This document shows positions 1-64,000 of a stretch of 64,000 bases of DNA, one piece after another. The position numbers and the translations under genes were made by a program. Origin of the DNA: Bacteroidota bacterium (GTDB lineage Bacteria > Bacteroidota > Bacteroidia > Cytophagales > UBA9547); contig JANRJY010000104.1 in assembly GCA_033763735.1 (NCBI GenBank), positions 7,738 to 71,737 of the forward strand, in the 5' to 3' direction. Every line of letters starts with the position of its first letter. Position 1 is the stretch's first letter. The notes beneath the pieces were generated by a model that did no database searches, was not told the DNA's origin, and saw nothing but the letters and a program-made list of their open reading frames with translations.

Positions 1-365
1 CCATTCTTTGTAACTTGATAGAACGTAACTTCAGGTAAATGAGTTGGTAGTGTTAATGCAAAAAACTTCCCTGTAGGATTATAAAACTCAAAATAATACC
101 ATGCCGAATCACCCGGCATTAAATAGCCAATTTCTTTGCTTGACTGTGTAAGCTGTGTTGATGGGGTTTTTATAAATAATGAATCCGAAACATGATTTAT
201 ATTTTCAATTCTGTATTTGAAATATCTTAAAGTATCATTTTCAAGTAAAGTACTTTCTGTAAATTTTCCTTTTTGAATTGCAAATACCTGAAAACAATTA
301 CAAAATATTGAAAATGAACTCAATACGAATAAAATAAAAAATGAAAACTCTTTCTGTACATACAT
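1..365 (-). CDS. Partial CDS (N-terminal 121 codons, runs off the left edge); hypothetical exported or membrane protein, possibly the start of a 7TMR-DISM-type extracellular domain
   Basis: My own reverse-strand translation: ATG at 365-363, then MYVQKEFSFFILFVLSSFSIFCNCFQVFA (hydrophobic leader), with the frame open to position 1. It is absent from the ORF track because no stop lies in the window. The family assignment is tentative and rests on the AWYYFEFYNPTGKFFALTL pattern only. Confidence 0.4.
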   Translation of the reverse strand, partial: MYVQKEFSFFILFVLSSFSIFCNCFQVFAIQKGKFTESTLLENDTLRYFKYRIENINHVSDSLFIKTPSTQLTQSSKEIGYLMPGDSAWYYFEFYNPTGKFFALTLPTHLPEVTFYQVTKN

Positions 366-430
366 CTTTATTATCAATATTGAAATAAATATTGTACAAA
401 ACTAATATTAATTATAATTATTCTGAAATA

Positions 431-2353
431 TTAAAGGATTCGGCATTCTATCCTTCTATTCAACTGTCGCGTTGCTTCTGAATCATTAGGCGCTAGAGGC
501 TTTGTATCTCCATAACCCTTGTATTTGATTCTACTACTTTCAATGCCACTTTCAATTAAATAATCATAAACGGATTCAGCCCTTTTAGTTGATAGATTCA
601 AATTATTTTCTTTACTACCCACATTGTCTGTATGACCACTAATTTCGACTTGAAGCGTAATATTTTGTTCTAAAAAATTTGCAAGTTTCTTCAGCTCACT
701 ACCCGATTTTGAATCAAGTTTAAATTTTCCGGTTTCAAAAAATATATTATTCAAAGTAATAGACGAACCTTTTTGAATGGGTTCTAAATAAATATCGAGT
801 TCTATTGGATCAAAATTGTGAATGTTTTCAAAATTGAATGAATGACTTTTATATAGATAACCAGGTTTAGTAATATATAATCCATAAATGGAATTTTCAT
901 TGAGTACTACCAAATATTTACCATTAACCGGATCGGAAATTACTCTACTTTCTACTTGTTTATTGGATAGATTAATTAATTCAATTTGAGCAGCAATGGG
1001 TTGTTTGGTTTTTAGGTCATAAACGGTGCCTTGGGTATAACTGCTTACGTGTAGGCATCCCGCCACTGTAGGAACATCAAATTCGAAAAGCAAATACCTT
1101 TCCTGGCCGTTATTTGTTTGAGCTTCAGCCGAATAAAATGCTTTCTTACAATCAGGAGTTATAAATATTGAAGATTCTTCCAAATGTGTATTCAATGGAT
1201 AGCCTAAGTTTTTAGGCACTGACCAATTCACTGAATCTTTATAACTGACAAAAATATCAAAACTGCCATACCCCAAATGGTAATCAGACGAAAAATATAA
1301 AGTACTCATACTAGGATGAATAAATGGTGCAACTTCCCTACCGGGGGTATTAATCAAATCGCCCAAATTAAGTGGAATATTCCATCTGCCATTATCGTCC
1401 ATTGTAGACATCCACAAATCTTCTTCACCATATCCTCCTTTTCGTTTGGATGAAAAATAAATCGTTTTCCCATCCGGTGAAAGCGAAGGCTGCGAATCCC
1501 AATATGGAGAATTGATATTATTACCCATATTGGTAGGCTTGGACCACACATTTCCTTCTTTGTATGATATAAACAAGTCACAATCCGAATCAAATGCACC
1601 TTTCTTCTCACAGATAGTGAAAACCAACACTTTACCATCCGCTGATATCGAACAAGTACCTTCATTTTGAAATGGTTTATTTATATTATCTGAAATTGAT
1701 TCAGGTTGGAGCCATTCACCATTTACTTTTCGAGAAACATAAATATCCTCATATTCTTGATTAGAAATAAAATCTCTGACTGTAAAGACCAAGTTATTCT
1801 GATCTGCCGTGGTTACAGGGAAATATTGTTTTCTGTGGTTATTAACTTTGTTGGAAAGTGCTTTTGGATTTATTGTAATGGGATATTTCATATTTTCAAT
1901 TGCATAATCACACATCGATATCAAACGATCCGTTTTATCCAAAAACGACTTAGGTTCATTAACAAATTTTCTGTATTTGAGTAAAAATCGCTTTGCAAAC
2001 AGGTAATTTCCTTCATGTAAATATATTTCACCGATATTTCTGACAACTGAAGGTGCTACATTTACTGAGTCAATTTGAACTACTTTTGTATAATGATACT
2101 TTACTTTACCAATATTCCTTTTGTAGCCTTTGTAAAGTAAGCCAAGTTGATAATGAGCTTCTGCAAAATTCGAATCCTTTTCTACGGCTTTTGTAAGATT
2201 TTCAAGTGCATCATCAAAGTTTCGTTGTTGCAACAAAAGCATGGCCTCTTTATATAATTTTTCAGCTTTTTTGTTGGTGGTGTGCACATCGGGCTGAGCT
2301 ATTAAAGCAATTTCGAATAAAAAACATCCAATAAAATAAAAATATTTAAGCAT
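431..2353 (-). CDS. TPR + PD40/TolB-like beta-propeller + C-terminal OmpA-like peptidoglycan-binding protein
   Basis: 640-aa ORF with a signal-like N-terminus. TPR-like helices follow (AEKLYKEAMLLLQQRNFDDALENLTKAVEKDSNFAEAHYQLG). The middle has repeated PD40-like segments (SISADGKVLVF, SLSPDGKTIYFSS, STLYFSSD). The C-terminus carries the OmpA motif ISGHTDNVGSKENNLNLSTKRAESVYDYL...NRRIE. Confidence 0.85.
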   Translation of the reverse strand: MLKYFYFIGCFLFEIALIAQPDVHTTNKKAEKLYKEAMLLLQQRNFDDALENLTKAVEKDSNFAEAHYQLGLLYKGYKRNIGKVKYHYTKVVQIDSVNVAPSVVRNIGEIYLHEGNYLFAKRFLLKYRKFVNEPKSFLDKTDRLISMCDYAIENMKYPITINPKALSNKVNNHRKQYFPVTTADQNNLVFTVRDFISNQEYEDIYVSRKVNGEWLQPESISDNINKPFQNEGTCSISADGKVLVFTICEKKGAFDSDCDLFISYKEGNVWSKPTNMGNNINSPYWDSQPSLSPDGKTIYFSSKRKGGYGEEDLWMSTMDDNGRWNIPLNLGDLINTPGREVAPFIHPSMSTLYFSSDYHLGYGSFDIFVSYKDSVNWSVPKNLGYPLNTHLEESSIFITPDCKKAFYSAEAQTNNGQERYLLFEFDVPTVAGCLHVSSYTQGTVYDLKTKQPIAAQIELINLSNKQVESRVISDPVNGKYLVVLNENSIYGLYITKPGYLYKSHSFNFENIHNFDPIELDIYLEPIQKGSSITLNNIFFETGKFKLDSKSGSELKKLANFLEQNITLQVEISGHTDNVGSKENNLNLSTKRAESVYDYLIESGIESSRIKYKGYGDTKPLAPNDSEATRQLNRRIECRIL

Positions 2354-2412
2354 CTATATCGGTATCATCTACTACTTCAAATTAAACAATAAAAAAGCAT
2401 TAACCAAAATTT

Positions 2413-2450
2413 CAATAAAAACAAAAAGCCTTACCATTTCTGGCAAGGCT
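2413..2450 (-). terminator. Rho-independent terminator after the FecR-like/CHASE2 operon
   Basis: The minus-strand RNA reads AGCCUUGCC-AGAAAU-GGUAAGGCU (9-bp stem with one G-U pair) followed by UUUUUGUUUUUAUUG. It lies 27 nt downstream of the stop at 2477. Confidence 0.65.
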
Positions 2451-2476
2451 TTCAATCAACAATTTTCTATTAAAAA

Positions 2477-3403
2477 TTATTTTTCGTAAGGATAGAAATC
2501 CAATAGACCATTTTTTGCAAGGAAGTTCATATAAGCACTTTTATACTCAACAACTCCTGGCTCTAATCTGATAGCTGATTCGAAAGCTTTTTTCGCATCA
2601 ACGAACAAGTTATTTTGAGCGTAGAAAGATGCTTTCATCATATAATTTAAAGCCGACTCTTCGTTAAATTCTTTAGCAAACATTGCTTTATCAGAGAAAA
2701 CATCAGGATTTTTTGATTCAATCATTCTTTTGATCACATAGCTGTCTGATTTTAAATCTGCATTAGATTTTACACGTACCATAAGAGTATTATCTTTTGG
2801 CATTTTAATACTATTGAAATCAATTGTGAATGTTGTATCAGTAGTTTCTTTTGAAAGAATTACATCGTCAAACATATTTAATACTTCAACAGTATATCCG
2901 GTAGCTTTAGGATTTTTAGCCCATGAAACCACATTGATGTCTTCAATAACAGAAGAGGTTTTAGGCAAACAAAGTGTAATAGAAGCCGTAGATATTGCTC
3001 TTTCTACCGAACCCGTTACTTTCATGTTTTTCTGATAGTTGGCGTGAATGTCACCACTCTCAGATTTAGTCATTTCTCCAATTACATATTCAGAGTATTT
3101 TTTAGTAATATTACTGTTTTTGGCAACAGCTTTTGCTACTAAATCAGCTACTTTGTAAGTACCTGCTTCTTTAATCTCAACAGTTTTACCTGTAGTATGA
3201 ATTAAACCAAGGTAACTTGCATCACCTACTTTAATTACATCTTTGTCGTTCAATTTTTTACCTGCAATAAGGGCAGTTCCATCTCCAAGTGTGTTTTTAC
3301 CTCTAGAGGCTAATACTTTGAAGGCTTCAGTTTGTGCAAAACTATAGAAGGAAAACGTAAGTCCTGCTATTGTTAAAAGAGTAGATTTGATAATAGTTTT
3401 CAT
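2477..3403 (-). CDS. Secreted FecR-like domain protein with a C-terminal TPR-like region
   Basis: I trimmed the ORF to the internal ATG at 3403, which gives the clean signal peptide MKTIIKSTLLTIAGLTFSFYSFAQ; the track start at 3448 is TTG. A FecR-like stretch is present: LASRGKNTLGDGTALIAGKKLNDKDVIKVGDASYLGLIHTTGKTVEIKEAGTYKV. The C-terminus has TPR-like helices (ALNYMMKASFYAQNNLFVDAKKAFESAIRLEP). Confidence 0.5.
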   Translation of the reverse strand: MKTIIKSTLLTIAGLTFSFYSFAQTEAFKVLASRGKNTLGDGTALIAGKKLNDKDVIKVGDASYLGLIHTTGKTVEIKEAGTYKVADLVAKAVAKNSNITKKYSEYVIGEMTKSESGDIHANYQKNMKVTGSVERAISTASITLCLPKTSSVIEDINVVSWAKNPKATGYTVEVLNMFDDVILSKETTDTTFTIDFNSIKMPKDNTLMVRVKSNADLKSDSYVIKRMIESKNPDVFSDKAMFAKEFNEESALNYMMKASFYAQNNLFVDAKKAFESAIRLEPGVVEYKSAYMNFLAKNGLLDFYPYEK

Positions 3404-3496
3404 TTTGTTTATAGTTGATTGTTGATTGGAATACAATTTAATTTTCAAACATGTATTCTTATTTGTGAATAAAGGTAACCGAAATTGTAATTTTAT

Positions 3497-4795
3497 TTAT
3501 AAATATTTTTTAGTTTTTTTCGACAATACCAGTCCCTGAACTTTTTGTACGACAAAAACAATTCCAGGTTTCGCATATTCATAATAAAGTTCTAAAAAGT
3601 TTCCGAGCACAAATATAAATACCACAGAATAGGTAACATCAATGCTATATCGATAATTTAATGTAATAGCTATTTTAATTCCATATAATACAACCACTTC
3701 TAACAATCCTACAAGCATACTTAATCCATCCCACCATAAATGTATATGATGGTGTATATAAGAAAAAATAACTACGTTAATTAAACAAATAATAATATTC
3801 ATATATAAAGCGTAGTTTTCAGGCATTTCATCAATGTACGTTTCGTTGAGTACCATACTTACTACATTGGCATGGACAGTAACCCCATACATATCCGGAA
3901 ATGACTTGCCGGCAAAGTTTTTGTTTAAAGGCGTATAAAATTTATCTTCATCCCAGTATAAATTGTTGTTAATGGATTCCCCCATGTATCCTAACACTAA
4001 TATTTTTCCGGTTACATACTTTGGATTGAAAGTCCCTTCCATTCCTTCTTGAACATCAATTTTGTTAAATACATCTTTGTGACCAAATGGATCCACTTCT
4101 CCTCCAAAGTTGTTAATATTGCCTCTATAATATATAGTTTCAAGGTCTTTGTTTCGAGCAATAAATTTATCTGCTTTTGCTTTATTAAAAACACTAGCAA
4201 TTTTAACCGGAAAAAATAAATAGGTTGAGTCTTGATATTTTTCAGTTATATGCACTTTTCTTGCAACCCTGAATTCCTTTGCATCAGTAATCATATTTGC
4301 AAATCCGGGCATAGCATATTGCATAAACTTGGGGTGTGAAGTTACTATGCCATTAAGTACACCTGCTGTGTCGCGTTGCATATCAGTAACCAAAACCAAA
4401 TTTTCCGTTTCTGCAAATGCTTGGGCTAATATTGTATCACCATCAGGCAAACCATTTTGTATATAGTATTGCGTCTTATCTTTTATGAATCGAGCATCAA
4501 TGCCTATCACTTTAGGTTTATATTGATTCAAGTTCATTATTAACTGACCAATTTCTCCCCTACTCAAGTTGCCAATATTCACCATAGTAATATTGGTATC
4601 TTTTTTTTGCTCTTCCCTAAAAGCCGTATATACCAAATCATCCACTTCAAATTGATCAAGCGCCTGACCAATAGGATCATATACATCAAAATTAATGTTT
4701 CCAAACAAGTTTTGAACAATTATCAATAACCCAAATACGAATATGGTTCCAAAAAGTACGTCCGCATGAAAAAACTTACCTAACCACTTTTTCAT
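3497..4795 (-). CDS. CHASE2 domain membrane protein with no output domain (paralog 1)
   Basis: N-terminal TM segment. The periplasmic region shows CHASE2 landmarks: ITMVNIGNLSRGEIGQLI...KPKVIGIDARF, NLVLVT, ILVLGYMGE...FYTP...FPDMYGVTVHANV. Three C-terminal TM segments follow, and the protein ends about 35 aa after the last one. Confidence 0.8.
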   Translation of the reverse strand: MKKWLGKFFHADVLFGTIFVFGLLIIVQNLFGNINFDVYDPIGQALDQFEVDDLVYTAFREEQKKDTNITMVNIGNLSRGEIGQLIMNLNQYKPKVIGIDARFIKDKTQYYIQNGLPDGDTILAQAFAETENLVLVTDMQRDTAGVLNGIVTSHPKFMQYAMPGFANMITDAKEFRVARKVHITEKYQDSTYLFFPVKIASVFNKAKADKFIARNKDLETIYYRGNINNFGGEVDPFGHKDVFNKIDVQEGMEGTFNPKYVTGKILVLGYMGESINNNLYWDEDKFYTPLNKNFAGKSFPDMYGVTVHANVVSMVLNETYIDEMPENYALYMNIIICLINVVIFSYIHHHIHLWWDGLSMLVGLLEVVVLYGIKIAITLNYRYSIDVTYSVVFIFVLGNFLELYYEYAKPGIVFVVQKVQGLVLSKKTKKYL

Positions 4796-6147
4796 TCGCT
4801 TTTATTGTCCTTTTGTTTGATATTATTAAAATCAAAATCAGTCAAACCCTGGCTAAGTATATCCTTGGCACTTCCTCTGATAATTTCATTGATTTTTTGT
4901 CGTTTTTCTTCTTCTTTAGAGATTTGGAACTTAACTCCTAATTTTTGCAATGCGATTTTAAATAACCCATAATACAGCTCAAGGAAAGAGCTTGAGACTA
5001 ACGCAAAAACCATTGAAAAATTAAGATCAATCTCTAAATTATAATTACTGAAAACAATTACCGTTACAAATGGAATGGCAATTGTTATCAGCAAGGCGAT
5101 GAGGATACTAAATACATCCCACCATACTGCTGCCGCATGAAATAAAATTGAAAACAAAACTACCACATGAAAACAAATTACAAGATTTAGCAAAAGATTG
5201 TAATACCAAGGTAGCACGTTGATATGGGAATCAGATAATATCATTGAAGCCACATTAGCATAAATTACTGTTTCATACATATCTGGAAAAGTTTTACCAG
5301 CAAACTTGTTGTTCATAGGTGTATAATACTTATCAGTATCCCAGAATTTCTCATTGTAAAAAGTTTCTCCCATATAACCCAATATTACCACTTTACCTTT
5401 CAACATTGAAGGGTCAAAGTTTCCTTCTATCCAATCTTGAGTATCGATTGTGAAAAATTTATCCAGATTGCCTCTGTAATTAATTAATTCAATTTCATTT
5501 TTTCTTGAAATATGAGACGCTGCTTTAGCTGAATCCTTATATTTTATTAATTCAACGGGGAAAAAATGGTCTTCGATTCCATATGTGGTGGATGCAGGAT
5601 AAAACTTTCTTGTAGTTTTAAAATCACGATCTGTAGTAGGCATATTTTTAAACCCTGCAGCTGCATATCGTTCTCCAAACTCTTCTTTATAAACCCAAAA
5701 CAAACTATCAGAGGTAATCATACCTCCCCAAGTCCCTGTTTTTGTATTAAAATCTGTAAGCTGAGTAACAAGCACAAGATTTGGTATGTCCCGCATCGAC
5801 ATTGCCAAAAGGCTATCCTCAAAACCATTTCCCGTTCGTCTGAATATTTTGTTAATTCCAATAACGGCTGGCTGTTGACTTGAAATCTGACGTAACAAAA
5901 GTGCTATATCTGCATTTTCAGCATTACCTATATTAATGATTACAATATTAGTATCCGCATCTGATTCCTTTAATTTTGAAAATCCAATATCTGTAACTTC
6001 AAAATCAGAAATGGCTTCATAAAAAGGATCCATAAGTTCATGATTGATATTTAAAGCTTGTATGCTTACGAATAACAGCACTGCTATGAATATAGAACAG
6101 TAGACATAGTCATTGAAAAAAATCTTTTTTAGTAGCTTTAATAACAC
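4792..6147 (-). CDS. CHASE2 domain membrane protein with no output domain (paralog 2)
   Basis: Same architecture and colinear motifs as paralog 1: IVIINIGNAENADIALLL...QPAVIGINKIF, NLVLVT, VVILGYMGE...YYTP...FPDMYETVIYANV. Apparent GTG start at 6147. Its stop overlaps the downstream paralog start by 4 nt (4792-4795). Confidence 0.8.
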   Translation of the reverse strand: MLLKLLKKIFFNDYVYCSIFIAVLLFVSIQALNINHELMDPFYEAISDFEVTDIGFSKLKESDADTNIVIINIGNAENADIALLLRQISSQQPAVIGINKIFRRTGNGFEDSLLAMSMRDIPNLVLVTQLTDFNTKTGTWGGMITSDSLFWVYKEEFGERYAAAGFKNMPTTDRDFKTTRKFYPASTTYGIEDHFFPVELIKYKDSAKAASHISRKNEIELINYRGNLDKFFTIDTQDWIEGNFDPSMLKGKVVILGYMGETFYNEKFWDTDKYYTPMNNKFAGKTFPDMYETVIYANVASMILSDSHINVLPWYYNLLLNLVICFHVVVLFSILFHAAAVWWDVFSILIALLITIAIPFVTVIVFSNYNLEIDLNFSMVFALVSSSFLELYYGLFKIALQKLGVKFQISKEEEKRQKINEIIRGSAKDILSQGLTDFDFNNIKQKDNKSE

Positions 6148-6231
6148 GTAAAAATATAAAATTTAATCGTTTTGATATTCTTGCATAAATTTGAACGCAT
6201 AAAAATAGCAATAGTTTTAAAATATTTGATA

Positions 6232-8799
6232 ATGAGACTACTAATAATCTGTTTATTGATACTCTTTTGTTTCTTTTCAATATCCTTTGCAAAAGAAAAT
6301 CCTAAGAAAAAGGATTCAAAAAAGGATACTTCAAGTGTGGTAACCAAGCCACCTAAAAAAAAGAAATCGTTTGATGACTCTTTGAAAGCATTTAAAAAAT
6401 TTGACGGACTTTTCAAATTTTATCAAGATACTTCCAATGGAAATATGCTTATGGTAATTCGCAAAAATCAAATTAATAAAGAGTTTATTTATTTTGTGTA
6501 TGCTGAAAATGGATTGCCTAGTTCAAATACTTTTCGAGGAAGTTTTAGGGAAAATCGAATTTTTGCAATTCGAAAGTATTATAACAAAATTGAGTTTTGG
6601 GCACTAAATACCAATTTTTATTTTGATCCAAAAAGTGCTTTAAGCAAATCTTCAAATGGAAACATAAGTAATTCTATTCTTTTAAGTCAAAAAATAATTG
6701 ACACCGACCATGAACTAGGAGAATACCTAATTAATGCTGACGATATTTTTATGGGTGAAATATTGCATAGAATTAAACCTGTCCCTCCAAGAGGTTTACC
6801 TCCTGATGCTTTTTTTTCCTTAGGTAGCATGAGTAGGGCAAAATCAAAGTATTTGAAGGTTAATAACTATCCAGAAAATACCGACATATTGACTGAGTAC
6901 GTTTTTGAAAACCCATACCCAAGTGTAAGTGCGGGTGCAGAAGTAGCTGACGACCGAAATGTTCATATCCAAATCCAACACTCGTTCATAGAAATGCCAG
7001 TTAATAATTTTAAACCTAGATATGATGACCCTCGAATAGGATATTTTACGACTTTAATAACCGAAATGACCTCACCTTCTGCTACACCTTATAAAGATGT
7101 AATTCATAGATGGCATTTGGAAAAAAAAGATTCTTTGTCTGAGATTTCTGAACCTAAAAAGCCGATTAAATGGTGGCTCGAAAATTCTACACCTGTTGAA
7201 TATAGGGAAACTATTAAAAAAGCAGTACTGCAATGGAATTTGGCATTTGAAAAATGCGGATTAAAAAATGCAATAGAAGTTGATATTCAACCAGATACAG
7301 CGAAGTGGGATGCAGGAGACATCAGGTACAATGTAATCAGGTGGACATCGTCACCTAACCCTATTTTCGGAGGCTATGGACCTAGTTTTGTAAACCCCAG
7401 AACAGGTCAGATCCTTGGGGCTGATATTATGATCGAATATCAATTTATTTCTAACCGACTAAAAAGAGAATCTTTATTTATCCCTATTTTAAATGAACAG
7501 AACAATATTCATTTAAATCATTTTTGCAACTTAGCCGAACATTTGCAAATTGAATGTATGTATGGCAAAATTGCAAACAATCTATTAAAAGGGCAAGAAG
7601 TACCTGAAAGTGAATTCATTAAGCAAGCCATTTATTACCTGATTTTACATGAAGTAGGCCATACTTTAGGTTTAAATCATAACATGAAAGCAAGCCAATG
7701 GCTAAGTTCAAAGGAAATACATGATAAAGAAAAAACTGAAAAAGGAGGCATCATTGCATCAGTTATGGATTATCCGGCAGTTAATATTTCGGCAGATAAA
7801 AAAACACAGGGATATTATTTTACCACAATGCCCGGACCATATGACGATTGGGCTATTGAGTTTGGGTACCGCTCATTTAATGTTTCTATTACTGAAAAAA
7901 TAGAAATTGTTAAAATACTGAATCGTTCTACAGAAAAAGCGCTTGCTTTTGGTAACGATGCTGATGATATGCGATCTCCTGGTTTACACATTGATCCAAG
8001 AGTCATGATCAATGATTTGTCATCAGATGCAATTGGCTATATGACTGACAGAATAATGCTAACGAATACCTTAATAGGTTCATTAACAGATAAATATAAG
8101 AAAAATGGGCAAAGTTATCAGGAGCTTAATAATGCATACCAGATATTGACATTAGAATTGGCAAATGCAGCTTCTGTCATTTCTCGCTTTGTAGGTGGCG
8201 TATACGTAGACCGTTCGCTTATTGGTCAAAACACTAAAAACAAACCATTTACTCCTGTACCCTATGCCGAACAAAAAAGGGCCGTAAAAATAATAAACAC
8301 CCATTTCTTTGGTACTGAAGCTTTCAAAACGGATCAAAAACTTTACAACTATTTACAAATACAAAGAAGAGGTTTTAATTTAATGGGCATTAATGAAGAT
8401 CCAAAAATTCATGAAAGGGCCTTAGGGATCCAACGAAGTATTTTAGATCATTGGCTACATCCAGCAGTGCTTAAACGACTTACAGATAGTCAGTTATACG
8501 GTAATAAATATTCAATAAACGAATTTCTTACAGATTTAACTTCAAGTATTTTTGATGAAGATTTAACAAAAATTCCTAATTCTTTCAGATGTCAATTGCA
8601 AATGGAGTATGTATCAAGATTGGCAAATGTTGTAAAATCAGATAATGGGAGTTACGATTCATTTTCAAAAGCTAATTTTACTGCTCAATTACAATCAATT
8701 CAAAACAAATTGAACGCAAACAAAGGCACTGTCAGCGATATTAAAGTGCATCGTAACTATTTGGTTTTATTGATTCAAAAAGCACTGGCTGTGAAATAA
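6232..8799 (+). CDS. Secreted zinc-dependent metalloprotease (metzincin-type HExxHxxGxxH; large Bacteroidota DUF4953/DUF5117-like family)
   Basis: Motif LILHEVGHTLGLNHNMKAS. I moved the start to the ATG at 6232, giving the signal peptide MRLLIICLLILFCFFSISFA; the track start at 6172 is TTG. Confidence 0.85.
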   Translation: MRLLIICLLILFCFFSISFAKENPKKKDSKKDTSSVVTKPPKKKKSFDDSLKAFKKFDGLFKFYQDTSNGNMLMVIRKNQINKEFIYFVYAENGLPSSNTFRGSFRENRIFAIRKYYNKIEFWALNTNFYFDPKSALSKSSNGNISNSILLSQKIIDTDHELGEYLINADDIFMGEILHRIKPVPPRGLPPDAFFSLGSMSRAKSKYLKVNNYPENTDILTEYVFENPYPSVSAGAEVADDRNVHIQIQHSFIEMPVNNFKPRYDDPRIGYFTTLITEMTSPSATPYKDVIHRWHLEKKDSLSEISEPKKPIKWWLENSTPVEYRETIKKAVLQWNLAFEKCGLKNAIEVDIQPDTAKWDAGDIRYNVIRWTSSPNPIFGGYGPSFVNPRTGQILGADIMIEYQFISNRLKRESLFIPILNEQNNIHLNHFCNLAEHLQIECMYGKIANNLLKGQEVPESEFIKQAIYYLILHEVGHTLGLNHNMKASQWLSSKEIHDKEKTEKGGIIASVMDYPAVNISADKKTQGYYFTTMPGPYDDWAIEFGYRSFNVSITEKIEIVKILNRSTEKALAFGNDADDMRSPGLHIDPRVMINDLSSDAIGYMTDRIMLTNTLIGSLTDKYKKNGQSYQELNNAYQILTLELANAASVISRFVGGVYVDRSLIGQNTKNKPFTPVPYAEQKRAVKIINTHFFGTEAFKTDQKLYNYLQIQRRGFNLMGINEDPKIHERALGIQRSILDHWLHPAVLKRLTDSQLYGNKYSINEFLTDLTSSIFDEDLTKIPNSFRCQLQMEYVSRLANVVKSDNGSYDSFSKANFTAQLQSIQNKLNANKGTVSDIKVHRNYLVLLIQKALAVK

Positions 8800-8969
8800 A
8801 TAATGGAGGAAAATAATTTATTGCACTTAATTTTTTAATTAAAACTTCGTTCTAATTTTTCCAATGAAAGAAAGATTTGAGAAAAGCACAATTAATTATT
8901 TACTTTAATATAATGACAACTTGTACATTGGCACTTAATTTGACAATTAATAAATAAAAAAAACTAAAA

Positions 8970-9563
8970 ATGAAAAAATCACTCATAATTACCCTTGCAG
9001 TTATATTTGGAATTGGTTTGTTGTTATATTGGATGTTTGGAGGCAGCTATAATAAAATGGTAGCGGCAGATGAAGGCGTACAAAGCGCATGGGCACAAGT
9101 TCAGAATGTGTATCAAAGAAGGATGGATTTAATACCTAATTTGGTTAATACAGTTAAAGGTTATGCCGATTTTGAAAAAGGTACGCTTACTGCAGTTATA
9201 GAAGCGAGAGCAAAAGCGACTGCAGTTACCATCAAACCTGACAATTTGTCGCCTGATGAAATTAAGAAATTTCAAAATGCGCAAGATGGCTTGAGTTCGG
9301 CATTAGGAAGGTTAATGGTCATATCAGAACAATATCCTAACCTGAAAGCTAATACCAACTTTTTAGAGCTACAGTCGCAACTTGAAGGCACTGAAAACAG
9401 AATAGCAGTAGAAAGAGGCAGATTCAATGATGTAGTAAAAGAATATAATCAATACATTCGCTCATTTCCTCAAAATATGTTAGCAGGGATATATGGCTTT
9501 CAAAAGAAAGGATATTTCGAAGCATCTTCCGGTGCAGATAAAGCCCCGGAAGTTAAGTTCTAG
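8970..9563 (+). CDS. lemA: LemA family protein
   Basis: 197 aa with an N-terminal TM segment. Characteristic LemA sequence: YNKMVAADEGVQSAWAQVQNVYQRRMDLIPNLVNTVKGYADFEKGTLTAVIEARA ... ENRIAVERGRFNDVVKEYN. Confidence 0.9.
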   Translation: MKKSLIITLAVIFGIGLLLYWMFGGSYNKMVAADEGVQSAWAQVQNVYQRRMDLIPNLVNTVKGYADFEKGTLTAVIEARAKATAVTIKPDNLSPDEIKKFQNAQDGLSSALGRLMVISEQYPNLKANTNFLELQSQLEGTENRIAVERGRFNDVVKEYNQYIRSFPQNMLAGIYGFQKKGYFEASSGADKAPEVKF

Positions 9564-9580
9564 GGAATTAATTAGCCAAA

Positions 9581-9614
9581 AAAAAGAGCTCATTTTACAA
9601 GTGAGCTTTTTTTT
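9581..9614 (+). terminator. Rho-independent terminator after lemA
   Basis: Stem AGCTCA/TGAGCT, extended by A-T pairs, with a 9-nt loop, followed by an 8-T run. It starts 18 nt after the stop codon. Confidence 0.7.
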
Positions 9615-9759
9615 ATATAAAATTTTTCTTCAAATAACTATTTCATTGTCACACTTCTATTTGATTTGTATATAATTTTTCAAAGTTAGAATATAACAAT
9701 TTGCATTTTTTCTCGTATCTTTATCAATTGATTAAGCACCAACTTATACTAAAAGCAGT

Positions 9760-12700
9760 TTGAAAAGATTACTACTAATTTTATTTCTTACCATTAATTC
9801 TTTATTTGCTGCAAATCGGTTTTACGTCAGAAATGGCTCTGGTTGTGGTGGCACATTCAACACAACTAGCTGTTGGTCTGCCACTTCGGGTGGTGCATCC
9901 GGAGCCAGTGTACCTACCGCTGCTGATGATGCAATTTTTGATGCCAATTCATTCACAGCCGGAGGAACAATTACCCTTGATGCAAATATGAGTTTCAATA
10001 CACTCGATTTTTTTAATATCAATCAAAACATTACCGTTGCTAATGGAGGAAATAATACCATTACAATTGACAATGTAGTATCAGGATACAGTTTGAGATG
10101 GGCTTCTACTGCAAGTCGTATTTCTACTTTAAATGCCAATTTAACTTTCAATGATGATGCGGTTAACTTTGTTTTTAGCACCCCTGGTACCGGCACGGTA
10201 ACGGTATATGGCCGATTGCAAACAGGGGCATCTTCAGCAGCTACAGGTAACTTTAGTGTAACCGGCTTGTCTGATAAGCAATTTTTTTGGAATGATTGGA
10301 CTACTTCTGAAATTCATTCAGCAATAGCTGTTTTTCAGGGAGTTACCACTTTTGGTGGTAACGCAACAAATACCTGTTGTACTCTTACAAACTTTCATGA
10401 AAATGTTGATTTTTTGAATGATGCTGTTATCAGCGGGTATATCAGTCAATTTTGTACTGATGATGTCAGTGGAACAAATGCACGTTTTTTTGGGAAAACT
10501 ACCTTAAATGAGTGGGTAAGGTTTCATGAACCAGTAAAGTTTTACGGAGCAACCACGGTTACCGGAAGATTCGAACATTGGAGTTCTCCTACCAATAAAA
10601 AAATGTACGTGGCACCAGGCGCGTCACTACTATTTAATGGCCCTCGTAATGGTATCCTTTGGGAGTGTGGAATAAATGCGAATGGTCCGGTTACTATTGC
10701 CCGTTCAAATACAGGCAATGCATATGTAGGATTCTTAGCAAGATATTCAGGCACGTACCCAGATACATTTAACTTTGTAGGAAATGCCATTGATTTTGGT
10801 GATTATATTTCTGATAATGATAATAATCAAGGAGTTGCTATCTATGCTAACCCTGTATACATGACTACAGGCAGTACAATGATTTTAGGTGCCTTTACAT
10901 ATCTTCGATTTGATGGGACTTATGATGCGGATGGTCCAAATACAGGGGCTTGTACAGGTTGCTACACCTATCCTTGGACTTGCCCGGGTACTGGTTACAA
11001 TCGCTCTACTTTCGGCAATTTTCATATGAGACCTTTTGCATATGTACATTTCAATGATGGAAATGCCGTTTGGACTTTTAATACATTTTCAATTACTGGA
11101 AATAACATGGTAGAGTTAGGCTCACAATCCACATGCCAAATGGGAGAAGCGAGTTATCAAATCAAAAATTTAGTATCCTCTGCCACTGCATGTGCAGGAT
11201 ACAATACGATTCGTAATAAAGTACCGGGAATAGGAAATTATTCAAGTACAGGGCCCAGAGGAGGAAATAACGCATTAGTGTCTATTTCAGGTTCAACTAC
11301 TTTAACCGGTACAATTCTTCAGGATATTGTAAATGCAAGCAATAATTCTTTGGTTGGCATAACAGCAACAATAGATTTGGGTGGTAACAGACCCGCATGG
11401 ATAACCAAAAATGGTAATGATTGGAACGGAAGTTCATTTCCACTGAGGAATTCCGGCAATTTTTCTTTCACTGGTGTATCCACTTCTGAAACCTTTTATT
11501 GGATTGGAAAATCCAATGCTAATAACAACTGGAGTAATCCATCCAATTGGTCTTTAAGTTCCGGAGGTCCTCCCAATGCAGGGGGATGTATTCCCTCGAC
11601 AAGGACTAATGTTATTTTTGATGGAAATTCTTATTCAGCAAATACCCAACGAACGGTATTGGATGGGGCTTATCAGTACTGCAAGCAAATGACATGGAAC
11701 CTTCCAGCCTCTGCTTCAGGGGTAATGATGTTTGGAACCATTTCCGGCTCAAAACTTCAAATATGGGATGATCTTAAGTTTAGTCAATATATGATAAATA
11801 GTTTCCTGGGAACCGTAGAATTCAATTCTGAAACTACAACCTCCGGATATACTTTAAATACAATTAACAGTACTACTCTTGATACTTATAATTACAAAGG
11901 TCCGGTTTATTTTAAAAATGCTACTACTCAATGGCAACTTACAAGCGATTTAAAAGCAGCATCAAGCTTTAACATAGTTGCCTCTAAAGTAGATGTTTCA
12001 AATAATGGTACTTCTTCAGGTACCTTTGCTAATATTACTGTTTTGGGAAATTGGTATTTGGAAGGTGCTCAATTTAGCGCTAGAACCGGAACCGTACATT
12101 TTAAAGGAACAAGTACTCAAAGTGTACAAGTATGGGGAAATGATACTTACATGCAAGATGCTTTTTATAATGTCATATTTGAAAATCCTTCAAATTTTAA
12201 CTTAGATAGTTACGATAGCAAAGTTTTTATTGCTCCCGGGGGTAGTGCAAAGTTTGTTAATGGAATAGTTCGAACTAAAACAGATAATGATAGTTATCAT
12301 GGGTTAATATTTATGAAAGGTTCAAAAGCGCTCAATTATCTGGGTCAAGATCTTGCAACTTCAAATTATTATTTGCTTACATCTCCCGGAGGTCCAAATA
12401 ACGCATGGGTGACAGGTGAAGTAGTGAAATGGGGTACTGAAGATTTTGTATTCCCTGTAGGTTCTGATGCATCTTGGTATTTTGGGCATACAGCCACACA
12501 ATACCGACCAATAGCATTAACATCGCTTACCGGCGTATCCGGATTCAATAGTACCAATATCTATAATTCAAGTTATTATATGGGCTCAGGAGGTTGGGCA
12601 ACTACTAATTTTGTTTCTCCTCTTAGTATTGTTGGTGTAAACGAATATTGGAAACTAGGACGAGTAGATATGGGTTGGAATCCAATTAGAGGTAGATGTG

Positions 12701-13794
12701 CCCAACGTGCATCAAATCAAGTTACAATTATTGTTTCCCAACGTAATGTTATTAACGGTGTGGTTACTACTGACGGATTGTATTTAAATCCTTTCAGCGT
12801 TGGTGATATGGTTTATATTAATAACTTTAGTGATATATTATCGGGTGCTGCAAATGGAAATTATTCAGTTGTCGGTGTTAATGGCAACTTTTTGACGGTA
12901 AGTTATCCCGGAGGAAATATTGGAATGTCGTGTAACACCGGGTCAAATACTGAAATCACATTGGTGTACGCTTCTACTCAAAATGTAAGTATTAAACTAC
13001 CATGGAGAGATGGAACTACTGATGCAACACCAAACTTTATAAATAACACTAATGATTACTTGAACTTAAAGTTAGGTATGCGGCTTGATGGTGGTGCAAA
13101 TGACGGTAATTTCGCAGATGCCACCCGGTCAATAATTGGTCCATCAAATTCAAATGCATCAGGAATATTATTAAGTAAAAGTTTTAGCACTTCAACGCTT
13201 ACTGGAGGGTTAAAATCTCGGTTTTTCAACTTTGGTGGCGCCATAACGGTAACTCCATTACCTGTTTTAAATATAATAAACTTTGATGCAATCGTTTACA
13301 ATAAATCAGTAGAGCTTACCTGGAGCTTAAAACATACTAAAAATGATGTAGCATATATAATTCAAAGAAGTAGTGATGCCAGTAATTTTACCGATTTAAT
13401 ATCTGAAAATTCTTCTAAATCAAAAACCGTTTTTTCAAGAACAGATGATGTGCCATTAAAAGGCATTTCGTATTATCGTTTAAAAATTGTGAAAGACAAT
13501 GGAAACCATGAATATAGTGAAATTAAGACTGTTAATTTTGATTCTGAAAGTAATATTTCTCTTTATCCGAATCCAATAGCCAAAGGTACTTTTTTATCAA
13601 TTTACAAAACAAATGATACTCCTACGGAAGGGTTCAAGTTTACTTTAATGGATTTGACAGGCAAAAATATTCTTTCAGGTTGGGTTCAAAATGAAAACAG
13701 TATTCTTATTCCGCAGTATTTGAGTGATGGGGTTTATTTCTTGAAAATAGATGACTCCATTTCATCACTTACCGAACGACTAATAGTTCGATGA
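9760..13794 (+). CDS. Large secreted T9SS cargo protein (beta-helix/adhesin-like, Fn3-like module, C-terminal sorting domain)
   Basis: TTG start directly gives the signal peptide MKRLLLILFLTINSLFA. A W-x-S-G-G-x(n)-P-x(n)-D-x-x-I-F-D-x-N-S motif occurs twice, near aa 39 and aa 590. An Fn3-like segment is present (VELTWSLKHTKNDVAYIIQRS...YYRLKIV). The C-terminus is a T9SS CTD (ISLYPNPIAKGTFLSI...DGVYFLKI...). Confidence 0.8.
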   Translation: MKRLLLILFLTINSLFAANRFYVRNGSGCGGTFNTTSCWSATSGGASGASVPTAADDAIFDANSFTAGGTITLDANMSFNTLDFFNINQNITVANGGNNTITIDNVVSGYSLRWASTASRISTLNANLTFNDDAVNFVFSTPGTGTVTVYGRLQTGASSAATGNFSVTGLSDKQFFWNDWTTSEIHSAIAVFQGVTTFGGNATNTCCTLTNFHENVDFLNDAVISGYISQFCTDDVSGTNARFFGKTTLNEWVRFHEPVKFYGATTVTGRFEHWSSPTNKKMYVAPGASLLFNGPRNGILWECGINANGPVTIARSNTGNAYVGFLARYSGTYPDTFNFVGNAIDFGDYISDNDNNQGVAIYANPVYMTTGSTMILGAFTYLRFDGTYDADGPNTGACTGCYTYPWTCPGTGYNRSTFGNFHMRPFAYVHFNDGNAVWTFNTFSITGNNMVELGSQSTCQMGEASYQIKNLVSSATACAGYNTIRNKVPGIGNYSSTGPRGGNNALVSISGSTTLTGTILQDIVNASNNSLVGITATIDLGGNRPAWITKNGNDWNGSSFPLRNSGNFSFTGVSTSETFYWIGKSNANNNWSNPSNWSLSSGGPPNAGGCIPSTRTNVIFDGNSYSANTQRTVLDGAYQYCKQMTWNLPASASGVMMFGTISGSKLQIWDDLKFSQYMINSFLGTVEFNSETTTSGYTLNTINSTTLDTYNYKGPVYFKNATTQWQLTSDLKAASSFNIVASKVDVSNNGTSSGTFANITVLGNWYLEGAQFSARTGTVHFKGTSTQSVQVWGNDTYMQDAFYNVIFENPSNFNLDSYDSKVFIAPGGSAKFVNGIVRTKTDNDSYHGLIFMKGSKALNYLGQDLATSNYYLLTSPGGPNNAWVTGEVVKWGTEDFVFPVGSDASWYFGHTATQYRPIALTSLTGVSGFNSTNIYNSSYYMGSGGWATTNFVSPLSIVGVNEYWKLGRVDMGWNPIRGRCAQRASNQVTIIVSQRNVINGVVTTDGLYLNPFSVGDMVYINNFSDILSGAANGNYSVVGVNGNFLTVSYPGGNIGMSCNTGSNTEITLVYASTQNVSIKLPWRDGTTDATPNFINNTNDYLNLKLGMRLDGGANDGNFADATRSIIGPSNSNASGILLSKSFSTSTLTGGLKSRFFNFGGAITVTPLPVLNIINFDAIVYNKSVELTWSLKHTKNDVAYIIQRSSDASNFTDLISENSSKSKTVFSRTDDVPLKGISYYRLKIVKDNGNHEYSEIKTVNFDSESNISLYPNPIAKGTFLSIYKTNDTPTEGFKFTLMDLTGKNILSGWVQNENSILIPQYLSDGVYFLKIDDSISSLTERLIVR

Positions 13795-14853
13795 TTAATT
13801 GCCTGAACAATAATTCCCCAAAAACTTATCTATTTGCTTTTCAGTACCTAACAATATAAAAACATCTTTTTCAATTATTTTATATTTATCAGAAGGATTA
13901 ACTAAAAATCCTTTTTTAGAATCGCGAATAGCAATTACCATTGCACCTGTGTTTTCCCTTACTTTTAATTGCTTGATTGTTTTGTTCTTATATTCAAGTT
14001 TTAATTGTTCATGGGCTACTTCCTCTATTTTTAGTTTTGTATTTTCATTTCCTTCAATTAATTCCATGAATTCAATTACTTCAGGTCCGGTCACATACTT
14101 CGCCATGTGAATTCCTCCAATTCGTTCTGGAACTACTACATAATCGGCCCCTGCACGTTTCAATTTTCCTTCAGCTGATTCATCGGAAGCTCGGGCAATA
14201 ATTCTAATATTTGGATTTAACTCCCTGGCAGTAAGCGAAATAAACACATTATCAGCATCACTTGGAAGGCTTATGATAATTGCAGATGCTTTTGTTATAC
14301 CCGCATCTATTAAAACATTATCTTCAGTTGCATCAGCAATAAAATAAGTGGCATTATTAATTTTATCACCTAAGTTTTTTTCAAGTATGGCTCTTTCCTT
14401 TTCTAAAATTACTAGATCATAATTACTTTCTAAAAGCTCTTCAAAAGCTTTGCTTCCATTACGCCCAAATCCACACACAATTACATGATTTTCCATACGC
14501 GAAGCTTTGTTTCTTATTTTTAATTTAGCAAATATGTCTTTTAACTCTCCTTCAAAAAAATAATGTGTAATAACCGAAACTGAAAACGCAAAGATACCCA
14601 GATTCATTAATATATAAAAAGCCGTAAATATCCTTCCATTGGGCGAAAGTGCATGCACTTCAGTGAATCCTACTGTACCCAAAGTAATTACAGTCATGTA
14701 GAATGCATTAAGGAAGCCATAATTTTCAATAAAAATAAAACCAGTCATACCTATGGCAATGCTTATTAAAAATAGCCCTAAAGCAATAAAAAGCCGATTT
14801 AGTCCAGAAAGAAATATAGTGTTATTTGTAAAATTCTTAAATTGGAATTTCAT
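13795..14853 (-). CDS. Two-TM pore ion channel with cytoplasmic RCK/TrkA-N domain (MthK-like)
   Basis: The pore region is FYMTVITLGTVGFTEV, a non-canonical filter. A Rossmann-type RCK motif follows (HVIVCGFGRNGSKAFEEL). The protein is 352 aa. Confidence 0.75.
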   Translation of the reverse strand: MKFQFKNFTNNTIFLSGLNRLFIALGLFLISIAIGMTGFIFIENYGFLNAFYMTVITLGTVGFTEVHALSPNGRIFTAFYILMNLGIFAFSVSVITHYFFEGELKDIFAKLKIRNKASRMENHVIVCGFGRNGSKAFEELLESNYDLVILEKERAILEKNLGDKINNATYFIADATEDNVLIDAGITKASAIIISLPSDADNVFISLTARELNPNIRIIARASDESAEGKLKRAGADYVVVPERIGGIHMAKYVTGPEVIEFMELIEGNENTKLKIEEVAHEQLKLEYKNKTIKQLKVRENTGAMVIAIRDSKKGFLVNPSDKYKIIEKDVFILLGTEKQIDKFLGNYCSGN

Positions 14854-14879
14854 TGAGGACTTAAGGTTAATACAAAAAG

Positions 14880-15335
14880 CTAAGTACTTATACCAAATTG
14901 CTTAAAATGGTGTGTAAAATGCTTGTTATGTGCTACAATCCATTGATCTTTTGTCAAAAATCCGAAGGTAGGATGATATGGTTTTGAATCAGGATTTCTT
15001 AAAAAGAAAGTGTCAAAATGTTCGATATTGACAATCAAATCCATTAATGCATCTTCAAAATATACAAATTGGAGTGCTTGAAGCTCCGTTTTGGTGAAAG
15101 GAGACTTAATATTTTGAGGAAATTCATTAGGTCCCATCAGGAACCTTAAGGAGGATGAAAAGTCAGGTAAAGATTCAGGAATTTCTAATGTTTGTCTGCC
15201 GTTGGAGTATTTTATTACCTGAGTAATATGCTCTATCATTTGATGCAAATTCATAGTTCCCCATAGTGGCAATTGTTTGGGGTTTGCATTTAAAAAAATA
15301 TCAGCGATATCAAGTGTTCTGAAATCTGTTATCAT
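14880..15335 (-). CDS. DinB-superfamily / DUF1569-like protein
   Basis: 151 aa. The C-terminus FGFLTKDQWIVAHNKHFTHHFKQFGI and the N-terminal histidine motif (MNLHQMIEHITQ) fit the DUF1569 pattern as I remember it. Confidence 0.5.
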   Translation of the reverse strand: MITDFRTLDIADIFLNANPKQLPLWGTMNLHQMIEHITQVIKYSNGRQTLEIPESLPDFSSSLRFLMGPNEFPQNIKSPFTKTELQALQFVYFEDALMDLIVNIEHFDTFFLRNPDSKPYHPTFGFLTKDQWIVAHNKHFTHHFKQFGIST

Positions 15336-15373
15336 AACTAAAAGGCGGTAAAATACAAGAAAATTTGGTTACC

Positions 15374-18300
15374 TTATTCAAAAGTTTTCCCCAACCAAAA
15401 ATTGCGACTGTAAAGTCGGCTCACTTTCCATTTTTTATTCACCAAGCTCACAGGTAAATATGCAAACCAATCTTTAATTGAGGGTGAACTAAAAAAGATA
15501 TCGTCATCAGTAAAAACTAAATTGTTTTCTTCAGATGCAAGTTTCAAATCGGAATATTCAGAAATTAAATATTCTGATTCGTAATTGGCTATCATTTTAT
15601 TCTTTAAATACCATGAATTACCAAAAACATGGTTTTGAACATCAATTTTATCTGATTTCCCTTCCGATACATTTCGAGCATATGCCAGATATTTGCGAAG
15701 TATCTTAGGTCCTTCATGTAATGTGTTTTCAACCTTTAGTTCCTCAGGCAATATACTTGTCACAATTACAATTTTATCTTTTGCTCTTGTTACAGCAACA
15801 TTCAATCTATTTTCACCACCTACGAGGTTAAGCAGTCCAAATTGAAGATTAAGTTTACCAGCTTTGTCCCTGGCATACCCCACGCTAAACATTATTATAT
15901 CACGTTCGTCCCCCTGAACATTTTCAATATTTTTAATGAACAAATTTTTGGGTTTTTTCCAATGTTGCTTCTGAATTTTTGATTCAATCAGGTTTTCAAT
16001 AAGTATTTGTTGCTGCATATTGAAAGTAACCACCCCGATTTCTTTATCAGGAAAGGCATTTTGATGAATTTCTATTTGACGAATAATTTCTTCGGCCTCA
16101 GTTAAATTGCTGTTATTGTGCCATATGCCATCTACTTTGACGAATTGTATTGCTTTAGCTTCTTGAATTGCCTCGGGAATTAATCTTAACTTATTCTTGT
16201 AAAATTCTTGATTTGAAAATCTGATCAGCTCCGGATATTTGCTTCTATAATGTTCACACAACATAACTTGAGGCAAAAATTTATCAGCCAAATTAAGCAA
16301 TGAATCAATCTCTGTTTCAGGGGTTTCATCACTTTCGTCTTCCCATCGAGGTTTGTACAAATCATTGGGCATGAGCTGCTTATCATCGCCTACGATCATT
16401 ATTTGTTGTGCTCTATAAATGGCTGGTATAGCTTTTTCAACAAAACATTGGGAAGCCTCATCAAATACTACTAAATCAAATTTTGCATCAATATCAAATA
16501 TAGCAGAAACCGTTTCGGGGGACGCTAACCAAACGGGTAACAAATCAGTAACTTCCTCATAATGTGTTTGTATGAGTTTACGCAAAGGCCATATTTTTTT
16601 CTTTTTGGTTACCTGATGTTTCAAATCGCGATAAGTAATCTGATTGCGAAGTCGGTTGAATTCAAGATTTTTGTAGGTATTTTCTCTTGCTTTGATAAGC
16701 ACAATTTCGTTTGCCAATTTTTCCTTTTCAGCAATCAATTTTTGGAGCTTATTTTCGAGATTATTAAATGCAGGTGTTGATACTTTTTGCAATACAGGAT
16801 GCTTATGCTCAACATCTTCAATCCAACTCAGATATGCTTGATTTTGAATTTGATTGCACCATTCATTTGGATTTGTATGGACTAATTGATTTAATAAAGT
16901 CCTTTCGGATGAATTTAAATTTTTAACCAACTGATGATATGCAACAATCGTATCGAAATGCAAATTAAAAAGGCTAGTTATTTTAGTTAAGTTGGATTTT
17001 TCTAAAAATTGCTCAATTACTTTTACCTCAAAATATTTATTCCATTGTATATAATCCAAGTTAAATTCATTGATTACTCCAACAAAATCATTCAGCTTGA
17101 ATATCCAAATATCTAAATGCCTTTTGAACACAATATCAATACTATTAAAAAAGATAGAATTATTCATAAACTCCTGTAATTCAATGCATTTACTCAAATA
17201 GATTGAAAATTTTTCTTTTGAATTTGATTCATAAATATCTAAGCCATACCGATCAAAAAAATAGTCAATTTGCTCAGATAATTTTATAGATTGATTCAAA
17301 TGTTGACTCAAATTTGAAAGCTCTGAAATTTGAAATGTTAAATTGTATTCTTTAAGAATTGTGATTACTTCTTTTCCTTTTTTTGATATCCATTTGAAAT
17401 AAAAATGTGTATAAAAAATGTTCATTTGTGACAATGCATATTCTATTTTCTTTAATTTGGAACATAACAATTCTATTTTATCATACTTAGCACCTTTTTC
17501 GAATAAAACAAGAATACCTTTTATCTTCTTAATTAATTGATTAAGTGCAACTTCAGGTTTTTCATGGTTAAAAACATAAGTTGCAATATCAACAGCATTG
17601 TTATCCTTACAAAAATCATTAAACCGATTGAGCTCCAGATTATGGCTATTAATAGTCATAATCTCAACATATGAAACTTCAAAACCAACTGTATTTAATT
17701 TTTGAGAATGGTTATAAAAAACTGTAGGAGCATTTTTTAATATTTCAAGAATTTTGATTCTATCAAATGTTCCAAAATTGCTATAATCAATTGAATTCCA
17801 ATAGTTTGAATCGTAATCATTTAAAATTATACGGTAAGCAACTATTTCGTTTAATTTAGTTATGAGATTATCTAGTTTGGTTTTATCCAAATTTTTAATA
17901 ATCTCATTGTTTTGATAATTTTTATCAGCAATCGAACAATTCAAATACATTTCCTTTACGGATATTCCATACTTTGAATTTTCAAAAAGTGCATCTTTAA
18001 ATTCATTTAATTCGGAGGTCAAAGCATCAATTTCACGAGATATTTGCAAAAATGATCTTTCCAAATAAATAGCATCCAGTGAGTTATTTGCATTTTGGTA
18101 TGCTTCCAATTGTTCAATTTGATTCAAAAGTGCGTCAAATACCCGCCTTCTATCCGTTTTGAAATCATGAACAACTGTGCAAAAATGTTGCAAACCAGCC
18201 ATTTGAAGCCTTTCATAAATCACGTCCAATGCTACTTTTTTCTGACAAATAACCAATACACGTTTCCGTTTTGCAATCATGTCAGATATCACATTACATA

Positions 18301-19255
18301 TTAGTTGTGATTTGCCTGTTCCGGGAGGACCTTGCACTACCAAACTTGTACCTTCGGCTAATTTACGCAATGCATTTTCCTGATAAGCATCGATTTTAAA
18401 AGGGGTGAATATATTTTCTTCTTTTATTAGTTTGATTTTATCAGAATTCAAAGAGTCGAACCAATCACTAAATGTATTAAAATTACTTTTTTCAATAATT
18501 GAATCATAGTCAGCAGAAATTACCGAACCCGATTGTTGAAAAAATCCTATCAATGCTTCTGGAATTAACTTTAGCTGACCTACACCGTAGTGCAATTCAA
18601 TTTCTCCTTTTTTATAATTGTAAAAAGCTTGAATTTTATTGAGGTATAAATCTTGATTGAAATTAATTTCAAGACTTGATTTTTTTAAAAACTGATAGAG
18701 TTCATTTCTGAATGTCAACAAATCATCAAAATCATTCTCAAAAAAAGCCTCAAAACTTTCAATGTCAACACTTACTTTATTGAAATGCGCATAAGCCAAT
18801 AAAAAACTATGATTAAAAACAGGAGGTTCATCAATTCTTTTGCAAATTTCCCAATGTTTGAAATCATTAATTTGAATTGAAATCGGATAAAAAATTAAAG
18901 GACATCGAACAACACTCCCATCATTAAATTGTCCTGTTACAAATGGGTAACAAATATACAGATCATTAGCCCCAAGTTCATCAAACACAAATTGCTGCTT
19001 ACGTGAAATGTTTCGTAATTTTTTACTTAGTTCATTATTATCTGCATCTCTGCTATCAATATATGGTGCAATTTTGATTGGTTTGTTGGCACAAATTATT
19101 TTTTCTAATATTTCAAAAGAGGTTTGACCTTGAACATAATCCAGTTCGGTCAAATTAAAGTCATTGGCAACAGACAATTTATGCAACACCAACGAACGAT
19201 TGTTTGCGGTAAGATTGGTTAACTTTTTTTGGTATGTTTTTAATATCGAATTCAA
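15374..19255 (-). CDS. Superfamily 1 (Upf1/DNA2-like, AAA_11/AAA_12) helicase with a DUF4011-like N-terminus
   Basis: Walker A is VVQGPPGTGKSQ and Walker B is VVFDEASQ. Late helicase motifs are present (GDDKQLMP, VQGDERDIIMFS, LNVAVTRAKDKIVIVTS). About 600 aa of helical insert lie between motifs I and II. Apparent TTG start. Confidence 0.85.
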   Translation of the reverse strand: MNSILKTYQKKLTNLTANNRSLVLHKLSVANDFNLTELDYVQGQTSFEILEKIICANKPIKIAPYIDSRDADNNELSKKLRNISRKQQFVFDELGANDLYICYPFVTGQFNDGSVVRCPLIFYPISIQINDFKHWEICKRIDEPPVFNHSFLLAYAHFNKVSVDIESFEAFFENDFDDLLTFRNELYQFLKKSSLEINFNQDLYLNKIQAFYNYKKGEIELHYGVGQLKLIPEALIGFFQQSGSVISADYDSIIEKSNFNTFSDWFDSLNSDKIKLIKEENIFTPFKIDAYQENALRKLAEGTSLVVQGPPGTGKSQLICNVISDMIAKRKRVLVICQKKVALDVIYERLQMAGLQHFCTVVHDFKTDRRRVFDALLNQIEQLEAYQNANNSLDAIYLERSFLQISREIDALTSELNEFKDALFENSKYGISVKEMYLNCSIADKNYQNNEIIKNLDKTKLDNLITKLNEIVAYRIILNDYDSNYWNSIDYSNFGTFDRIKILEILKNAPTVFYNHSQKLNTVGFEVSYVEIMTINSHNLELNRFNDFCKDNNAVDIATYVFNHEKPEVALNQLIKKIKGILVLFEKGAKYDKIELLCSKLKKIEYALSQMNIFYTHFYFKWISKKGKEVITILKEYNLTFQISELSNLSQHLNQSIKLSEQIDYFFDRYGLDIYESNSKEKFSIYLSKCIELQEFMNNSIFFNSIDIVFKRHLDIWIFKLNDFVGVINEFNLDYIQWNKYFEVKVIEQFLEKSNLTKITSLFNLHFDTIVAYHQLVKNLNSSERTLLNQLVHTNPNEWCNQIQNQAYLSWIEDVEHKHPVLQKVSTPAFNNLENKLQKLIAEKEKLANEIVLIKARENTYKNLEFNRLRNQITYRDLKHQVTKKKKIWPLRKLIQTHYEEVTDLLPVWLASPETVSAIFDIDAKFDLVVFDEASQCFVEKAIPAIYRAQQIMIVGDDKQLMPNDLYKPRWEDESDETPETEIDSLLNLADKFLPQVMLCEHYRSKYPELIRFSNQEFYKNKLRLIPEAIQEAKAIQFVKVDGIWHNNSNLTEAEEIIRQIEIHQNAFPDKEIGVVTFNMQQQILIENLIESKIQKQHWKKPKNLFIKNIENVQGDERDIIMFSVGYARDKAGKLNLQFGLLNLVGGENRLNVAVTRAKDKIVIVTSILPEELKVENTLHEGPKILRKYLAYARNVSEGKSDKIDVQNHVFGNSWYLKNKMIANYESEYLISEYSDLKLASEENNLVFTDDDIFFSSPSIKDWFAYLPVSLVNKKWKVSRLYSRNFWLGKTFE

Positions 19256-19308
19256 AGCGTAGAATTAACTACAAATAACCACAAAAATGACTTAAAAAAA
19301 ATGATTAA

Positions 19309-20778
19309 TTATTTGGGCAAATGTTTGTGTCGGTTGGGAATGGTTAAAGTAAATACCGATCCTTCTCCATATTCAGATTTCACCTCAATTGTACCATGCA
19401 ATTTGTACACAATTTGTTGAACCACATATAATCCTAAACCGGAACCTCCATTATTATCTGCTCCTTTAAAAAACATGTCAAATACTTTATCAATATACTG
19501 CGGCTTTATTCCAATACCATTATCAATAAACGATACAACCGCAACATCTTCATTTACATTAATATTGATTTTGATAAAAGAGTCAGCCATTTTTAGATTT
19601 TGAAACTTTATTGCGTTTGAAAGTATATTGCTAAATAATATAGATATACGCATTTTATCAGATACAAAATCGGCATTTTGGCTTACTGAAAATATTTTTT
19701 GAATTCTATTAAAATATTCTTTTTCCTGAAGCATGTCTATTTGATCATGATAAATTTCTTCAAAATCGACCAAATCAAACTCAATATCCATTTTATTGTT
19801 TCTGGAGTAATTAGTCATGTCAGACACATAATTGTCCAATTTTTCGACAGAAATATTTATTAAGTCAAGATATTTTACCTTTTTCAGATCGTCTTTCTCC
19901 ATTTTTATGAGATTAACCAACCCTTTAATGGATTTCATCGGTGATTTCAAATCGTGTGAAGCACGATATAAAAAATTATCGAGTTCCGTATTTGCCTTAA
20001 CTAGTTCAATTTCAGCTAATTTTCTATCGTCTATAGGAGTAGCAATAGCCAATAAAAACTCAGGTTTTTTTGAATCATCCAAAGAAATAATTCTCTGGCG
20101 CATTTGCACCCATTGAATAGAGTTATCTTTACATTTCACCCTAAACTCAACTTCTTCCGGCAGACTACTTTTATTTTCAAGTACTCTTTTCCAATGTTCG
20201 TCCATTAATTGTGAATCATCTGAATGAATCAAATCAGGTGGACTAAGTGATAAAAATTCATCCCTGGAGTAGCCAAATACCATGTCTTTATTAAAATAAA
20301 TCGATTTTTTTGATTTCATGTCAATCAAGTTGATAATATCAGGAGAAAAATCAGCAATCATCTTGAATTTTTCTTCATTATATCTTAAAATGTCATAAAC
20401 AGGAGTTTCTTTAGAAACAGCATCTGCGTTCTTTTTAAAAGAATTTGCATTGATAGCTGAATCAATTACTGTAAATCCGTCTTTTGATTTAAGTATTTCC
20501 AATTGGTTTGAATCACTATGTTGATTCAAAATCAATACTGGTATTTTGGTTGTATAATTTGAAATATAATTAAATACCTGTAAACACAATTTTTCAGTAA
20601 TTGCATGAAAAAACACTACTAATGCACTTGGTATGGTGTCTTTTATAATTTTTTCAAACGAATTTATTGTAGAAATATCACCCAAAACACCATTTTTAAG
20701 ATCATTAAAATAATAATCTGATTGGTTGGAACCGGAAAGGTTATATCCAACTAGGAGTATGTTACTATTGGCTATCAC
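19309..20778 (-). CDS. Cytoplasmic PAS sensor histidine kinase with an N-terminal degenerate receiver-like domain
   Basis: H-box RASHDLKSPMKSIKG. HATPase motifs are present (NILSNAIKF, DNGIGI, GGSGLGLYVV). A PAS-like segment lies at aa 130-250. The N-terminal 110 aa is REC-shaped but lacks the acidic pocket. GTG start. Confidence 0.85.
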   Translation of the reverse strand: MIANSNILLVGYNLSGSNQSDYYFNDLKNGVLGDISTINSFEKIIKDTIPSALVVFFHAITEKLCLQVFNYISNYTTKIPVLILNQHSDSNQLEILKSKDGFTVIDSAINANSFKKNADAVSKETPVYDILRYNEEKFKMIADFSPDIINLIDMKSKKSIYFNKDMVFGYSRDEFLSLSPPDLIHSDDSQLMDEHWKRVLENKSSLPEEVEFRVKCKDNSIQWVQMRQRIISLDDSKKPEFLLAIATPIDDRKLAEIELVKANTELDNFLYRASHDLKSPMKSIKGLVNLIKMEKDDLKKVKYLDLINISVEKLDNYVSDMTNYSRNNKMDIEFDLVDFEEIYHDQIDMLQEKEYFNRIQKIFSVSQNADFVSDKMRISILFSNILSNAIKFQNLKMADSFIKININVNEDVAVVSFIDNGIGIKPQYIDKVFDMFFKGADNNGGSGLGLYVVQQIVYKLHGTIEVKSEYGEGSVFTLTIPNRHKHLPK

Positions 20779-21203
20779 AAAAATTAAGAGATAGAAATTT
20801 GGGGTTTGATGTATGTATTCGTAAAAATTGTAATAAATGTTACATAAAAAAGATAAAAAAGATAACGGAGAAATAATTTATCATTAATAATGTCTGTAAT
20901 ATGATTTGTAGCTTAATATAATTCAGTAAATGATAAATTCATTACGGAAAAGTAACATGAAATTTCTTAAATCTATCTAATTATTAACCTGTAAACCAAT
21001 TAAAAATCCCGAATTAATTATTTTATATTTAAATGACAACCTAAAATTATATGGCTATAGCTTTAAAAATCAAGCATATTTTAACTAAATTTTTAAAATT
21101 AAAATAATATTATTTTTTCATTGAATAATACCATTTTTTATTTATATTAGATAAACAAATAAGCTTTCAAATTATAAAATATTACGCTTAAATAACTAAT
21201 AAA

Positions 21204-24200
21204 ATGAAAAATATTACCCTAAAAATCTGCCTTCTTTTTATTACAATTTGCTCTATTGTAATAACGTATGGACAAAATGGTTATTTCCAAGATTTCAACA
21301 CAGGAGGCGTACCTTCCGGATTTAGTTGGGAATCTTCATATACGGTTTCCGTTCAGAACCAAGCATTGGAGATCAATGTTAACAAAGCAGATCTATTTCA
21401 CGGAGTTGCTGTTAATTTTCCTACTGCATTGGATTTATCAGCAACAAATAGAAGAAAAGTGAGCTTCCGAATCAAAACAGATACCACAACAAGAAAACTG
21501 CCTTATGAAATAGGTCTTTCAGTGTTCAATGCAGGTACTACAAACAACTCAGGAGGTAGAAGAACATTCAAAGTCATATATCCGACCGGCAAATGGCAAA
21601 CTGTTTCTTTTGACTTCAATGATGCTTCATTTTCAGCAAACTTTAGTGCCATTACACAGCTGAATTTCACATTTCAGCCGGTTGGTTACATGGAAGGTAA
21701 TGTAAAGGTACAAATAGATGATTTAGCAGTTGGTAACAATGGAACACCCGGGCAAGCTGCAATAGCAGCACCTTATTTTTTAGGAATTCCCAACCAAGAA
21801 ATACCTATAAATAGTTCATTTACCTATAAAATACGAAATATTGTAGATGCAGATAATTTAAACAGTAATGTCACTTTTGCAGCTGTAAGTTCTAATACGG
21901 CTATATTGCCTAATCCTACATTTACTCCAAATCCATTTTTAAGTAATAATTATTTCACATTCACTTCCGGCAATGGAAGTTCTGGTGATTTAATAACAAA
22001 TCGTGTTTTAAATATGGTTATGACTCCGAATGCAAATCAGTTTGGAATGGTAACTGTTACAGTGACTGCTACAGCTGCAAGCCAAATTGCCGGTATCACA
22101 TCAGTACCTTATAGATATATATTCAGCGTAGATGTAAAAAGAAATGTTGCTCCTACTATAGGTACAATTCCAACTTCACTAACAATTGGCTCAGACAGGA
22201 CTACCACAATCGATTTAGATAATATATTTTCCGGAAATGGAGAATCAGCTCAAATAATGACAATTAGTGGCTTAAGTTCGGATCAATCCATATTACAGAA
22301 CTCACAAATAGTTGCCTCTTATATTGGAATTTCAATGTCCGGAAAAATCTCCATTACACCTATACAGTTTGCAAGTCCTGCTTCCAAAATATTTAACCTT
22401 ACAGTCAATATAAAAGACAACGGTGGAATAGTAGCTGGAGGTAGCGATCAAACAAATTATATAATCCCTGTTACTATTTTACCTACCTATTACAATGCTC
22501 CCACGATACCTATTATACCTGATCAGGTAGATAATATTATAACCCAAGGACCTCGTACAATTAGAATTGAACCCATTACTGACGGCAACGGAGGTTCTAG
22601 AATATCTTCTGTAACAGCTGTGAGTGGCAATACAGGGATATTAGCTAACCCAACTGTATCATATACCCCAGGCAACAACTTTGCATTATTGACATACAAT
22701 TCATTAGTAGTAGGTACTACCAATATATCCATAACTGCCACAAATTTTGGTGCTCCGGCAAATAGCAATGGCAATTCTTCATTCACACGTGCTTTCGTAA
22801 TGACCGCATTAAATCCACCTCAAGCTGGTTATATAGAACCTATGACTGTGAGAACAATAGTAGGACCAAATGATGCAGATGGAAGATTTTCAACAGTTGC
22901 TGGAACTTGGTATGTTGAGCATCAAGGTTCACAACAAACGGTTACCATAAATACTACTACCGGAGTTTTTACAAATGTAATGACGAAAGCAGGAACAGCT
23001 CCATTATACTTTGCAGGTGTTTGGTATAAACCTTACGGAGGTGGCCAATTATTTGACTTTGCTACTTATCCATATTTAAGCGTTAATTTAAGTACTACTA
23101 ATACAGCTGGTGCAGTTGCTATAGATTTGTGGGATGTTAATGGAAATAGATATGGATTAACTTCTTCCATTGCAATTTCAGGTACGCCAACTGTATACAC
23201 ATTCTGTTATACTGGTACTCCGGATCCGGGATTTGATTTTTCAAAAGTAAAAACGATTCTTTTTAATTTTGGGGTAACACCTTTTAATACAGGTGCAGGA
23301 AGTTGGGCGCCTTATAACGGTACTTATACAATGAGAGATTTGCGTATTGGAAGCAGTGCATTAGGAAGTGGTAGTTGTACTCTACCTATACCTAATGTAG
23401 TTATTGGTGAAGCTCCAAATCCATATCACTTAACCGTTCAAACAGGCACAAAAACAGTAACAATAAGTGGAATAAATGCCGGTTCAACTCCTATTACCGG
23501 TCAAAACAACAACCCAGTAAGTTTATCAGTAAATGGTTCATTTTCACCTAGCATTCAATCATTTAACACTGCTACTGGAATTGCAGTAATACAATACACA
23601 ACTGGAGGAGCGGCCACTGGCACAATTAATGTAGTTGGTAACGCAACAGGCTCAAACCAAACAACACGTTCGTTTACAGTAACCGTGCAAGCAGCTCCGG
23701 CTTCTCAAAATGTAGTTGTAACCAACGACTTGAATGCAAATTTTGGCGATGGAAATAAAGGACAAACTATAGATGGTAGTCCATTTGGTGTATGTGAAAT
23801 ATGGGGTCCAAGTGGTGGTTCTGGTTTACCGGATTCATATTATGATATGCTAAAAGAAGCCAATGTGCAATCCATGCGTGTGGGTATTTGGGATTTTGAA
23901 CCTAAAAATGACAATAATAATCCTTTTGTATTAGACAAAACCAAGTTGGATTATACAGCTATGGGTGTAGAATTTTTCAAAAAAGCAAGAGCTGCTGGTG
24001 TAGAAAGATTTATGGTTACTTTCTTTTCTCCTCCAAGTTTTGTGAAATACAATAATTCTTATGGCGTTCCTAATTCTCCTTTTACACAGTCACCAGGATT
24101 TGTAGTCACAAATACTGTCGATTCCTCTTATTACGAAGAATATGCAGAATATGCAGTTGCTTTTGTACAAGGAATAAAAGAAAAATCAGGTGTTGATATT

Positions 24201-27200
24201 TATGGTTTGAGTCTTGGAAATGAAATCCAATTTAACCAGACGTATCAATCAGTGGTTTATACAACTGCCCAATATGTTGAAATCGTAAGAAGAGTAGGCA
24301 GAAGATTAGCCGCTGCGGGACTTAAAACATTTATTTGGGGGGCAGAAACACTTCAAGGACAAGATTCAGGTAATAATTATTTAAAAGCTGTTCAGAATGA
24401 TCCTGAAACTAGAAATTATTTTAGTGGCTATGCGATTCATGCGTATGCCGCGAATGGTGTGGGTCAAGCAGCACCAAGTTGGGGTTCAGTGGTTACTGAT
24501 TCCAGAAATTCCCTTTCTAACGGAGGATTAACATTGTTGCGTCAAAGTCCAATAGCCACAGTAGGTCCGGGTGGGGAACAGCATAATGGAAATGGTGGAA
24601 TTGGTATTCCTATTTATCAATCTGAGACTTCACAAGGTGGTTTAACAGAAGCTCAATATAAAAGCTGGGACAATGCTATGGGTATATTTGCAGGGGTGTC
24701 TACTTCTTTAAATGTAGGTAAAAATTCAGGTTGGTATTACATTGGAATTAATAAAGATGCAAAAATGTATTACACATATAAACACTTAGACAAATTTGTA
24801 TTTGGTGGTGCAAGAGCTATTCCGGTAACTCAACCTAGTGGAACAAATGTGTCGGCAGTTCGAAATCCTGATGGTTCGGTATGTGTGATGCTTGCCAACG
24901 ACAATACGGCAATGCGAACTTTTTCTTTTGGAGGTACCAACATGCCAAGTGTCAATAGAGCATTTCTTTCAGTTGATAATTTATTTTGGAAAGACTTGGG
25001 TACAATTACAGGAAGCATCAGTGTTCCACCTAATTCCCTACTTACTTTATGGGGTGGTGGTAATGCCTTGGTCGCTGCAAGTGGCATAACTGTTTCAGGG
25101 GCTACAACAACTAATGTAGCAGGTGGATCGATCCAATTTACTGAAACTGTATTACCTGCAAATCTTGTTGACAAGTCGGTAACTTGGTCAGTTATAACCT
25201 TAACAGGGAATGCTACAATCAATCAATCAGGATTAATGACGGCAGTTTCAAATGGTACTGTGAGGGTAAGAGCAACCTCTGTAGCTACTCCAACTGTTTT
25301 TGGTGAAATAGTTGTAACCCTCTCAGGACAATATGTAAAAGTAACTGCGATATCTGTAGATGGAGTAGGTGGCGTTAGAAATGTGGCAACAGCATCTACT
25401 TTACAAATGACTGTTACTGGTGTATTACCAACTGCCGCACCATTAAGGGAAGCAAGTTGGTCATTAAACCCTTCTTCAGGAATTGCTTCAATTAATGCTA
25501 CTGGTTTATTGACAGGTATTTCTTCAGGAGTAGTAACTGTAATAGGTACTTCATTGGACAATAATACTGTAACAAGTAGGGTTGTAGTAACTGTAACCAG
25601 TTCAAGTGTTGCAATAACTTCTGCTACTGTCACCGGAGGATCGAACCAAATTACAACAGCTGGAGGCACTTTGGCTATGACATCAACATATAGTCCTGCC
25701 AACGCAACTAGTACTACTGTTGGTTGGTCAATATCAGGCTCAATAGCAAGTATTAATCCTACAACTGGTTTAGTCACAGCACTAAATAACGGAAACGGTG
25801 TGGTTACTGTGACTTCGACTTATGTTTCATGGGGAATTACTGCCTCAAGAGTTATCACTATAAGTGGGCAAACATCTTTAATTACTTCTGCTACAATAAA
25901 TGGAGTAGGTGGAGTTTCTGTAATAAATACGGCAAACGGAACCTTACAAATGACTGTTACCGGATATTTACCAACCGATGCTACTAATACAACTCCAACA
26001 TGGAGCATTTTAGCTCCTTCTTTAGGCAATTCAATAAATGCTTCAGGATTATTATCAGCAACTACCAATAGTAATGGTGTGGTAACTGTTCAGGCTGCCT
26101 TTGGTGCAGTAACTGCCACTAGAGTAATAACCATTTCTAATCAAAATGTGCCGGTCACGGCAGCCACAATAAACGGAGTGGGTGGTGTAACGACTATAAA
26201 TGTAGCCAATGGTACCTTACAAATGACTACAACCGGATTAGCTCCTTTGGGAGCCAATCAAAATACAACTCCAACCTGGAGTATTTTGGCACCCGCTTTT
26301 GGAAACTCCATCAATGCTTCCGGATTACTATCTGCTACCACTAATAGTAATGGTGTGGTAACTGTACAAGCTGCTTTTGGTGCAGTAACTGCCACTAGAG
26401 TAATCACCATTTCTAATCAAAATGTGCCGGTTACCGCAGCCACAATAAACGGAGTAGGTGGTGTATCGACTATAAATGTAGCCAATGGGACCTTGCAAAT
26501 GACCACAACCGGACTAGCCCCCTTGGGAGCCAATCAAAATACAACTCCTACCTGGAGTATTTTGGCACCGGCTTTAGGAAACTCAATAAATGCATCAGGA
26601 TTACTTTCTGCTACTACCAATAGCAATGGTGTAGTAACCGTTCAAGCTGCCTTTGGTGCAGTAACTGCCACTAGAGTAATAACCATTTCTAATCAAAATG
26701 TACCTGTAACAGCGGCAACAATTAATGGTGTTGGAGGCGTTTCGGTAATTACTTCAAATTTAGGTACCTTACAATTAACAACTACTGGATTAGCACCATT
26801 AGGAGCTAATCAAAATACAACTCCTACTTGGACTTTAATAGGAGGAACAGCCGCTTCATTGAATGCAGCTACTGGCGTATTAACTGCAATAAACAATGGC
26901 GTAGTGACCGTTCAAGGGGCATTCGGATCAGTTATTGCTACTAGAGTAATTACTGTTAGCAATCAATTAACAGGAATTTCTATCACAGCCGCTAATTCTA
27001 TTATTGGAGTTGATTTGGGAACGAAACAAATGATTTTGACTTATGTTCCTGCAACTGCAAGTGCTTTAGGAGTCAATTGGTCAACTAACAATGCAAATGC
27101 ATCAGTTAATTCATCCGGATTAGTTTCAGCTTTGCTAAATGGGCTTGTAACAGTAACAGCTACTTCCATTCAAAACAATGCATTTACCTCAAGTTACGTT

Positions 27201-30200
27201 ATAACAATTACAAATCAGGCAGCTTCTTTTGTACCTGTAACTTCTGTTGTATTATCAGGAACTGCATCTATAATTTCAACTGGAAGTACAACCATAACTG
27301 GTACCGTATTACCTGCAAATGCCACAAACCCTGCTTTAAGTTGGTCATTAGTTCCTCCTACCGGAGTAGCTAATATTGGTGCTTCAACTTCGAATAATGC
27401 GGTTTTAAATGGTATAGGCAACGGGGTTGTTACTTTAATTGGGACTTCAGTAAGTAATGGTTCTGTTTTTGGAATTAGAATTATTACGGTTAGTGGATTT
27501 GCGATACCAGTTACATCAACAACAGTCAACGGTGCTGGAGGCATTAATCAAATTACCGCTTCCAATGGTACGTTACAAATGTTAGCTCCTTATTCACCAT
27601 CCAATGCGAATGCAAATACTGTATTAGGTTGGACATTAATTGACCCAACCGGCAAAAACAGCATCAATGCAACTTCCGGATTATTGCAAGCCAATACCGA
27701 TGGAAATGGATTAGTAACCGTTACAGGTGCATATGGGGCTGTAACATCAAGAAGAGTTGTAACCATTTCAGGTCAAGGAATCACTGCAACGAGTATGACA
27801 ATTAATGGTTCAAACATTACTACTCAAAGTGGAACTACCGCTATGACTGTTGTGTTTAATCCATCAAACGCAAATGTGGGCACATCTGTAGGCTGGACAT
27901 CGTCAAATGCTTCAATTGCCAGTGTAAATGCCTCAACTGGTATTGTTTCTGCTGTTACAAATGGTATTGTAACAATTACAGGAACCGCTGGTTCATTAAC
28001 TTCTACTAAAATATTGACAATATCTGGTCAATTTGTTGGTATCCCTGTTACTTCAACTACTGTAAACGGCACCGGGGGCGTAAATCAAATAACTGTCGCA
28101 AATGGAACGCTACAAATGTTAGCTCCTTATTCTCCGGTAAATGCGAATCAAAACACCTTGTTGGGATGGTCAATAATTGACCCAACCGGCAAAAACAGTA
28201 TCAATGCAACTACCGGTCTATTGCAAGCCAATACTGATGGTAATGGATTGGTCACCATTACAGGTGCATATGGTGCTGTAACATCAAGAAGAGTTGTTAC
28301 CATTTCAGGTCAAGGAATTACTGCTACCAGTATCACAATAAATGGAGCAAACATTTCTGTGCTGAATGGAACTTCCCAAATGACAGCATCTTTTGGTCCT
28401 GTAGGAGCAAATGTAGGGACAACAGTAATTTGGTCATCAAATCCTTCAGGAAGGATAAATGGCACTGGATTAGTATCAGCAAATGGCCTAAACGAAATAG
28501 TTACGATTACGGGAACTGCAGGGTCATTAACTGCCATAAAATTGATAACAATCACTGGACAACAAATTCAGGTTACATCAATCTCTATTTCAGGTTCAAA
28601 TACAATTAATACACCTGGGGGAGCTGTGTTCTTAAATAGTTCGGTTTTACCGTTGAATGCAACAAATACTAATATTAGTTGGTCAATTATTACCGTATCA
28701 GGTGGTGGATTAGCAACTATAAATAATTCGGGAACTGTAGTTGCTCAACGTAATGGAAACGGGATAGTAACTGTAGTTGGTACTGCATTAGATGGTTCAG
28801 GTGTTGTAACGTATTTTCCAATTACAATTTCAGGACAAGCCAATGATTTGATTTCGCTTTCGGTTTTTGGACAAGGTGGCAATGAAATAACTGCTAATGG
28901 GGCAAGTAAATTAATGCAAGTAACTCCTTTCCCTTCAAATGCCAATGGTTCTGTTACGTGGAGTATTATAACAACTCCTGGACAAGGAAAAGCAACAATA
29001 GATAATACCGGATTGGTAACTGCTTTGGTTAATGGAAATGGAACGGTTACAGTTGTTGGAACATCTGTTGAAAACAGTTCGATAAGTGCTTTTGCAGTTT
29101 TAACAATAAGTGGTCAATTAATTCCAATTACATCTATCACATTATCAGCAGCCAGTGGGAATGCTGCAATTACAGTTGATGATGCAATTCTGCAAATAAA
29201 CTATGCTTTATCTCCTGCAAATACCACACAAAATAACATTCTCTATTCAATTACTGGCCAAAACAACTTTGGAATACCTAATCCATCAGGAGCTGAATTA
29301 GCCATTATTAGAGGCAATGGTGTTCTTGAATCTCTATGGAATGGAATCGTTACAATAGTTGGTTATTCGAGTCAAAATCCAACGGTTAGAGATATAATTG
29401 TTGTTACTATTTCTAATCAATACATCAACGTAACTTCTATTTCAGGAATAGCTCCAAAATGGACTATTCCACAAGTATTAAATGGAAATAAAGCAGGTGT
29501 TACTGTAACAGGCTGGGCTGCTTACCCAACTTTTGCTTCAAATACGACATTAGAGTATGAAGCAATTTCTGGAGCAAAATATGTTACTATTGTTGGAAAT
29601 GCAATCAATACCCTTGACAATGGAGATGGAATTGCTTTTGTCAGAGTTAGATCTGTTTCTGATACAGCGATTAAATATATTTTAACAATTTCTGCTATAA
29701 ATCAATCAAATGCTTTGTCTATTGTTGTATCTGATGACAATACCACTTATGCTTCAGGAAGTGAATTACAAGTTGGTGCTTTTTACCTGGTTTCAGGTGA
29801 ATTATCACCAAATGCACTCTCGTTAGATGAAATGAAGAAAAGAATGACTTATCAATTCTTACCTCAAAGTGCTGTTATTCAAAGTGCTGATGGTTCATTT
29901 CAAATTGTTGGTGGAACTTCTGTGACAATTATTGGTACATATTTGAACAATCCATCCTTGACAAATACACAAGTTTTCTCTATTGCAAACACGAATTCAA
30001 CTGTTGGCACTAATATAACTATGAGTGTTTTTGATAACACAAAAACATATCCAACAAAAAGTACATTAAAAAGTGGATCATACTATACTGTTGCTGGTGT
30101 TTTAACTCCGGATATTTATAGTGTAATTGAAATGCAATCAAAAATGGTGTATCAGTTTTATCCACAAAATGCAGTTTCGCAAAGTCAAAATGGAGCATTT

Positions 30201-30584
30201 CAAGTAATTGGTGGTTCATCTGTTACAATTATTGGTACATTCTTGAATAATCAAAACCTGAAGGATACTTTAGAATTTTCGATTACCTCAAATGTAAATT
30301 CGCTTCCTGGAGTTTCAACTGCACTAGGATTAAGTGGTTTTAATACGAATGATATTTCCATTTACCCAAATCCTACCAATGGTGCAATTAATGTTATAAA
30401 TAATACCTCCAATAGTCAATTCGTGGTTAAAATTCACAACTTAAATGGTACTGTCGTATTTGAAACTGTAATTCAAAATTCAGGAAATAATTTATTAGAT
30501 ATTAAAGATTTACAATCAGGTATCTATTTTATGGAATTAATAACTGAAAAAGGAGTCATACTCAAACAATTGATCAAACAGTAA
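21204..30584 (+). CDS. Giant (3126 aa) T9SS-secreted multidomain protein: CBM-like modules, Ig-like repeats, GH30-like catalytic core, about 20 Big_2 domains, C-terminal sorting domain
   Basis: Signal peptide MKNITLKICLLFITICSIVITYGQ. The central region resembles a clan GH-A hydrolase. Many Big_2-type units follow (pattern xxLQMTxTxxPxNAxxxxVxWSxxxxxxAxINxxGLxTAxxxGxVTVxAT). The CTD is ISIYPNPTNGAINV...SGIYFMELI (30354-30581). Confidence 0.9.
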   Translation: MKNITLKICLLFITICSIVITYGQNGYFQDFNTGGVPSGFSWESSYTVSVQNQALEINVNKADLFHGVAVNFPTALDLSATNRRKVSFRIKTDTTTRKLPYEIGLSVFNAGTTNNSGGRRTFKVIYPTGKWQTVSFDFNDASFSANFSAITQLNFTFQPVGYMEGNVKVQIDDLAVGNNGTPGQAAIAAPYFLGIPNQEIPINSSFTYKIRNIVDADNLNSNVTFAAVSSNTAILPNPTFTPNPFLSNNYFTFTSGNGSSGDLITNRVLNMVMTPNANQFGMVTVTVTATAASQIAGITSVPYRYIFSVDVKRNVAPTIGTIPTSLTIGSDRTTTIDLDNIFSGNGESAQIMTISGLSSDQSILQNSQIVASYIGISMSGKISITPIQFASPASKIFNLTVNIKDNGGIVAGGSDQTNYIIPVTILPTYYNAPTIPIIPDQVDNIITQGPRTIRIEPITDGNGGSRISSVTAVSGNTGILANPTVSYTPGNNFALLTYNSLVVGTTNISITATNFGAPANSNGNSSFTRAFVMTALNPPQAGYIEPMTVRTIVGPNDADGRFSTVAGTWYVEHQGSQQTVTINTTTGVFTNVMTKAGTAPLYFAGVWYKPYGGGQLFDFATYPYLSVNLSTTNTAGAVAIDLWDVNGNRYGLTSSIAISGTPTVYTFCYTGTPDPGFDFSKVKTILFNFGVTPFNTGAGSWAPYNGTYTMRDLRIGSSALGSGSCTLPIPNVVIGEAPNPYHLTVQTGTKTVTISGINAGSTPITGQNNNPVSLSVNGSFSPSIQSFNTATGIAVIQYTTGGAATGTINVVGNATGSNQTTRSFTVTVQAAPASQNVVVTNDLNANFGDGNKGQTIDGSPFGVCEIWGPSGGSGLPDSYYDMLKEANVQSMRVGIWDFEPKNDNNNPFVLDKTKLDYTAMGVEFFKKARAAGVERFMVTFFSPPSFVKYNNSYGVPNSPFTQSPGFVVTNTVDSSYYEEYAEYAVAFVQGIKEKSGVDIYGLSLGNEIQFNQTYQSVVYTTAQYVEIVRRVGRRLAAAGLKTFIWGAETLQGQDSGNNYLKAVQNDPETRNYFSGYAIHAYAANGVGQAAPSWGSVVTDSRNSLSNGGLTLLRQSPIATVGPGGEQHNGNGGIGIPIYQSETSQGGLTEAQYKSWDNAMGIFAGVSTSLNVGKNSGWYYIGINKDAKMYYTYKHLDKFVFGGARAIPVTQPSGTNVSAVRNPDGSVCVMLANDNTAMRTFSFGGTNMPSVNRAFLSVDNLFWKDLGTITGSISVPPNSLLTLWGGGNALVAASGITVSGATTTNVAGGSIQFTETVLPANLVDKSVTWSVITLTGNATINQSGLMTAVSNGTVRVRATSVATPTVFGEIVVTLSGQYVKVTAISVDGVGGVRNVATASTLQMTVTGVLPTAAPLREASWSLNPSSGIASINATGLLTGISSGVVTVIGTSLDNNTVTSRVVVTVTSSSVAITSATVTGGSNQITTAGGTLAMTSTYSPANATSTTVGWSISGSIASINPTTGLVTALNNGNGVVTVTSTYVSWGITASRVITISGQTSLITSATINGVGGVSVINTANGTLQMTVTGYLPTDATNTTPTWSILAPSLGNSINASGLLSATTNSNGVVTVQAAFGAVTATRVITISNQNVPVTAATINGVGGVTTINVANGTLQMTTTGLAPLGANQNTTPTWSILAPAFGNSINASGLLSATTNSNGVVTVQAAFGAVTATRVITISNQNVPVTAATINGVGGVSTINVANGTLQMTTTGLAPLGANQNTTPTWSILAPALGNSINASGLLSATTNSNGVVTVQAAFGAVTATRVITISNQNVPVTAATINGVGGVSVITSNLGTLQLTTTGLAPLGANQNTTPTWTLIGGTAASLNAATGVLTAINNGVVTVQGAFGSVIATRVITVSNQLTGISITAANSIIGVDLGTKQMILTYVPATASALGVNWSTNNANASVNSSGLVSALLNGLVTVTATSIQNNAFTSSYVITITNQAASFVPVTSVVLSGTASIISTGSTTITGTVLPANATNPALSWSLVPPTGVANIGASTSNNAVLNGIGNGVVTLIGTSVSNGSVFGIRIITVSGFAIPVTSTTVNGAGGINQITASNGTLQMLAPYSPSNANANTVLGWTLIDPTGKNSINATSGLLQANTDGNGLVTVTGAYGAVTSRRVVTISGQGITATSMTINGSNITTQSGTTAMTVVFNPSNANVGTSVGWTSSNASIASVNASTGIVSAVTNGIVTITGTAGSLTSTKILTISGQFVGIPVTSTTVNGTGGVNQITVANGTLQMLAPYSPVNANQNTLLGWSIIDPTGKNSINATTGLLQANTDGNGLVTITGAYGAVTSRRVVTISGQGITATSITINGANISVLNGTSQMTASFGPVGANVGTTVIWSSNPSGRINGTGLVSANGLNEIVTITGTAGSLTAIKLITITGQQIQVTSISISGSNTINTPGGAVFLNSSVLPLNATNTNISWSIITVSGGGLATINNSGTVVAQRNGNGIVTVVGTALDGSGVVTYFPITISGQANDLISLSVFGQGGNEITANGASKLMQVTPFPSNANGSVTWSIITTPGQGKATIDNTGLVTALVNGNGTVTVVGTSVENSSISAFAVLTISGQLIPITSITLSAASGNAAITVDDAILQINYALSPANTTQNNILYSITGQNNFGIPNPSGAELAIIRGNGVLESLWNGIVTIVGYSSQNPTVRDIIVVTISNQYINVTSISGIAPKWTIPQVLNGNKAGVTVTGWAAYPTFASNTTLEYEAISGAKYVTIVGNAINTLDNGDGIAFVRVRSVSDTAIKYILTISAINQSNALSIVVSDDNTTYASGSELQVGAFYLVSGELSPNALSLDEMKKRMTYQFLPQSAVIQSADGSFQIVGGTSVTIIGTYLNNPSLTNTQVFSIANTNSTVGTNITMSVFDNTKTYPTKSTLKSGSYYTVAGVLTPDIYSVIEMQSKMVYQFYPQNAVSQSQNGAFQVIGGSSVTIIGTFLNNQNLKDTLEFSITSNVNSLPGVSTALGLSGFNTNDISIYPNPTNGAINVINNTSNSQFVVKIHNLNGTVVFETVIQNSGNNLLDIKDLQSGIYFMELITEKGVILKQLIKQ
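23711..25060 (+). other. GH30-like (clan GH-A, COG5520-type O-glycosyl hydrolase) catalytic region inside the giant protein
   Basis: FFSPPSFVKY resembles the GH30 SPWSPP-x-WMK segment. YGLSLGNEIQF is a candidate acid/base Glu in an NE(P)-like motif. GYAIHAYA is present. IPIYQSETSQGG is a candidate nucleophile Glu. Boundaries are approximate. Confidence 0.55.
25842..26936 (+). repeat. Four in-frame tandem copies (273, 276, 276 and 270 nt) of one Big_2 unit
   Basis: The string CCACTAGAGTAAT recurs at 26116, 26392 and 26668, an exact 276-nt period. The central copies encode ATRVITISNQNVPVTAATINGVGGV(T/S)TINVANGTLQMTTTGLAPLGANQNTTPTWSILAPA(F/L)GNSINASGLLSATTNSNGVVTVQAAFGAVT. Confidence 0.95.
27507..28562 (+). 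repeat. Tandem duplication of a two-Big_2 unit (537-nt offset)
   Basis: PVTSTTVNGAGGINQITASNGTLQMLAPYSP... at 27507 is repeated as PVTSTTVNGTGGVNQITVANGTLQMLAPYSP... at 28044. Colinearity continues through ...GAVTSRRVVTISGQGITATS(M/I)TING... and ends at ...TITGTAGSLT. Confidence 0.9.
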
Positions 30585-30602
30585 ACTTATATTTTAAATT
30601 CT

Positions 30603-30636
30603 AAAAGGGTGTCTGCTTCAGATACCCTTTTTTTTT
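30603..30636 (+). terminator. Rho-independent terminator after the giant gene
   Basis: Stem GGGTGTCTG / CAGATACCC (9 bp, one G-U pair) with a short loop, followed by a 9-T run. It starts 19 nt after the stop. Confidence 0.75.
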
Positions 30637-30714
30637 GTCCTTTCAAAAACACGTTACTAAGTTTTGATACCCATCAAATATTGGTATAATTGCAGCCCAT
30701 TTAAAATATCAATT

Positions 30715-32958
30715 ATGAAAAGAAAGTTTATTACCCTTTTTGTTTGTTTTGCAATCAGCACGATAATAGGCTATTCGCAATCCACATCAGTAAGAAATAT
30801 AGATCAAAAAGCAGATTCTGTTTTAAAATTAATGACGTTAGACGAAAAAATTGGCCAACTCAATCAATTATCAATTGAATTTGCTACAGGTGGTGATCAG
30901 GTAAAATCCAATCTTTCACTTGAAGAGCAAGTGAAAAAAGGTATGATTGGTTCTTTTTTGAATACTCAAAATATGGACTACAAAATTAAACTGCAAAAAA
31001 TTGCAATAACACAGTCACGTATGAAAATCCCTTTAATTTTTGCACTAGATGTTATTCATGGATATAAAGTGGTTTTCCCAATACCGTTGGCTGAAGCTTG
31101 TTCATGGGATTTGGCTGAGATTGAAAATGCAGAACGTGTTGCAGCAGAAATGGCTTCTGCTCACGGCATACACTGGACATTTGCTCCAATGATGGACGTA
31201 GGCCGCGATCCAAGATGGGGTCGTGTTATGGAGGGTGCAGGTGAGGACACTTGGTTAGGTGCAAAAATAGCAGCAGCACGTGTAAGGGGTTTTCAAGGAG
31301 AAGATTTGAGTAAACCAAATACCATCTTGGCTTGTGCCAAACATTTTGCTGCTTATGGATTTAGCGAATCAGGCAGAGAATATAATACTGTTGAAATGAG
31401 TGAACGTCAATTAAGAGAATTTGTGCTCCCACCTTTCAAAGCAGCTTCAGATGCCGGAATAGGTACATTTATGAATTCCTTTAATACTATTTCCGCAGTT
31501 CCTGCCTCAGGAAATAAAAGATTAGTTAAAGATATTCTAAAAGATGAATGGGGATTTAAAGGATTTGTTGTTTCTGATTGGGAATCCATTTCTGAAATGA
31601 TCAATCATGGAGTTGCGGCCGACTCTATGCAAGCCGCAGCTTTAGCTATGAATAACCAATCTTCAGACATGGATATGGTTAGTCAAGTTTATATTAAATC
31701 ATTAAAAAAATTGGTTACTCAAGGCAAAGTTAAAGAAGGCCATATAAATGACGCATGCAAACGAATACTTAAAATAAAATTTGCACTTGGACTATTTGAC
31801 GATCCCTTGAGATATTTTGACCAAAAAAGAAAAGAAGCTTCTTTAAAAAACCCTGCATACTTAGAAGCTAGTAGGAACATGGCTAAAAAATCAATGGTGC
31901 TACTCAAAAATGATGGAAATGTATTGCCATTAAAGAAAGATATCAAATCCGTTGCTATCATTGGTCCATTTGCAGATGGCAAAAGAGATAGAGATTATAT
32001 GAGTTTCTGGACATTTGGTGCGGAACAAAAAGATGTTGTTACGCTCTATCAAGGAATTAAAAACAAATTAGGGACTAACTCAAATATAATTGTTGATTCT
32101 GCATGTGGCTGGATGGGTAATTGTTCGCCCGAAGGTATTAAAAGAGCGGTAGATCAAGCCTCAAAAGCAGATTATATTATATTGGCATTAGGTGAAAATG
32201 GCGAAAGAAATGGCGAATGCCGTTCAAGGACCAACATTGATTTGCCCGGCAATCAAAAAGAACTTATTAAAGAAATACTAAAACTTAATAAGCCAACAGT
32301 TGCTGTACTTTTTAATGGTCGTCCTTTAACATTAGAATGGGAATCGAAAAACATTCCAGCTATACTTGAAGCTTGGCAACCGGGTTCTCAAGCTGGTAAT
32401 GCAGTAGCCGATGTACTCTTTGGCGATTACAATCCTTCCGGCAAATTGACCATGTCTTTTCCTATGAATGTGGGTCAAATTCCGGTTTATTATAATCAAT
32501 TACCGACCGGTCGACCGGCTACAAAACCAATGGATATGTGGAAATCAAGTTATTCGGATGCTCCAAACGAACCTTTGTACCCATTTGGATATGGATTGAG
32601 TTACACCAATTTTAACTACTCCCAAGTTACATTAAATAAAAAAGAAATAACCAATAATGAAACTTTAGAAGCTACTATAACTATTTCTAATACAGGGAAG
32701 TATGATGGTGAAGAGACCGTACAATTGTACATCAGAGATCTCACGGCTGATGTATCGCGCCCGGTAAAAGAACTAAGAGGATTTCAAAAAGTTATGATTA
32801 AAAAAGGCGAAAGCAAACAAATTACTTTCAAGTTAACGATTGAAGATTTGAAATACTGGAATGCTGATTTAGTTTACAAAGCAGACCCCGGAAAGTTCAA
32901 ATTGATGATTGGACCAAGCTCCAAAACAAATCAAGAAATTGAATTTGAACTGAAATAA
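30715..32958 (+). CDS. bglX: Periplasmic/secreted GH3 beta-glucosidase
   Basis: GH3 motifs are present: KIGQLNQ, IHGYKVVFPIPLA, DPRWGRVMEGAGED, and GFKGFVVSDW with the nucleophile Asp. A C-terminal Fn3-like domain is present. I moved the start to the ATG at 30715, giving the signal peptide MKRKFITLFVCFAISTIIGYSQ. Confidence 0.9.
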   Translation: MKRKFITLFVCFAISTIIGYSQSTSVRNIDQKADSVLKLMTLDEKIGQLNQLSIEFATGGDQVKSNLSLEEQVKKGMIGSFLNTQNMDYKIKLQKIAITQSRMKIPLIFALDVIHGYKVVFPIPLAEACSWDLAEIENAERVAAEMASAHGIHWTFAPMMDVGRDPRWGRVMEGAGEDTWLGAKIAAARVRGFQGEDLSKPNTILACAKHFAAYGFSESGREYNTVEMSERQLREFVLPPFKAASDAGIGTFMNSFNTISAVPASGNKRLVKDILKDEWGFKGFVVSDWESISEMINHGVAADSMQAAALAMNNQSSDMDMVSQVYIKSLKKLVTQGKVKEGHINDACKRILKIKFALGLFDDPLRYFDQKRKEASLKNPAYLEASRNMAKKSMVLLKNDGNVLPLKKDIKSVAIIGPFADGKRDRDYMSFWTFGAEQKDVVTLYQGIKNKLGTNSNIIVDSACGWMGNCSPEGIKRAVDQASKADYIILALGENGERNGECRSRTNIDLPGNQKELIKEILKLNKPTVAVLFNGRPLTLEWESKNIPAILEAWQPGSQAGNAVADVLFGDYNPSGKLTMSFPMNVGQIPVYYNQLPTGRPATKPMDMWKSSYSDAPNEPLYPFGYGLSYTNFNYSQVTLNKKEITNNETLEATITISNTGKYDGEETVQLYIRDLTADVSRPVKELRGFQKVMIKKGESKQITFKLTIEDLKYWNADLVYKADPGKFKLMIGPSSKTNQEIEFELK

Positions 32959-32974
32959 TCTACTTGCTATCATT

Positions 32975-33019
32975 AAAAAAACTTATCCTAAGCGTATCAA
33001 TAAAATATACTTAGGATAA
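32975..33019 (-). terminator. Candidate terminator for the minus-strand icd transcription unit (hairpin may act in both directions)
   Basis: Inverted repeat TTATCCTAAG / CTTAGGATAA (10 bp, 17-nt loop). On the minus strand it is followed by G and then a 7-T run. On the plus strand it lies 25 nt after the bglX stop but has no T-run. Confidence 0.45.
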
Positions 33020-33112
33020 ATTTGAAGGTGAAAGAAATATAGAATTAAATTTTCAATAGTTTGCTTTTAATAAACTTTTAACATGATGTCTCAGTAAATT
33101 ATTATTGTTAAC

Positions 33113-33358
33113 TTATTGAATAGCAACGTTAGCAAACATCTGTACTCTATTTTTCTTTGTGTCAACAAAATTGCGAAACTCATACAAATCTTTTTGTAGT
33201 TGTTTGATTCTTGTTTCACGCATTTTAATTTCTTCCTCATTACTTTCGCCATTTATTTTATTTTCATGGAATTTTATTTTTACATGAATCATAGAAGTAA
33301 TAATCTCAATAGCATCTTTTGGATCAAAGCTGCCATTTATTAGGAGTAAATTTTTCAT
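33113..33358 (-). CDS. Small hypothetical protein (81 aa)
   Basis: The ORF lies 24 nt downstream of icd on the same strand and has a charged helical C-terminal half. I recognised no family. Confidence 0.4.
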   Translation of the reverse strand: MKNLLLINGSFDPKDAIEIITSMIHVKIKFHENKINGESNEEEIKMRETRIKQLQKDLYEFRNFVDTKKNRVQMFANVAIQ

Positions 33359-33382
33359 ATTAATTGTTTTTAAAATTATTAA

Positions 33383-34819
33383 TTATTGACCTTGACCTAA
33401 AGAGTATCCTGCTTTTCCGTCAAAAGCATATAAGTTCTCTGTTTTTACTACATCAATGTTTTGACTAATAGCATTTTGTAATAACTGTACTATATTTTGC
33501 TTTTCAATTAATCCTGCATTTTTGTTTTTAAATCTGCATCTCCAATGATCGGTACAAAAGGTTTCTTTAAACCCATCAGGCCATACTTTAATCCCTCTGT
33601 TTGTAATCATTGTTAGCTCAATATCCTCATTTTTAATTTTGCTAACTTTATCTGCAAGTTCATTAGGATTTGTTCCACTCCAATGGACAAACAAATCGAC
33701 ACCCATGAGCTCTTTTTTGGCAGGTGCTTTTCTTTTATACTTTGGCAAATTCAAAGCACTTCCTTTAGCATATGACACGGGTTTTAAAGTTTTAGGTTTC
33801 TCTCCAATATTTGCAATAACTGCCTTTGCAAATTCTTTGGTTCCTACTTTTTGGGTACTTATTCCTTCTTTAAAGATATCATAAGTATGAATTCCATCTT
33901 CAATTGTTTTAAGCCATGCATTTTGAACTTTTTCGGCAACTTCTGTTTGTCCTATATGGTTCAACATCATGATTGCTCCTTGCAATAATCCGGATGGATT
34001 TGCTAAATTTTGACCAGCCCTACGAGGTGCAGACCCGTGAATAGCTTCAAACATAGCGCACTCTTCGCCTATATTGGCCGAACCCGCAAGACCCACAGAA
34101 CCAGCAATTTGTGCTGCAACATCAGAAAGCACATCTCCATAAAGGTTTAGGGTTACAATTACATCAAACACCTCCGGAGTATCAGCCATTTTTGCAGCTC
34201 CAATATCAATGATCCAATGTTCATTTTCTATTTCAGGATATTCTTTAGCTATTTCGTCGAACACTTGATGAAACAAACCATCTGTTTGCTTCATGATATT
34301 ATCTTTTGTGAAGCAGGTGACTTTTTTGCGACCATATTGCTTCGCATATTCAAAAGCATATCTTACAATTTTTTCGCAGCCTGGACGGCTTATCAACTTC
34401 AAGCATTGAACCACTTCATCCGTTTGCTGATGTTCAATTCCGGCATACAAATCTTCTTCATTTTCACGTATCATTACAATATCCATTATGGGATGCTTTG
34501 TTTTCACAAACGGATGCAAACTCATACAAGGACGAACATTTGAATACAAGCCTAAAAATTTGCGAGTTGTAACATTTAAACTTTTATAACCACCTCCTTG
34601 AGGCGTTGTTATAGGAGCTTTCAAAAAAACTTTGTTTCTACGAATGACATCCCAACTTTCTTTAGCAATACCTGAAGTATTTCCTGCCAAATATACCTTC
34701 TCCCCTACTTCAATTTCTTCAATTTCGATTTTGGCACCAGCGGCTAGTATTATTTCAAGAGTGGCATCCATTATTTCAGGACCGATACCGTCCCCTTTGG
34801 CTACAGTTATTTTTGTCAT
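33383..34819 (-). CDS. icd: Isocitrate dehydrogenase (isocitrate/isopropylmalate dehydrogenase family) with a C-terminal extension of about 140 aa
   Basis: MTKITVAKGDGIGPEIM..., SLNVTTRK, RENEEDLYAG, NLYGDVLSDVAAQIAGSVGLAGSANIG, EAIHGSAP. Start set at the ATG at 34819, which matches the usual N-terminus; the track start at 34858 adds 13 unlikely residues. Confidence 0.8.
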   Translation of the reverse strand: MTKITVAKGDGIGPEIMDATLEIILAAGAKIEIEEIEVGEKVYLAGNTSGIAKESWDVIRRNKVFLKAPITTPQGGGYKSLNVTTRKFLGLYSNVRPCMSLHPFVKTKHPIMDIVMIRENEEDLYAGIEHQQTDEVVQCLKLISRPGCEKIVRYAFEYAKQYGRKKVTCFTKDNIMKQTDGLFHQVFDEIAKEYPEIENEHWIIDIGAAKMADTPEVFDVIVTLNLYGDVLSDVAAQIAGSVGLAGSANIGEECAMFEAIHGSAPRRAGQNLANPSGLLQGAIMMLNHIGQTEVAEKVQNAWLKTIEDGIHTYDIFKEGISTQKVGTKEFAKAVIANIGEKPKTLKPVSYAKGSALNLPKYKRKAPAKKELMGVDLFVHWSGTNPNELADKVSKIKNEDIELTMITNRGIKVWPDGFKETFCTDHWRCRFKNKNAGLIEKQNIVQLLQNAISQNIDVVKTENLYAFDGKAGYSLGQGQ

Positions 34820-35029
34820 GACGTATATGTTTATGTTAGGATTAATTTGTTGCCACAAAAATGATTTATCAAATTCATATATTTTTATTTATATTTATTA
34901 TATTATACATTAATATTATTTATATATATAAAACTAATATTTTCACAAATCCTAACTATTTATCAAAGCCGTGTATACGACCATGCAACAGCTAGGGCTC
35001 CAATAATTTAGGTGAATAATAAAAGTAGA

Positions 35030-35734
35030 TTATTGAGATTTGAGAGAATAATTGGAGATGAATTTGCCCATGATTAGAGCTAAAACTATGGTGGTATACA
35101 AATGGCCCGCAATGCATAATATGATTGCCAACATTTTGGAAGCTGGGTGTATGGGCAACATATCACCATAACCAACCGTAGTGATGGTAACGAAGCTGTA
35201 ATAAATAAAATTTTCGAATTTATGTGCACTTACATTGGACGGCAGTTGATACGCGTCATTAATGATCCATTGCAATAATGAAGCAAGTGATGCACCACAA
35301 AGACCCAGCATCAAAAAGCCTACGATAGAAGCATACACAAGATTTGAAGAAATTTTATCGCTCAAAACTATTTTGACAACTAACTCAATATTGAAATATA
35401 AAAAATACAATGAATACATGAGTTGGGTAAGAAAATCCAAGATATCCAGGTCAGGAATAAAAAAATCGAGCCACGTAAAAATCAATGCTAGACTGCCCAA
35501 TAATATTTCCAAATAATCGATGCGCTTGATTTCGATATCGGCATATATACTTGTGGCCAATACTACAGATATCAATAATGAAAAATAGAACCTCGCCATG
35601 TTCGATTCTTGAAAAAATGGCGACACAACGAGTATCATTACAATTGCTATGAGCAAAAACACATATTTGTTTTCCTTAGGAGATATTTTATGAAAAAAAT
35701 GCAATTTCAGCAAAATTTCTTTTGAAGGATTCAT
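35030..35734 (-). CDS. Potassium channel family membrane protein
   Basis: Canonical selectivity filter FVTITTVGYGDMLP near the C-terminus, preceded by several TM segments. Confidence 0.75.
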   Translation of the reverse strand: MNPSKEILLKLHFFHKISPKENKYVFLLIAIVMILVVSPFFQESNMARFYFSLLISVVLATSIYADIEIKRIDYLEILLGSLALIFTWLDFFIPDLDILDFLTQLMYSLYFLYFNIELVVKIVLSDKISSNLVYASIVGFLMLGLCGASLASLLQWIINDAYQLPSNVSAHKFENFIYYSFVTITTVGYGDMLPIHPASKMLAIILCIAGHLYTTIVLALIMGKFISNYSLKSQ

Positions 35735-35780
35735 ATTCAGGATTATTCAGAGGTGATATATAAACGAAAACTACTTGGGC

Positions 35781-36092
35781 TTATATTTTTTGAGTAGCTT
35801 CTCTGATAAATTGGTCAAATACTGCATTGGCCTGTGTGATTGGCATTGCGTATACATTGACCCCTTCGCCAAACTTTTCTTTAATATATGTCTCGATGGG
35901 CCCAAATAAAAGAGCTTTGGTTTGTGCTGTGATAACTGTATGTTCATTCCTAACTATTTCACCATCTTGCACATAGTAGGATTCATTATTAATATCGATG
36001 GAAGCTTTTGCTATTAATTTATCTCTTAGCAAATTAAAAACTAATTGTTTGGGTTCAATGTTTTTGTTTAAGTAAATGATAATGTTGATCAT
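35781..36092 (-). CDS. Small CutA-like (divalent-cation tolerance fold) hypothetical protein
   Basis: 103 aa, colinear by eye with CutA: LRDKLIAKASI resembles LAEKLAACA, ESYYVQDGEIVRNEHTVITAQTK resembles [21 protein letters not shown], and MPITQANAVFDQFI resembles LPV..G...YL.WL. The similarity is weak. Confidence 0.35.
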   Translation of the reverse strand: MINIIIYLNKNIEPKQLVFNLLRDKLIAKASIDINNESYYVQDGEIVRNEHTVITAQTKALLFGPIETYIKEKFGEGVNVYAMPITQANAVFDQFIREATQKI

Positions 36093-36173
36093 GATTCGTT
36101 TTTTTTGTAAAATAATAGAATAATTTGCATTTATTTTTATTTATATTTGTTATCATATACATTAGCAACATTT

Positions 36174-37094
36174 ATGAACTATACCTTGCACCAACTTCAA
36201 GTTTTTCTTAAAATCACACAGACACAAAGCATTACCAAAGCTTCGGAAGAGCTTAATCTGACGCAACCTGCGGTATCGATACAGTTAAAAAATTTTCAGG
36301 ATCAGTTCGAAATACCGTTAACAGAGGTAATAGGCCGAAAACTTTATATCACAGAATTTGGGAAAGAAATAGCCACCGCTGCGGAGAAAATTATCAATGA
36401 AGTATATGCTATCAATTACAAAACACTTGCATACAAAGGTCAATTGACGGGTAGACTCAAAATTAGTGTAGTATCAACCGGAAAATATGTAATGCCTTTT
36501 TTTCTTGGTGATTTTTTAAAACTTCATTCAGGTATAGAGCTACTAATGGATGTAACCAACAAAGCAAAAGTCATTGAAAGCTTAGAAAAAAATGAAGTAG
36601 ACTTTTCATTGGTATCTGTATTGCCTACTCAAATACCTATTGAAAAAGAAGAGTTAATGGTCAATAAATTATTTTTGGTTGGAAATATGTCAGAAAAATT
36701 TTCAAATAAAAATGATTCCACTTTGCTTGAAAATCTGCCTTTGATATATCGTGAATCTGGTTCAGGAACAAGATTTGTAATGGAAAAATTTATAGAAGAA
36801 CATAATTTGCCCATTCGTAAAAAAATGGAACTCACTTCTAATGAAGCTGTGAAGCAAGCTGTTATTGCTGGACTGGGCTATTCCATTATGCCCGTAATCG
36901 GGATTAAAAGTGAACTGATCAATGGCGAATTGCAAATCATTCCAATAAATGGATTTCCGATACAATCTGTTTGGAATTTGATATGGCTGAAAAACAAGAA
37001 TTTATCACCAGTATCTTTGGCTTTTTTAGAATATATTAGGACAAATAAAGAAAAGATAATTAAAGAAAAGTTTGGTTGGATATCCGCTTATTAA
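36174..37094 (+). CDS. LysR family transcriptional regulator
   Basis: The N-terminal wHTH is [38 protein letters not shown], followed by a LysR substrate-binding body. Start at the ATG at 36174; the track start at 36147 is TTG. It is divergent from the CutA-like gene and overlaps the rocD 3-prime end by 4 nt. Confidence 0.85.
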
Positions 37095-38311
37095 ACAAAC
37101 TCCAGCACCGATTTTTCGATAATATCGGCACATTCATTAATCTGAGTTTCGGTAATTACCAATGGCGGAGCAAATCGAATAATATTACCATGAGTAGGTT
37201 TAGCAAGGAGACCATTTTCTGCAAATTTCAAGCACAAATCCCATGCATTGACTTTATTAAAATAGGGATCAAGTACAATTGCATTAAGTAGCCCTTTACC
37301 TCTTACTAATTGAATATAAGGCGCTTTTGATTGCAGCTGCGTAAGTCTTTGACGTAGCAATATACCTAGTCTTTCGGCATTATCAGCCAACTTTTCATTT
37401 ACTAATACTTCTAATGAAGTCTTGGCTACTGCGCATGCCAAAGGATTGCCACCAAAAGTAGAACCATGTTCTCCGGGTTTGATACAAAGCATAATTTCAT
37501 CCGAAGCAAGTACAGCTGATACAGGCATAGTCCCACCTGAAAGTGCTTTGCCTAAGATGAGCATATCAGGATGCACATTTTCATGCTCTGAAGCGAGCAT
37601 TTTGCCTGTTCTGCACAATCCGGTTTGAATTTCGTCCATCATTAATATTACATTATACTTGGTACAAAGTGCTTGTACCTGAGCCAAGTAGCCATCATCC
37701 GGTATATATACCCCTGCTTCACCTTGTATAGGTTCTACCCAAAATCCACAAACATTAGGATTTTGTAATGCTTTATTTAGCAATGGAATATCGTTGTATG
37801 GTATAATTTGATATCCGGGCATAAAAGGACCAAAGTTTTTGCGACTATCCGGATCAGTGGATGCCGAAATAATACCCAATGTTCTTCCATGAAAGTTGCG
37901 TTGCACTGCTACAATAATAGCTTCATTTTCGGGAATTCCTTTTTTCATGTATCCCCATTTGCGAGCCAGTTTTATAGCAGTTTCGTTGGCTTCAGCACCT
38001 GAGTTCATCATAAGCACTTTGTCATAGCCCAACAATTGACATATGTACTTTTCAAATTCGCCCAATTTATCATTGTGAAATGCTCTGGATGTGAGTGTTA
38101 ATTTTTGCGCTTGGTCTATTAAAGCTGCAATTATTTTAGGGTGACAATGACCTTGATTAACCGCACTATATGCGCTTAGGAAATCGTAATATTTTTTGCC
38201 TTCTACATCCCATACATGCACCCCCAAACCTTTATTAAGTACTACAGGTAAAGGATGATAATTATGAGCACCAAATTGCTCTTCCAATTGAATATATGAG
38301 GCCGCGTGCAT
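37091..38311 (-). CDS. rocD: Ornithine aminotransferase (ornithine--oxo-acid transaminase)
   Basis: [63 protein letters not shown] and [10 protein letters not shown] (PLP lysine) are typical of OAT. Confidence 0.9.
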
Positions 38312-38324
38312 GAATTTTGTTGAT

Positions 38325-38723
38325 TTAATAGCTTATTTTTAATCCGTTAGCGACAAATACTTGAAGTTTGTCGTCAGCAGAAAGTAATGTCATTTTGTTT
38401 TTTATGGCTTGCCATACAATCATTTTGTCAAACGGGTCTTGATGGATTTTTTGTGGGAGTTTATAAAAGTCATATGTAACCTCTGAACTTAATTCCAAAA
38501 TGTGATAATTTAATCTTTTTACTTCCAAAAATATGTCTTCCGGAGTTAGTCCATTTAATTGTAATTTGCCCAATCCAAATTTTAAGGATATTTCAAAAAA
38601 AGAAATAGAACTAACAAAACACCCTCCAGGATGATTAATTAAAACAGATTGGATATTTTTGGTTAATCGCTCAGGATCAAATAATGACCACAAAATTATA
38701 TGCGTATCTAATAAATAATTCAT
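38325..38723 (-). CDS. vapC: Type II toxin, PIN domain (VapC family)
   Basis: [12 protein letters not shown] (Asp6), [13 protein letters not shown] and LLSADD supply the PIN acidic quartet. The start abuts the antitoxin stop with no gap. Confidence 0.8.
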
Positions 38724-38978
38724 TTAGTCATATAGCTTTTCATTTAACAAATCCTCATCCGTCATTTCCCAATCCGGCATAATTTTCATACTGGCACCTC
38801 TTTTCTGAAGGGTTCCTAATTCCCTTTGTTTAATTTCTACATTATTTTCATAGGGAACCAACATAGCTATGTTTGCTTTTTTCCTTCCATACGATATAGC
38901 TATTTTTTCTCCTTTTTCTACTTCCTTTAGAATAGCGGAGAAATTGGCTTTGAATTCAGCAACTGCAATTGTTTTCAT
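38724..38978 (-). CDS. Type II antitoxin, Phd/YefM-like
   Basis: MKTIAVAEFKANFSAILKEVEKGEKIAISYGRKKANIAMLVP is a typical Phd/YefM N-terminus. The gene is 84 aa and lies immediately upstream of the PIN gene. Confidence 0.7.
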   Translation of the reverse strand: MKTIAVAEFKANFSAILKEVEKGEKIAISYGRKKANIAMLVPYENNVEIKQRELGTLQKRGASMKIMPDWEMTDEDLLNEKLYD

Positions 38979-38994
38979 ATTTTACTTTTAATAT

Positions 38995-39029
38995 CAAAGA
39001 TAACACAAACTTGACAACTTGTCAAGTTT
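38995..39029 (-). promoter_or_regulatory. Candidate TA-module promoter/operator: perfect 23-bp palindrome plus a Bacteroidetes -7 box
   Basis: AAACTTGACA-ACT-TGTCAAGTTT occupies 39007-39029 and overlaps the pruA stop codon (39022-39024). The minus strand reads TATCTTTG (39002-38995, fits TAnnTTTG), ending 17 nt upstream of the antitoxin ATG. Confidence 0.4.
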
Positions 39030-40653
39030 CTGCATTTAGAAACGGATACCTGTAATCGATAGGCGACACGAAAACTTCTTTGATTGTACGAGGTGACACC
39101 CAACGCAACATATTGAGTAGTGAACCTGATTTATCATTAGTTCCTGACTGACGCGCACCTCCAAAAGGTTGCTGACCTACAATTGCTCCTGTAGGTTTGT
39201 CATTTATATAAATATTTCCTGCCGCATTTCTCAGAGCATCCAATGCTTGAATTTGAGCACTTTTGTCGGTTGCAATAATGGCTCCGGTTAGGGCATATTT
39301 ACTTGTATTATTTACTAATTTCAATATTTCTTCGTAAGCATTGTTATAAACGAAAATCGTAAGCACTGGGCCAAAAATCTCATTTTCCATGGTTTCAGAA
39401 TGTGGATCAGAAGTTAATATAACTGTTGGTTGGATGAAATATCCCTCCGAACTATCATATTTGCCACCAAAAATCACTTGATTAAGTGGATTGTTTTTAG
39501 CTCGCTCTATAAAACCTGTAATTTTATCAAATGCTTTGGCATCAATAACCGCATTAATAAAACATGATAAATCATCCGTAGGTCCTACTTTTATGGAATC
39601 AAGCTCTATTTTCATTTTTACCCATATTTGATTCCACAATGTAGCAGGAATGTAGGCACGTGACGCAGCAGAACATTTTTGTCCTTGGTACTCAAAAGCA
39701 CCTCTGATTAAGGCAGTTACAACTGTGTCAACATTGGCAGAATCGTGTACAAGTACGAAATCCTTGCCTCCGGTTTCGCCAACAATTCGGGGATAAGTTT
39801 CGTAGGTATCAATGTTTTTAGCAATTTCTTTCCATAATAACTTAAAAACCTGTGTGCTACCTGTGAAGTGCAATCCTGCAAAATCAGGATGTTTAAATAT
39901 CACTTCACCTATTTCAGGTCCATCACCATAAATCAAGTTAATTACGCCTTTTGGCAAACCGGCTTCATACAATATTTCCATTATTAAAGCAGCAGTATAT
40001 ACCTGCTGGTCGGCTGGTTTCCAAACCACAACATTGCCCATAATGGCAGGTGCTGCCGGCAAATTTCCGGCAATGGCGGTAAAGTTGAAAGGTGTGAGGG
40101 CATATATAAATCCTTCAAGTGGTCGGTAGTCGGTACGATTCCATACACCTGTTGCTGACACAGGTTGCATTTTATAAATTTCATTGGCAAAGTAAACGTT
40201 AAATCGAAGGAAATCGGCCAACTCGCACACAGCATCAATTTCAGCCTGATGCACACTTTTTGATTGTGCCAGCATGGTAGCTGCATTAATTTTATATCGG
40301 TATTTGCCTGATACCAAGTCGGCAGCTTTCATAAAAATGGCTGCTTTGTGCTCCCAAGGCATGTTTTCCCAATCCGATTTAGCATGCAATGCTGCTTTTA
40401 TAGCTTTTGCTGCTTCCGTTTTTCCGCCATAGTAATAGTGACCTAAGGTATGATTGATTTCATGCGGTGGATGTATAGATGTTTTGGTTCCTGTACGAAC
40501 TTCTTCAGCACCAATATACATTGGGATATCTTTAGAAGTACTTTTTAGTTCTTTGATAGTTTTTAGTATTTCCACACGTTCTGAACTATTGGGTGCATAA
40601 CCCAAAATAGGTTCGTTTTGAGGAATAGGGATATGAAGAATGTTGTTTTCCAT
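39022..40653 (-). CDS. pruA: L-glutamate gamma-semialdehyde (1-pyrroline-5-carboxylate) dehydrogenase
   Basis: 543-aa aldehyde dehydrogenase with VGETGGKDF (catalytic Glu) and YQGQKCSAASR (catalytic Cys). The N-terminus IPIPQNEPILGYAPNSSERVEILKTIKELK is typical of the long PruA type. Confidence 0.9.
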   Translation of the reverse strand: MENNILHIPIPQNEPILGYAPNSSERVEILKTIKELKSTSKDIPMYIGAEEVRTGTKTSIHPPHEINHTLGHYYYGGKTEAAKAIKAALHAKSDWENMPWEHKAAIFMKAADLVSGKYRYKINAATMLAQSKSVHQAEIDAVCELADFLRFNVYFANEIYKMQPVSATGVWNRTDYRPLEGFIYALTPFNFTAIAGNLPAAPAIMGNVVVWKPADQQVYTAALIMEILYEAGLPKGVINLIYGDGPEIGEVIFKHPDFAGLHFTGSTQVFKLLWKEIAKNIDTYETYPRIVGETGGKDFVLVHDSANVDTVVTALIRGAFEYQGQKCSAASRAYIPATLWNQIWVKMKIELDSIKVGPTDDLSCFINAVIDAKAFDKITGFIERAKNNPLNQVIFGGKYDSSEGYFIQPTVILTSDPHSETMENEIFGPVLTIFVYNNAYEEILKLVNNTSKYALTGAIIATDKSAQIQALDALRNAAGNIYINDKPTGAIVGQQPFGGARQSGTNDKSGSLLNMLRWVSPRTIKEVFVSPIDYRYPFLNAET

Positions 40654-40695
40654 AGTGTTAAATATTGGCTAATTTACCTTATTTTCAGTAGTAAA

Positions 40696-41952
40696 TCAAC
40701 TCTCTCTTAGTATCGGAAAGGTAAGACAATGAGTTCCACCCCGAGCTCTGGATAGTTCATTTGATGGAATCAAAATCAATGTCTTTTCAATTGTTTCTGC
40801 TTTTAGTTCTCCGGATTTTAATTTTTTAATTAAGTATTCAGCCTTCATCACTTTATAACCCGCTTTTGCAATGGCTTTGGTTGTCATTTTGTTTCTGTCA
40901 TAAGTAACAGCTACTCCGGGTTTGATGGCAAACAAATTGCAACCATCTGTCCATTGTTCGCGTTCCTGATGTGGGGTAATGCCCCCTCCGCAAGCAATAA
41001 ATTTCATATTCGGATTTATTTCAGTTAATAAATCAGCCAATGAATTGTAAATAAATGGTTCTTCTATTCCTTGTTCAAATCTCTTAATTGAAATTTTACC
41101 TTTTCGCATAATTAATGGCTCAAATACAACACATACATTGGTGTCTATTCTAGTAAATATTGTGTCCAAATGCATACAATAGCGCTCTTTGGGGATTTCC
41201 ACCATAACGACATGCTTCACAATTTTCCACTTGAATATTATTTCTTTAATTTTTTCAAAAGCATACTTGCTCGTACGCTCGCTGCATCCTATCAACAAAT
41301 GATCATTCCCAAACATCATCACATCACCCCCTTCCACAGAAAATTCATTTTCAGGTTTAATAATATTTTCAATTAAATTATCCATATCATTCGATAATTT
41401 TATAAACCAATTATTCCGATGGATAATTTCAAAAGTTTTAGAATAATGATACACATACCAGCTCAACAAGGATTCACGACTTCTTGCTCTCTTATTAGCT
41501 TGAGTAATAAGCAAATGATTGTTAACCACCACACCGATATCTCTACAAAAAATATAATTAGATGCCGGAGGAAATAATATTTTTTTTGTTTTTTTGACAA
41601 CCCCGGTAATTAAACTATATGCTAATTCCTTTGGCGACATTTTTCCAAGAATTTGTTCCAATCCGTCAACTTCTTCAAATTGAGCGGTGGATTGAATTAG
41701 CTCTTTTCTAACGACTTCATTTCTACAAACTTCAAATAAAAGATCTTGAATATCCAACACATTATTTTCACCAATGAAACACTCTAATAGCTTACGAAGC
41801 ACGTTATGTTCTTTGCGCATTTTGTCGAGATACACAATATCTTCATACAAATACTCAACAGCCTTGTCAGGGGTAACCTGTTCAATACCATCATCAGGAG
41901 TATGAATGATTACTTTTTGCAGTTTGCCTATTTCAGAAGTAACGCGGATCAC
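40696..41952 (-). CDS. arcA: Arginine deiminase
   Basis: The N-terminus VTSEIGKLQKVIIHTPDDG and the C-terminal catalytic motif RARGGTHCLTFPILRE fit the ADI family, as does the length of 418 aa. GTG start. Confidence 0.8.
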   Translation of the reverse strand: MIRVTSEIGKLQKVIIHTPDDGIEQVTPDKAVEYLYEDIVYLDKMRKEHNVLRKLLECFIGENNVLDIQDLLFEVCRNEVVRKELIQSTAQFEEVDGLEQILGKMSPKELAYSLITGVVKKTKKILFPPASNYIFCRDIGVVVNNHLLITQANKRARSRESLLSWYVYHYSKTFEIIHRNNWFIKLSNDMDNLIENIIKPENEFSVEGGDVMMFGNDHLLIGCSERTSKYAFEKIKEIIFKWKIVKHVVMVEIPKERYCMHLDTIFTRIDTNVCVVFEPLIMRKGKISIKRFEQGIEEPFIYNSLADLLTEINPNMKFIACGGGITPHQEREQWTDGCNLFAIKPGVAVTYDRNKMTTKAIAKAGYKVMKAEYLIKKLKSGELKAETIEKTLILIPSNELSRARGGTHCLTFPILRES

Positions 41953-41958
41953 GAAGGA

Positions 41959-42028
41959 ATGTTAAGTGTTAAATGGTAAATGTTAAGTGTTAAATGGTAA
42001 ATGTTAAATGATAAATGGTAAATGGTAA
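41959..42028. repeat. 21-bp tandem repeat, about 3.3 copies, in the ctlX-like/arcA intergenic gap
   Basis: ATGTTAAGTGTTAAATGGTAA occurs at 41959-41979 and identically at 41980-42000. ATGTTAAATGATAAATGGTAA follows at 42001-42021, then a partial ATGGTAA. Confidence 0.9.
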
Positions 42029-42059
42029 TAATTTTAAATTACTAATTATTAACTATTAA

Positions 42060-42983
42060 TTAAAACAACATCATTTTCATGCAAAACACACTACCACCGG
42101 ATTTCATATACTCGGAGGTGTCGACTTCGATAACCTCAAATTCTTCGGTGGTGAGTACGCTTTTTGTAAAGCTGGCACCTTTGTGAATTACGCAAAACTT
42201 TTTGTTGGTTTCCAAATTAAACATGGTATGGGCATTTAATGCAAAATTTTCGATAGCTTCTTCTACAGGAATATAGTACACTCTTTTATACATTTTATGA
42301 AGTGCATCTAAACCTTCGTTTGAAAATGCTTCTTTGCAAATCATTACCGCGTCTACCCCAAGTGAGACAAAACAAGTGTCCAAATGATAAAAGCGTTCAT
42401 CTATCAATTCCAATGCAATGATTGGACATTCCAATAATTCGGATAATTCATTATATGCTTCTTTTACAGTGCGGTGTCCATATCCTCCATACAACAATCT
42501 CTTGCCTGTATGGTATATCAAATCACCCATGCCTTCAAACAATGGCGTTTTTTGTAAATCAATGGTTTTATATCCCAATTTCTGATAAAAATCTTTGAAA
42601 AACGGCACTTCTCTTTGACGCGATTGATGACGCATTTTGCTTAAAATCACTATTTTTTCACCATTTGCCGAAATCCAAGGAAATGATTGATTAGCACAAA
42701 AAACCATATCTTCACAGTCCTTTGCACCTTTAATTTCTAATACTTCATTAATAATATTTTTTTCAACACCTTTAAGAAAGGCATCTTTTAGTTCATTCCA
42801 TTGCTGAATAGCTAATGTTTTGTTCAAAGTGCCCGCATTTCCTTCCATATGCACATTTTTTACATCTACGATGTCAAAATATTCGGGGGTGCACATCAGC
42901 AAATATTTTGGCTGTTGCAATGAAACAACTTCATCTATTGTAAAATCGATATTAAAAGAAGTGTATATTTTGTTATAAATCAT
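42060..42983 (-). CDS. ctlX: Guanidino-group-modifying (amidinotransferase-fold) enzyme, arginine-deiminase-related / CtlX-like candidate citrulline hydrolase
   Basis: 307 aa. The C-terminus EYMKSGGSVFCMKMMLF places the catalytic Cys as in the GME superfamily. An internal FYHLDTCF motif is present. The specific CtlX assignment is inferred from size and context. Confidence 0.55.
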   Translation of the reverse strand: MIYNKIYTSFNIDFTIDEVVSLQQPKYLLMCTPEYFDIVDVKNVHMEGNAGTLNKTLAIQQWNELKDAFLKGVEKNIINEVLEIKGAKDCEDMVFCANQSFPWISANGEKIVILSKMRHQSRQREVPFFKDFYQKLGYKTIDLQKTPLFEGMGDLIYHTGKRLLYGGYGHRTVKEAYNELSELLECPIIALELIDERFYHLDTCFVSLGVDAVMICKEAFSNEGLDALHKMYKRVYYIPVEEAIENFALNAHTMFNLETNKKFCVIHKGASFTKSVLTTEEFEVIEVDTSEYMKSGGSVFCMKMMLF

Positions 42984-43006
42984 AAAATATTAAACTTATT
43001 AGGTCA

Positions 43007-43927
43007 TTAATAAATAGAAACATTCAATTCACCTGTCGCATTAGAATAACTTCCTCTATACATTCCTTGGGTATTAAATGGCATTTCAATATTTCCAAGA
43101 AAGTCAATCGCTATCAGGCCTCCTTCACCACCAATTTCAACCAATTTTTGTTTGACTACAATTTCACATGCTTCATTGAGTGTACATTTTTTGTACTCCA
43201 TTAGTGCCGACACATCATAGGCAACTACACTCCGTATGAATGACTCTCCATAGCCGGTACAAGAAACAGCACATGTTTTGTTATTGGCATAGGTGCCTGC
43301 ACCAATTACTGATGTATCCCCTACCCTACCATATCGCTTGTTTGTAAGTCCTCCGGTGGAAGTAGCTGCTGCAAGATTACCTCTAATATCACGTGCCACT
43401 GCACCAACCGTACCAAACTTTTTAGGTTCGAAATGATCGACAACTGCTTCCGTACCTTCTTTAATAGCTTGCCATTGTTGGAATCGGTAGTCTGTATAAA
43501 AATATTGATTGTCTTCAAAATCAAGCCCACAAACTCTGGCAAATTCTTCTGCACCTCTTCCAACGAGAAGTACAAATCCTGAATTATCCATAACTCTGCG
43601 CGATAATACAATCGGATTTTTTACATTTCGAATGGCAGCCACAGCCCCTGCCTTTAAATTTTTACCGTACATTATGGAAGCATCCATTTCATGCAAACCA
43701 TCATTAGTAAACACTGACCCTTTACCTGCATTGAAATGAGGTGTATTTTCTAAAAAAACAACCGTTTCTTGTACCGCATCCAAAGCATCACCCCCTGATT
43801 TCAAAATATTAATACCAATATTTAATGCATTTTGTAATACATTGAGGTATTCTTTTTCTTTGGCAGGTGACATTTGTTGCTTTAAAATGGTGCCTGCCCC
43901 TCCATGAATTGCTATTGAAAAACTCAT
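43007..43927 (-). CDS. iaaA: Isoaspartyl peptidase / L-asparaginase (Ntn hydrolase, IaaA type), cytoplasmic
   Basis: MSFSIAIHGGAGT, HFNAGKGS, and FGTVGAVARD with the autoprocessing Thr nucleophile, plus STGG. No signal peptide. Confidence 0.85.
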   Translation of the reverse strand: MSFSIAIHGGAGTILKQQMSPAKEKEYLNVLQNALNIGINILKSGGDALDAVQETVVFLENTPHFNAGKGSVFTNDGLHEMDASIMYGKNLKAGAVAAIRNVKNPIVLSRRVMDNSGFVLLVGRGAEEFARVCGLDFEDNQYFYTDYRFQQWQAIKEGTEAVVDHFEPKKFGTVGAVARDIRGNLAAATSTGGLTNKRYGRVGDTSVIGAGTYANNKTCAVSCTGYGESFIRSVVAYDVSALMEYKKCTLNEACEIVVKQKLVEIGGEGGLIAIDFLGNIEMPFNTQGMYRGSYSNATGELNVSIY

Positions 43928-44054
43928 AATGTCATTTTGTTAATGATATTCCACAATAATTAAAAAAAGAATACATAATATTTAAGGTTTTCATTTTCAA
44001 ATATCTTTGTTCTTTTTTACTTTTTGTTTGGCCAAAAAGTAAACAAAAAAGCCC

Positions 44055-44138
44055 CCACGAAATCCAAATCCAAGTTTTTTTTTGCCGCACAATCCCGCCT
44101 TACCATGCCAAAAAACTTGTATTTCGCACTTTTCGTGG
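44055..44138 (-). other. Long imperfect hairpin (relatively GC-rich) with a 3-prime U-run: candidate complex terminator, attenuator or small structured RNA
   Basis: The outer stem is CCACGAAA (44055-44062) with TTTCGTGG (44131-44138). The inner stem is CAAGTTTTTT (44071-) with AAAAAACTTG (44110-44119). On the minus strand the structure is followed by GGGCTTTTTTGTTT. Confidence 0.35.
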
Positions 44139-44191
44139 ATGACCCACCGCACACAGATTCTTACACTTTATTTTCATTTATTTAATTAAAA

Positions 44192-45592
44192 TTATCTGGG
44201 TCCGTAATACATGAATGTTGCCGGTGGAATCAACAATAACATTGCCGTAATAAACAATACTATCATCAAAGGAAACGCCCATTTCACCCACACATCATAG
44301 GGAATTTTTGCAATTACGAGTGTGCCCATAGTAACACCACTTGTAGGAATAATCATATTGTTAATGCCATCGCCCATTTGAAAAATCAGTACAATAGTTT
44401 GTCGGGAAATACCAATTATATCACTCAAAGGCGTTAAAATGGGCATGGTTAATGCTGCTTGTCCGGAGCCGGAGGGCACAATAATGTTAATTAATGATTG
44501 CACTAAAAACATAATTTCAGCAGAAGCCAATGGATGAAAGCCTTGTAAGGCATGAGAAAGGGCATACAATATGGTGTCCATTATTTTGCCATCCGTTCCA
44601 ATAATAATTATGGCTTTAGAAAATGCAATTACAAAGCAGGCAGGTAGCATCTCCTTAGCACCATTTGCAAATTGAGCAACCAATTCATTGGGATGAATTT
44701 TATAAATGATAGACGTTACTATAGCCAAACCTAAAAATAATGCCCCAATTTCAGCTATATACCATTGCCAAATAGACGAACCAACTATAAGCATTACTAC
44801 AGTTATAAAAAAGAAACCCAACACAAGTTTTCGCTTAATATTGAATGTTACATCTGAATCTTGTAAAGCATTTTGTGAAGATTTTCTTTTCAAATTATCC
44901 AACTCGAATACTACACTATTGGATAGTGACTTTTCGAGTCGATTAGCATACCACAGGATATATAAAATCGCAGAAATGGACAAGCAAAACAGACAAAACA
45001 ATCGGTACTCCCAGCCACTGAATAAAGGCAACTCAGCTATACTTTGAGCAATACCAACTGTAAAAGGATTGGTAATGGCTCCTCCAAAACCTACGGCAGT
45101 ACCTACCAGAGGAACTGCAATTCCCAACAAGGAATCATAACCTAATGATATAAAAAGTGGAATAGTAATCAGCACAAATACCAATACCTCCTCGCTCAAA
45201 CCAAAAGTGGCTCCTGTGATGGCAAATAGCATAAAAAGAATCGGTGTAACCCATTGCTTATATTTGGGGTATCGACTAAAGAATAGCATCATACTTGTAA
45301 GTCCAGCTTCAATGGCTCCTGTGGCATTGATGATACCGAATACACCTCCCACAAAAAATACAAAAGCAATAATCAGCGAAGCTTCTGCAAAACCTTTAAT
45401 AGGTGCTTTAAACAAATCACTAATTCCTTGTGGCTGTTGTTCAACCACATGATAAGAATCCTTTACCACCAAATCTCTACCATCTACATTCACTCTATCG
45501 AATGTGCCAGCCGGAACTATCCAAGTAAGCAAAGAAAAAACTAGCAATATTACAGATATGATAACGAGCGTATCAGGTATTTTTTTTAGCAT
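44192..45592 (-). CDS. YfcC-family (DcuC/ArcD-like) inner-membrane permease
   Basis: 466 aa and polytopic. The N-terminus KIPDTLVIISVILLVFSLLTWIVPAGTFDR...GFAEASLIIAFVFFVGGVFGIINATGAIEAG is characteristic of YfcC. Confidence 0.8.
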   Translation of the reverse strand: MLKKIPDTLVIISVILLVFSLLTWIVPAGTFDRVNVDGRDLVVKDSYHVVEQQPQGISDLFKAPIKGFAEASLIIAFVFFVGGVFGIINATGAIEAGLTSMMLFFSRYPKYKQWVTPILFMLFAITGATFGLSEEVLVFVLITIPLFISLGYDSLLGIAVPLVGTAVGFGGAITNPFTVGIAQSIAELPLFSGWEYRLFCLFCLSISAILYILWYANRLEKSLSNSVVFELDNLKRKSSQNALQDSDVTFNIKRKLVLGFFFITVVMLIVGSSIWQWYIAEIGALFLGLAIVTSIIYKIHPNELVAQFANGAKEMLPACFVIAFSKAIIIIGTDGKIMDTILYALSHALQGFHPLASAEIMFLVQSLINIIVPSGSGQAALTMPILTPLSDIIGISRQTIVLIFQMGDGINNMIIPTSGVTMGTLVIAKIPYDVWVKWAFPLMIVLFITAMLLLIPPATFMYYGPR

Positions 45593-45598
45593 GTCTAT

Positions 45599-46447
45599 CT
45601 ATTTTATTTTAAATTTATCACCGGCAACATACAAATGCATTTGCAAGTTTTTGGCACCTAATTTTCCGTTAACCGTTTTATAATCTTTGTCGTTACTCAA
45701 AACATAAAGCACTTGTGAGTCGCCAACCACCTCCGCTTCACCGTTTTTAACTAAAATGGCGGTTGCTTCATCGATTCCGACACAAGCCACTTCTGGATTT
45801 TCAATGGCAACAGCTATTAATCTGTTTTGTCGTTTCCGTTTTATAAAATGCTGGTCTACAATGGATTCCTTCAAAAATCCGAGTCCCGATTTGATTTCAA
45901 TATTATTAGCCTCAATGGTTTGAAAGCCTTGTTTTTCGCTATCCTCGGTAGTTTCAAAGTGTTTAAGTTCAACTCCGGTTAGCATTTTTTCGCTCATTAC
46001 CGCGGCTCCTGCACTGGTACCGGCTATTACATTTCCTTTGGCATAACATTTTCTGATTACTCTTTCCACATCCGTACCACTGATAATATCCATCAACTTT
46101 TGTTGATCACCACCGGCAATGTATATCATTGAGGCATTGGCTATGGAATCCATAATATTGGGAGTTAATATTTCTCCTTTTTGCATCATAAATCCCGTCA
46201 CATTTGTAATTCCTCTGTCTACAAATTGTTTTTTAGCGTAAAAAATAGAAGAATCCTGTTCGGAGGAAGCCATGGGAATAATAACTATATATCCTTTTTT
46301 GTCTACCCCAGCTTCGGTTATTAATCGTTGCAATAAATGAGGCGGTCGTTTGCCACCACCAATTATAAAAAGTTTGCCTTGGGCAAAAAGAAATGTATTT
46401 GCAAAAAATACCAATAAAACCCAAACAAATCGAGGAGAGTAATTCAT
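45599..46447 (-). CDS. cphE: Cyanophycinase homolog (peptidase S51) with signal peptide (CphE-like, exported)
   Basis: Signal peptide MNYSPRFVWVLLVFFANTFLFAQ. It is colinear with CphB landmarks as I recall them: LFIIGGG, IYIAGGDQQKL, IAGTSAGAAVMSEKMLTG (nucleophile Ser), VDQHFIKRKRQNRLIAV (His), CVGIDEATA. Confidence 0.8.
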   Translation of the reverse strand: MNYSPRFVWVLLVFFANTFLFAQGKLFIIGGGKRPPHLLQRLITEAGVDKKGYIVIIPMASSEQDSSIFYAKKQFVDRGITNVTGFMMQKGEILTPNIMDSIANASMIYIAGGDQQKLMDIISGTDVERVIRKCYAKGNVIAGTSAGAAVMSEKMLTGVELKHFETTEDSEKQGFQTIEANNIEIKSGLGFLKESIVDQHFIKRKRQNRLIAVAIENPEVACVGIDEATAILVKNGEAEVVGDSQVLYVLSNDKDYKTVNGKLGAKNLQMHLYVAGDKFKIK

Positions 46448-46449
46448 GA

Positions 46450-48480
46450 CTATTGGATTAATATTCTTTTATTGATGGTAGATTGATTATCGACCCATTG
46501 AACTGTATATACACCTTTGGGCAAAACTTTAACTTCAAACATATTTTGATTGTTTTTCAAAACTTCAAATACATTTCCTAAGGTATTTATCAAATACACT
46601 TTATCAATATCCTGAGAATTACCGATTAATTCAAAAGATTGCGTGCAAGGATTTGGAACAATATTATACGATTTATAAGATGAATTACTTACTACGAATT
46701 CTGTTAATATTGGTGCAGGAACAGTTATCACTGGTTCAACGATATTTTTGCCAACTACATATGGATTTAAAATACTTAAAACTGAAAGCTTCATTGAATT
46801 AAATCCTGCTACCTGACGAGGTTGTTGAGAGCCATCCCCTCTTGAAGTAGTAGTAGAAAATCCAAAAGTAGTACTGTCATTTTTGAGAATAACCACCGGA
46901 TTATACCCTTCTGAAGTGATAACTGCCTGTTTATTTGTGTTTATAGCATATTTAAATATCGAATTCCCATTAATCCAAACACCATGTGCAATAGTATCTT
47001 TGAGCATAAAATAAGGTACAGAACTTGAGGCGTTTTCAAACATAATGCTACTTGAAAATGCATTAGGAAAAATGTAAAATGACCTAAGCAGCTGTAAACC
47101 CTTTGTAGTACTTAAATTCCCAAAGTAAGCTGCATCCTGTCCAAGGTAATTATCACTTACAACGGTCTTACCTACAAACCTTCCTGTGCCTCCTACAAAG
47201 CCCAAAATTGCTCCCGGCTGACGAATAGCACTATCGAGTATTTTTCCGGCTTTTCCGGAAGCTAAATAGGTACTCAAAGTTGCAAAGGAAGAAATATCTG
47301 CAAACATAATTTTCCGAGCTTTTCGAATTTTTGAAGTAATATCATTAGAATCTGCTACCGATAATCGGGCTATGTTTACTGAAGTTGCAGATTGCGCAAG
47401 CATGGCTTCTGAAAATTGTTTTCCTGAAATTGTATTGGTGGTTATTATCATTATAGGATGATATACAAATCCTGTTTTTTGAACGATTTGATTGACAAAT
47501 ACGGTATTTGCAGCAGCTCCCTCAATACCACTAATTAAAATAGTTCCTGCAAATGTTTCTGTGCTATTTGTAGCAATATTTACCCCTAAAGTCGAAGGTT
47601 TAGTGACAATATTGGTTTTAAAATTATACTTCCAACCATTAAGCAATTGCGATACTTGCAAGGAATCGGTATAAAATGCAGAACCTGAAATTGAATATGG
47701 ATTTAACTTTTTTGAACCATGCTTGTATACGTGTATAGCGCCTGTACCAAAAGCCAGGCCAACCTCATTAGTATCAATACCCATTGCAGTAAGGTCATGC
47801 ACACCCACACCTCCAATCATCTGATTTCGAGTAAGTTTCCAATTGGCTAAAAAGGTGATTAATCGACCAAACCTTCCTCTTTCATTAAAATGTGAATCGA
47901 AAATGTAACCCGGGAATAGCGCAAAAAAATCATTCGCCAAAGTGATATTGGTATTATAGACATTATTTAATGCCTGATCGGAAGTTATCGATGCATCCAA
48001 CGCATTATATATCACTCCTGAAAGTATATGTAATCCTGCCGAAGTGCCTGCAATAACACCACCATCGTTAAACTTATCTTTAACAGCTTGCATCAAAAAG
48101 GTATTTTTATAAAAAGTATAATATTGCGATTGATCACCGCCTCGGAAAAAAATAACATCATACGTCATAAGTGAATCGTAAGTCGATTGAATATTGGCTG
48201 CGCTTACAGAACCAAATGTGAAATTTTTGGCTGCAACAGCTCCCAATTGAATAAAATAATTTGGCAACCAAGTTGGATCGGAAGGTGCAGAAACACCAAT
48301 GATAGCTACTTTTTTGTTTGTAGACTGATCCAATGCCCATTGATATGGTGCATTGCTCCAAGCTCCTGAATTGTTACGTTCAGAACCACCACCCACAATC
48401 AACAACTTGCCTTTCATAGCAAATAGCTCATTTGTAAGCATGTTTAGACAAAAAATTAGCATGATGATATTTTTTATCAT
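46450..48480 (-). CDS. T9SS-exported protein with one intact and one degenerate S51 (cyanophycinase-like) domain
   Basis: Domain 1 has LLIVGGGSE, IFFRGGDQSQY, IAGTSAGLHILSG and IFDSHFNERGRFGRLITFLA. Domain 2 is colinear but reads GFVGGTGRFVGK and YIFPNAFSSS, so the Ser and His are lost. The CTD is YNIVPNPCTQSFEL...KGVYTVQWV (46453-46668). Start set at the ATG at 48480 because a terminator hairpin overlaps the track start at 48516. Confidence 0.75.
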   Translation of the reverse strand: MIKNIIMLIFCLNMLTNELFAMKGKLLIVGGGSERNNSGAWSNAPYQWALDQSTNKKVAIIGVSAPSDPTWLPNYFIQLGAVAAKNFTFGSVSAANIQSTYDSLMTYDVIFFRGGDQSQYYTFYKNTFLMQAVKDKFNDGGVIAGTSAGLHILSGVIYNALDASITSDQALNNVYNTNITLANDFFALFPGYIFDSHFNERGRFGRLITFLANWKLTRNQMIGGVGVHDLTAMGIDTNEVGLAFGTGAIHVYKHGSKKLNPYSISGSAFYTDSLQVSQLLNGWKYNFKTNIVTKPSTLGVNIATNSTETFAGTILISGIEGAAANTVFVNQIVQKTGFVYHPIMIITTNTISGKQFSEAMLAQSATSVNIARLSVADSNDITSKIRKARKIMFADISSFATLSTYLASGKAGKILDSAIRQPGAILGFVGGTGRFVGKTVVSDNYLGQDAAYFGNLSTTKGLQLLRSFYIFPNAFSSSIMFENASSSVPYFMLKDTIAHGVWINGNSIFKYAINTNKQAVITSEGYNPVVILKNDSTTFGFSTTTSRGDGSQQPRQVAGFNSMKLSVLSILNPYVVGKNIVEPVITVPAPILTEFVVSNSSYKSYNIVPNPCTQSFELIGNSQDIDKVYLINTLGNVFEVLKNNQNMFEVKVLPKGVYTVQWVDNQSTINKRILIQ

Positions 48481-48502
48481 CGAAATTGAACTTCTTAAAG
48501 AT

Positions 48503-48538
48503 TTAATTAAAAACATTCGGGAACGAAAGGTTCCCGAA
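48503..48538 (-). terminator. Rho-independent terminator after the 1437-aa surface-protein gene
   Basis: Perfect 9-bp stem TTCGGGAAC / GTTCCCGAA with a 5-nt loop at 48516-48538. On the minus strand it is followed by TGTTTTTAATT. It starts 17 nt after the stop at 48555. Confidence 0.7.
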
Positions 48539-48554
48539 TGTGGATTTATTTAAC

Positions 48555-51500
48555 TTATTTAATGATCAGCTTGGTAGTAAGCACATTAGATGCCGTTACT
48601 ACTTTTACAATGTAAATCCCGGCTGGTAATTCAGCTACAGAAATCGGTACCAATTGAGTGCCTGCTTCTAAAGACAACTCTTTAGTAAGCGCAACTTCTC
48701 CCGTAACACTTATAAAACTCACCACCGAAGTACCACTTGCACTGTTGAACGATAATGTTGCAGCACCTGTGGTTGGGTTGGGGTAGATGGAAAGGTTCGG
48801 TTTAGAGCCCACACTATGTTCTTCAACAGAAGTAACATCTGAGGAAGTAACCAATATATTATCAAAACCAATTCTATCACCACCTGGAGATGGGGTTACT
48901 AAACGCAATGCAAAATATACCGATTGATTATTAAACGTAGTCGGAAGACTTACAGAATACGTTATTGGCACAGTAAGCGCTGTAAATGTAGCAGAGTCCG
49001 GATAGTTAACTAATCCTTCAGCTTTCATCGTAAATGCTTCCCAATCAGCTGTATTTAGGGTTGAACCCGGTTCATTTAACGAAAACAATAATTGAAATTT
49101 ATCTTCAAAATTTCCACTTGAGGTAAATGACATACCTTGTACCGAAAGCTTTAGGTTATTTCCTGTTAAAGATATTTTAGGCGTAACTAACCATCTATCA
49201 GCAGTAGGATTGAGTAAAGGGTCATTATCAAAGTACGAAGTTGTATAAGCTACAAAATTTGAATCTGGAAATGATGAACCTGAATTATCATAAAAGAATG
49301 TTTTATTTTCAGTTGGAATCAAATCTTCAAGCAAAGCGACATATCCTCTTTGTCTGATTCTTCTAATTACATAAGCATTTGTTCCATAATCGGAATAAAA
49401 TGAAGGGATTGCTGTTTTACCATCACGGTTATACATTGTCATACCTGCGGGTAAAGCAGGATTTGCTTGCCCTGCAACTTTAATAGTTTTTTCAAAATCC
49501 TCCTTGTAAAGCACTTTTAAACCTGACAAAGGATTTGGTAAAACAGAAAAGATAGATGAAGTAACTGTAGCAATTCCAGCAGCCGCAATGTTAATTCCGA
49601 CTAAAGTTTCTGCTTTGGAATAAGTGATTCCTTTCAAATCGATAACTGTATCAACTCTTGCAATTGCAGTTCCTGATAATGTACCACCTAAAGTTCCAGT
49701 TCCTTGTGCCAAAGAAACACTTAATGGCGTATTTGACAGAACATAAGCACCTTCGCCATCCGCATCTACCAATTTTATCCTAACTGTTATGGGGCTGCCT
49801 ACAATTATACTTCCTGCAGGAAACACACCTAAAATGGCAACATTGGTAGCTATTTTACCAACTGTAAAAGCAGTACTTGCTGGGGAAGCTGTTAAAGCAT
49901 CTCCAGAAGTTGCAGTTGCAACTAATGTTAGATTTTGATCAACTTGGCTATATAACAATCCTGTAAAGGTAATACTAGATTGGCCAGAAGCCATTGATAA
50001 TGAAGTTGTTCCTGTTAAATTTCCGGTTCCGCCTGAGATTGCCAAAGAAATATTTGTTGCATTAGTTACAACTCCTGGATTATTGCTATTATTTAATGCT
50101 TGAACAACAACTCCAAATGTACGACCAGGCAAAATTTTAGTTCCACCAATTGGAAAAACATTAGTGATACTTAATTTCGTTGCACCAACAAATGGAATCA
50201 CATTAAATGTAGAAGTACCTGCGGAAAGAAATGCTTGTCCGATTGCCGTAGTATAAACGGTTAAAGTAATCCCACTTGCTGAAATACTATACTTCAAATC
50301 AGTTAATGTAATACTAGATGTTCCTGCTCCTAAAGTTGTTGTTATGGTACCAGACAAAACCCCTGAACCATTAGCCGAAAGTGATAGACCTGTTGCGGAA
50401 CTAACTGGATAAACAACACCATATTCGTTTTGTGATTCAACAGTTGCACTAAAGTTAAACCCAGCTGTCGGCGATGCAGGTGAAATATTTTTCAAAACCA
50501 ATTTTGAAGCTTTTTTAGAAGCAATTTCAATATTATCTAACGCAAATGACAAGTAATCTGTTAATGCCAAATCACTTGATTGGAAAGTTATCCATCTTAC
50601 TTGAACAAGAGGTTGGTTGTTTGCTGCTGCGGGCAAATATCCCACAAAAGTAGTTACTTGGTCAATTACAGTTCCGGTAGTATACGTTGTGTTATTTACA
50701 GTTGTCCATCCCGCTACACTTCCAACCCTGTACTGCAATGCAAGATATCCTGTGGTTGTTGTAACACTTTGAGATACCGTAGAATAATTTTCAACAAGTT
50801 GCACTTCATATTTATAAGATAAATCAGTTTTACCAGTGGTATTCAACGAAAGTACATTTTGGAATGTACGTGAACCTAAACTAATATTAAGTTTCACATC
50901 AGATCCATTATTATAGTTTTGAGGTCCTAAGCCATTATTTGCATGTCCGGTTAGAGTGCTGGTACATCTGGTAATATTACTGATAGCTCCTTGATAATTA
51001 CGTAGGGTGTATGAGCCATCTGTAATGGCAATTGCATCTGAAAGTGTTGATTTCCAACTTGCACTACCTGCACGGTAAAACTTCATTCCTAACACAGTAT
51101 TAGTTCCGGCTGCAATAGGTGTAGAGCCAAAATTTTGCACATATGGCAATGCCACAGGAGCATCCGGATCAGAAGCTAAAATGTCAAATGTTGCAGAGGT
51201 GGCATTCGTTAGCAGATCACCACTGGTCCGATTAGCAGAAATAGTAATGCCTACATTTGCAGAAGAATAACTTATTCCCGTAACGGTCAATCTTGAATTA
51301 CCTCCAGTTATAGTGTAATTAGTTGCACCTGTAAAACCTAAACCAGTACTTGAAAGAGAAAAAACAGTATTTGACAATACTGGTACTTCAATATCTCCCG
51401 GATTTTTGGATGAAACTATTACGGTTAAAGGAGTTCCTATTAATTTTAAAGCTGGTGATACAGATTCAACCATCAATTTTGATGCAGGAGCAGGAATATT

Positions 51501-52868
51501 GTCTCCTGTAACGGATATATTTCCAATAGAAAAACTCAAAAAATTGGCAACGGTTTCAGATGGATATGCCAACCAACGAAGTTGCACTTTTGATAAATTT
51601 TCAGCTACTCCAGGCAAAGTTAAGTTAACATAAGATGTTATTTGACCGGTAAGTTTGCCACTTGAACTATAAAATGCACCCGGAATAGTTGAAAAAGAAG
51701 CGTAATTATCTGTACGATATTGAAAATATCCATATCCAGTAATAGATGATACCGATTCAACTTCCAGTTGAGTAACATCAAAAGATAGTTTAATATTTCT
51801 CCAACCTGAAGTATTTAAAGCAACAATATATCCTGCACTTCTATTAAAGAGACTAGCCAATACACCATAATAACCTGGTGTAGTAACTACATGTAAAGTA
51901 CTGGCTGTATTGGTACCGCCAGATGTTAGGATAGAAATATCATAATCTGGTGGGGATAGTGTTCTGTTTGTCATAGATGTAGTATTAGCAGTGACAAAGT
52001 CAAAAGCACCTAAAGCCCCTGTTCTAAAGCCTGCAAACCCTGCCGGGAAACCTGTTACATTGGAAAATGTACTGAAATTTTGTACATAAGGAAGTGGTTG
52101 AGGTGCAATTGTTGAAAAAGGAATAACTGTGCCGGTCACACTTATATTATCAAAAGAAAAACTGATATAATTTGTAACCGCCTCTGATGAAAATGTAAGC
52201 CATCTTAATAATACATTTGGTTTATCAGCTACCGGTACATTTGGCAATTGTAAATTAGAAAATGAAGTTTTTGTGCCTGGTGTTAACCCAGATGTGGAAT
52301 AAAATGAACCAGGTACGGTAGCAAATCCCGTAATACCAGGCACACTGTATTCTAAATATGCAAAACCCAATACACTTGAAATTGATTCTTGCTCCAATAT
52401 AGTAATGTCGTATGAAACTCTTAAATCTTGGATTCCTGTGGCATTCACTGCACTTACAAATCCGGCAGCTCTGTTAAAAACACTAATAGCCAAGCTATTA
52501 CCTGACCCACTTCCAGTAATTAAATGTATGGTACTCGTGGTTACTCCTGTACCTGCAGCAGTTATGGTTGCATAATCAATAACTGACGAAATAACTCTGT
52601 CAGAAGCTGTTGCTGCTGAAGCTACAGAATAGGTAAAGGATGCAAGCGCTCCAGTTCTAAAACCTTGAATGCCGATTGGGTATGTCAATGCAGAAGAAGC
52701 ATCAAAGTCCTGCAAGTAAGGTACTGCCTGTGGAGTGGGGTACGTTTGTGCAAATGTATTCACTGAAAATGTAAATAATACAAACGTGCAAATAAATTTG
52801 CTAAGTAGTGAATAAGACCAACCTTTGAGGTTTGGAATGGTTTTGAGGTAGAAGTAACTATTTTTCAT
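48555..52868 (-). CDS. Large (1437 aa) T9SS-sorted cell-surface protein: three N-terminal repeats of about 200 aa, an Ig-like array, a choice-of-anchor-J-like domain and a CTD
   Basis: Three repeats begin (A/L)(V/L)PY(L/V)Q(D/N)F and end ...(L/V)(R/Q)(W/V)(L/R)W...SF(S/A)(F/I/L)(D/G)NI(S/E). The C-terminal domain has DRWLVTPKISL...YFALRLV...IGFDNILVTS. The CTD is LSIYPNPTTGAATL...AGIYIVKVV (48558-48794). Confidence 0.8.
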   Translation of the reverse strand: MKNSYFYLKTIPNLKGWSYSLLSKFICTFVLFTFSVNTFAQTYPTPQAVPYLQDFDASSALTYPIGIQGFRTGALASFTYSVASAATASDRVISSVIDYATITAAGTGVTTSTIHLITGSGSGNSLAISVFNRAAGFVSAVNATGIQDLRVSYDITILEQESISSVLGFAYLEYSVPGITGFATVPGSFYSTSGLTPGTKTSFSNLQLPNVPVADKPNVLLRWLTFSSEAVTNYISFSFDNISVTGTVIPFSTIAPQPLPYVQNFSTFSNVTGFPAGFAGFRTGALGAFDFVTANTTSMTNRTLSPPDYDISILTSGGTNTASTLHVVTTPGYYGVLASLFNRSAGYIVALNTSGWRNIKLSFDVTQLEVESVSSITGYGYFQYRTDNYASFSTIPGAFYSSSGKLTGQITSYVNLTLPGVAENLSKVQLRWLAYPSETVANFLSFSIGNISVTGDNIPAPASKLMVESVSPALKLIGTPLTVIVSSKNPGDIEVPVLSNTVFSLSSTGLGFTGATNYTITGGNSRLTVTGISYSSANVGITISANRTSGDLLTNATSATFDILASDPDAPVALPYVQNFGSTPIAAGTNTVLGMKFYRAGSASWKSTLSDAIAITDGSYTLRNYQGAISNITRCTSTLTGHANNGLGPQNYNNGSDVKLNISLGSRTFQNVLSLNTTGKTDLSYKYEVQLVENYSTVSQSVTTTTGYLALQYRVGSVAGWTTVNNTTYTTGTVIDQVTTFVGYLPAAANNQPLVQVRWITFQSSDLALTDYLSFALDNIEIASKKASKLVLKNISPASPTAGFNFSATVESQNEYGVVYPVSSATGLSLSANGSGVLSGTITTTLGAGTSSITLTDLKYSISASGITLTVYTTAIGQAFLSAGTSTFNVIPFVGATKLSITNVFPIGGTKILPGRTFGVVVQALNNSNNPGVVTNATNISLAISGGTGNLTGTTSLSMASGQSSITFTGLLYSQVDQNLTLVATATSGDALTASPASTAFTVGKIATNVAILGVFPAGSIIVGSPITVRIKLVDADGEGAYVLSNTPLSVSLAQGTGTLGGTLSGTAIARVDTVIDLKGITYSKAETLVGINIAAAGIATVTSSIFSVLPNPLSGLKVLYKEDFEKTIKVAGQANPALPAGMTMYNRDGKTAIPSFYSDYGTNAYVIRRIRQRGYVALLEDLIPTENKTFFYDNSGSSFPDSNFVAYTTSYFDNDPLLNPTADRWLVTPKISLTGNNLKLSVQGMSFTSSGNFEDKFQLLFSLNEPGSTLNTADWEAFTMKAEGLVNYPDSATFTALTVPITYSVSLPTTFNNQSVYFALRLVTPSPGGDRIGFDNILVTSSDVTSVEEHSVGSKPNLSIYPNPTTGAATLSFNSASGTSVVSFISVTGEVALTKELSLEAGTQLVPISVAELPAGIYIVKVVTASNVLTTKLIIK

Positions 52869-52894
52869 TTTACTAAGGGTTTATTTTTAATTAA

Positions 52895-54319
52895 TTAAGG
52901 CTTTGCATCCCACCAAAATCTATCAAATATTGAATAATCCGGTGGAATATTTTGAAGTCTTTGACTGACTTCTCTTGATGAATATTGAAGTCTTCTTGGC
53001 ATTTGATTTCCACTTCTGATTTTTATTTCAGGCAATCCAGCAATACCCGATATGTATTTTTCTGTACGTCTGTAATCATTCCAGGTTTCTGATTGCAAAA
53101 ACAAGGCAATATATTTTTGTTGAAATATTTTTTTCCATACTTCTTCGTCAGTCAACAAACCAATATTACTTTGGCTTGTCGCATATTTACTTAGTATTGA
53201 ATCTGGCAGAGCTTTAACCAAATTATTCTCTGACGGATCAGACGAACCTACCTCCGTTTTGCATACTCTTTCTAATGATGCTTGAATTGCATTTTTAAAT
53301 ATAGGTTTTGCACTCAATTTGCCAGTGGTTTTCATTTCAATTTCCGTTTGCATGAAAAGACATTCTTCATAAGTCAATAATGGAAAACTTGAATTAGCCA
53401 TTGCATAAAAAGGTCCGTACTTTGCTCTTGTTCCTGTCAATAAACTTTTTTTAATCTGTGCATAAAAGTCTTTTCTAGGATCGTTTAACGTAAGTAATAA
53501 ATCTGCAAACACAGGGTCCACTTCGGTTTCAAGTGTACCTGTTCGTTCAAGATACAAGGGTGCCAAATTTCCAGTTTGTCCCTGCTCAAAGGTTATAAAG
53601 CAATTGTCTGAATTAGATGTAAGTGAGAGCGCCAAAGCTGATTTAGCCTGCTCATAAGCTTGCGAATTGACCTTAATTGTATGCAAATAATATCTTGCTT
53701 TAAGGCCATAAGCCACTTTAATCCATTTACTTACATCTCCTTTGAAAATCAAATCATCTGAGCCTGGTTTTTTACCTTCAACAGGATTAGTTAAATCATT
53801 AATTCCTTCATCGAGCATTTTTTGAATACTTGCATAAATATTTTCTTGCGAATCAAAAATTGGAAATTGATATTTAGCTGCCTCAAATGCTTGTGAAAAA
53901 GGAACATCACCATAAATAGAAGTAGTAGTTCCGATTGCAGAGGCCATTAAAATTTTAGCAATCCCTCTGTAATGACTTTGCTTATCAGCATTTGCTCTTT
54001 CAATCAATTGATAGCCGCTATTCATTGCTAAATACAAATTTTCCCATAGCGAAATATTACTTCCGTCTGCCGGAGTAAAAATGTAATTATTTAAACCAAC
54101 CGGTCCATTTACATAAGTTACATAACCTGATACATTACCTATTCGCTTTACAATGCTTCCTCCAAGTGTTGAAAAATACAAATACTGAAATGTTGGCAAC
54201 CTGTATTCAACTGAAATTACATCGCTTGTCAAACTATTTGGATCAACATTCATAGATGAAAAATTGCATCCGTAAAAAAACATAATGAGTATTATTAAAA
54301 CCGAATTTGTTTTTTTCAT
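52895..54319 (-). CDS. susD: SusD/RagB family outer-membrane lipoprotein
   Basis: Lipoprotein signal MKKTNSVLIILIMFFYGC. SusD-type helical body with ETWNDYRRTEKY near the C-terminus. The ATG at 54319 lies 1 nt after the susC stop. Confidence 0.85.
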   Translation of the reverse strand: MKKTNSVLIILIMFFYGCNFSSMNVDPNSLTSDVISVEYRLPTFQYLYFSTLGGSIVKRIGNVSGYVTYVNGPVGLNNYIFTPADGSNISLWENLYLAMNSGYQLIERANADKQSHYRGIAKILMASAIGTTTSIYGDVPFSQAFEAAKYQFPIFDSQENIYASIQKMLDEGINDLTNPVEGKKPGSDDLIFKGDVSKWIKVAYGLKARYYLHTIKVNSQAYEQAKSALALSLTSNSDNCFITFEQGQTGNLAPLYLERTGTLETEVDPVFADLLLTLNDPRKDFYAQIKKSLLTGTRAKYGPFYAMANSSFPLLTYEECLFMQTEIEMKTTGKLSAKPIFKNAIQASLERVCKTEVGSSDPSENNLVKALPDSILSKYATSQSNIGLLTDEEVWKKIFQQKYIALFLQSETWNDYRRTEKYISGIAGLPEIKIRSGNQMPRRLQYSSREVSQRLQNIPPDYSIFDRFWWDAKP

Positions 54320-54320
54320 A

Positions 54321-57300
54321 TCAAAAAGTAGCATTTAATGTTAAGTGATAACTTCTGGTATTGGGCATATTGTATGCGTCTCGTCCAAAACTCGGGTCGT
54401 TGCCAGCTGCATTTGTTTCAGGATCCACACCGGAATATTTAGTAAACAAAAACAGATTTCGTGTTGCAAAAGTTATATTTAACTTTTTAAAATATGCTTT
54501 CGAAATGAGTTTTTCAGGAATAGCGTAGCTTAATGACATTTCTCGCAGCCTCACCCAGCTTGCATCTTCCATACCTCGTTCAGGTACATTTCCAAAATCG
54601 CCTCCTAAAGACCCATAGTAATCGCGATTGTATTTTATAGGTGTTTGATTTGGAGTTCCATTGGCATATACACTATTAGGTACAATAATATCCTGATCTC
54701 TATTTTCTGTTTCTTTATGGGTTCCCATAGCCAACATATTTAATTTAGTCAAATTAAAAACCTTGCCTCCTCTTCGAATATCCCAAAGCAACGAAAAAGT
54801 AAGCCCTTTCCAACTAACTGTATTTCGAATTCCTGAAAACCAATCCGGATAAGGGTTTCCAATTATGAAAGACTTTCCACCAAGAGGAGTTTCAATCATT
54901 GGCTTTCCAAGTGAATCGACTACAATAGGTAAATCTTCTCTAATTGTAAGATCATTAGGGTCTTGTCCATATCTTTTGAAACGACTTGCCCCAAATATCA
55001 TTCCGTATTGATATCCATTGGCTGCACCAGAAAAACCTTGTGTAAACCCTGCCACACCGCCTACTCTTTGATAATCATAAGTCATGCCATTAACTACAGA
55101 ACGCATGGATGTAAAATTTACGGATACATCCCAAGTAACAGCCTTTTTTATTGGGGTTCCATAAGCCATTATTTCTAATCCATTTGAGTTAATATATCCA
55201 TCATTAATAAGTGCGCGGGTATATCCCGTTGAAACAGGTACTTGTGCGTTTAATATTTGATCATAATTTCTTGTGTTATAATAAGTAATATCTATGCCAA
55301 GCCTATTTTTAAAAAACTTAGCCTCCGTTCCAAATTCATATGTAACTAATTGCTCTGGTCTTATTTCTCTATTTCCACTTTGTGTTTGGCTTACAAACAA
55401 ATTTTGATTTGAAAATCCATTCGTGAGTCCCCCAACCTGGTCGAAATATGTATTAGTTTGATAGGGTTTTGGAATATTGGCAGAAGATGCTACCGAAGCG
55501 CGAATCTTACCAAAACTAAACCAATTTGTTTTGTCAAGGTTAAAAGCATCAGTATATACAAAGGACAAATGTGCACCCGGTGTAAAATATGGTGAATACT
55601 TTTGCGAAAGTGTGGATGCCCATTCATATCTTCCTGTTAAATTAAGAAATAAATAATTTTTATATCCTATTTTTCCATCACCAAAAAACGCGAATATAGC
55701 TCTCCTGTAATCCGACCAACTTGGTTCAAATGATTTTTGGTCTGTAGCAACAAAGTCATTGAAATTTGCAAATAAATAGTCATAAGATTGTAGTCCTAAA
55801 ACCTCACTATTATTTAATACATAATTGTTTCCTATTCTGATTTCATAATCAAAATTTTTGCCTAATTTTCTTTGTGCATCCAAATAAAAATCAGTATTAA
55901 TATTTCTATTGAATTCTTGTGACTCATAAAAGGAACCTTTGTAGGATTGTTCTCTATGATTTTCGGCTGAAAATTTGCTATAATTTTCGTTAGTAGATCT
56001 GCCAAACGCATCTATCCCAACTCTACCTATGGCTTTTAACCATGGTCGTATTTCAATATCTGATTGTACAAATCCAATTATCCGATTTACACGTTCGGTG
56101 CTTACATTATTATTTACGGTAAAAAATGGATTATCAAAAACTGCATTTTTCTTTTGAGTACCATCCTCAAATTGATATGATGATGGCGTATTAACAGGAT
56201 CTGCAACTCCTCCAGAAATATCATAATCATTTGGACTACGAAATAATGAGACCACTGGCGAGGACCAATTACCACCTTTTCTCAATCGTGATGCTTCAGA
56301 ATAAGTATAAGTAGCCGAGGCAGTTAATTTCAGCCATTTATATAATTGATTGCTTCCGCTTAGTTTTACTGATGTTCTTTCAAACACTTGTTTGGGAATA
56401 ACGCCTTCTTGTCGGAAGTTACCAACAGATAAAAAGAAGTTTGAACTTTCAGTGCCACCTGAAAAACTTAAATAATTGTTTCTTTCCCAGCCTCTTGTAA
56501 AAAACTTGTTCATATTATTATATGGAGTAACGGGAGCCAAACTCGGATCGTCACTTTGAATAATATCACCTCTGCTATCCCATTTGGAAGGAATGCCATT
56601 ATAACGCAATCGGTCATAACTGGGGCCCCAACTTCTTGATTCAGCAGGGCTTCCTTGCCTTGAGTCAAATGGAGCAAATACACCATTATTTCCACCGGCA
56701 TATTTAGTTTGCAATTCGGGCAATTTGTTTACTTCGTGCATACCTACACTTGATGTAAAGTTGATAACTGTTTTGCCTGATTGTCCACTTTTAGTTGTGA
56801 TAAGAATTGCTCCATTTGCAGCCCTTATTCCATATAATGCTGCTGCTGAAGGTCCCTTCAGTACAGTTACACTAGCAATATCATCAGGGTTGATATCGAT
56901 TCCTCTATTTGCAGACTCTAAAGTGCGTGTATTATCCCCGCCACCATTGTCAATTGGTATCCCATCTACCACAATTAAAGTTTGATTATTACCATTTAAA
57001 GATGCATTCCCTCTTAATTGCATACGAGAAGCAGCACCTGGCGAACCGGAAGAAGCATTAACTTGAAGCCCTGCCACTTTTGAATTAAGGGAATTCATTA
57101 AGTTTCCTTCTTTAGAGTCTGTAATCTCTTGTGATTTAATTTCCTGTGCAGAAAAACCAATCTCCCTTTTTTCTCTTTTAATAGCTATTGAAGTCACCAA
57201 AACTTCTTCCATTTCTTTCACTTCCTCAGCAAGTGCTATATCATAGGTGGCTGAATTCCCGATGGTTACTTCTTGTGTTTTATAACCTAAAAACTGAAAT

Positions 57301-57518
57301 ACTAATATTTTGGCTGAATCAGTGATTTCAAGAATATATTTCCCGTCTAAGTCGGAAAGTGTTCCTTTGGTAGTACCTTTGATGATAACACTTACACCTG
57401 CCATTGGCTCCTTAGTTTTGGCATCGGTGATGATACCCGAAACTTTAAAAACATTATCTTGAGCTAAAGCAAGAAATTGACTAAAAATCAATAATATTAA
57501 AGTAAAGAATATTCGCAT
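54321..57518 (-). CDS. susC: SusC/RagA family TonB-dependent outer-membrane transporter
   Basis: The N-terminal carboxypeptidase-D-regulatory-like domain is VSGIITDAKTKEPMAGVSVIIKGTTKGTLSDLDGKY. Plug motifs are present (LIVVDGIPIDN, NPDDIASVTVLKGPSAAALYG). The barrel ends in ...LTLNATF. Confidence 0.9.
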   Translation of the reverse strand: MRIFFTLILLIFSQFLALAQDNVFKVSGIITDAKTKEPMAGVSVIIKGTTKGTLSDLDGKYILEITDSAKILVFQFLGYKTQEVTIGNSATYDIALAEEVKEMEEVLVTSIAIKREKREIGFSAQEIKSQEITDSKEGNLMNSLNSKVAGLQVNASSGSPGAASRMQLRGNASLNGNNQTLIVVDGIPIDNGGGDNTRTLESANRGIDINPDDIASVTVLKGPSAAALYGIRAANGAILITTKSGQSGKTVINFTSSVGMHEVNKLPELQTKYAGGNNGVFAPFDSRQGSPAESRSWGPSYDRLRYNGIPSKWDSRGDIIQSDDPSLAPVTPYNNMNKFFTRGWERNNYLSFSGGTESSNFFLSVGNFRQEGVIPKQVFERTSVKLSGSNQLYKWLKLTASATYTYSEASRLRKGGNWSSPVVSLFRSPNDYDISGGVADPVNTPSSYQFEDGTQKKNAVFDNPFFTVNNNVSTERVNRIIGFVQSDIEIRPWLKAIGRVGIDAFGRSTNENYSKFSAENHREQSYKGSFYESQEFNRNINTDFYLDAQRKLGKNFDYEIRIGNNYVLNNSEVLGLQSYDYLFANFNDFVATDQKSFEPSWSDYRRAIFAFFGDGKIGYKNYLFLNLTGRYEWASTLSQKYSPYFTPGAHLSFVYTDAFNLDKTNWFSFGKIRASVASSANIPKPYQTNTYFDQVGGLTNGFSNQNLFVSQTQSGNREIRPEQLVTYEFGTEAKFFKNRLGIDITYYNTRNYDQILNAQVPVSTGYTRALINDGYINSNGLEIMAYGTPIKKAVTWDVSVNFTSMRSVVNGMTYDYQRVGGVAGFTQGFSGAANGYQYGMIFGASRFKRYGQDPNDLTIREDLPIVVDSLGKPMIETPLGGKSFIIGNPYPDWFSGIRNTVSWKGLTFSLLWDIRRGGKVFNLTKLNMLAMGTHKETENRDQDIIVPNSVYANGTPNQTPIKYNRDYYGSLGGDFGNVPERGMEDASWVRLREMSLSYAIPEKLISKAYFKKLNITFATRNLFLFTKYSGVDPETNAAGNDPSFGRDAYNMPNTRSYHLTLNATF

Positions 57519-57688
57519 GAAATATGATTAACTGAATTAAAATTAAAACCGTAAAAGGCTAAAATTAAAAAAATTAAATTCAGTTATTGAAAATAGGTTG
57601 TAATCCTTGTAGTGATAAAGACTTAGAGGCTTTTAATGAAGATAGTGCAACTGAAAAAATAAATATTGCGGTAGCTATTATCATGAAA

Positions 57689-57720
57689 CAAACCTAAAAA
57701 CAAAAAATTGCATTTCCAAA
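57689..57720 (-). promoter_or_regulatory. Candidate Bacteroidetes sigma-A promoter for susC
   Basis: The minus strand reads TTTG (57720-57717), then 20 nt, then TAGGTTTG (57696-57689, fits TAnnTTTG). This implies a leader of about 165 nt. It is a single motif match in AT-rich DNA. Confidence 0.3.
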
Positions 57721-57945
57721 TTTTAGGTTCTTTTTTATTGAAGTATTTTCAAAAAAGTCATCAAATATTCGGAACAATGGTTCAAAATCAAGGGTTTAAA
57801 TATGAAATTATTATATATTTTTCATTTCAGATATTTAAAAAAAAATCAAAACAATTTGATTCTTTTTCGTTTAAAGTATTTAGAATTCAACATTTTTTTG
57901 ACATTTATGTTATTAAATTCGTAGATATTTATAAATCGAAACAAT

Positions 57946-60336
57946 TTGACAGCTACCAATTCAAAGAATAAGTCACTTAATACCAAACTGGCCACATTCA
58001 CTGTAGTGCCATTGATAATTTTTTCTGGTATTTTGATGATTTATATTCATATAAAATTCAAAGATTTGCTATTGCAAAATACCAAGGCTAAAATCCACTC
58101 CATTGTGTTTGAACAAAAATCTAAAATCCAAAAAGAAATAGAACTCACCCTTCAAAATGCAAGTAACATAGCTGAAGTATTTTACGCTTCACAACTTAAG
58201 CAATCGGCCGACAAACTAAACAGAACACAAGCTGAAAATATTTTAAAAAATTCCTTAGAAAATCATCCTCAATATTTGGGCATATACACTGCATGGGAGC
58301 CCAATGCATTTGATGGCCAGGATACATTATATGCCGGAAAAACCAACCAACACCCTAATGGCAGTTTTGTGCCCTATTTTTATAGAGACAGTCAAGGAAA
58401 AATTGGATATGAACCACTGAAGTATTATTTGACAGAAGGCAAAGGTGATTATTATTTGATTCCCAAAAAGAATAGGTCAAAAACAATAATAGAACCTATT
58501 AAATATAAAATTGGCGATCGTGAAACCTTCCTGCTTACGGCTGTAGCTCCTATTCAAACTACTGACAACTTTTACGGGGTAGTTGGCATTGATATCAGTA
58601 CCGAGCAAATTGAATCCAATATTAAAGCCCAAACCTATCTGGAAGGTAATGCACAGCTGTATTTGTACAGCGATTCGTACAAAACGATAGCTAAGTCAAC
58701 CAACGATAGCATTGTTGACAGTGTTCAATCCAAAAGAGTATTTAATTCAAAAGTATTATCTGAATTAAACAATCAAGAAGCCACCATTTTTGAAACAAAT
58801 GATTCCTATTTTTTTATCGATGCATTGAATTTTAATGAAACAAATGCAAAATGGTACTTGGTTATTGAAACGCCCAAATCATATATCAATAGCGTTTTGT
58901 ATTTTCAACTTTTTATGATGCTTATTTTTATATGCCTGGCAGTAGCAATTCTAATTTATATTCTCCTGAAAGCAATCAAATATTATATAGAACCCCTCAA
59001 AGTGGTGGTTCAGGCTGCCAATACTTTGGTTGAAGGAAACATGGAAATTTCTCTAAAGCAATCTGACGTAAAAGAAATTGACCAACTAAATCGATCATTT
59101 GATCAAGTAGTAACATCTATCAAACATATTACAGATGTATGTATTCAGATATCAAATGGAATATTTACCTCTAGAGCTGTTGAAAAAAACAATAATGACC
59201 AATTAGCCATTTCGGTTAATAAAATGATTGATGCTTTAAAGGCTGCCAAAGAAGATCAAGAATTCAGAGAATGGATGAACATTGGTTATTCCAAAGCATT
59301 GGAAATTATTCAAAATACCGATAGCATTCAAAATCTTTGTGATCAAATATTGCCTTATTTAATTAAATATATTAATGCCAATCAAGGCAAAATATACATT
59401 GCAAATAAGGATTCGGAATCGAATCAAACCATACTTAACTTAATAAGTACTTATGCTTATAACCGCAAAAAATTCGAAAAGGACAATAACATTTTGCCTG
59501 GAGAAGGTTTGGTGGGACAAGCTTACCTTGAAAAAGATATTATAATTTTAACAGAAATACCGGATAACTATACAAAAATAAAATCAGGACTAGGAGATGC
59601 AAATCCCAAATATATCATTATTGCACCCTTAATACACAATCAGGAGCCAATTGGAATTTTGGAGGTTGCTTCATTTGTAATATATTCAGATAAAGAAAAA
59701 GAACTTATTGAAAAATGTGTATTGGCTATTGGCTCCGCAATTGCTAATTTACAAACAAATGAAAAAACGAAATCTCTACTTGAAATAGCCCGTCAGCAAA
59801 CGGAACAAATGCAGTCGCAAGAAGAAGAAATGCGACAAAACATGGAAGAACTGCATGCCACTCAGGAAGAAATGCAACGCAAGCAAAGGGAATCTGAAGA
59901 AAATCAAAGGATTATGGAGTCGGTACTCAGCAATACCCCCGGAGCAGTATATCGTTCGTATACCGATGCCAATTGGACTATGGTATATATCAGCCCTAAA
60001 GTATTTGATATACTGGGATATACACCGACTGACTTTACTTCTCAAAGAGTAAATCTGGGTGAAATCACCCATCCTGATGATGTAATTAATGTGGAAGAAA
60101 AAGTACACACTGCAATAAAAGAACACGAACAATACGAACTTTTTTACCGACTTAAACACAAGCGAGGGCATTATGTACAAGTATGGGAAATAGGTCAGGC
60201 TGTGTACAAATCAAACGATAAAGCAGAATTCATTGAAGGACAAATAATTGATATAACCGTTTTAAAAAACAAAGAACAAGCACTTGAGAAAACCATAGAA
60301 AAGTTAAAAAATGAATTGAATAGCAAAAGCAATTAA
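57946..60336 (+). CDS. Membrane sensor: TM, Cache-like periplasmic domain, TM, HAMP, GAF, coiled coil and PAS, with no recognisable output domain
   Basis: TTG start upstream of TM1 (FTVVPLIIFSGILMIYIHI). The Cache-like part includes FYGVVGIDIS. TM2 is LFMMLIFICLAVAILIYILL. The HAMP is IEPLKVVVQAANTLVEGNM...IDQLNRSFDQV. The GAF includes GEGLVGQAYLEKDIIIL...PIGILEVASF. The coiled coil is QTEQMQSQEEEMRQNMEELHATQEEMQRKQ. The PAS includes PGAVYRSYTDANWTMVYISP. The ORF then stops. Confidence 0.75.
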   Translation: MTATNSKNKSLNTKLATFTVVPLIIFSGILMIYIHIKFKDLLLQNTKAKIHSIVFEQKSKIQKEIELTLQNASNIAEVFYASQLKQSADKLNRTQAENILKNSLENHPQYLGIYTAWEPNAFDGQDTLYAGKTNQHPNGSFVPYFYRDSQGKIGYEPLKYYLTEGKGDYYLIPKKNRSKTIIEPIKYKIGDRETFLLTAVAPIQTTDNFYGVVGIDISTEQIESNIKAQTYLEGNAQLYLYSDSYKTIAKSTNDSIVDSVQSKRVFNSKVLSELNNQEATIFETNDSYFFIDALNFNETNAKWYLVIETPKSYINSVLYFQLFMMLIFICLAVAILIYILLKAIKYYIEPLKVVVQAANTLVEGNMEISLKQSDVKEIDQLNRSFDQVVTSIKHITDVCIQISNGIFTSRAVEKNNNDQLAISVNKMIDALKAAKEDQEFREWMNIGYSKALEIIQNTDSIQNLCDQILPYLIKYINANQGKIYIANKDSESNQTILNLISTYAYNRKKFEKDNNILPGEGLVGQAYLEKDIIILTEIPDNYTKIKSGLGDANPKYIIIAPLIHNQEPIGILEVASFVIYSDKEKELIEKCVLAIGSAIANLQTNEKTKSLLEIARQQTEQMQSQEEEMRQNMEELHATQEEMQRKQRESEENQRIMESVLSNTPGAVYRSYTDANWTMVYISPKVFDILGYTPTDFTSQRVNLGEITHPDDVINVEEKVHTAIKEHEQYELFYRLKHKRGHYVQVWEIGQAVYKSNDKAEFIEGQIIDITVLKNKEQALEKTIEKLKNELNSKSN

Positions 60337-60452
60337 TTTTTTTGGAATCATTCGTTAATATTCTTTAACTTGCTTTTGAAACATTTACCGCATTTTTCAA
60401 GTAAATGTTATTAAGCGTTTTTTATGTAACCTTTTTTTAATTTTTTTTTAAA

Positions 60453-60851
60453 ATGAAATATGCTGAATTAGTAACACACAATTACCCAATTGTAATTATC
60501 AATCTGAATCCAATTGACCCTACAAGTCAGGAAATTGAGGATTTCTTCAATGAATTGGAAGTATTCATGGATAGTACCACGGGTCCTTATGTGTTTGTTT
60601 CTTACAACAAAGAATTTAAATATCTATCTTCTCAAGCGCGATTAGAAATTGGAACTCGGGCAAACAAGTTAAACAAAAAATATGCGGGCAGAAAACTTGC
60701 TGATATTGTGGTAATCAATGGCTTACTTTCAGGTTTGGTGCTTAAGTCGCTAACAGTTATATATAAACCATTGAAAGATGCGATTATATTTTCAACATTG
60801 GAAGAAGGAATTCAAAAAGCAAAAGAAATCCTGAGTAATCACAACTCATAA
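60453..60851 (+). CDS. Hypothetical protein (132 aa), possibly a SpoIIAA/STAS-like fold
   Basis: The ORF lies 116 nt downstream of the sensor on the same strand and has an alternating beta/alpha pattern. I recognised no confident motif. Confidence 0.4.
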   Translation: MKYAELVTHNYPIVIINLNPIDPTSQEIEDFFNELEVFMDSTTGPYVFVSYNKEFKYLSSQARLEIGTRANKLNKKYAGRKLADIVVINGLLSGLVLKSLTVIYKPLKDAIIFSTLEEGIQKAKEILSNHNS

Positions 60852-60865
60852 CTTGAAGATAATGC

Positions 60866-61810
60866 TCAAAACACCTCCCCTTCCTTTGCCAAAAAAGTTT
60901 CTTTAAATATTTCCCTGGCTTCGGTTTCAAATGCCGACAAATCTTTATATCGGGCCGAAAAATGACCTATCAAAAGCTTCTTTACACCTGCTTCTTTGGC
61001 AATATTTGCCGCTTGCTTAGTAGTGCTGTGGTACGTTTGCAATGCCCTACCTTGCAATTCGTCCAGAAAAGTGGTTTCATGAAACATCATCTCAACACCT
61101 TGTAAATGAGGAACTATCGAAGGGTCATAAATCGTATCTGTAACGTAAGCAAATGAAGCAGTTTTGTCAGGTGCAGTGGTATAATCTTCATTTTTATAAA
61201 GCAAATTGCCTCCTTCATCAAATACATCATTACCCAATTTTAACTGGTGCAAATGTGATACTTTGATTCCAACAGGGATTTTACCTTTGATAAGTTTTCG
61301 CGGACCTTCTTTTTCTTTAAAAATAAATCCGGTAGTAGGTAAGCGGTGTTGCAGGGGCAAAGTAGTTACAGAAAGTGTGTCATTATCAATTATTACCGTT
61401 TTAGTGTCCGGATTGGTTTCAGTCAAGTGTATTTGATAATCCAAGCTGGTATTTTGGTACTTTAACTGTAGCGAAAGTATTTCCTTCAAACCTGCAGGGC
61501 CATATAAATAAAGGTCTTTTTTGCGCCCCCAACTTTGTAAGGTTGATAATAAGCCAATGAGTCCCAGGTAATGATCGCCATGCAAGTGAGAAATAAAAAT
61601 ATGATTCAACCGTGCAAACTTTACTTCATACTTCAGCATTTGCATCTGTATACCTTCCCCACAATCCAACAAATACAATTGTTGGTTGTGTTCCAGCAGC
61701 ATAGAAGTTTGATATCTTCCCAAAAAAGGCGTTGCCGAACCGCAACCCAGCACAAGTATTTTGAAGCTCAAGTTTTGAAATTTGATGGTATATTTACAAA
61801 TTGTCCGCAA
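60866..61810 (-). CDS. rnz: Ribonuclease Z (metallo-beta-lactamase fold)
   Basis: KILVLGCGSATP, the HxHxDH motif FISHLHGDHYLGLIGLL, and the C-terminal LIGHFSARY. The track start at 61810 is TTG. A second in-frame TTG at 61771 (MSFKILVLGCG) fits the family N-terminus better. Confidence 0.85.
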   Translation of the reverse strand: MRTICKYTIKFQNLSFKILVLGCGSATPFLGRYQTSMLLEHNQQLYLLDCGEGIQMQMLKYEVKFARLNHIFISHLHGDHYLGLIGLLSTLQSWGRKKDLYLYGPAGLKEILSLQLKYQNTSLDYQIHLTETNPDTKTVIIDNDTLSVTTLPLQHRLPTTGFIFKEKEGPRKLIKGKIPVGIKVSHLHQLKLGNDVFDEGGNLLYKNEDYTTAPDKTASFAYVTDTIYDPSIVPHLQGVEMMFHETTFLDELQGRALQTYHSTTKQAANIAKEAGVKKLLIGHFSARYKDLSAFETEAREIFKETFLAKEGEVF

Positions 61811-61944
61811 ATTAACGATTAACCATTAATGCCGATTATTTAAGGGAATTTTATTGTTAAAACCTCCTCTGAAATCCTTCTCCAAAAAACAGAAAGAGAT
61901 TTTAGGATTCTTATATAAAAGGCTTTGAATTAAATATTGAGCTC

Positions 61945-63621
61945 ATGTACTTAAAAATCTTATTAATATCAATTGTACTTATTTCAAACTTATTGGCTCA
62001 GGTAAAGCCTAAGTCGGCCGAATGGGTGCCAAATGCCGTATTTTACGAAATATATCCTCAAACTTTTTATGATACTGATGCCGATGGCATAGGTGATTTG
62101 AAAGGAATTATTCAAAAACTGGACTATGTCAAAAGCCTGGGTGTGAATGCCATATGGCTCAATCCATTTTATGAATCTCCTTTCAGAGATGCCGGCTACG
62201 ATGTGTCGGATTACTATAAGGTGGCGGCACGATATGGCACCAACGATGATGCCAAAAAACTTTTTGAAGAAGCTCATAAACGAGGCCTCAGAGTGATTGT
62301 AGATTTTGTGCCCGGGCATACTTCCAAAGATCATCCTTGGTTCAAAGAATCGGCCAAACCCGAAAAAAACAAATATTCCAACTGGTACATATGGACTAAT
62401 TCCACCTGGAACAATGGGGGTAACGACAATGGCAGAGGCATTATTACCGGGTATTCGGAAAGAGACGGTGGCTACATGACCAACTTTTTCTGGCACCAAC
62501 CGGCACTTAATTTTGGCTATGGTGTTCCGGATACCATTCAAAAATGGCAACTACCGGTAAACCATCCGGATATATTGGCCCTTCGTGACGAAATGAAAAA
62601 AATCATGCGCCATTGGCTCGATATGGGTTGCGATGGCTTCCGTGTGGATATGGCTGGCTCTATTATCCGAAAAGACAAAAATGGCGAAGGATTCAAATTT
62701 TGGCAAGAAGTGCACGATATGCTTGCCAAAGATTATCCGCATGCTTTCACCGTATCGGAATGGTCGTACCCAAAGGATGCGATTAAAGCAGGTTTTACTG
62801 CCGACTTCTTGCATTGGATTCCGGAGTACGAAAACCTATTTCGCAAAGAACAATGGCGCAGCCTTAACAATGTATCGCCCAATGGCAAAAGCTTTTTTGA
62901 CAAAGATGGCAAAGGCGACATAAGTGCCTTTATCAAAGCTTGGCTCGATCAATACAATGCCACCAAAGCCAAAGGTTACATATCAGTCCCCGTTGGCAAC
63001 CACGACCTATCCAGAATCAATGTGAACCATACAGATAGCGAAATAGAAATGATATATGCATTTTCGTTTGCATTGCCGGGTATCCCATTTGTGTATTATG
63101 GCGATGAAATTGGTATGAAACAATTGTACAACCTCCCTGCCATTGAAGGCTGCTATCCACCTCGTGCAGGCGCACGCACACCCATGCAATGGGAAGGAGG
63201 TGTCAACAAAGGATTTTCTACCGGAGCATCCAATCAATTGTGGTTGGCTGTGGACACCAGTACCAAAGCACCCAATGTGTTGGAATCCGAAAAGTCAAGC
63301 AATTCGTTGCTCAACAAAATGCGTAAGCTGATTAACCTCCGCAGAACCGAAAAGGCTTTACTTGCCTATGCAGATGTAGAAATGCTGTATTGCGAAAAAG
63401 ACAAATACCCCTTTGTAATGGCCAGAACTTGTGAAGGTCAAAAACTGATTACCGCCTTCAACCCCTCAGCAACTGAATCTACCATTCAAGTCAACTATAA
63501 AAATGCAGGCAAAAAACCAATGATTTTGATTGAAACCGGCAAAAGTGTAATCAAAAATTCAGCTACCGGCTTTACGCTCACACTCAAAGGACAATCGTAC
63601 ATATATTTTAGGTTGGAGTAA
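61945..63621 (+). CDS. Secreted GH13 alpha-amylase-family enzyme (alpha-glucosidase/oligo-1,6-glucosidase-like)
   Basis: A signal peptide is present. The GH13 conserved regions are VDFVPGHTS (I), GCDGFRVDMA (II, nucleophile Asp), FTVSEW (III, acid/base Glu) and VGNHD (IV). N-terminus FYEIYPQTFYDTDADGIGDLKG. Confidence 0.9.
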   Translation: MYLKILLISIVLISNLLAQVKPKSAEWVPNAVFYEIYPQTFYDTDADGIGDLKGIIQKLDYVKSLGVNAIWLNPFYESPFRDAGYDVSDYYKVAARYGTNDDAKKLFEEAHKRGLRVIVDFVPGHTSKDHPWFKESAKPEKNKYSNWYIWTNSTWNNGGNDNGRGIITGYSERDGGYMTNFFWHQPALNFGYGVPDTIQKWQLPVNHPDILALRDEMKKIMRHWLDMGCDGFRVDMAGSIIRKDKNGEGFKFWQEVHDMLAKDYPHAFTVSEWSYPKDAIKAGFTADFLHWIPEYENLFRKEQWRSLNNVSPNGKSFFDKDGKGDISAFIKAWLDQYNATKAKGYISVPVGNHDLSRINVNHTDSEIEMIYAFSFALPGIPFVYYGDEIGMKQLYNLPAIEGCYPPRAGARTPMQWEGGVNKGFSTGASNQLWLAVDTSTKAPNVLESEKSSNSLLNKMRKLINLRRTEKALLAYADVEMLYCEKDKYPFVMARTCEGQKLITAFNPSATESTIQVNYKNAGKKPMILIETGKSVIKNSATGFTLTLKGQSYIYFRLE

Positions 63622-63698
63622 GGTTATATGCAGCTGACCTGTTGTGCGATTTAATTCTTTAAAAAAAGTCTAAATTGTTCTTAAAAGCCTCATCCACA

Positions 63699-63730
63699 GC
63701 CCCTTCATCAAAGAAAGGAAGGGGCTTTTG
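63699..63730 (+). terminator. Candidate rho-independent terminator after the GH13 gene
   Basis: Stem GCCCCTTC / GAAGGGGC (8 bp, 11-nt loop) followed by TTTTG. A second GC hairpin, TCCTCCC/GGGAGGA, lies at 63749-63767. Confidence 0.55.
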
Positions 63731-63873
63731 TAAAAACGAATGCAAAGGTCCTCCCTTTGGGGGAGGATTTAGGTGGGGCTTATAAAGATAATTCAATAAT
63801 ACCGGTATAAATGTACTATTCTAAACGAACAACGCGTACAGGTGTTTAAAACTCGTTAACTTATTTTGATTTT

Positions 63874-64000
63874 TTAATATTCATGGCTTGCCCGCGTGGT
63901 GCGAGGTACCAGGTTCACTTTGTTCACTTGCACTCGCACCACACGGTCGGGCAGAACTTCGTTCGCAATTTCTTGCTCAATTGTATTACAAGCGCTCCCT
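63874..64000 (-). CDS. Partial CDS (C-terminal 42 codons of a gene entering from the right edge), unknown product
   Basis: My own reverse-strand translation gives ...GSACNTIEQEIANEVLPDRVVRVQVNKVNLVPRTTRASHEY, with the stop at 63876-63874. The segment is clearly more GC-rich than its flanks. It is too short for the ORF track and I recognised no family. Confidence 0.3.
   Translation of the reverse strand, partial: GSACNTIEQEIANEVLPDRVVRVQVNKVNLVPRTTRASHEY

Follow-up and report, generated by a model that had tools for sequence, protein, structure and literature searches.

Tandem CHASE2 proteins without fused output domains and a secreted, MtxA-like partner in a Bacteroidota bacterium

CHASE2 is among the commonest extracytoplasmic sensor domains of bacteria. 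It was described originally as the sensor module of multidomain signalling proteins, whose usual fused outputs are a cyclase, a histidine kinase, GGDEF/EAL, a Ser/Thr kinase or an N-terminal caspase, and CHASE2 proteins normally act as dimers. To our knowledge, no structure of this domain has been solved, and we know of no established ligand or mechanism. In Magnetospirillum, mtxA lies next to the gene for a CHASE2 adenylate cyclase, and the mtxA mutant has no phenotype (PMC4439547). The Burkholderia "BiofilmReg" operon encodes a response regulator, a periplasmic protein with LysM and FecR, and a CHASE2 histidine kinase (PMC5192318). In Campylobacterota, the gene cluster of a CHASE2 adenylate cyclase also encodes a phosphodiesterase, a TPR protein and a protein with a FecR domain (PMC9239204), and Sinorhizobium meliloti has the CHASE2 cyclases CyaD1, CyaD2 and CyaK with the outer-membrane protein NsrA (PMC13001267).

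The locus described here lies in a 64,000-nt stretch of DNA from a Bacteroidota bacterium (GCA_033763735.1, JANRJY010000104.1:7738-71737; hereafter the window). We lean slightly towards viewing it as a self-contained CHASE2-type envelope receptor module without a fused transmitter domain. Its three minus-strand genes, CHASE2-A, CHASE2-B and X (Table 1), are co-directional and co-transcribed, and the two paralogs overlap by 4 nt through a stop/start ATGA at 4792-4795; these features had been recognized in a preliminary description of the sequence. CHASE2-A starts with GTG, and the third open reading frame, taken mechanically, covers 2477-3448 (323 aa).

Table 1. Coordinates of the CHASE2 cassette and its DNA elements in the window
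Feature	Position	Strand	Description
CHASE2-A	4792..6147	-	451-aa stand-alone CHASE2 membrane protein, upstream paralog; Pfam 58.3 bits
CHASE2-B	3497..4795	-	432-aa stand-alone CHASE2 membrane protein, downstream paralog; Pfam 73.3 bits
X	2477..3403	-	308-aa secreted (periplasmic) MtxA-family protein (predicted); mechanical ORF reaches TTG at 3448
B-X spacer	3404..3496	-	93 nt
Intrinsic-terminator-like hairpin	2424..2453	-	13-bp stem, 4-nt loop, T-run; 24 nt past the X stop codon, closes the operon
Divergent intergenic region, CHASE2-A / DUF5117/DUF4953 met-zincin gene	6148..6231	.	Presumed operon promoter region

Both paralogs are CHASE2 proteins, as had been proposed: the Pfam profile PF05226 matches CHASE2-A with an E value of 1e-15 and CHASE2-B with one of 3e-20, both scores exceed the gathering score of 26.3 bits that serves as the cutoff for membership, and their relatives score 51-84 bits. 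[quoted passage not shown] In CHASE2-A, TM1 is predicted at residues ~9-27 and precedes the periplasmic CHASE2 domain; after the last of the three C-terminal TM helices comes a charged tail of ~60 aa in the cytoplasm. The AF2 model of CHASE2-B (pLDDT 90, pTM 0.88) has helices at 11-31, 326-350, 355-381 and 388-431, with the alpha/beta domain between; the tail of this protein measures ~30 aa, and the N-termini of the paralogs only 8-12 aa. Searches with Pfam and NCBIfam profiles returned CHASE2 as the sole match in either protein and no second domain, in agreement with the earlier statement that neither carries a fused cyclase, kinase, GGDEF or Ser/Thr kinase. A check on how common this output-less architecture is yielded more than 400 homologs (417 stand-alone proteins, all 347-494 aa long) with CHASE2 as their only domain. 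CHASE2-A and CHASE2-B are complete paralogs that share 36% identity from end to end and retain all 16 family-invariant residues; they are not truncations of one disrupted gene, the circumstance that had been named as fatal to the original interpretation.

Conservation across the stand-alone family is highest in the periplasmic domain (0.55), lower in the TM region (0.48) and lowest in the tail (0.28), whose sequence is unconserved and whose length varies from 2 to 62 aa. A set of core residues is held in common with cyclase- and kinase-linked CHASE2 (D100, D120, L123, F195, K264, G269, D284, T288, P289, G304, A309 and, in TM4, E402), and the stand-alone family has invariant polar residues of its own (D53, R214, E219, G225-N226, N291, G296, D301, H308 and D356). 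Because of these residues, and because identity to cyclase-linked CHASE2 is 16-19%, the biochemical role of the stand-alone proteins could differ. A comparison of the CHASE2 model with the PDB found no structural neighbour, and the fold therefore offers no mechanistic support.

The most likely translation start of X, judged by its homologs, is the ATG at 3403, from which the protein reads MKTIIK...SFA|Q, a signal peptide with a conserved Gln. Since the homologs are all about 308 aa long (range, 300-320 aa), the gap that separates X from CHASE2-B is ~93 nt, not the 48 nt given previously. This spacer holds an invariant GGTTACCT block at 3473-3480, which the alignment and motif positions place in all double-CHASE2 relatives and which may be an internal promoter or operator for X. 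RNA structure in the spacer is not significant (fold z-score -0.65), and a search of Rfam gave no credible match (two sub-threshold matches, E up to 1, neither inside the spacer). A strong terminator had been placed at 2413-2450 downstream of X; the terminator-like hairpin is real, but its position is that listed in Table 1. The divergent arrangement of CHASE2-A and the met-zincin gene is conserved in three related loci (L001, L034 and L036).

In X, a signal peptide (residues 1-23) is followed by an N-terminal beta domain (26-84), by a linker with the invariant motif KNMKVTGSVER at ~125-135, by an Ig/Fn3-like sandwich at 149-226 and, at 233-297, by a TPR-like domain of four helices. The signal peptide noted earlier is present and cleavable, with no cytoplasmic domain ahead of it, and the TPR-like helices are supported by the AF2 model (pLDDT 80; helices at 233-297) and by weak TPR matches. 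The same is not true of the third proposed feature, a FecR-like stretch: no profile search gave any FecR (PF04773) signal. The FecR profile had no match at E<=1 in X, in 80 family members or in MtxA, and none at E<=10 in nine isolated N-terminal domains; a Foldseek search with the whole X model found no FecR-type structure within the best 50 matches. The architecture of FecR anti-sigma proteins, in which a cytoplasmic N-terminal domain and a single TM helix precede a periplasmic FecR domain, is also not that of X, which opens with the signal peptide. The FecR-like label therefore has no support from these profile searches.

Instead, comparisons of profiles and of the predicted structure indicate a remote homology of X, over its full length, to MtxA, a periplasmic protein whose architecture is DUF7354 + Ig-like + TPR. 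When an alignment of 80 X sequences was compared with one of 19 MtxA orthologs, hhalign aligned X 21-294 to MtxA 22-284 over 250 columns (probability 96.2%, E 2.3e-9). The two best Foldseek matches of the X model are the two chains of the MtxA C-terminal domain, 4z29_B and 4z29_A (E 1.6e-5, TM [target] 0.61, 171 columns), and the modelled Ig/Fn3-like and TPR-like C-terminal fold is that of this crystal structure. X itself matches none of the MtxA models of Pfam (PF24045 DUF7354, PF22433 MtxA_IG-like and PF22121 MtxA_C); in its family, matches are sub-threshold only (MtxA_C in 9 of 80 members, best E 0.0018; DUF7354 in 2 of 80). At the places of two MtxA signatures, KDDN(D/E)MRPLLI and the L-x-P-G-x-H "histidine corner," the X consensus has unrelated residues, and a scan with the MtxA motifs gave matches in Magnetospirillum-type loci only. 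The X family comprises ~2,000 clusters at 50% identity, all of whose members are annotated as "hypothetical."

The idea that a secreted partner gene goes with CHASE2 held up well, as the linkage is tight and widespread. mtxA adjoins the CHASE2 adenylate cyclase gene in all 22 Magnetospirillum-type loci, and in 27 of the 39 other informative loci one output-less CHASE2 gene is followed by an X gene (29 of 39 when one divergent pair and one fusion are added). For informative metagenome loci, the figures are 21 of 31 and, with one divergent pair and one fusion, 23 of 31. The CHASE2-then-X order is seen in L001/2, L005, L006, L007, L008, L009 and L032, the two genes often overlap, and a CHASE2 and MtxA-like pair is also carried on a Bernardetia plasmid. 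By this gene-order evidence, the CHASE2-X pair has a wide distribution among Cytophaga-like bacteria, and the conserved ancestral unit is the pair (one CHASE2 gene and X), not the triad. X paralogs without CHASE2 were found downstream of a TerB-ABC-2 transporter operon and, in Eisenibacter, alone. Fusions of CHASE2 with X form six protein clusters of 729-768 aa (~740), with identities down to 35% and with Kapabacteria included; their C-terminal half is X at a probability of 99.5%. The fused proteins have five hydrophobic segments, and the one that corresponds to the signal-peptide-like segment of X becomes a fifth TM helix, which brings X alongside the CHASE2 domain on the periplasmic side. 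These fusions argue for a physical association and, with the wide occurrence of the pair, point to a complex of CHASE2 and X, for which the overlap and coupling of the genes is further indirect evidence; the fusions also lend indirect support to the earlier suggestion that signalling proceeds by protein contact. No linked output partner was found at the loci, and the fusion genes are monocistronic with unrelated neighbours. PAS kinases that lie near some loci are not specifically related.

Double-CHASE2 loci are confined to close relatives of the window (the window itself, L001/L002 and L034-L036). In the tree, the A and B clades are sisters, and A-type orthologs occupy the upstream position in L001, L034 and L036 too; phylogeny and gene order thus trace the second CHASE2 gene to a single tandem duplication within the sub-lineage of the window. 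Synteny of the triad, which the preliminary description had proposed to check, is kept in this narrow sub-lineage, but elsewhere a single CHASE2 gene accompanies X. Two neighbours had been named as possible partners. For the TPR/PD40/OmpA gene this is not supported: the PorE-like gene is not syntenic elsewhere, adjoining the cassette in the window only, and its sole other homolog at a locus of this kind (L062) lies ~2.4 kb downstream of X. The metalloprotease fared better in part, since the met-zincin gene is kept in the four assessable double-CHASE2 loci, but it is absent from all single-CHASE2 loci and all fusion loci. As it is kept only among close double-CHASE2 relatives, shared ancestry explains its linkage equally well.

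If the locus is a receptor module, X would bind the periplasmic face of CHASE2 as a co-receptor; it may dock via the invariant, unstructured VTGSVER motif of its linker, and its Ig-like and TPR surfaces would capture a ligand or another envelope protein. We infer that an A/B heterodimer has probably replaced the ancestral homodimer, because CHASE2 proteins are normally dimeric. Since the tail is unconserved while the periplasmic domain and the TM bundle, with the TM4 glutamate also present in output-bearing receptors, are kept, any output would have to reach an unlinked partner through protein contacts in the membrane or periplasm and not through a cytoplasmic enzymatic domain. A bolder reading, which we regard as speculative and unlikely, is that the pair of CHASE2 and an MtxA-like protein represents CHASE2 in its ancestral and autonomous form, a two-part envelope device without a cytoplasmic transmitter; cyclase, kinase and GGDEF receptors would then be later fusions, and MtxA-like proteins would be ligand-presenting CHASE2 co-receptors across phyla. 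Such a device could be a ligand-gated or enzymatic machine that uses the invariant membrane glutamate and a periplasmic polar site, or a purely intramembrane relay.

Other explanations of the locus differ in how well they accommodate these data. It is unlikely, in our judgement, that the CHASE2-X complex is no signal transducer at all and is instead an envelope machine or scaffold that binds, modifies or tethers an envelope polymer or lipid, with the CHASE2 alpha/beta domain as the binding or enzymatic module, X as an adaptor and output-bearing receptors derived from it. The family has neither an output domain nor a conserved cytoplasmic tail or linked signalling gene, it has invariant polar residues of its own, X paralogs go with an operon for an ABC-2 transporter and not with CHASE2, and the family, very large and stable in its two-gene or fused architecture, looks like a housekeeping component of the envelope. 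On the other hand, the canonical CHASE2 core and TM4 glutamate are kept as in true receptors, the homologous partner MtxA pairs with a bona fide cyclase receptor, and no enzyme or transporter emerged as structurally similar. Another arrangement is a trans-envelope signalling chain in which a FecR-like periplasmic protein ties both CHASE2 proteins to neighbours that are secreted or lie in the outer membrane (the DUF4953 metalloprotease and the PorE-like TPR/PD40/OmpA protein). It draws on the FecR-domain proteins that accompany CHASE2 receptors in other phyla and on the met-zincin gene, which divergently adjoins the cassette in 4 of 4 assessable double-CHASE2 loci. The FecR searches of X, its 80 relatives and the isolated N-terminal domains (E<=10), the position of the OmpA gene and the absence of the met-zincin gene from single-CHASE2 and fusion loci all speak against it; FecR membership of X and OmpA synteny are largely refuted, and the chain as a whole is very unlikely.

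The output-less proteins might also be decoy or modulator subunits that heterodimerize with full-length CHASE2 receptors encoded elsewhere and tune their activity. Truncated regulators often evolve within receptor families, and here the sensor and TM module is complete while the transmitter is absent; but the stand-alone family is monophyletic and remote from output-bearing CHASE2 (16-19% identity), it has a dedicated partner, sometimes fused, and no full-length CHASE2 receptor is encoded in the window or at any related locus, so that we give this proposal little credence. As for the possibility that the two genes are remnants of a disrupted conventional receptor gene, pseudogenes or an assembly artefact, its chance is negligible. 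The absence of an output domain is all that speaks for it, whereas each reading frame is complete, with one N-terminal TM helix, CHASE2 and three C-terminal TM helices, all invariant residues are kept in both, orthologs of each copy occur in conserved order in several independent assemblies, and hundreds of homologs have the same length; the remnant explanation is refuted on these grounds.

A large family of "hypothetical" proteins emerges as homologous to MtxA and is coupled to CHASE2 by operon structure and recurrent fusion, and an adjacency of CHASE2 and MtxA-type genes previously noted only in magnetotactic bacteria becomes general. The wider pattern suggests a role for MtxA-type proteins as dedicated co-receptors of CHASE2 and not as magnetotaxis factors. 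Forms that are fused or lack an output offer minimal systems for studying what CHASE2 binds and how the signal crosses the membrane, and the A/B duplication provides a natural test of dimer function in CHASE2 modules.

In described systems, CHASE2 receptors work with accessory envelope proteins, which speaks for a receptor role of the locus. In Burkholderia BiofilmReg, a CHASE2 sensor is likewise co-transcribed with a secreted accessory protein, which is presumed to have a role in signal reception (PMC5192318); however, that protein carries LysM and FecR, neither of which is in X, and the system has a PAS-HisKA-HATPase output and a cognate regulator that have no counterpart here. The Campylobacterota cluster also links CHASE2 to beta-rich and TPR extracytoplasmic proteins, two domains that X joins in one chain, whereas its cyclase output and cAMP phosphodiesterase are found there only and FecR homology is undetectable in X. 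In S. meliloti, several paralogous CHASE2 receptors in one organism sense via an accessory envelope protein, but the latter, unlike a periplasmic MtxA-like protein, forms a beta-barrel in the outer membrane, and the output is cAMP. Cyanobacterial CHASE2-DUF928-CHAT clusters (e.g., on Nostoc flagelliforme plasmid pNFSY04) similarly have a gene for a small secreted protein directly downstream of CHASE2, although CHASE2 there is longer (643 aa) and has a response regulator and a CHAT protease as neighbours; the DUF928 and X profiles show no significant similarity (hhalign probability 3.6%). A further counterpart is the mtxA operon of Magnetospirillum and its relatives (4Z29; PMC4439547). Here, CHASE2 has no cyclase or other output and its gene is duplicated, the partner gene lies downstream and not upstream, and X falls below the Pfam thresholds of DUF7354, MtxA_IG-like and MtxA_C and lacks the KDDNDMRPLLI and histidine-corner motifs. 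Yet both operons encode a secreted protein of ~310 aa with an N-terminal beta domain followed by Ig/Fn3-like and TPR-like domains, W161 and Y170 lie at equivalent Ig-domain positions, and the partner gene immediately adjoins that of a CHASE2 membrane protein with 1+3 TM helices.

Three minus-strand ORFs in the window, encoding two CHASE2 proteins (CHASE2-A upstream and CHASE2-B downstream) and the secreted, MtxA-like protein X, were found where the preliminary description had placed them, as was the 4-nt overlap of the A and B genes (ATGA); a terminator-like hairpin comes after the third gene. Its 48-nt gap before the third gene has to be revised: X almost certainly starts, judging from the sequence, at the ATG at 3403, so that the protein has 308 aa and its signal peptide ends at an A|Q site typical for Bacteroidota; X homologs are all 300-320 aa long. 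With this start, the B-X spacer is about 93 nt. In all loci with two CHASE2 genes, a GGTTACCT block in this otherwise divergent spacer (context T[TC]GGTTACCTTTA) is invariant; it is located approximately 60-100 nt upstream of the X start and may be an internal promoter or operator. The window does not contain the block as a repeated element (3 matches vs 1.2 expected), the spacer folds no better than shuffles, and intergenic regions gave no credible Rfam match. A sub-threshold match to the eukaryotic miRNA family mir-2780 inside the met-zincin coding region (window 6301-6390; 26 bits vs a gathering score of 95.5) is almost certainly a chance match in AT-rich DNA.

Coordinates of CHASE2, X and associated features (L, locus handles; P, protein handles)
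Feature	Location	Strand	Detail
CHASE2-A ORF	window 4792-6147	minus	451 aa
CHASE2-B ORF	window 3497-4795	minus	432 aa
X ORF, longest form	window 2477-3448	minus	
Terminator-like hairpin	window 2424-2453		13-bp stem and T-run, after X
GGTTACCT block	window 3473-3480	minus	
GGTTACCT block	L001:9915-9922; L034:4429-4436; L035:1773-1780; L036:4401-4408		
CHASE2-X fusions	L079:31-2316; P0308-P0313; L084:6001-8226; L085:6001-8253		
CHASE2-less X loci with TerB operon	L055, L059, L066, L067, L070, L072, L074 (e.g., L074:51-5364)		
MeaB beside CHASE2-X	L005:5506-6504; L007:4874-5857; L032:3667-4683		Thermonemataceae, Marinoscillum, Bernardetia
mtxA with CHASE2 cyclase, examples	L012:1900-5004; L014; L020; L017		

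Pfam detects CHASE2 in A and B at 58.3 and 73.3 bits, respectively (gathering score 26.3), with no second Pfam domain in either protein and no NCBIfam model for either; the description of both as CHASE2 proteins without an output domain thus holds. A and B align at 36% identity from the N-terminal to the last TM helix; on this alignment, each is a complete paralog, and they are not parts of a single disrupted gene. By both hydropathy and AlphaFold, TM1 follows a very short N-terminus and precedes a periplasmic alpha/beta domain (about 295 aa); three TM helices and a short tail complete the protein. The CHASE2 model is of high confidence (pLDDT 90, pTM 0.88); it gives no mechanistic clue, because it has no meaningful structural neighbors in the PDB (best E 0.17, TM<0.2). 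A homology search identified 417 relatives, all 347-494 aa long and mostly from Cytophagales, Cyclobacteriaceae, Marinoscillum, and related Bacteroidota, with CHASE2 as the sole domain in every relative among the matches listed: output-less CHASE2 is the rule in this Bacteroidota lineage. Conservation in the family falls from the periplasmic domain (0.55) to the TM bundle (0.48) and the cytoplasmic tail (0.28), which varies from 2 to 62 aa across the stand-alone family, and a cryptic conserved output is absent. The stand-alone family has the canonical CHASE2 core, including the TM4 glutamate, in common with CHASE2 proteins linked to cyclases or kinases; additional polar residues are invariant in the stand-alone family only.

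The third protein had been described as FecR-like. This assignment was dropped after four negative profile tests: no FecR signal was found in X, in 80 family members, in MtxA, or in isolated N-terminal domains (E<=10). In the AlphaFold model of X (pLDDT 80), the signal peptide is followed by a small beta domain (26-84) and, after a linker with poor order, by an Ig/Fn3-like sandwich (149-226) and four TPR-like helices (233-297). The best PDB matches of this model in Foldseek are both chains of 4Z29 (E 1.6e-5), the C-terminal Ig-like and TPR domain of Magnetospirillum MtxA. When profiles of 80 X sequences and 19 MtxA orthologs were compared with each other (probability 96.2%, E 2.3e-9, 250 columns), almost the full length of both families aligned, including the N-terminal domain, DUF7354 in Pfam; thus, X is a remote full-length homolog of MtxA. 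X reaches the threshold of none of the three Pfam models for MtxA and lacks MtxA-specific motifs, and PDB sequence searches with X profiles gave generic TPR matches only, without reaching 4z29. An exhaustive profile search identified 2,041 representatives of the X family at 50% identity (E<=1e-3), 616 of them at E<=1e-30; among 150 listed representatives, almost all are approximately 300-320 aa long, and those with a source name are called hypothetical proteins. The most conserved motif of X, KNMKVTGSVER with the invariant R135, falls in the only region left disordered in the monomer model.

What is conserved as a unit is the pair of a single stand-alone CHASE2 gene and X. One CHASE2 gene lies directly upstream of X, frequently with stop and start codons that overlap, in Thermonemataceae, Cytophagaceae, and Marinoscillum loci and on a Bernardetia plasmid, with X identified by hhalign at a probability of 100% where tested. 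Culturable carriers include Marinoscillum luteum, Rhodocytophaga aerolata, and Bernardetia sp.; public records name the products "CHASE2 domain-containing protein" and "hypothetical protein". In metagenomes, 31 loci had enough upstream sequence, and in 18 of these a single CHASE2-only ORF precedes X directly in the same direction; three have two tandem CHASE2 genes, one a divergent CHASE2 gene, and one a fusion. The remaining eight lack CHASE2. In seven of them, an X paralog comes last in a conserved operon after a gene for a 1010-aa protein (TerB, ABC_tran, and ABC-2 membrane protein) and two unknown genes (285 and ~148 aa), and the eighth (L081) has a different context; MtxA-like proteins may serve other membrane machines too. 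In Eisenibacter elegans, X stands alone (L003:8001-8933), with no CHASE2 gene within 8 kb. The two ORFs upstream of it (264 and 114 aa) have no Pfam match, and they were rejected as a degraded CHASE2 gene, as they show no CHASE2 signal. A gene for the type IX secretion (T9SS) protein SprA lies nearby.

Conservation of the triad thus stands for the window and the relatives closest to it (X 67-77% identical), to which tandem CHASE2 genes are limited, but not elsewhere. Upstream and downstream copies form sister clades, indicating one CHASE2 duplication, retained in order. A gene for MeaB (methylmalonyl-CoA mutase-associated GTPase) divergently adjoins the CHASE2-X pair in three families, and in another clade (L008, L009, and one further contig) the divergent neighbors are a biopterin-dependent hydroxylase and a 4HBT thioesterase; both neighborhoods are probably clade-level synteny.

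In one locus (L079), the CHASE2 ORF continues in frame into X, whose signal-peptide-like hydrophobic segment comes after the lysine-rich CHASE2 tail; as an additional, fifth TM helix, this segment would put X on the periplasmic side. A search with this fusion identified six clusters (729-768 aa, 97-100% coverage, down to 35% identity), including Kapabacteria, on contigs of up to 2.2 Mb, and other FCB-group MAGs. The C-terminal half of the most distant fusion matches the X profile at a probability of 99.5% and keeps a VTGAVER motif. The six clusters and this match establish the fusion as a stable architecture, and the fusion argues strongly for joint physical action of CHASE2 and X. The fusion genes stand by themselves, with unrelated housekeeping genes around them; the CHASE2-X module is therefore self-contained. 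One fusion (P0313) keeps a signal-peptide-like "AQ" site in its junction segment and might be cleaved after membrane insertion.

No genetically linked output partner was found, including around the fusion genes. The flanking TPR/PD40/OmpA gene and the metalloprotease, proposed earlier as functional partners, were rejected: the former is not conserved beside the cassette, and the latter, a divergent DUF5117/DUF4953 met-zincin, is kept in double-CHASE2 loci only. PAS kinases lie close to L006 and L008 and, at a distance of 13 kb, in the window; they share generic kinase-core similarity only and were rejected as well. The OmpA gene product (window 431-2353) resembles PorE/CHU_0125, with scores (296 and 270 bits) that do not reach the NCBIfam equivalog cutoffs, and a 1344-aa protein (9760-13794) has a weak match to a T9SS C-terminal sorting domain (26.8 bits vs a 27-bit cutoff); together they suggest an organism with type IX secretion. 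The window also encodes a 1293-aa DUF4011/AAA_11/AAA_12 helicase-like protein (15374-19255) beside a cytoplasmic PAS histidine kinase (19309-20778), and a 3126-aa giant ORF (21204-30584).

A transmitter-less CHASE2 sensor/TM module, an MtxA-type periplasmic partner, their tight genetic and occasional physical coupling, and a lineage-specific CHASE2 duplication are the established parts. As to how they work, we lean slightly toward the following reading as a whole. X would dock on the periplasmic CHASE2 domain, as its most conserved motif lies in a monomer-disordered region, as is usual for segments that fold when they bind; a ligand or envelope protein would be presented by the Ig-like and TPR surfaces of X; an A/B heterodimer would have taken the place of an ancestral homodimer; and output would travel by TM or periplasmic contacts to an unlinked component. 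Such a mechanism is plausible because published CHASE2 receptors depend on accessory envelope proteins (NsrA, LysM-FecR proteins, and FecR plus TPR proteins). The main rival, a non-signalling envelope function of the stand-alone CHASE2-X module, draws support from the lack of an output and of a linked signalling gene, the polar residues invariant in the stand-alone family alone, and the X paralogs in an ABC-transporter context; we regard it as rather unlikely. The remaining readings (decoy, FecR/OmpA chain, and pseudogene) are either weak or refuted. This locus by itself offers no new principle; its value lies in tying a large orphan family to CHASE2 and in minimal and fused CHASE2-X systems as ways into the unsolved CHASE2 mechanism.

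No paper pairing output-less CHASE2 proteins with MtxA-like proteins was found. A CHASE2 kinase locus on a Cupriavidus megaplasmid was rejected as a source of a FecR partner, with a response regulator and the kinase alone identifiable. On Nostoc flagelliforme plasmid pNFSY04, a 643-aa CHASE2 protein (L083:4749-6680) has a response regulator, a DUF928 protein, and a CHAT protease as neighbors; its ~290 C-terminal residues have no Pfam domain at E<=0.001 and may carry an unrecognised output domain. DUF928 was rejected as a relative of X: the similarity is not significant, despite two weak member matches.

The closest known system is the mtxA operon. According to the paper on the 4Z29 structure (PMC4439547), MtxA is a secreted protein of ~313 aa, a conserved CHASE2 adenylate cyclase gene comes after mtxA, and the mtxA mutant showed no phenotype. 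Using the published KDDN(D/E)MRPLLI motif, we recovered 22 mtxA loci (L010-L031), all with a CHASE2 class III cyclase directly after mtxA; a tblastn search of plasmids with MtxA gave no match. Hosts include Phaeospirillum, Terasakiella, and the non-magnetotactic Magnetospirillum fulvum and M. molischianum, and one locus (L029) lies on a contig binned as Actinomycetota. Because several hosts are non-magnetotactic, MtxA is not specific to magnetotactic bacteria, which removes the magnetotaxis-specific reading of this protein. The window locus shares with this operon the partner family and the CHASE2 module, whereas it has no cyclase, a different gene order, a duplicated CHASE2, and strongly diverged sequences.

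Follow-up and report, generated by a model that had tools for sequence, protein, structure and literature searches.

Organization of the locus

The window, that is, the whole 64,000-nucleotide stretch analyzed, contains a giant gene whose product is annotated publicly merely as an "Ig-like domain-containing protein". From its N-terminus, the protein is composed of a signal peptide, two CBM4-like jelly rolls and four Ig-like domains, a catalytic region, Big_2 repeats, and a type IX secretion system (T9SS) C-terminal sorting domain (CTD). A GH3 gene follows on the same strand after 130 bp. The features are as follows.

20779..21203, no strand: divergent AT-rich intergenic region (18.1% GC), presumed promoter site
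21204..30584, + strand: giant ORF, 3126 aa (ORF call and translation)
21204..21272, + strand: signal peptide, MKNITLKICLLFITICSIVITYG, read straight from the sequence
21273..21737, + strand: D1, CBM4-like beta-jelly-roll, aa 24-178 (AF2 model; profile A4 vs 1gui; without Pfam match)
21771..22811, + strand: D2-D4, three Ig/cadherin-like beta-sandwich domains, aa ~190-536 (AF2 model)
22821..23357, + strand: D5, second CBM4-like jelly roll, aa 540-718 (AF2 model; hhalign)
23406..23693, + strand: D6, Ig-like domain, aa ~735-830 (AF2 model)
23709..25073, + strand: divergent GH30 catalytic module, aa 836-1290, ~455 aa (Pfam, PDB profiles, AF2, Foldseek)
24219..24224, + strand: codons N1006-E1007 (AAT GAA), NE motif at the end of beta-4, predicted acid/base; invariant in alignments A1 and A2
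24477..24611, + strand: clade-specific insertion of ~45 aa before beta-7, aa ~1092-1136, with conserved NGNGGxGIP (homologue alignments, AF2)
24624..24626, + strand: codon E1141 (GAG) on beta-7, predicted nucleophile; invariant in alignment A1
25080..29432, + strand: 16 tandem Big_2 Ig-like repeats, aa 1293-2743 (repeat HMM, Pfam Big_2)
29463..30305, + strand: degenerate repeat (aa 2754-2838) and two divergent paralogous ~76-aa modules (aa 2859-2934 and 2959-3034) (repeat HMM)
30360..30584, + strand: T9SS type A CTD, aa 3053-3126, and stop codon (PF18962, TIGR04183)
30603..30640, + strand: intrinsic-terminator-like hairpin with a 13-bp stem (30603-30631) and T run (sequence)
30715..32958, + strand: GH3 BglX-type beta-glucosidase with signal peptide (Pfam GH3 N, C, and Fn3-like; NCBIfam BglX)

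The 425 bp upstream of the giant gene, described as very AT-rich in the original prediction, are indeed the lowest-GC stretch of that length in the window (mean 34.8%). The upstream regions of the orthologues are likewise AT-rich (209-1310 bp); comparison of these with that of the giant gene revealed no conserved sequence common to them, and the exact motif TAnnTTTG was not found in 20779..21203. Two of the orthologues, L002 and L003, share with the giant protein the mature N-terminus QNGYFQ(D/N)F. Genes for a PAS histidine kinase, an SF1 helicase, and isocitrate dehydrogenase also neighbor the giant gene, and further CTD proteins are encoded in the window.

Integrity of the giant gene

Collinear orthologues were found in L002 (3130 aa, 75% identity over aa 24-2749), L003 (3138 aa, 63%), L004 (2927 aa, 48%), and L005 (3594 aa, 43%). 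These lie in four independent MAG contigs and share the layout, with 16-22 repeats and CTD-like tails, indicating that the ORF is a genuine gene and not a chimera. An assembly artefact, in which repeats mis-joined a glycosidase gene to an adhesin gene, is very improbable. The many Big_2 repeats could favor such an event, since three of them make up a 276-bp tandem repeat at the DNA level (25986-26832, 3.1 copies), and the contigs of the closest relatives break in or just past the giant gene. However, the repeats match at only 85-88% and are thus resolvable in assembly, the four independently assembled orthologues are collinear over ~2750 residues and similar in length, and the reading frame is uninterrupted over 9.4 kb, its domains following an ordered grammar that begins with the signal peptide and ends with the CTD.

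N-terminal block

A search of the 835 N-terminal residues against Pfam gave no match. The AF2 model of this region shows six beta-sandwich domains, in agreement with the CBM-like and Ig-like modules expected ahead of the catalytic core. The profile of D1 matched 1gui, the CBM4 of Thermotoga maritima laminarinase Lam16A (E 2.5e-5), and D1 and D5 are paralogous (hhalign A4 vs A5, probability 99%, E 2e-18). Foldseek matched D2-D4 only generically, to cadherin and Ig strings; homologues carry further copies of the aa ~420-530 unit elsewhere. The block (~830 aa) was matched in 71 of the 151 family proteins collected.

Catalytic module

A GH30-like core had been predicted mid-chain from four motifs. 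All four were located (FFSPPSFVKY at aa 940, GLSLGNEIQF at aa 1001, AIHAYA at aa 1077, and IYQSETS at aa 1137), and the assignment to a GH30-type domain held. All three GH30 models of Pfam were top matches of the core; on the single core sequence, the two barrel models scored just under their cut-offs (23.5/27 and 21.4/23 bits) and the GH30C model scored above its own (23.4 vs 22 bits). A profile of 34 homologues matched PDB structures over the full length (7n6h, 4e-71; 1nof, 4e-64; 5ngk, 1e-52), a profile of the giant clade matched 7n6h (8e-32), and the family profiles retrieved GH30 structures only. With the core as a single sequence, the best PDB match was 5ngk (E 7e-9), covering part of the barrel only.

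The AF2 model of the core (pLDDT 82, pTM 0.86) consists of a (beta/alpha)8 barrel and a side beta-sandwich, with a single strand preceding the barrel, a trait of GH30 "group 2". The best 50 Foldseek matches were all GH30, with target-normalised TM-scores up to ~0.8. The nearest solved structures were xylan-active GH30s, followed closely by a beta-1,6-glucanase. Solved GH30s share just 14-20% identity with the core, so that neither specificity nor endo/exo mode is transferable.

Alignment placed both candidate catalytic glutamates at conserved positions: E1007 aligns with the NEP motif, and E1141 with the TE of WMTE, in 7n6h and 1nof. The 34 aligned homologues all retain N181/E182, H254, Y256, and E316 (core numbering), an invariance that argues for selection on catalysis, and the NE, E, and H-x-Y motifs are all intact in the giant protein and its four nearest relatives. 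Most homologues align as two stretches around query residues ~270-325 with a gap between them. The ~45-residue clade-specific loop beside beta-7 was poorly modeled, with low pLDDT at core residues 287-306; N305, G306, G309, and I310 (core numbering) are invariant within the giant clade. One paralogue of this clade, P0009, has QTNHQ where others have QTETS and retains the architecture. It follows that some members of the clade are probably non-enzymatic, with binding perhaps the primary role. Judged from alignments and model, the core of the giant protein is a divergent, apparently intact GH30 domain.

Big_2 array and C-terminal region

The predicted Big_2 array is present, and its count of about 20 was too high: a repeat HMM built from the giant protein itself detected 16 clear Big_2-type repeats (E 1e-22 to 1e-32 per copy), or 16-19 when divergent copies are counted. 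Pfam Big_2 matched with E 2.4e-23, with only six stretches above threshold. The repeat HMM also recovered the two further paralogous modules expected after the array, and a Pfam search of aa 2754-3034, which includes them and the degenerate repeat, gave no match. The C-terminal domain was verified as a T9SS CTD by PF18962 (E 1.1e-12) and TIGR04183 (48.2 bits vs a cut-off of 23). In Porphyromonas, type A CTD cargo is known to be anchored at the surface, and by analogy the giant protein may plausibly be tethered on its stalk at the cell surface.

Adjacent GH3 gene and SusC/SusD

The next gene was correctly predicted to encode a signal-peptide GH3. Its real start codon is the ATG at 30715, the product contains GFVVSDW and the Pfam GH3 domains, and it scores 770 bits against the NCBIfam BglX equivalog model (cut-off 666). 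The strong terminator predicted between the two genes was also found. The proposed functional pairing was not borne out. No homologue of the GH3 was detected by tblastn in 80 loci of the giant's family, and no homologue of the giant in 80 GH3 loci. The contigs of the two closest orthologues, L001 and L002, end in or just after the giant gene, so that a GH3 gene may yet adjoin it in the nearest relatives. The orthologous giant genes in L003, L004, and L005 have unrelated flanking genes, and the neighbors differ at every orthologous locus. The closest GH3 relative (L085, 79% identity) follows a GH28-like gene and a tRNA synthetase gene. These findings suggest that the GH3 gene is probably a chance neighbor and not part of the giant's system. 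The predicted absence of SusC/SusD is right for the genes adjoining the giant gene, where none was found, but not for the window, which contains a pair at an unrelated locus (52895-57518) ~20 kb away.

Proposed role and alternative explanations

We consider it likely that the giant protein is a stand-alone T9SS cargo with a GH30 head on a stalk, independent of the GH3 and of SusCD, and it would be conserved as such in a low-GC Cytophagales-like clade. The signal peptide would carry it over the inner membrane and the type A CTD then through the T9SS, after which, as with other type A cargo, it may be attached to the surface at its C-terminus or released. The working head would be the N-terminal 1290 residues, comprising the two CBM4-like jelly rolls, four Ig-like spacers, and the GH30 module. 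By homology with clan GH-A and GH30, E1007 as acid/base and E1141 as nucleophile are predicted to cleave a beta-glycosidic bond by retaining double displacement, and the substrate may be an extracellular polysaccharide. If extended and anchored, a stalk of 16-19 Big_2 domains could hold the head ~60-80 nm off the cell, a length estimated from the general size of Ig-like domains.

The original prediction was of a surface-tethered endo-glycanase, by implication an endo-beta-glucanase (e.g., a beta-1,6-glucanase), in a two-enzyme pathway, with the periplasmic GH3 BglX finishing the gluco-oligosaccharides. The short distance between the genes on one strand, the bona fide BglX-type neighbor, the single-sequence match to 5ngk, and the likeness of D1 to a laminarinase CBM4 are consistent with it. 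However, the 13-bp-stem terminator separates the genes, the partners were absent from each other's 80 loci (L003, L004, L005, and L085 among them), 5ngk is equaled or outscored by xylan-active group-2 GH30s with profiles and with structure, and CBM4 members bind several different glycans; we regard this pathway as doubtful. It is also rather improbable, to a slightly greater degree, that the protein is mainly an adhesin, with the CBM-like and GH30-fold domains acting as lectins at the stalk tip and catalysis absent or secondary. Such a protein could serve in attachment to polysaccharide-coated surfaces (algal or cyanobacterial sheaths, biofilm matrix) or in gliding. Non-catalytic beta-sandwich domains make up ~85% of the protein, its public annotation names only an Ig-like domain, the gene lies outside any sugar-utilisation locus, and P0009 keeps the architecture without the nucleophile motif, but the conservation of the catalytic motifs in the giant protein, its nearest relatives, and the 34 family members argues against this role.

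Comparison with known systems

The core represents a poorly annotated GH30 clade without a characterised member, within a known kind of system. T9SS-exported multimodular glycanases acting without PULs have already been described (PMC5831590) for Ca. Paraporphyromonas polyenzymogenes (multimodular CAZymes) and Cytophaga hutchinsonii (endoglucanases). Like the giant protein, these combine a GH domain, CBMs, and a T9SS CTD and are encoded outside SusCD loci; the layout was thus less unusual than had been claimed, and the N-terminal block itself recurs in the family. In contrast to the giant protein, these enzymes belong to GH5, GH9, GH10, and similar families, have recognisable domains, and are much shorter, and neither a comparable Ig-like repeat array nor a conserved 830-aa N-terminal block seems to be described for them.

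The group-2 GH30s compared were AcXbh30A (GH30_10, 7n6h), EcXynA (GH30_8, 1nof), and Clostridium sp. Xyn30A (GH30_8, 5cxp). They share with the core the barrel, a tightly packed side beta-sandwich, the single strand before the barrel, the NEP acid/base motif on beta-4, and the TE nucleophile motif on beta-7, and they gave its best profile (4e-71 to 1e-55) and fold matches (target-normalised TM-score 0.77-0.81), at only 15-20% identity. Unlike them, the core has IQF after NE in place of the usual P-x-F, the insertion before beta-7, and a deletion of the loop after beta-8. They are small secreted or cellulosomal enzymes, whereas the core lies inside a 3126-aa T9SS protein.

The Bacteroidota GH30 5ngk, deposited as "glucosylceramidase", we take to be the Bacteroides thetaiotaomicron endo-beta-1,6-glucanase BT3312 (GH30_3), presumably a SusCD PUL-encoded lipoprotein of roughly 500 aa. 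GH30_3 falls in group 1, with three strands before the barrel (PMC11058611), compared with one in the giant core. Short PUL-encoded family members in Chitinophagales (loci L013-L022) are single-module proteins of 553-574 aa, with a catalytic module 25-27% identical to that of the giant protein and the same invariant residues. Unlike the giant, they have neither the N-terminal block nor the Big_2 stalk, and their genomic logic differs, the genes lying directly after SusC and SusD. These loci also encode a GH29 fucosidase, a GH78 rhamnosidase, and unknown 850-aa proteins.

Identification of a divergent GH30 domain

The giant gene and the features flanking it are arranged as follows.
20779-21203: non-coding, AT-rich upstream region
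21204-30584, + strand: 9381-bp ORF encoding the giant protein (3126 aa)
30603-30640: terminator with a 13-bp stem and a T run
30715-32958, + strand: GH3 gene, whose real ATG is at 30715

The original prediction placed a GH30-like catalytic core in the middle of the giant protein on the strength of four clan GH-A motifs, which are present at residues 940, 1001, 1077, and 1137. A Pfam scan of the entire protein returned Big_2 and the T9SS sorting domain and nothing else. When residues 836-1286 were scanned alone, the three Pfam GH30 models were the top matches, all of them marginal: PF14587 (23.5 bits, below the cut-off of 27), PF02055 (21.4 bits, below the cut-off of 23), and PF17189, the GH30 C-terminal sandwich (23.4 bits, above the cut-off of 22). 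By plain sequence, the best solved relative was 5ngk (E 7e-9 over 115 residues). Word-indexed searches for homologues were nearly blind, with one match by sequence and 10 by profile, so that an exhaustive search of representatives was needed. This HMMER search of 1.84 billion representatives yielded 879 relatives at E ≤ 1e-3, including 397 at E ≤ 1e-10.

A profile built from 34 homologues (A1) matched solved GH30 enzymes over the full length, with E-values of 4e-71 for 7n6h (GH30_10), 4e-64 for 1nof (GH30_8), 1e-52 for 5ngk, and about 1e-23 for human glucocerebrosidase. All structure matches of A1 were GH30 enzymes, with none outside the family. A second profile, restricted to the clade of giant proteins (A2), returned the same GH30 list at E-values from 8e-32, for 7n6h, to 1e-7. 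The single sequence is borderline; the family profiles are decisive for GH30 similarity and match GH30 chains only. Scores against the solved GH30_10, GH30_8, GH30_7, and GH30_3 enzymes fell within a narrow band, and no subfamily can therefore be assigned. In GH30_8 glucuronoxylanases, the glucuronate side chain is bound by a conserved Arg of the β8-α8 loop.

The invariant columns of A1, numbered along the excised module, were K123, N181, E182, H254, Y256, E316, T317, W352, and N407. N181 and E182 correspond to N1006 and E1007 of the giant protein, and E316 corresponds to E1141. The two candidate catalytic Glu residues thus occupy the conserved positions that the GH30 claim demands: E1007 and E1141 are invariant in the 34 homologues, and in the alignment with 7n6h and 1nof they fall on the NEP and TE motifs, respectively. 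The giant clade has an insertion of its own, of approximately 45 residues ahead of β-7, with a conserved NGNGGxGIP motif.

The AlphaFold2 model made on A1 (pLDDT 82, pTM 0.86) showed eight barrel strands followed by a C-terminal β-sandwich, with E182 just past β-4 and E316 on β-7; the insertion before β-7 was modelled poorly. A Foldseek search against the PDB gave GH30 structures for all of the best 50 matches, with target-normalised TM scores of up to about 0.8 at 14-20% identity. The GH30 fold is a (β/α)8 barrel fused to a nine-stranded side β-domain (PMC11058611), and both the barrel and the side β-domain were found in the predicted structure. In GH30 group 2 (subfamilies 4-8 and 10-12), a single strand of the side domain lies ahead of the barrel (PMC11058611). 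In the model, core residues 12-14 form one strand that precedes the first barrel strand, and the top fold matches were GH30 group-2 enzymes. The single leading strand would fit group 2, with low local confidence (pLDDT of approximately 55-65). Taken together, the profile matches, the invariant Glu pair, and the fold matches confined to GH30 indicate that the central core is a divergent GH30 domain with an intact predicted catalytic pair.

Domain architecture and predicted export

The N-terminal block (residues 1-835) gave no Pfam match, either within the whole protein or in scans of seven sub-segments. From an alignment of 12 homologous N-termini, it was modelled as six β-sandwich domains (pLDDT 81.5), and a Foldseek search with the entire six-domain model returned generic cadherin/Ig strings only. 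Two jelly-roll domains within the block, D1 and D5, are paralogues (hhalign 99%, E 2e-18). The D1 profile matched 1gui, the CBM4 of Thermotoga maritima laminarinase 16A (E 2.5e-5), and the D5 profile matched nothing in the PDB. D5 is tied to CBM4 solely through D1, and Pfam matched neither domain. The earlier wording of "CBM-like and Ig-like modules" is a reasonable description of what these profiles and the predicted structure suggest.

The GH30 domain is followed by the repeat array. A repeat HMM made from the giant protein itself detected 16 clear copies of a Big_2-type repeat (aa 1293-2743), together with a degenerate copy and a pair of divergent paralogous modules. The predicted figure of about 20 Big_2 repeats is fair but slightly generous. 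The two paralogous modules, which had been noticed from the sequence, were recovered at aa 2859-2934 and 2959-3034, and neither matched Pfam in the whole-protein scan or the seven sub-segment scans.

The T9SS C-terminal sorting domain (CTD) was confirmed as type A by the NCBIfam model TIGR04183 (48.2 bits, cut-off 23) and was also recognised by Pfam (PF18962, E 1e-12). An N-terminal Sec signal peptide was read from the sequence, and the two signals together mark the giant protein as predicted T9SS type A cargo. T9SS machinery genes were not found among the annotated genes of the window. At least three further proteins with a CTD are encoded within it, so a T9SS is likely present in the source genome.

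Orthologues and integrity of the gene

A scan of one genome per species located orthologues of the giant protein in four MAG contigs from three Cytophagales MAGs.

Table. Orthologues of the giant protein (contig, length, identity to the giant protein).
L002, 3130 aa, 75% over residues 24-2749
L003, 3138 aa, 63%
L004, 2927 aa, 48%
L005, 3594 aa, 43%

Every orthologue carried 16-22 Big_2-type repeats and a CTD-like tail. A gene of this size and repetitiveness could be an assembly chimera, as the original prediction allowed. This explanation was rejected: the orthologues are collinear with the giant protein, and the three near-identical repeats in the window agree at just 85-88% of DNA positions. 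With such divergence among the repeats and similar repeats and tails in the orthologues, a chimera is very unlikely.

In the contigs of the two closest orthologues, L001 and L002 (MAGs named PH2015_*), the assembly breaks within or just past the giant gene. Assemblies seem to break often at the repeat array, and such genes are therefore likely under-represented or truncated in MAG catalogues.

The layout, with the GH30 domain in mid-chain, had been regarded as unusual. The N-terminal block was matched, wholly or partly, in 71 of the 151 collected family proteins, and giants of about 2500 aa in other lineages carry the GH30-like domain still deeper in the chain. A GH30 domain in mid-chain is thus a recurrent feature of the family and is not peculiar to this protein. 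In public annotation, the family giants appear as "Ig-like domain-containing protein" or "YjdB", and the label "O-glycosyl hydrolase" is restricted to short relatives.

The region upstream of the giant gene is as AT-rich as predicted, its GC content of 18.1% being the minimum of the window (mean 34.8%). The non-coding DNA upstream of the giants on L002-L005 is also long (209-1310 bp) and AT-rich (19-30% GC). Sequence conservation was not detectable among these regions and 20779-21203, and the latter contained no exact Bacteroidota -7 motif.

Genomic context

The giant gene was predicted to act as a pair with the following gene, which is a genuine BglX-type GH3. The pairing and a two-gene operon were not supported. 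The strong terminator that had been noticed between the two genes was confirmed, and it separates them. A tblastn search with the GH3 found no relative in any of 80 loci of the giant's family, and no homologue of the giant was present near GH3 relatives in 80 metagenomic loci. Because L001 and L002, the contigs of the closest orthologues, do not extend far beyond the giant gene or stop inside it, the nearest relatives are uninformative on GH3 adjacency. Orthologous giants are flanked instead by an ornithine/arginine-decarboxylase-type gene, a lyase, a LytTR two-component system, a TonB receptor, cytochromes, and a SASA esterase. On L085, a locus with GH3 relatives, the GH3 with 79% identity is preceded by a tRNA synthetase gene and a GH28-like gene. 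None of the ten window neighbours was conserved in L001-L004, L081, or L085, and every synteny test for a conserved partner was negative.

A TonB-dependent receptor (CarboxypepD_reg and Plug, about 800 aa), a His_kinase (PF06580), and a LytTR regulator adjoin the giant gene at L004 16387-20610. At L085 818-5836, a similar TonB receptor and His_kinase, both identified by Pfam, lie upstream of the closest GH3 relative. This set was considered as a link between the giant and GH3 and was rejected, since it is probably a common cluster and its arrangement differs.

The predicted absence of SusC/SusD next to the giant gene was borne out, its immediate neighbours being a PAS histidine kinase, an SF1 helicase, and isocitrate dehydrogenase besides the GH3. 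No adjacent SusC-like match was found for the giant orthologues, and the sole SusCD pair in the window lies approximately 20 kb away in a cyanophycin-type locus. Independence of SusCD holds for the giant clade. In the wider family, about 27 of the 80 loci have a SusC-like gene within 10 kb. Short homologues (553-574 aa) in Chitinophagales and Sphingobacteriales MAGs (L013-L022, L028, L030, and L037) are encoded directly downstream of SusC and SusD, often with genes of about 200 and 390 aa just upstream. On the downstream side are uncharacterised 850-aa proteins together with a GH29 fucosidase, a GH78 rhamnosidase, and a GFO/IDH oxidoreductase. This context hints that the short PUL relatives target complex heteropolysaccharides, and the hint is not transferable to the giant protein because identity is 25-27%.

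Proposed function

The giant protein would be exported by the T9SS and then either released or anchored via its C-terminus. If it is anchored, its CBM/GH30 head (aa 1-1290) would be held some tens of nanometres off the cell by the Big_2 array. The head may bind a β-linked extracellular glycan and cleave it by the retaining mechanism that characterises clan GH-A. One paralogue in the giant clade, P0009 (2066 aa), has QTNHQ where all others have QTETS (A2 columns approximately 335-345). This protein keeps the NE motif and the whole architecture, and its predicted nucleophile is lost; it may be a catalytically dead, lectin-like member. Because of this loss, an adhesin or lectin role is still conceivable for some members of the family.

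A further proposal is that the giant clade, perhaps with the whole family of about 900 representatives, constitutes a new GH30 subfamily with a specificity unseen in GH30, and that the head on its roughly 70-nm stalk is a long-reach, SusCD-independent surface glycanase. We consider this full proposal rather unlikely. Should it apply, a fucose- or rhamnose-containing exopolysaccharide of microbial or cyanobacterial origin would be a candidate substrate, a hint that comes from the GH29 and GH78 genes accompanying the PUL relatives.

T9SS-exported multimodular glycanases without PULs are established (PMC5831590). GH30 β-1,6-glucanase modules occur among the multimodular enzymes that carry CBM92, and about half of these CBM92 enzymes are predicted to be T9SS cargo (PMC11039641). 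Divergent clades still yield proposals of new GH30 subfamilies (PMC11058611). The present finding extends these known themes, GH30 and T9SS multimodular CAZymes, and introduces no new principle. The novelty lies in a GH30-like clade that is large, unannotated, and uncharacterised and that has a conserved head of approximately 1290 aa; in this lineage, the head sits on an Ig-like stalk of unusual length. Because standard annotation reports only Ig-like or "YjdB", the catalytic domain has been missed in a family of 879 representatives, and too few glycanases are counted in CAZyme inventories of Cytophagales, Chitinophagales, and related MAGs. The main value of the finding lies in this annotation correction and in a target for specificity discovery. 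The conserved head is well defined and can be expressed in the search for a new GH30 specificity. The head-on-stalk design also offers a testable case of how non-PUL Bacteroidota reach insoluble or distant substrates.

Other genes in the window

The SusCD pair belongs to a separate gene cluster. This cluster and another T9SS cargo gene are located as follows.
37091-57518, - strand: cluster headed by SusC/SusD
54321-57518, - strand: SusC
52895-54334, - strand: SusD
9760-13794, + strand: large T9SS CTD protein (1344 aa)
6172-8799, + strand: DUF4953/DUF5117 Met-zincin, adjoining the 1344-aa protein

After the SusC/SusD pair, the cluster encodes a 1437-aa T9SS protein, a 688-aa cyanophycinase-like protein with a T9SS CTD, and a canonical cyanophycinase (TIGR02069, 148 bits against a cut-off of 126.6). 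Beyond the latter are a DcuC-type carrier, a β-aspartyl-peptidase-like gene, and genes resembling arginine dihydrolase and deiminase; the cluster also includes an aldehyde dehydrogenase and a class-III aminotransferase. It has the appearance of a locus for cyanophycin utilisation that is linked to SusCD and encodes a secreted cyanophycinase. The 1344-aa protein has no recognisable domain besides its CTD. T9SS cargo is abundant in the window.

What the first reader, a model, noticed from the sequence alone, without database searches (positions are those of the whole stretch)
37091..57518. Candidate cyanophycin utilization locus: SusC/SusD plus exported cyanophycinase-type S51 peptidases plus beta-Asp-Arg import, cleavage and a complete Arg-to-Glu pathway
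Seen: fourteen co-directional minus-strand genes run in this order. First susC, then susD (its ATG lies 1 nt after the susC stop). Next come a 1437-aa T9SS surface protein and a T9SS protein with tandem S51 domains. A signal-peptide cyanophycinase homolog follows (GTSAGAAVM, VDQHFIKRKRQNRL, AGGDQ), then a YfcC-family permease. After that are a cytoplasmic IaaA-type isoaspartyl peptidase (GTVGAVA), a CtlX-like amidinotransferase-fold enzyme and arginine deiminase (GGTHC). The string ends with P5C dehydrogenase, a Phd/VapC pair and ornithine aminotransferase. Most gaps between the genes are 1-43 nt. Established: cyanophycinases (CphB/CphE, MEROPS S51) release beta-Asp-Arg dipeptides from cyanophycin. 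IaaA/IadA-type isoaspartyl dipeptidases hydrolyse beta-Asp-Arg. ADI, ornithine aminotransferase and P5C dehydrogenase carry arginine carbon to glutamate. SusC/SusD pairs mark polymer-uptake loci in Bacteroidota, overwhelmingly for glycans. Inference: the string encodes surface capture, extracellular and periplasmic depolymerisation, transport across both membranes and full catabolism of an exogenous Asp/Arg polyamide. No cphA synthetase is in the window, which points to scavenging rather than storage turnover. I do not know of a described SusCD-type locus dedicated to cyanophycin, and that novelty claim needs a literature and database check.
Basis: partly seen in the sequence, partly recalled or inferred. 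Interest (0 to 1): 0.85.

Follow-up and report, generated by a model that had tools for sequence, protein, structure and literature searches.

The report
SusCD-type cyanophycin utilization locus
This Bacteroidota gene string most likely lets the cell capture, import and fully digest cyanophycin, the Asp/Arg nitrogen-storage polymer of other bacteria; it is real and conserved, but a locus of this kind was already described in 2017, so it is a new variant and not a new kind.

Summary
The gene string is real. It has 13 (not 14) co-directional minus-strand genes at 37091-57518: susC, susD, a 1437-aa T9SS surface protein, a T9SS two-domain S51 protein, a signal-peptide S51 cyanophycinase homologue, a YfcC permease, IaaA, two guanidino hydrolases, P5C dehydrogenase, a Phd/PIN pair and ornithine aminotransferase. 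The adjacency is not accidental. A 58-70% identical relative keeps the same 11-gene order without the toxin-antitoxin pair. All four SusD homologues I looked up (70-32% identity) sit beside S51 and IaaA genes. An unrelated SusD lineage has also been recruited next to the same S51 pair. I made three corrections:
- The second S51 domain has a cyanophycinase fold but lacks the catalytic residues.
- The "CtlX-like" enzyme is closest to cyanobacterial ArgZ/AgrE arginine dihydrolase.
- Phd/PIN is a lineage-specific insertion.

Cyanophycin scavenging is the best-supported function (about 0.75). The novelty claim fails: Ben Hania et al. 2017 described a "cyanophycin utilization locus" in the Bacteroidetes Salinivirga. 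The new features here are IaaA instead of IadA, a different SusD lineage, a giant modular surface protein and an appended Arg-to-Glu module. I found no experimental test of any such locus. One caveat: the nearest solved homologue is labelled "pseudo-CphB".

The parts
54321..57518 (-). susC: SusC/RagA-type TonB-dependent outer-membrane transporter, 1065 aa. It has a signal peptide, a carboxypeptidase-regulatory-like N-terminal domain and a plug. It has no STN domain.
   Evidence: TIGR04056 597 bits (cut-off 368) and TIGR04057 signature 57.8 bits. Pfam CarbopepD_reg_2 and Plug.
52895..54319 (-). susD: SusD-like_2 lipoprotein, 474 aa from MKKTNSVLIILIMFFYGC. Its ATG lies 1 nt after the susC stop.
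   Evidence: PF12771 162.8 bits. Sequence read. Its orthologue clade (19 clusters, 43-100% identity) is separated by a score gap from other SusD proteins. All four homologues looked up lie beside S51 and IaaA genes.
48555..52868 (-). 1437-aa T9SS-exported modular surface protein and candidate polymer-binding protein. It holds three copies of a ~205-aa module (residues 46-250, 256-460, ~570-785), Ig-like repeats, a choice-of-anchor J domain (1190-1340) and a type A C-terminal sorting domain (1361-1437).
   Evidence: TIGR04183 and NF038128. Internal repeats. Shorter homologues occupy the same post-SusD slot in L082, L086, L087 and L088, and the 1200-1340 domain also occurs in the L084 PKD protein.
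48513..48541 (-). Perfect 12-bp stem-loop followed by a T-run, 13 nt after the stop of the 1437-aa gene. It is a possible attenuator or transcript-stabilising element between the uptake genes and the enzyme genes.
   Evidence: Terminator-like sites overall are at chance level (14 found versus 12.7 expected), so only the length of this stem makes it stand out.
46450..48480 (-). T9SS-exported two-domain S51 protein (676 aa from M13; the ORF extends to 48516). The N-terminal domain is an intact cyanophycinase-like enzyme. The C-terminal domain has the cyanophycinase fold but no catalytic residues. A type A C-terminal sorting domain follows.
   Evidence: PF03575 and TIGR04183; TIGR02069 78 bits, below the 126.6 cut-off. 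AF2 pLDDT 91.3, with Foldseek top hits all cyanophycinases. C-domain alone: pLDDT 93.7 and TM 0.67-0.73 to CphB. Family invariants are S159, H209, R213, R215, R218 and Q129 in the N-domain, but only G442 and G537 in the C-domain.
45599..46447 (-). Signal-peptide (periplasmic) S51 cyanophycinase homologue, 282 aa.
   Evidence: TIGR02069 148 bits (cut-off 126.6), against PepE 41.7 bits. Best solved relatives are cyanophycinases 7uqv, 3en0 and 7uqw. Q101, S132, D172, Q173, H174, R178, R180, R183 and E201 are all conserved.
44192..45592 (-). YfcC/DcuC-family inner-membrane permease, the candidate beta-Asp-Arg importer.
   Evidence: PF03606 321 bits. NF008611 348 bits, below the 500 cut-off. It sits next to S51 genes in about 30 of the 80 loci, across Bacteroidota, Ignavibacteria and Acidobacteriota.
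43007..43927 (-). IaaA-type isoaspartyl peptidase. It is an Ntn hydrolase with the GTVGAVA autoprocessing site and has no signal peptide.
   Evidence: PF01112 355 bits. NF007589 355 bits, below the 567 cut-off. Sequence.
42060..42983 (-). Stand-alone ArgZ/AgrE-like guanidino hydrolase, 307 aa. It is a candidate arginine dihydrolase (Arg to Orn + 2 NH3 + CO2) or citrulline hydrolase.
   Evidence: NF052232 158.7 bits, against CtlX 33.5 bits. Best PDB hits are Alr4995 and Sll1336, E 3.5e-36, with ERFYHLDTCF and the C-terminal GG..C conserved.
40696..41952 (-). Divergent arginine deiminase family enzyme, 418 aa, with the GGTHC nucleophile motif.
   Evidence: PF02274 193.8 bits. TIGR01078 254 bits, below the 489 cut-off. 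PDB 1rxx E 1e-37.
39022..40653 (-). L-glutamate gamma-semialdehyde (P5C) dehydrogenase.
   Evidence: TIGR01236 780.8 bits, cut-off 613.6.
38325..39029 (-). Phd antitoxin (38724-38978) and PIN/VapC toxin (38325-38723), preceded by their own palindromic operator and promoter-like site (38997-39029). This is a lineage-specific insertion, not part of the pathway.
   Evidence: Pfam hits. Palindrome AAACTTGACAAGTTGTCAAGTTT. The pair is absent from L082, where P5CDH and OAT are 9 nt apart.
37091..38311 (-). Ornithine-oxo-acid aminotransferase.
   Evidence: TIGR01885 678.7 bits, cut-off 378.4.
57946..60336 (+). Divergently transcribed 796-aa PDC-HAMP-GAF-PAS sensor protein with no recognisable output domain. 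It is only a candidate regulator.
   Evidence: Pfam. A homologue sits in the same divergent position in L082 but not in L086.

Best explanation
This is a cyanophycin utilization locus built on the SusCD plan, for scavenging exogenous multi-L-arginyl-poly-L-aspartate. The proposed mechanism is as follows.

1. The T9SS places two proteins on the cell surface: the 1437-aa modular protein and the two-domain S51 enzyme. The enzyme resembles a fused pseudo-dimer with one live and one dead cyanophycinase-fold copy.
2. Together with the SusD lipoprotein, these proteins bind released cyanophycin and trim it.
3. SusC imports short (beta-Asp-Arg)n fragments.
4. The periplasmic 282-aa cyanophycinase homologue reduces them to beta-Asp-Arg dipeptides.
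5. The YfcC-family permease carries the dipeptides into the cytoplasm.
6. IaaA splits them into Asp and Arg.
7. Arg is converted to ornithine. Either the ArgZ-like hydrolase does this alone, or the ADI does the first step and the ArgZ-like hydrolase the second.
8. Ornithine aminotransferase and P5C dehydrogenase then take the carbon to glutamate and release the nitrogen as ammonia.

What is shown: family and fold membership, export signals, active-site conservation and conserved gene neighbourhood. What is inferred: the substrate, the size of the imported species, the division of labour between the two S51 enzymes, the YfcC substrate and the exact chemistry of the two guanidino hydrolases.
For: Enzyme identity:
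- S51_282 passes the cyanophycinase equivalog cut-off (148 vs 126.6 bits) and scores only 42 bits on PepE.
- It and 27 of 27 small S51 homologues from related loci keep the Ser132-His174-Glu201 triad. They also keep all six CphB pocket residues: Q101, D172, Q173, R178, R180 and R183.
- In the T9SS enzyme's N-domain, S159, H209, R213, R215, R218 and Q129 are invariant across 65 homologues. Its model matches CphB at TM 0.82, against 0.65-0.73 for PepE.

Export signals:
- The two T9SS proteins and S51_282 carry signal peptides.
- SusD has a lipobox Cys.
- IaaA has no signal peptide.

Synteny:
- L082 (58-70% identity) has the same 11 genes in the same order.
- L086 (SusD 55% identical) has the same order as far as ADI, where the contig stretch ends.
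- L087 and Phaeodactylibacter luteus L088 (SusD 49% and 32% identical) keep SusCD, S51 and IaaA.
- A different SusD lineage (SusD_RagB type) is joined to the same S51 pair plus IaaA or an IadA-type amidohydrolase in Chryseolinea soli, Fulvivirga and Bacteroidales MAGs.
- 20 of the 22 closest S51_282 homologues sit next to YfcC and/or an isoaspartyl peptidase.

Arginine link:
- The 307-aa enzyme is most similar to ArgZ and AgrE. From my own knowledge, these are the cyanobacterial enzymes that catabolise cyanophycin-derived arginine.

Literature:
- Cyanophycinase plus isoaspartyl dipeptidase clusters in genomes lacking cphA are read as scavenging clusters (PMC10206079).
- No cphA lies in the 64-kb window.
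Against: - No biochemistry or genetics exists for this or, as far as I could find, for any SusCD-type cyanophycin locus.
- S51_282 is only just above the TIGR02069 cut-off.
- Its nearest solved relative, 7uqv, is named 'pseudo-CphB' by its depositors. That protein scores 276 bits on the same model and keeps every residue I checked. HMM membership and these residues therefore do not prove cyanophycinase activity.
- The T9SS enzyme is below the cut-off and has Ser in place of Gln173.
- Known cyanophycinases release dipeptides, which would not obviously need a SusCD importer.
- The IaaA, YfcC, ADI and ArgZ-like proteins all score below their NCBIfam equivalog cut-offs.
- Whether cphA is present elsewhere in the genome is unknown.
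Confidence: 0.75

Rival explanations
1. A general aspartyl-peptide or oligopeptide scavenging locus. On this view SusCD works as a RagAB-like peptide importer, the S51 proteins act as PepE-like Asp-X peptidases, IaaA serves as an asparaginase or isoaspartyl-repair peptidase, and the arginine genes handle peptide-derived Arg.
For: S51 also contains dipeptidase E, and S51_282 gives a weak PepE match of 41.7 bits. IaaA and IadA enzymes from cyanophycin clusters are promiscuous for beta-aspartyl dipeptides (PMC10206079). SusCD-type peptide import is known for RagAB (my own knowledge). The locus contains no CAZyme.
Against: The cyanophycinase model outscores PepE by more than 100 bits. The CphB-specific pocket (D172, Q173, R178, R180, R183) is strictly conserved in all 27 small S51 homologues. 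Fold matches to CphB (TM 0.82) beat those to PepE (0.65-0.73). The locus repeatedly pairs S51 with a beta-aspartyl peptidase and, in this clade, with arginine-specific catabolism and nothing for other amino acids.
Confidence: 0.1
2. The S51 proteins are 'pseudo-cyanophycinases'. On this view they act on a related but different substrate, for example another isoaspartyl-linked or arginine-rich polymer or peptide conjugate, and the locus is dedicated to that unknown substrate.
For: The closest solved relative of both S51 proteins, by sequence and by fold, is the entry its depositors call pseudo-CphB (7uqv). That protein passes TIGR02069 at 276 bits and keeps all pocket residues, so those criteria cannot separate true from pseudo enzymes. 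S51_282 is a marginal member at 148 bits. S51 peptidases are also known to act on peptidyl-nucleotides (title of PMC9239234, listed).
Against: The margin of 7uqv over true CphB is small (E 1.5e-23 vs 7e-19; TM equal at 0.82). The context of IaaA or IadA, a basic-amino-acid-type permease and ArgZ-like/ADI/OAT/P5CDH genes is exactly what beta-Asp-Arg requires. No other natural Asp+Arg isopeptide polymer is known to me. I could not read the paper that defines 'pseudo'.
Confidence: 0.12
3. Accidental adjacency: an ordinary glycan-type SusCD pair happens to lie next to unrelated S51, IaaA and arginine genes.
For: SusCD pairs are overwhelmingly glycan-linked. The YfcC-IaaA gap (264 nt) and the hairpin at 48513-48541 suggest more than one transcription unit.
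Against: The whole 11-gene order is preserved at 58-70% protein identity and again at 55%. Four of four SusD homologues down to 32% identity lie next to S51 and IaaA genes. A second SusD lineage is independently linked to the same enzymes. No CAZyme lies in the string.
Confidence: 0.03

Closest known systems
Cyanophycin utilization locus (CUL) of Salinivirga cyanobacteriivorans L21-Spi-D4 (Ben Hania et al. 2017, Environ Microbiol 19:1134)
   Same: A Bacteroidota locus for scavenging external cyanophycin. It has two cyanophycinase homologues, one carrying a Por/T9SS sorting domain, plus an isoaspartyl dipeptidase and a transporter (PMC10206079; PMC6243061). From my memory of the abstract, its transport complex is homologous to PULs. 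The Bacteroidales MAG loci L084 and L085 fit that description and contain SusC/SusD.
   Different: This locus uses IaaA (an Ntn hydrolase) instead of IadA (an amidohydrolase). Its SusD lineage is SusD-like_2, not SusD_RagB/SusD-like_3. A 1437-aa modular T9SS protein replaces the PKD/beta-propeller proteins. It has no ECF sigma/anti-sigma pair and no STN domain on SusC. It carries an appended ArgZ-like + ADI + P5CDH + OAT module. I could not read the 2017 paper itself.
Extracellular cyanophycinase CphE systems (Pseudomonas anguilliseptica BI and others; Obst et al. 2002, cited in PMC10206079 and PMC9974463)
   Same: A secreted S51 serine peptidase degrades environmental cyanophycin. The beta-Asp-Arg produced is imported and split by an isoaspartyl dipeptide hydrolase.
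   Different: CphE is a freely secreted single-domain enzyme with no dedicated outer-membrane importer. Here there is a surface-targeted two-domain enzyme, a second periplasmic enzyme and a SusCD pair.
Cyanobacterial cyanophycin catabolism: CphB, then IaaA, then ArgZ/AgrE arginine dihydrolase
   Same: The same three enzyme families appear in the same logical order: a CphB-type S51 enzyme, IaaA, and an ArgZ-like guanidino hydrolase.
   Different: The cyanobacterial pathway is intracellular turnover of the cell's own store and is coupled to CphA. ArgZ/AgrE are about 700-aa bifunctional proteins, whereas here only the roughly 270-aa hydrolase domain is present as a stand-alone 307-aa protein beside an ADI. 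The upstream steps here are exported.
Canonical polysaccharide utilization loci (the Sus paradigm) and the RagAB peptide importer of Porphyromonas gingivalis
   Same: A SusC/SusD pair is translationally coupled and followed by surface binding proteins, with surface and periplasmic depolymerases and then cytoplasmic catabolism. RagAB shows that SusCD-type pairs can import peptides (my own knowledge).
   Different: There is no CAZyme. The depolymerases are S51 peptidases, and the presumed cargo is a branched isopeptide polyamide. The surface proteins are T9SS C-terminal-domain proteins rather than SusE/F-type lipoproteins.

Membership tests
Cyanophycinase (CphB/CphE/CphI; MEROPS S51; TIGR02069) | Score at or above the curated equivalog cut-off of TIGR02069 (126.6 bits) | tested here: met
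   S51_282 scores 148 bits. The T9SS enzyme scores 78 bits and does not meet the cut-off. True CphB scores 323 bits and the depositor-named pseudo-CphB scores 276 bits, so passing this model is not proof of activity.
Cyanophycinase (CphB/CphE/CphI; MEROPS S51; TIGR02069) | Ser-His-Glu catalytic residues and the substrate pocket Q101, D172, Q173, R178, R180, R183. Numbering is that of Synechocystis CphB. The residue list is from Law et al. 2009, recalled from memory. | tested here: met
   All are conserved in S51_282 and in 27 of 27 homologues from related loci. In the T9SS enzyme all are kept except Q173, which is Ser family-wide, and E201, which is Asp.
Cyanophycinase (CphB/CphE/CphI; MEROPS S51; TIGR02069) | Hydrolysis of cyanophycin to beta-Asp-Arg | not testable with these tools
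   This needs an enzyme assay.
Dipeptidase E (PepE, S51) | Score at or above the NF003642 cut-off (156 bits) | tested here: not met
   S51_282 scores 41.7 bits. The T9SS enzyme gives no hit.
SusC/RagA TonB-dependent transporter paired with a SusD lipoprotein | TIGR04056 and the TIGR04057 signature above cut-off, with an adjacent downstream SusD-family lipoprotein gene | tested here: met
   597 bits (cut-off 368) and 57.8 bits (cut-off 46.2). SusD-like_2 scores 162.8 bits. The N-terminus MKKTNSVLIILIMFFYGC carries a lipobox Cys, and the gap to susC is 1 nt.
Polysaccharide utilization locus in the strict sense (SusCD plus CAZymes) | Carbohydrate-active enzymes encoded within the co-directional string | tested here: not met
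   No glycoside hydrolase, lyase or esterase domain occurs among the 13 genes. The GH3 gene (30664-32958) and the alpha-amylase gene (61945-63621) lie outside the string on the other strand.
T9SS type A cargo | C-terminal sorting domain (TIGR04183 / PF18962) plus an N-terminal signal peptide | tested here: met
   The 1437-aa protein scores 45.1 bits and the S51 protein 32.3 bits (cut-off 23). Hydrophobic N-termini are seen. The Foldseek search also matches T9SS C-terminal-domain structures. The T9SS machinery genes themselves are not in the window.
Cyanophycin utilization locus (as cited from Ben Hania 2017) | Clustered cyanophycinase gene(s), an isoaspartyl dipeptidase and a transporter, in a genome region without cphA | tested here: met
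   The locus has two S51 genes, IaaA (in place of iadA), YfcC and SusCD. No cphA lies in the 64-kb window. The rest of the genome is not available.
IaaA isoaspartyl aminopeptidase (NF007589 equivalog) | Equivalog cut-off of 567 bits, and the autoproteolytic Gly-Thr site | tested here: inconclusive
   It scores 355 bits, below the cut-off. PF01112 matches full length at 355 bits, and the GTVGAVA motif is present. Activity on beta-Asp-Arg was not testable.
Arginine dihydrolase ArgZ/AgrE (NF052232) | Equivalog-domain cut-off of 450 bits, and the catalytic His and Cys motifs | tested here: inconclusive
   It scores 158.7 bits, below the cut-off, but this is the best of seven guanidino-hydrolase models; CtlX scores 33.5 bits. 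It aligns to Alr4995 and Sll1336 at E 3.5e-36 with ERFYHLDTCF and GG..C conserved.
Arginine deiminase ArcA (TIGR01078) | Equivalog cut-off of 489 bits, and the C-terminal Cys nucleophile | tested here: inconclusive
   It scores 254 bits, below the cut-off. Pfam ADI scores 193.8 bits. The GGTHC motif aligns with GGGHC of 1rxx.
P5C dehydrogenase (TIGR01236) and ornithine aminotransferase (TIGR01885) | Equivalog cut-offs | tested here: met
   P5C dehydrogenase scores 780.8 bits (cut-off 613.6) and ornithine aminotransferase scores 678.7 bits (cut-off 378.4).

The most novel reading that the evidence does not exclude
SusCD pairs in this locus class import oligomers of a branched isopeptide polyamide. 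That cargo class would be new for SusCD transporters: neither a glycan nor a ribosomal peptide. The oligomers would be generated by a previously uncharacterised family of T9SS surface enzymes. These enzymes are intramolecular pseudo-dimers of the cyanophycinase fold, with one live and one dead copy, and a family-wide Gln173-to-Ser pocket change that might permit release of fragments longer than dipeptides. In this clade the locus is further fused to a stand-alone ArgZ-type arginine dihydrolase pathway that has not been described outside cyanobacteria.
Probability: 0.3. Interest if true: 0.65.

Novelty: new variant of a known kind. Interest (0 to 1): 0.45.

Why it matters
Cyanophycin is a major store of fixed nitrogen in cyanobacteria and in many heterotrophs. 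Who recycles it after cell lysis, and how, is poorly known.

This locus class is widespread in Bacteroidota. The dead S51-like domain alone defines 169 clusters at 50% identity, and there are related S51-YfcC clusters in Ignavibacteria and Acidobacteriota. That spread points to a dedicated, polymer-level scavenging route in bloom, mat and wastewater communities.

Mechanistically, it would extend the SusCD paradigm to a non-glycan polyamide. It also offers a compact, testable 11-gene pathway running from outside the cell to glutamate.

The practical value of this work is threefold:
- It shows the idea is already in the literature.
- It defines what is different in this variant.
- It names cultured strains with homologous loci in which the untested hypothesis can be tested directly.

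Tried and rejected
- **Source of the window.** The S51_282 protein is on record only on a 1.75-kb Logan contig. The NCBI protein P0001 is not in the contig index. Apart from NCBI's label 'Bacteroidota bacterium' MAG, I obtained no taxonomy or habitat. The species was not found in the GTDB representative scan, where the best hit was 53% identical.
- **Key papers.** Ben Hania 2017 and Sharon 2022 (BBA; pseudo-CphB) are not held. The SusCD content of the Salinivirga locus and the meaning of 'pseudo' therefore rest on secondary citations and my memory.
- **Literature search.** Searches for cyanophycin with SusC/SusD, TonB, PUL or Bacteroidota found no experimental study of a SusCD-type cyanophycin importer.
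- **Rfam.** There were no hits in the window.
- **Promoter and terminator scans.** Both were at chance level (81 found vs 79.5 expected; 14 vs 12.7). Only the 12-bp hairpin and the TA palindrome stand out.
- **Long spacers.** The two long spacers and the TA cassette have no repeats elsewhere in the window and no meaningful matches in related loci.
- **Homologues of the 1437-aa protein.** The search returned only the protein itself and the L082 orthologue. An alignment for modelling its repeat module (A2) was too shallow and I abandoned it.
- **CtlX assignment rejected.** It scored 33 bits against 159 bits for arginine dihydrolase.
- **Phylogeny.** A tree with characterised CphE, CphI and PepE could not be built because those sequences are not retrievable with these tools. 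HMM scores, PDB matches and residue checks were used in its place.

Full report
**Observation**

ORF listing finds 13 co-directional minus-strand genes between 37091 and 57518. No credible further ORF lies in the gaps.

Profile searches confirm every family assignment:
- SusC: TIGR04056, 597 bits, cut-off 368.
- SusD: SusD-like_2, 163 bits.
- 1437-aa protein: a choice-of-anchor J domain and a T9SS type A sorting domain.
- 688-aa protein: Peptidase_S51 plus a T9SS sorting domain.
- 282-aa protein: S51; TIGR02069 cyanophycinase 148 bits (cut-off 126.6), PepE only 42 bits.
- YfcC/DcuC permease.
- IaaA-type Asparaginase_2 enzyme with the GTVGAVA processing site.
- A 307-aa and a 418-aa guanidino-group hydrolase.
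- P5C dehydrogenase (TIGR01236, 781 bits).
- Phd and PIN.
- Ornithine aminotransferase (TIGR01885, 679 bits).

The susD ATG at 54319 is 1 nt after the susC stop. Most gaps are 0-43 nt. The YfcC-IaaA gap is 264 nt and the gap before ADI is 107 nt.

**Export signals**

Reading the N-termini shows the following:
- SusC, the 1437-aa protein, the S51-T9SS protein (from M13) and S51_282 have signal peptides.
- SusD has a lipobox.
- IaaA and the arginine enzymes have no export signal.

This gives a surface, periplasm, cytoplasm layout.

**The S51 enzymes**

S51_282 aligns best to solved cyanophycinases (7uqv, 3en0, 7uqw). It keeps the catalytic Ser132, His174 and Glu201 and the pocket residues Q101, D172, Q173, R178, R180 and R183. 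The residue list is from Law et al. 2009, recalled from memory. All 27 small S51 proteins taken from related loci keep the same residues.

The T9SS protein was modelled with pLDDT 91.3. Its best fold matches are cyanophycinases at TM 0.82, ahead of PepE at 0.65-0.73. Across 65 homologues the N-domain invariants include Q129, S159, H209, R213, R215 and R218. Position 173 is Ser family-wide.

The C-terminal half has no Pfam hit, but three lines of evidence place it in the same fold:
- A profile-profile comparison with the N-half is in register (E 9e-5).
- Modelled alone it reaches pLDDT 93.7.
- It matches CphB with TM 0.67-0.73 at 11-14% identity.

Only two glycines are invariant in that half, and the Ser/His/Arg motifs are gone. 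Because CphB crystallises as a dimer (my own knowledge), I read the protein as a fused pseudo-dimer. This dead domain defines 169 clusters at 50% identity, nearly always at residues ~300-580 of 650-680-aa proteins.

**Caveat on the S51 assignment**

Entry 7uqv is titled "pseudo-CphB" by its depositors. Its sequence scores 276 bits on TIGR02069 and keeps every residue I checked. These criteria therefore do not prove cyanophycinase activity. I could not obtain the paper that explains the name.

**The arginine module**

The 307-aa enzyme is not CtlX-like: CtlX scores 33.5 bits. Its best model is arginine dihydrolase at 158.7 bits, which is below that model's cut-off. Its best solved relatives are the N-terminal domains of Alr4995 (AgrE) and Sll1336 (ArgZ), with ERFYHLDTCF and the C-terminal Cys conserved. 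The 418-aa enzyme is a divergent ADI with GGTHC.

The locus contains no ornithine carbamoyltransferase and no carbamate kinase. The ArgZ-like enzyme is therefore what makes the Arg to Orn step complete, either alone or by hydrolysing ADI-made citrulline. This is inference. OAT and P5CDH then give glutamate.

**Synteny**

*Window clade.* The closest relative found is a Cytophagales MAG, locus L082, with proteins 58-70% identical. It has the same 11 genes in the same order and lacks Phd/PIN; its P5CDH and OAT genes are 9 nt apart. The toxin-antitoxin pair is therefore an insertion. It brings its own palindromic operator and promoter-like site at 38997-39029.

*SusD clade.* A search with SusD gave a discrete orthologue clade of 19 clusters (at least 412 bits), then a drop to 231 bits. 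Several of its members share contig lengths with the top S51-T9SS hits. Every SusD homologue I looked up lies beside S51 and IaaA genes:
- L086 (55% identical): same order through ADI.
- L087 (49% identical).
- Phaeodactylibacter luteus L088 (32% identical).

*Second SusD lineage.* A different lineage (SusD_RagB / SusD-like_3) is joined to the same S51 pair in four places:
- Chryseolinea soli.
- A Fulvivirga MAG.
- Two Bacteroidales MAGs, which carry an IadA-type amidohydrolase and an ECF sigma/anti-sigma pair.

*Census.* Among the 22 closest S51_282 homologues, 20 neighbour a YfcC permease and/or an isoaspartyl peptidase, and 8-9 neighbour SusCD.

*Surface protein.* The post-SusD T9SS protein is a homologous family with a variable number of modules (1437, 1431, 1107, 643 and 289 aa). 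Its choice-of-anchor J-like domain also occurs in the PKD protein of L084.

Accidental adjacency is excluded.

**Mechanism**

The best-supported reading is scavenging of exogenous cyanophycin:
1. T9SS-displayed binding protein and S51 enzyme, together with SusD, capture and trim the polymer at the surface.
2. SusC imports the fragments.
3. The periplasmic S51 enzyme finishes them to beta-Asp-Arg.
4. YfcC imports the dipeptides.
5. IaaA cleaves them to Asp and Arg.
6. Arg goes to Orn, then to glutamate semialdehyde, then to Glu.

No cphA lies in the window, and the export signals argue against turnover of an internal store.

Open points:
- Why is a SusCD importer needed if only dipeptides are released?
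- Is the Gln173-to-Ser surface enzyme able to release longer fragments?
- What regulates the locus? A divergent PDC-HAMP-GAF-PAS protein is conserved in L082 but not in L086.

**Comparison with the literature**

- PMC10206079 cites Ben Hania et al. [quoted passage not shown] It also mentions a similar cluster in Flammeovirga pacifica, and it finds cyanophycinase-isoaspartyl dipeptidase clustering in 45 of 52 genomes that lack cphA.
- PMC6243061 notes that one of the two Salinivirga cyanophycinases has a Por-secretion domain.
- From memory, the 2017 abstract describes the transport complex as homologous to PULs. L084 and L085 match that description and include SusCD.
- A TonB-dependent transporter next to a cyanophycinase gene was also noted in Citromicrobium in 2012 (PMC3400609).

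I found no experimental test of any such system.

**Verdict**

This is a real, conserved, non-glycan SusCD locus, most likely for cyanophycin (confidence 0.75). It is a new variant of a known but untested kind. Its distinguishing features are:
- IaaA instead of IadA.
- A distinct SusD lineage.
- A giant modular surface protein.
- No ECF sigma/anti-sigma signalling pair.
- An appended ArgZ-like/ADI/P5CDH/OAT module.

Interest: 0.45.

Noticed in passing
window 48513-48541 (minus strand): A perfect 12-bp stem-loop (ACATTCGGGAAC-CTTTC-GTTCCCGAATGT) followed by TTTTAATTAAAT lies 13 nt after the stop of the 1437-aa gene. It overlaps the first ATG of the 688-aa ORF. It may set different expression levels for the uptake genes and the enzyme genes, and it implies that the S51-T9SS start is ATG 48480. 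NCBI calls a 655-aa product that would lack the signal peptide.
   Followed up: partly
window 38325-39029: The Phd/PIN(VapC) pair sits inside the catabolic string, with its own palindrome AAACTTGACAAGTTGTCAAGTTT carrying a TTGACA-17-TATCTT promoter-like site. It is absent from the syntenic locus L082. It is therefore a toxin-antitoxin cassette inserted between P5CDH and OAT, and it may now drive or perturb OAT expression.
   Followed up: partly
window 41953-42059: The 107-nt spacer between the ArgZ-like gene and the ADI gene is largely a ~21-nt AT-rich tandem repeat (CATTTACCATTTAACACTTAA, about 3 copies). Its function is unknown.
   Followed up: no
window 43928-44191: The spacer between YfcC and IaaA is 264 nt, against 26-28 nt in L082 and L086. 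It contains an AT-rich hairpin (tttactttttGGCCaaacaaaaagtaaa). It may be an internal terminator and promoter separating the envelope genes from the cytoplasmic genes. It has no repeat elsewhere in the window.
   Followed up: partly
window 57946-60336 (+) and 60453-60851 (+): A 796-aa PDC-HAMP-GAF-PAS sensor protein with no kinase or other output domain is divergent from susC and conserved in L082. It is followed by a 132-aa ORF with no Pfam match. How it would signal is unclear.
   Followed up: partly
window 36147-37094 (+): A LysR-family regulator is convergent with the OAT gene and overlaps its 3' end by 4 nt. It is not conserved at this position in L082.
   Followed up: no
window 21204-30584 (+), 9760-13794 (+), 6172-8799 (+): The window holds further large secreted proteins: a 3126-aa Big_2-repeat T9SS protein (in a stretch with higher GC, 0.38-0.40, against about 0.33 around it), a 1344-aa T9SS protein with no other recognisable domain, and a DUF4953 Met-zincin.
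   Followed up: no
L028, L059, L060, L075 (Gemmatimonadales MAGs); L017-L027 (Ignavibacteria); L031-L058 (Acidobacteriota): Outside Bacteroidota, S51_282 homologues are also followed by a TonB-dependent receptor with a SusD-like gene (Gemmatimonadales) or paired with a YfcC permease (Ignavibacteria, Acidobacteriota). This suggests that cyanophycin or beta-Asp-Arg scavenging modules are spread across several phyla.
   Followed up: partly
PDB entry 7uqv versus NCBIfam TIGR02069: The protein its depositors call 'pseudo-CphB' scores 276 bits on the cyanophycinase equivalog model (cut-off 126.6) and retains all checked catalytic and pocket residues. Automatic 'cyanophycinase' annotations may therefore include inactive or differently specific proteins.
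   Followed up: partly
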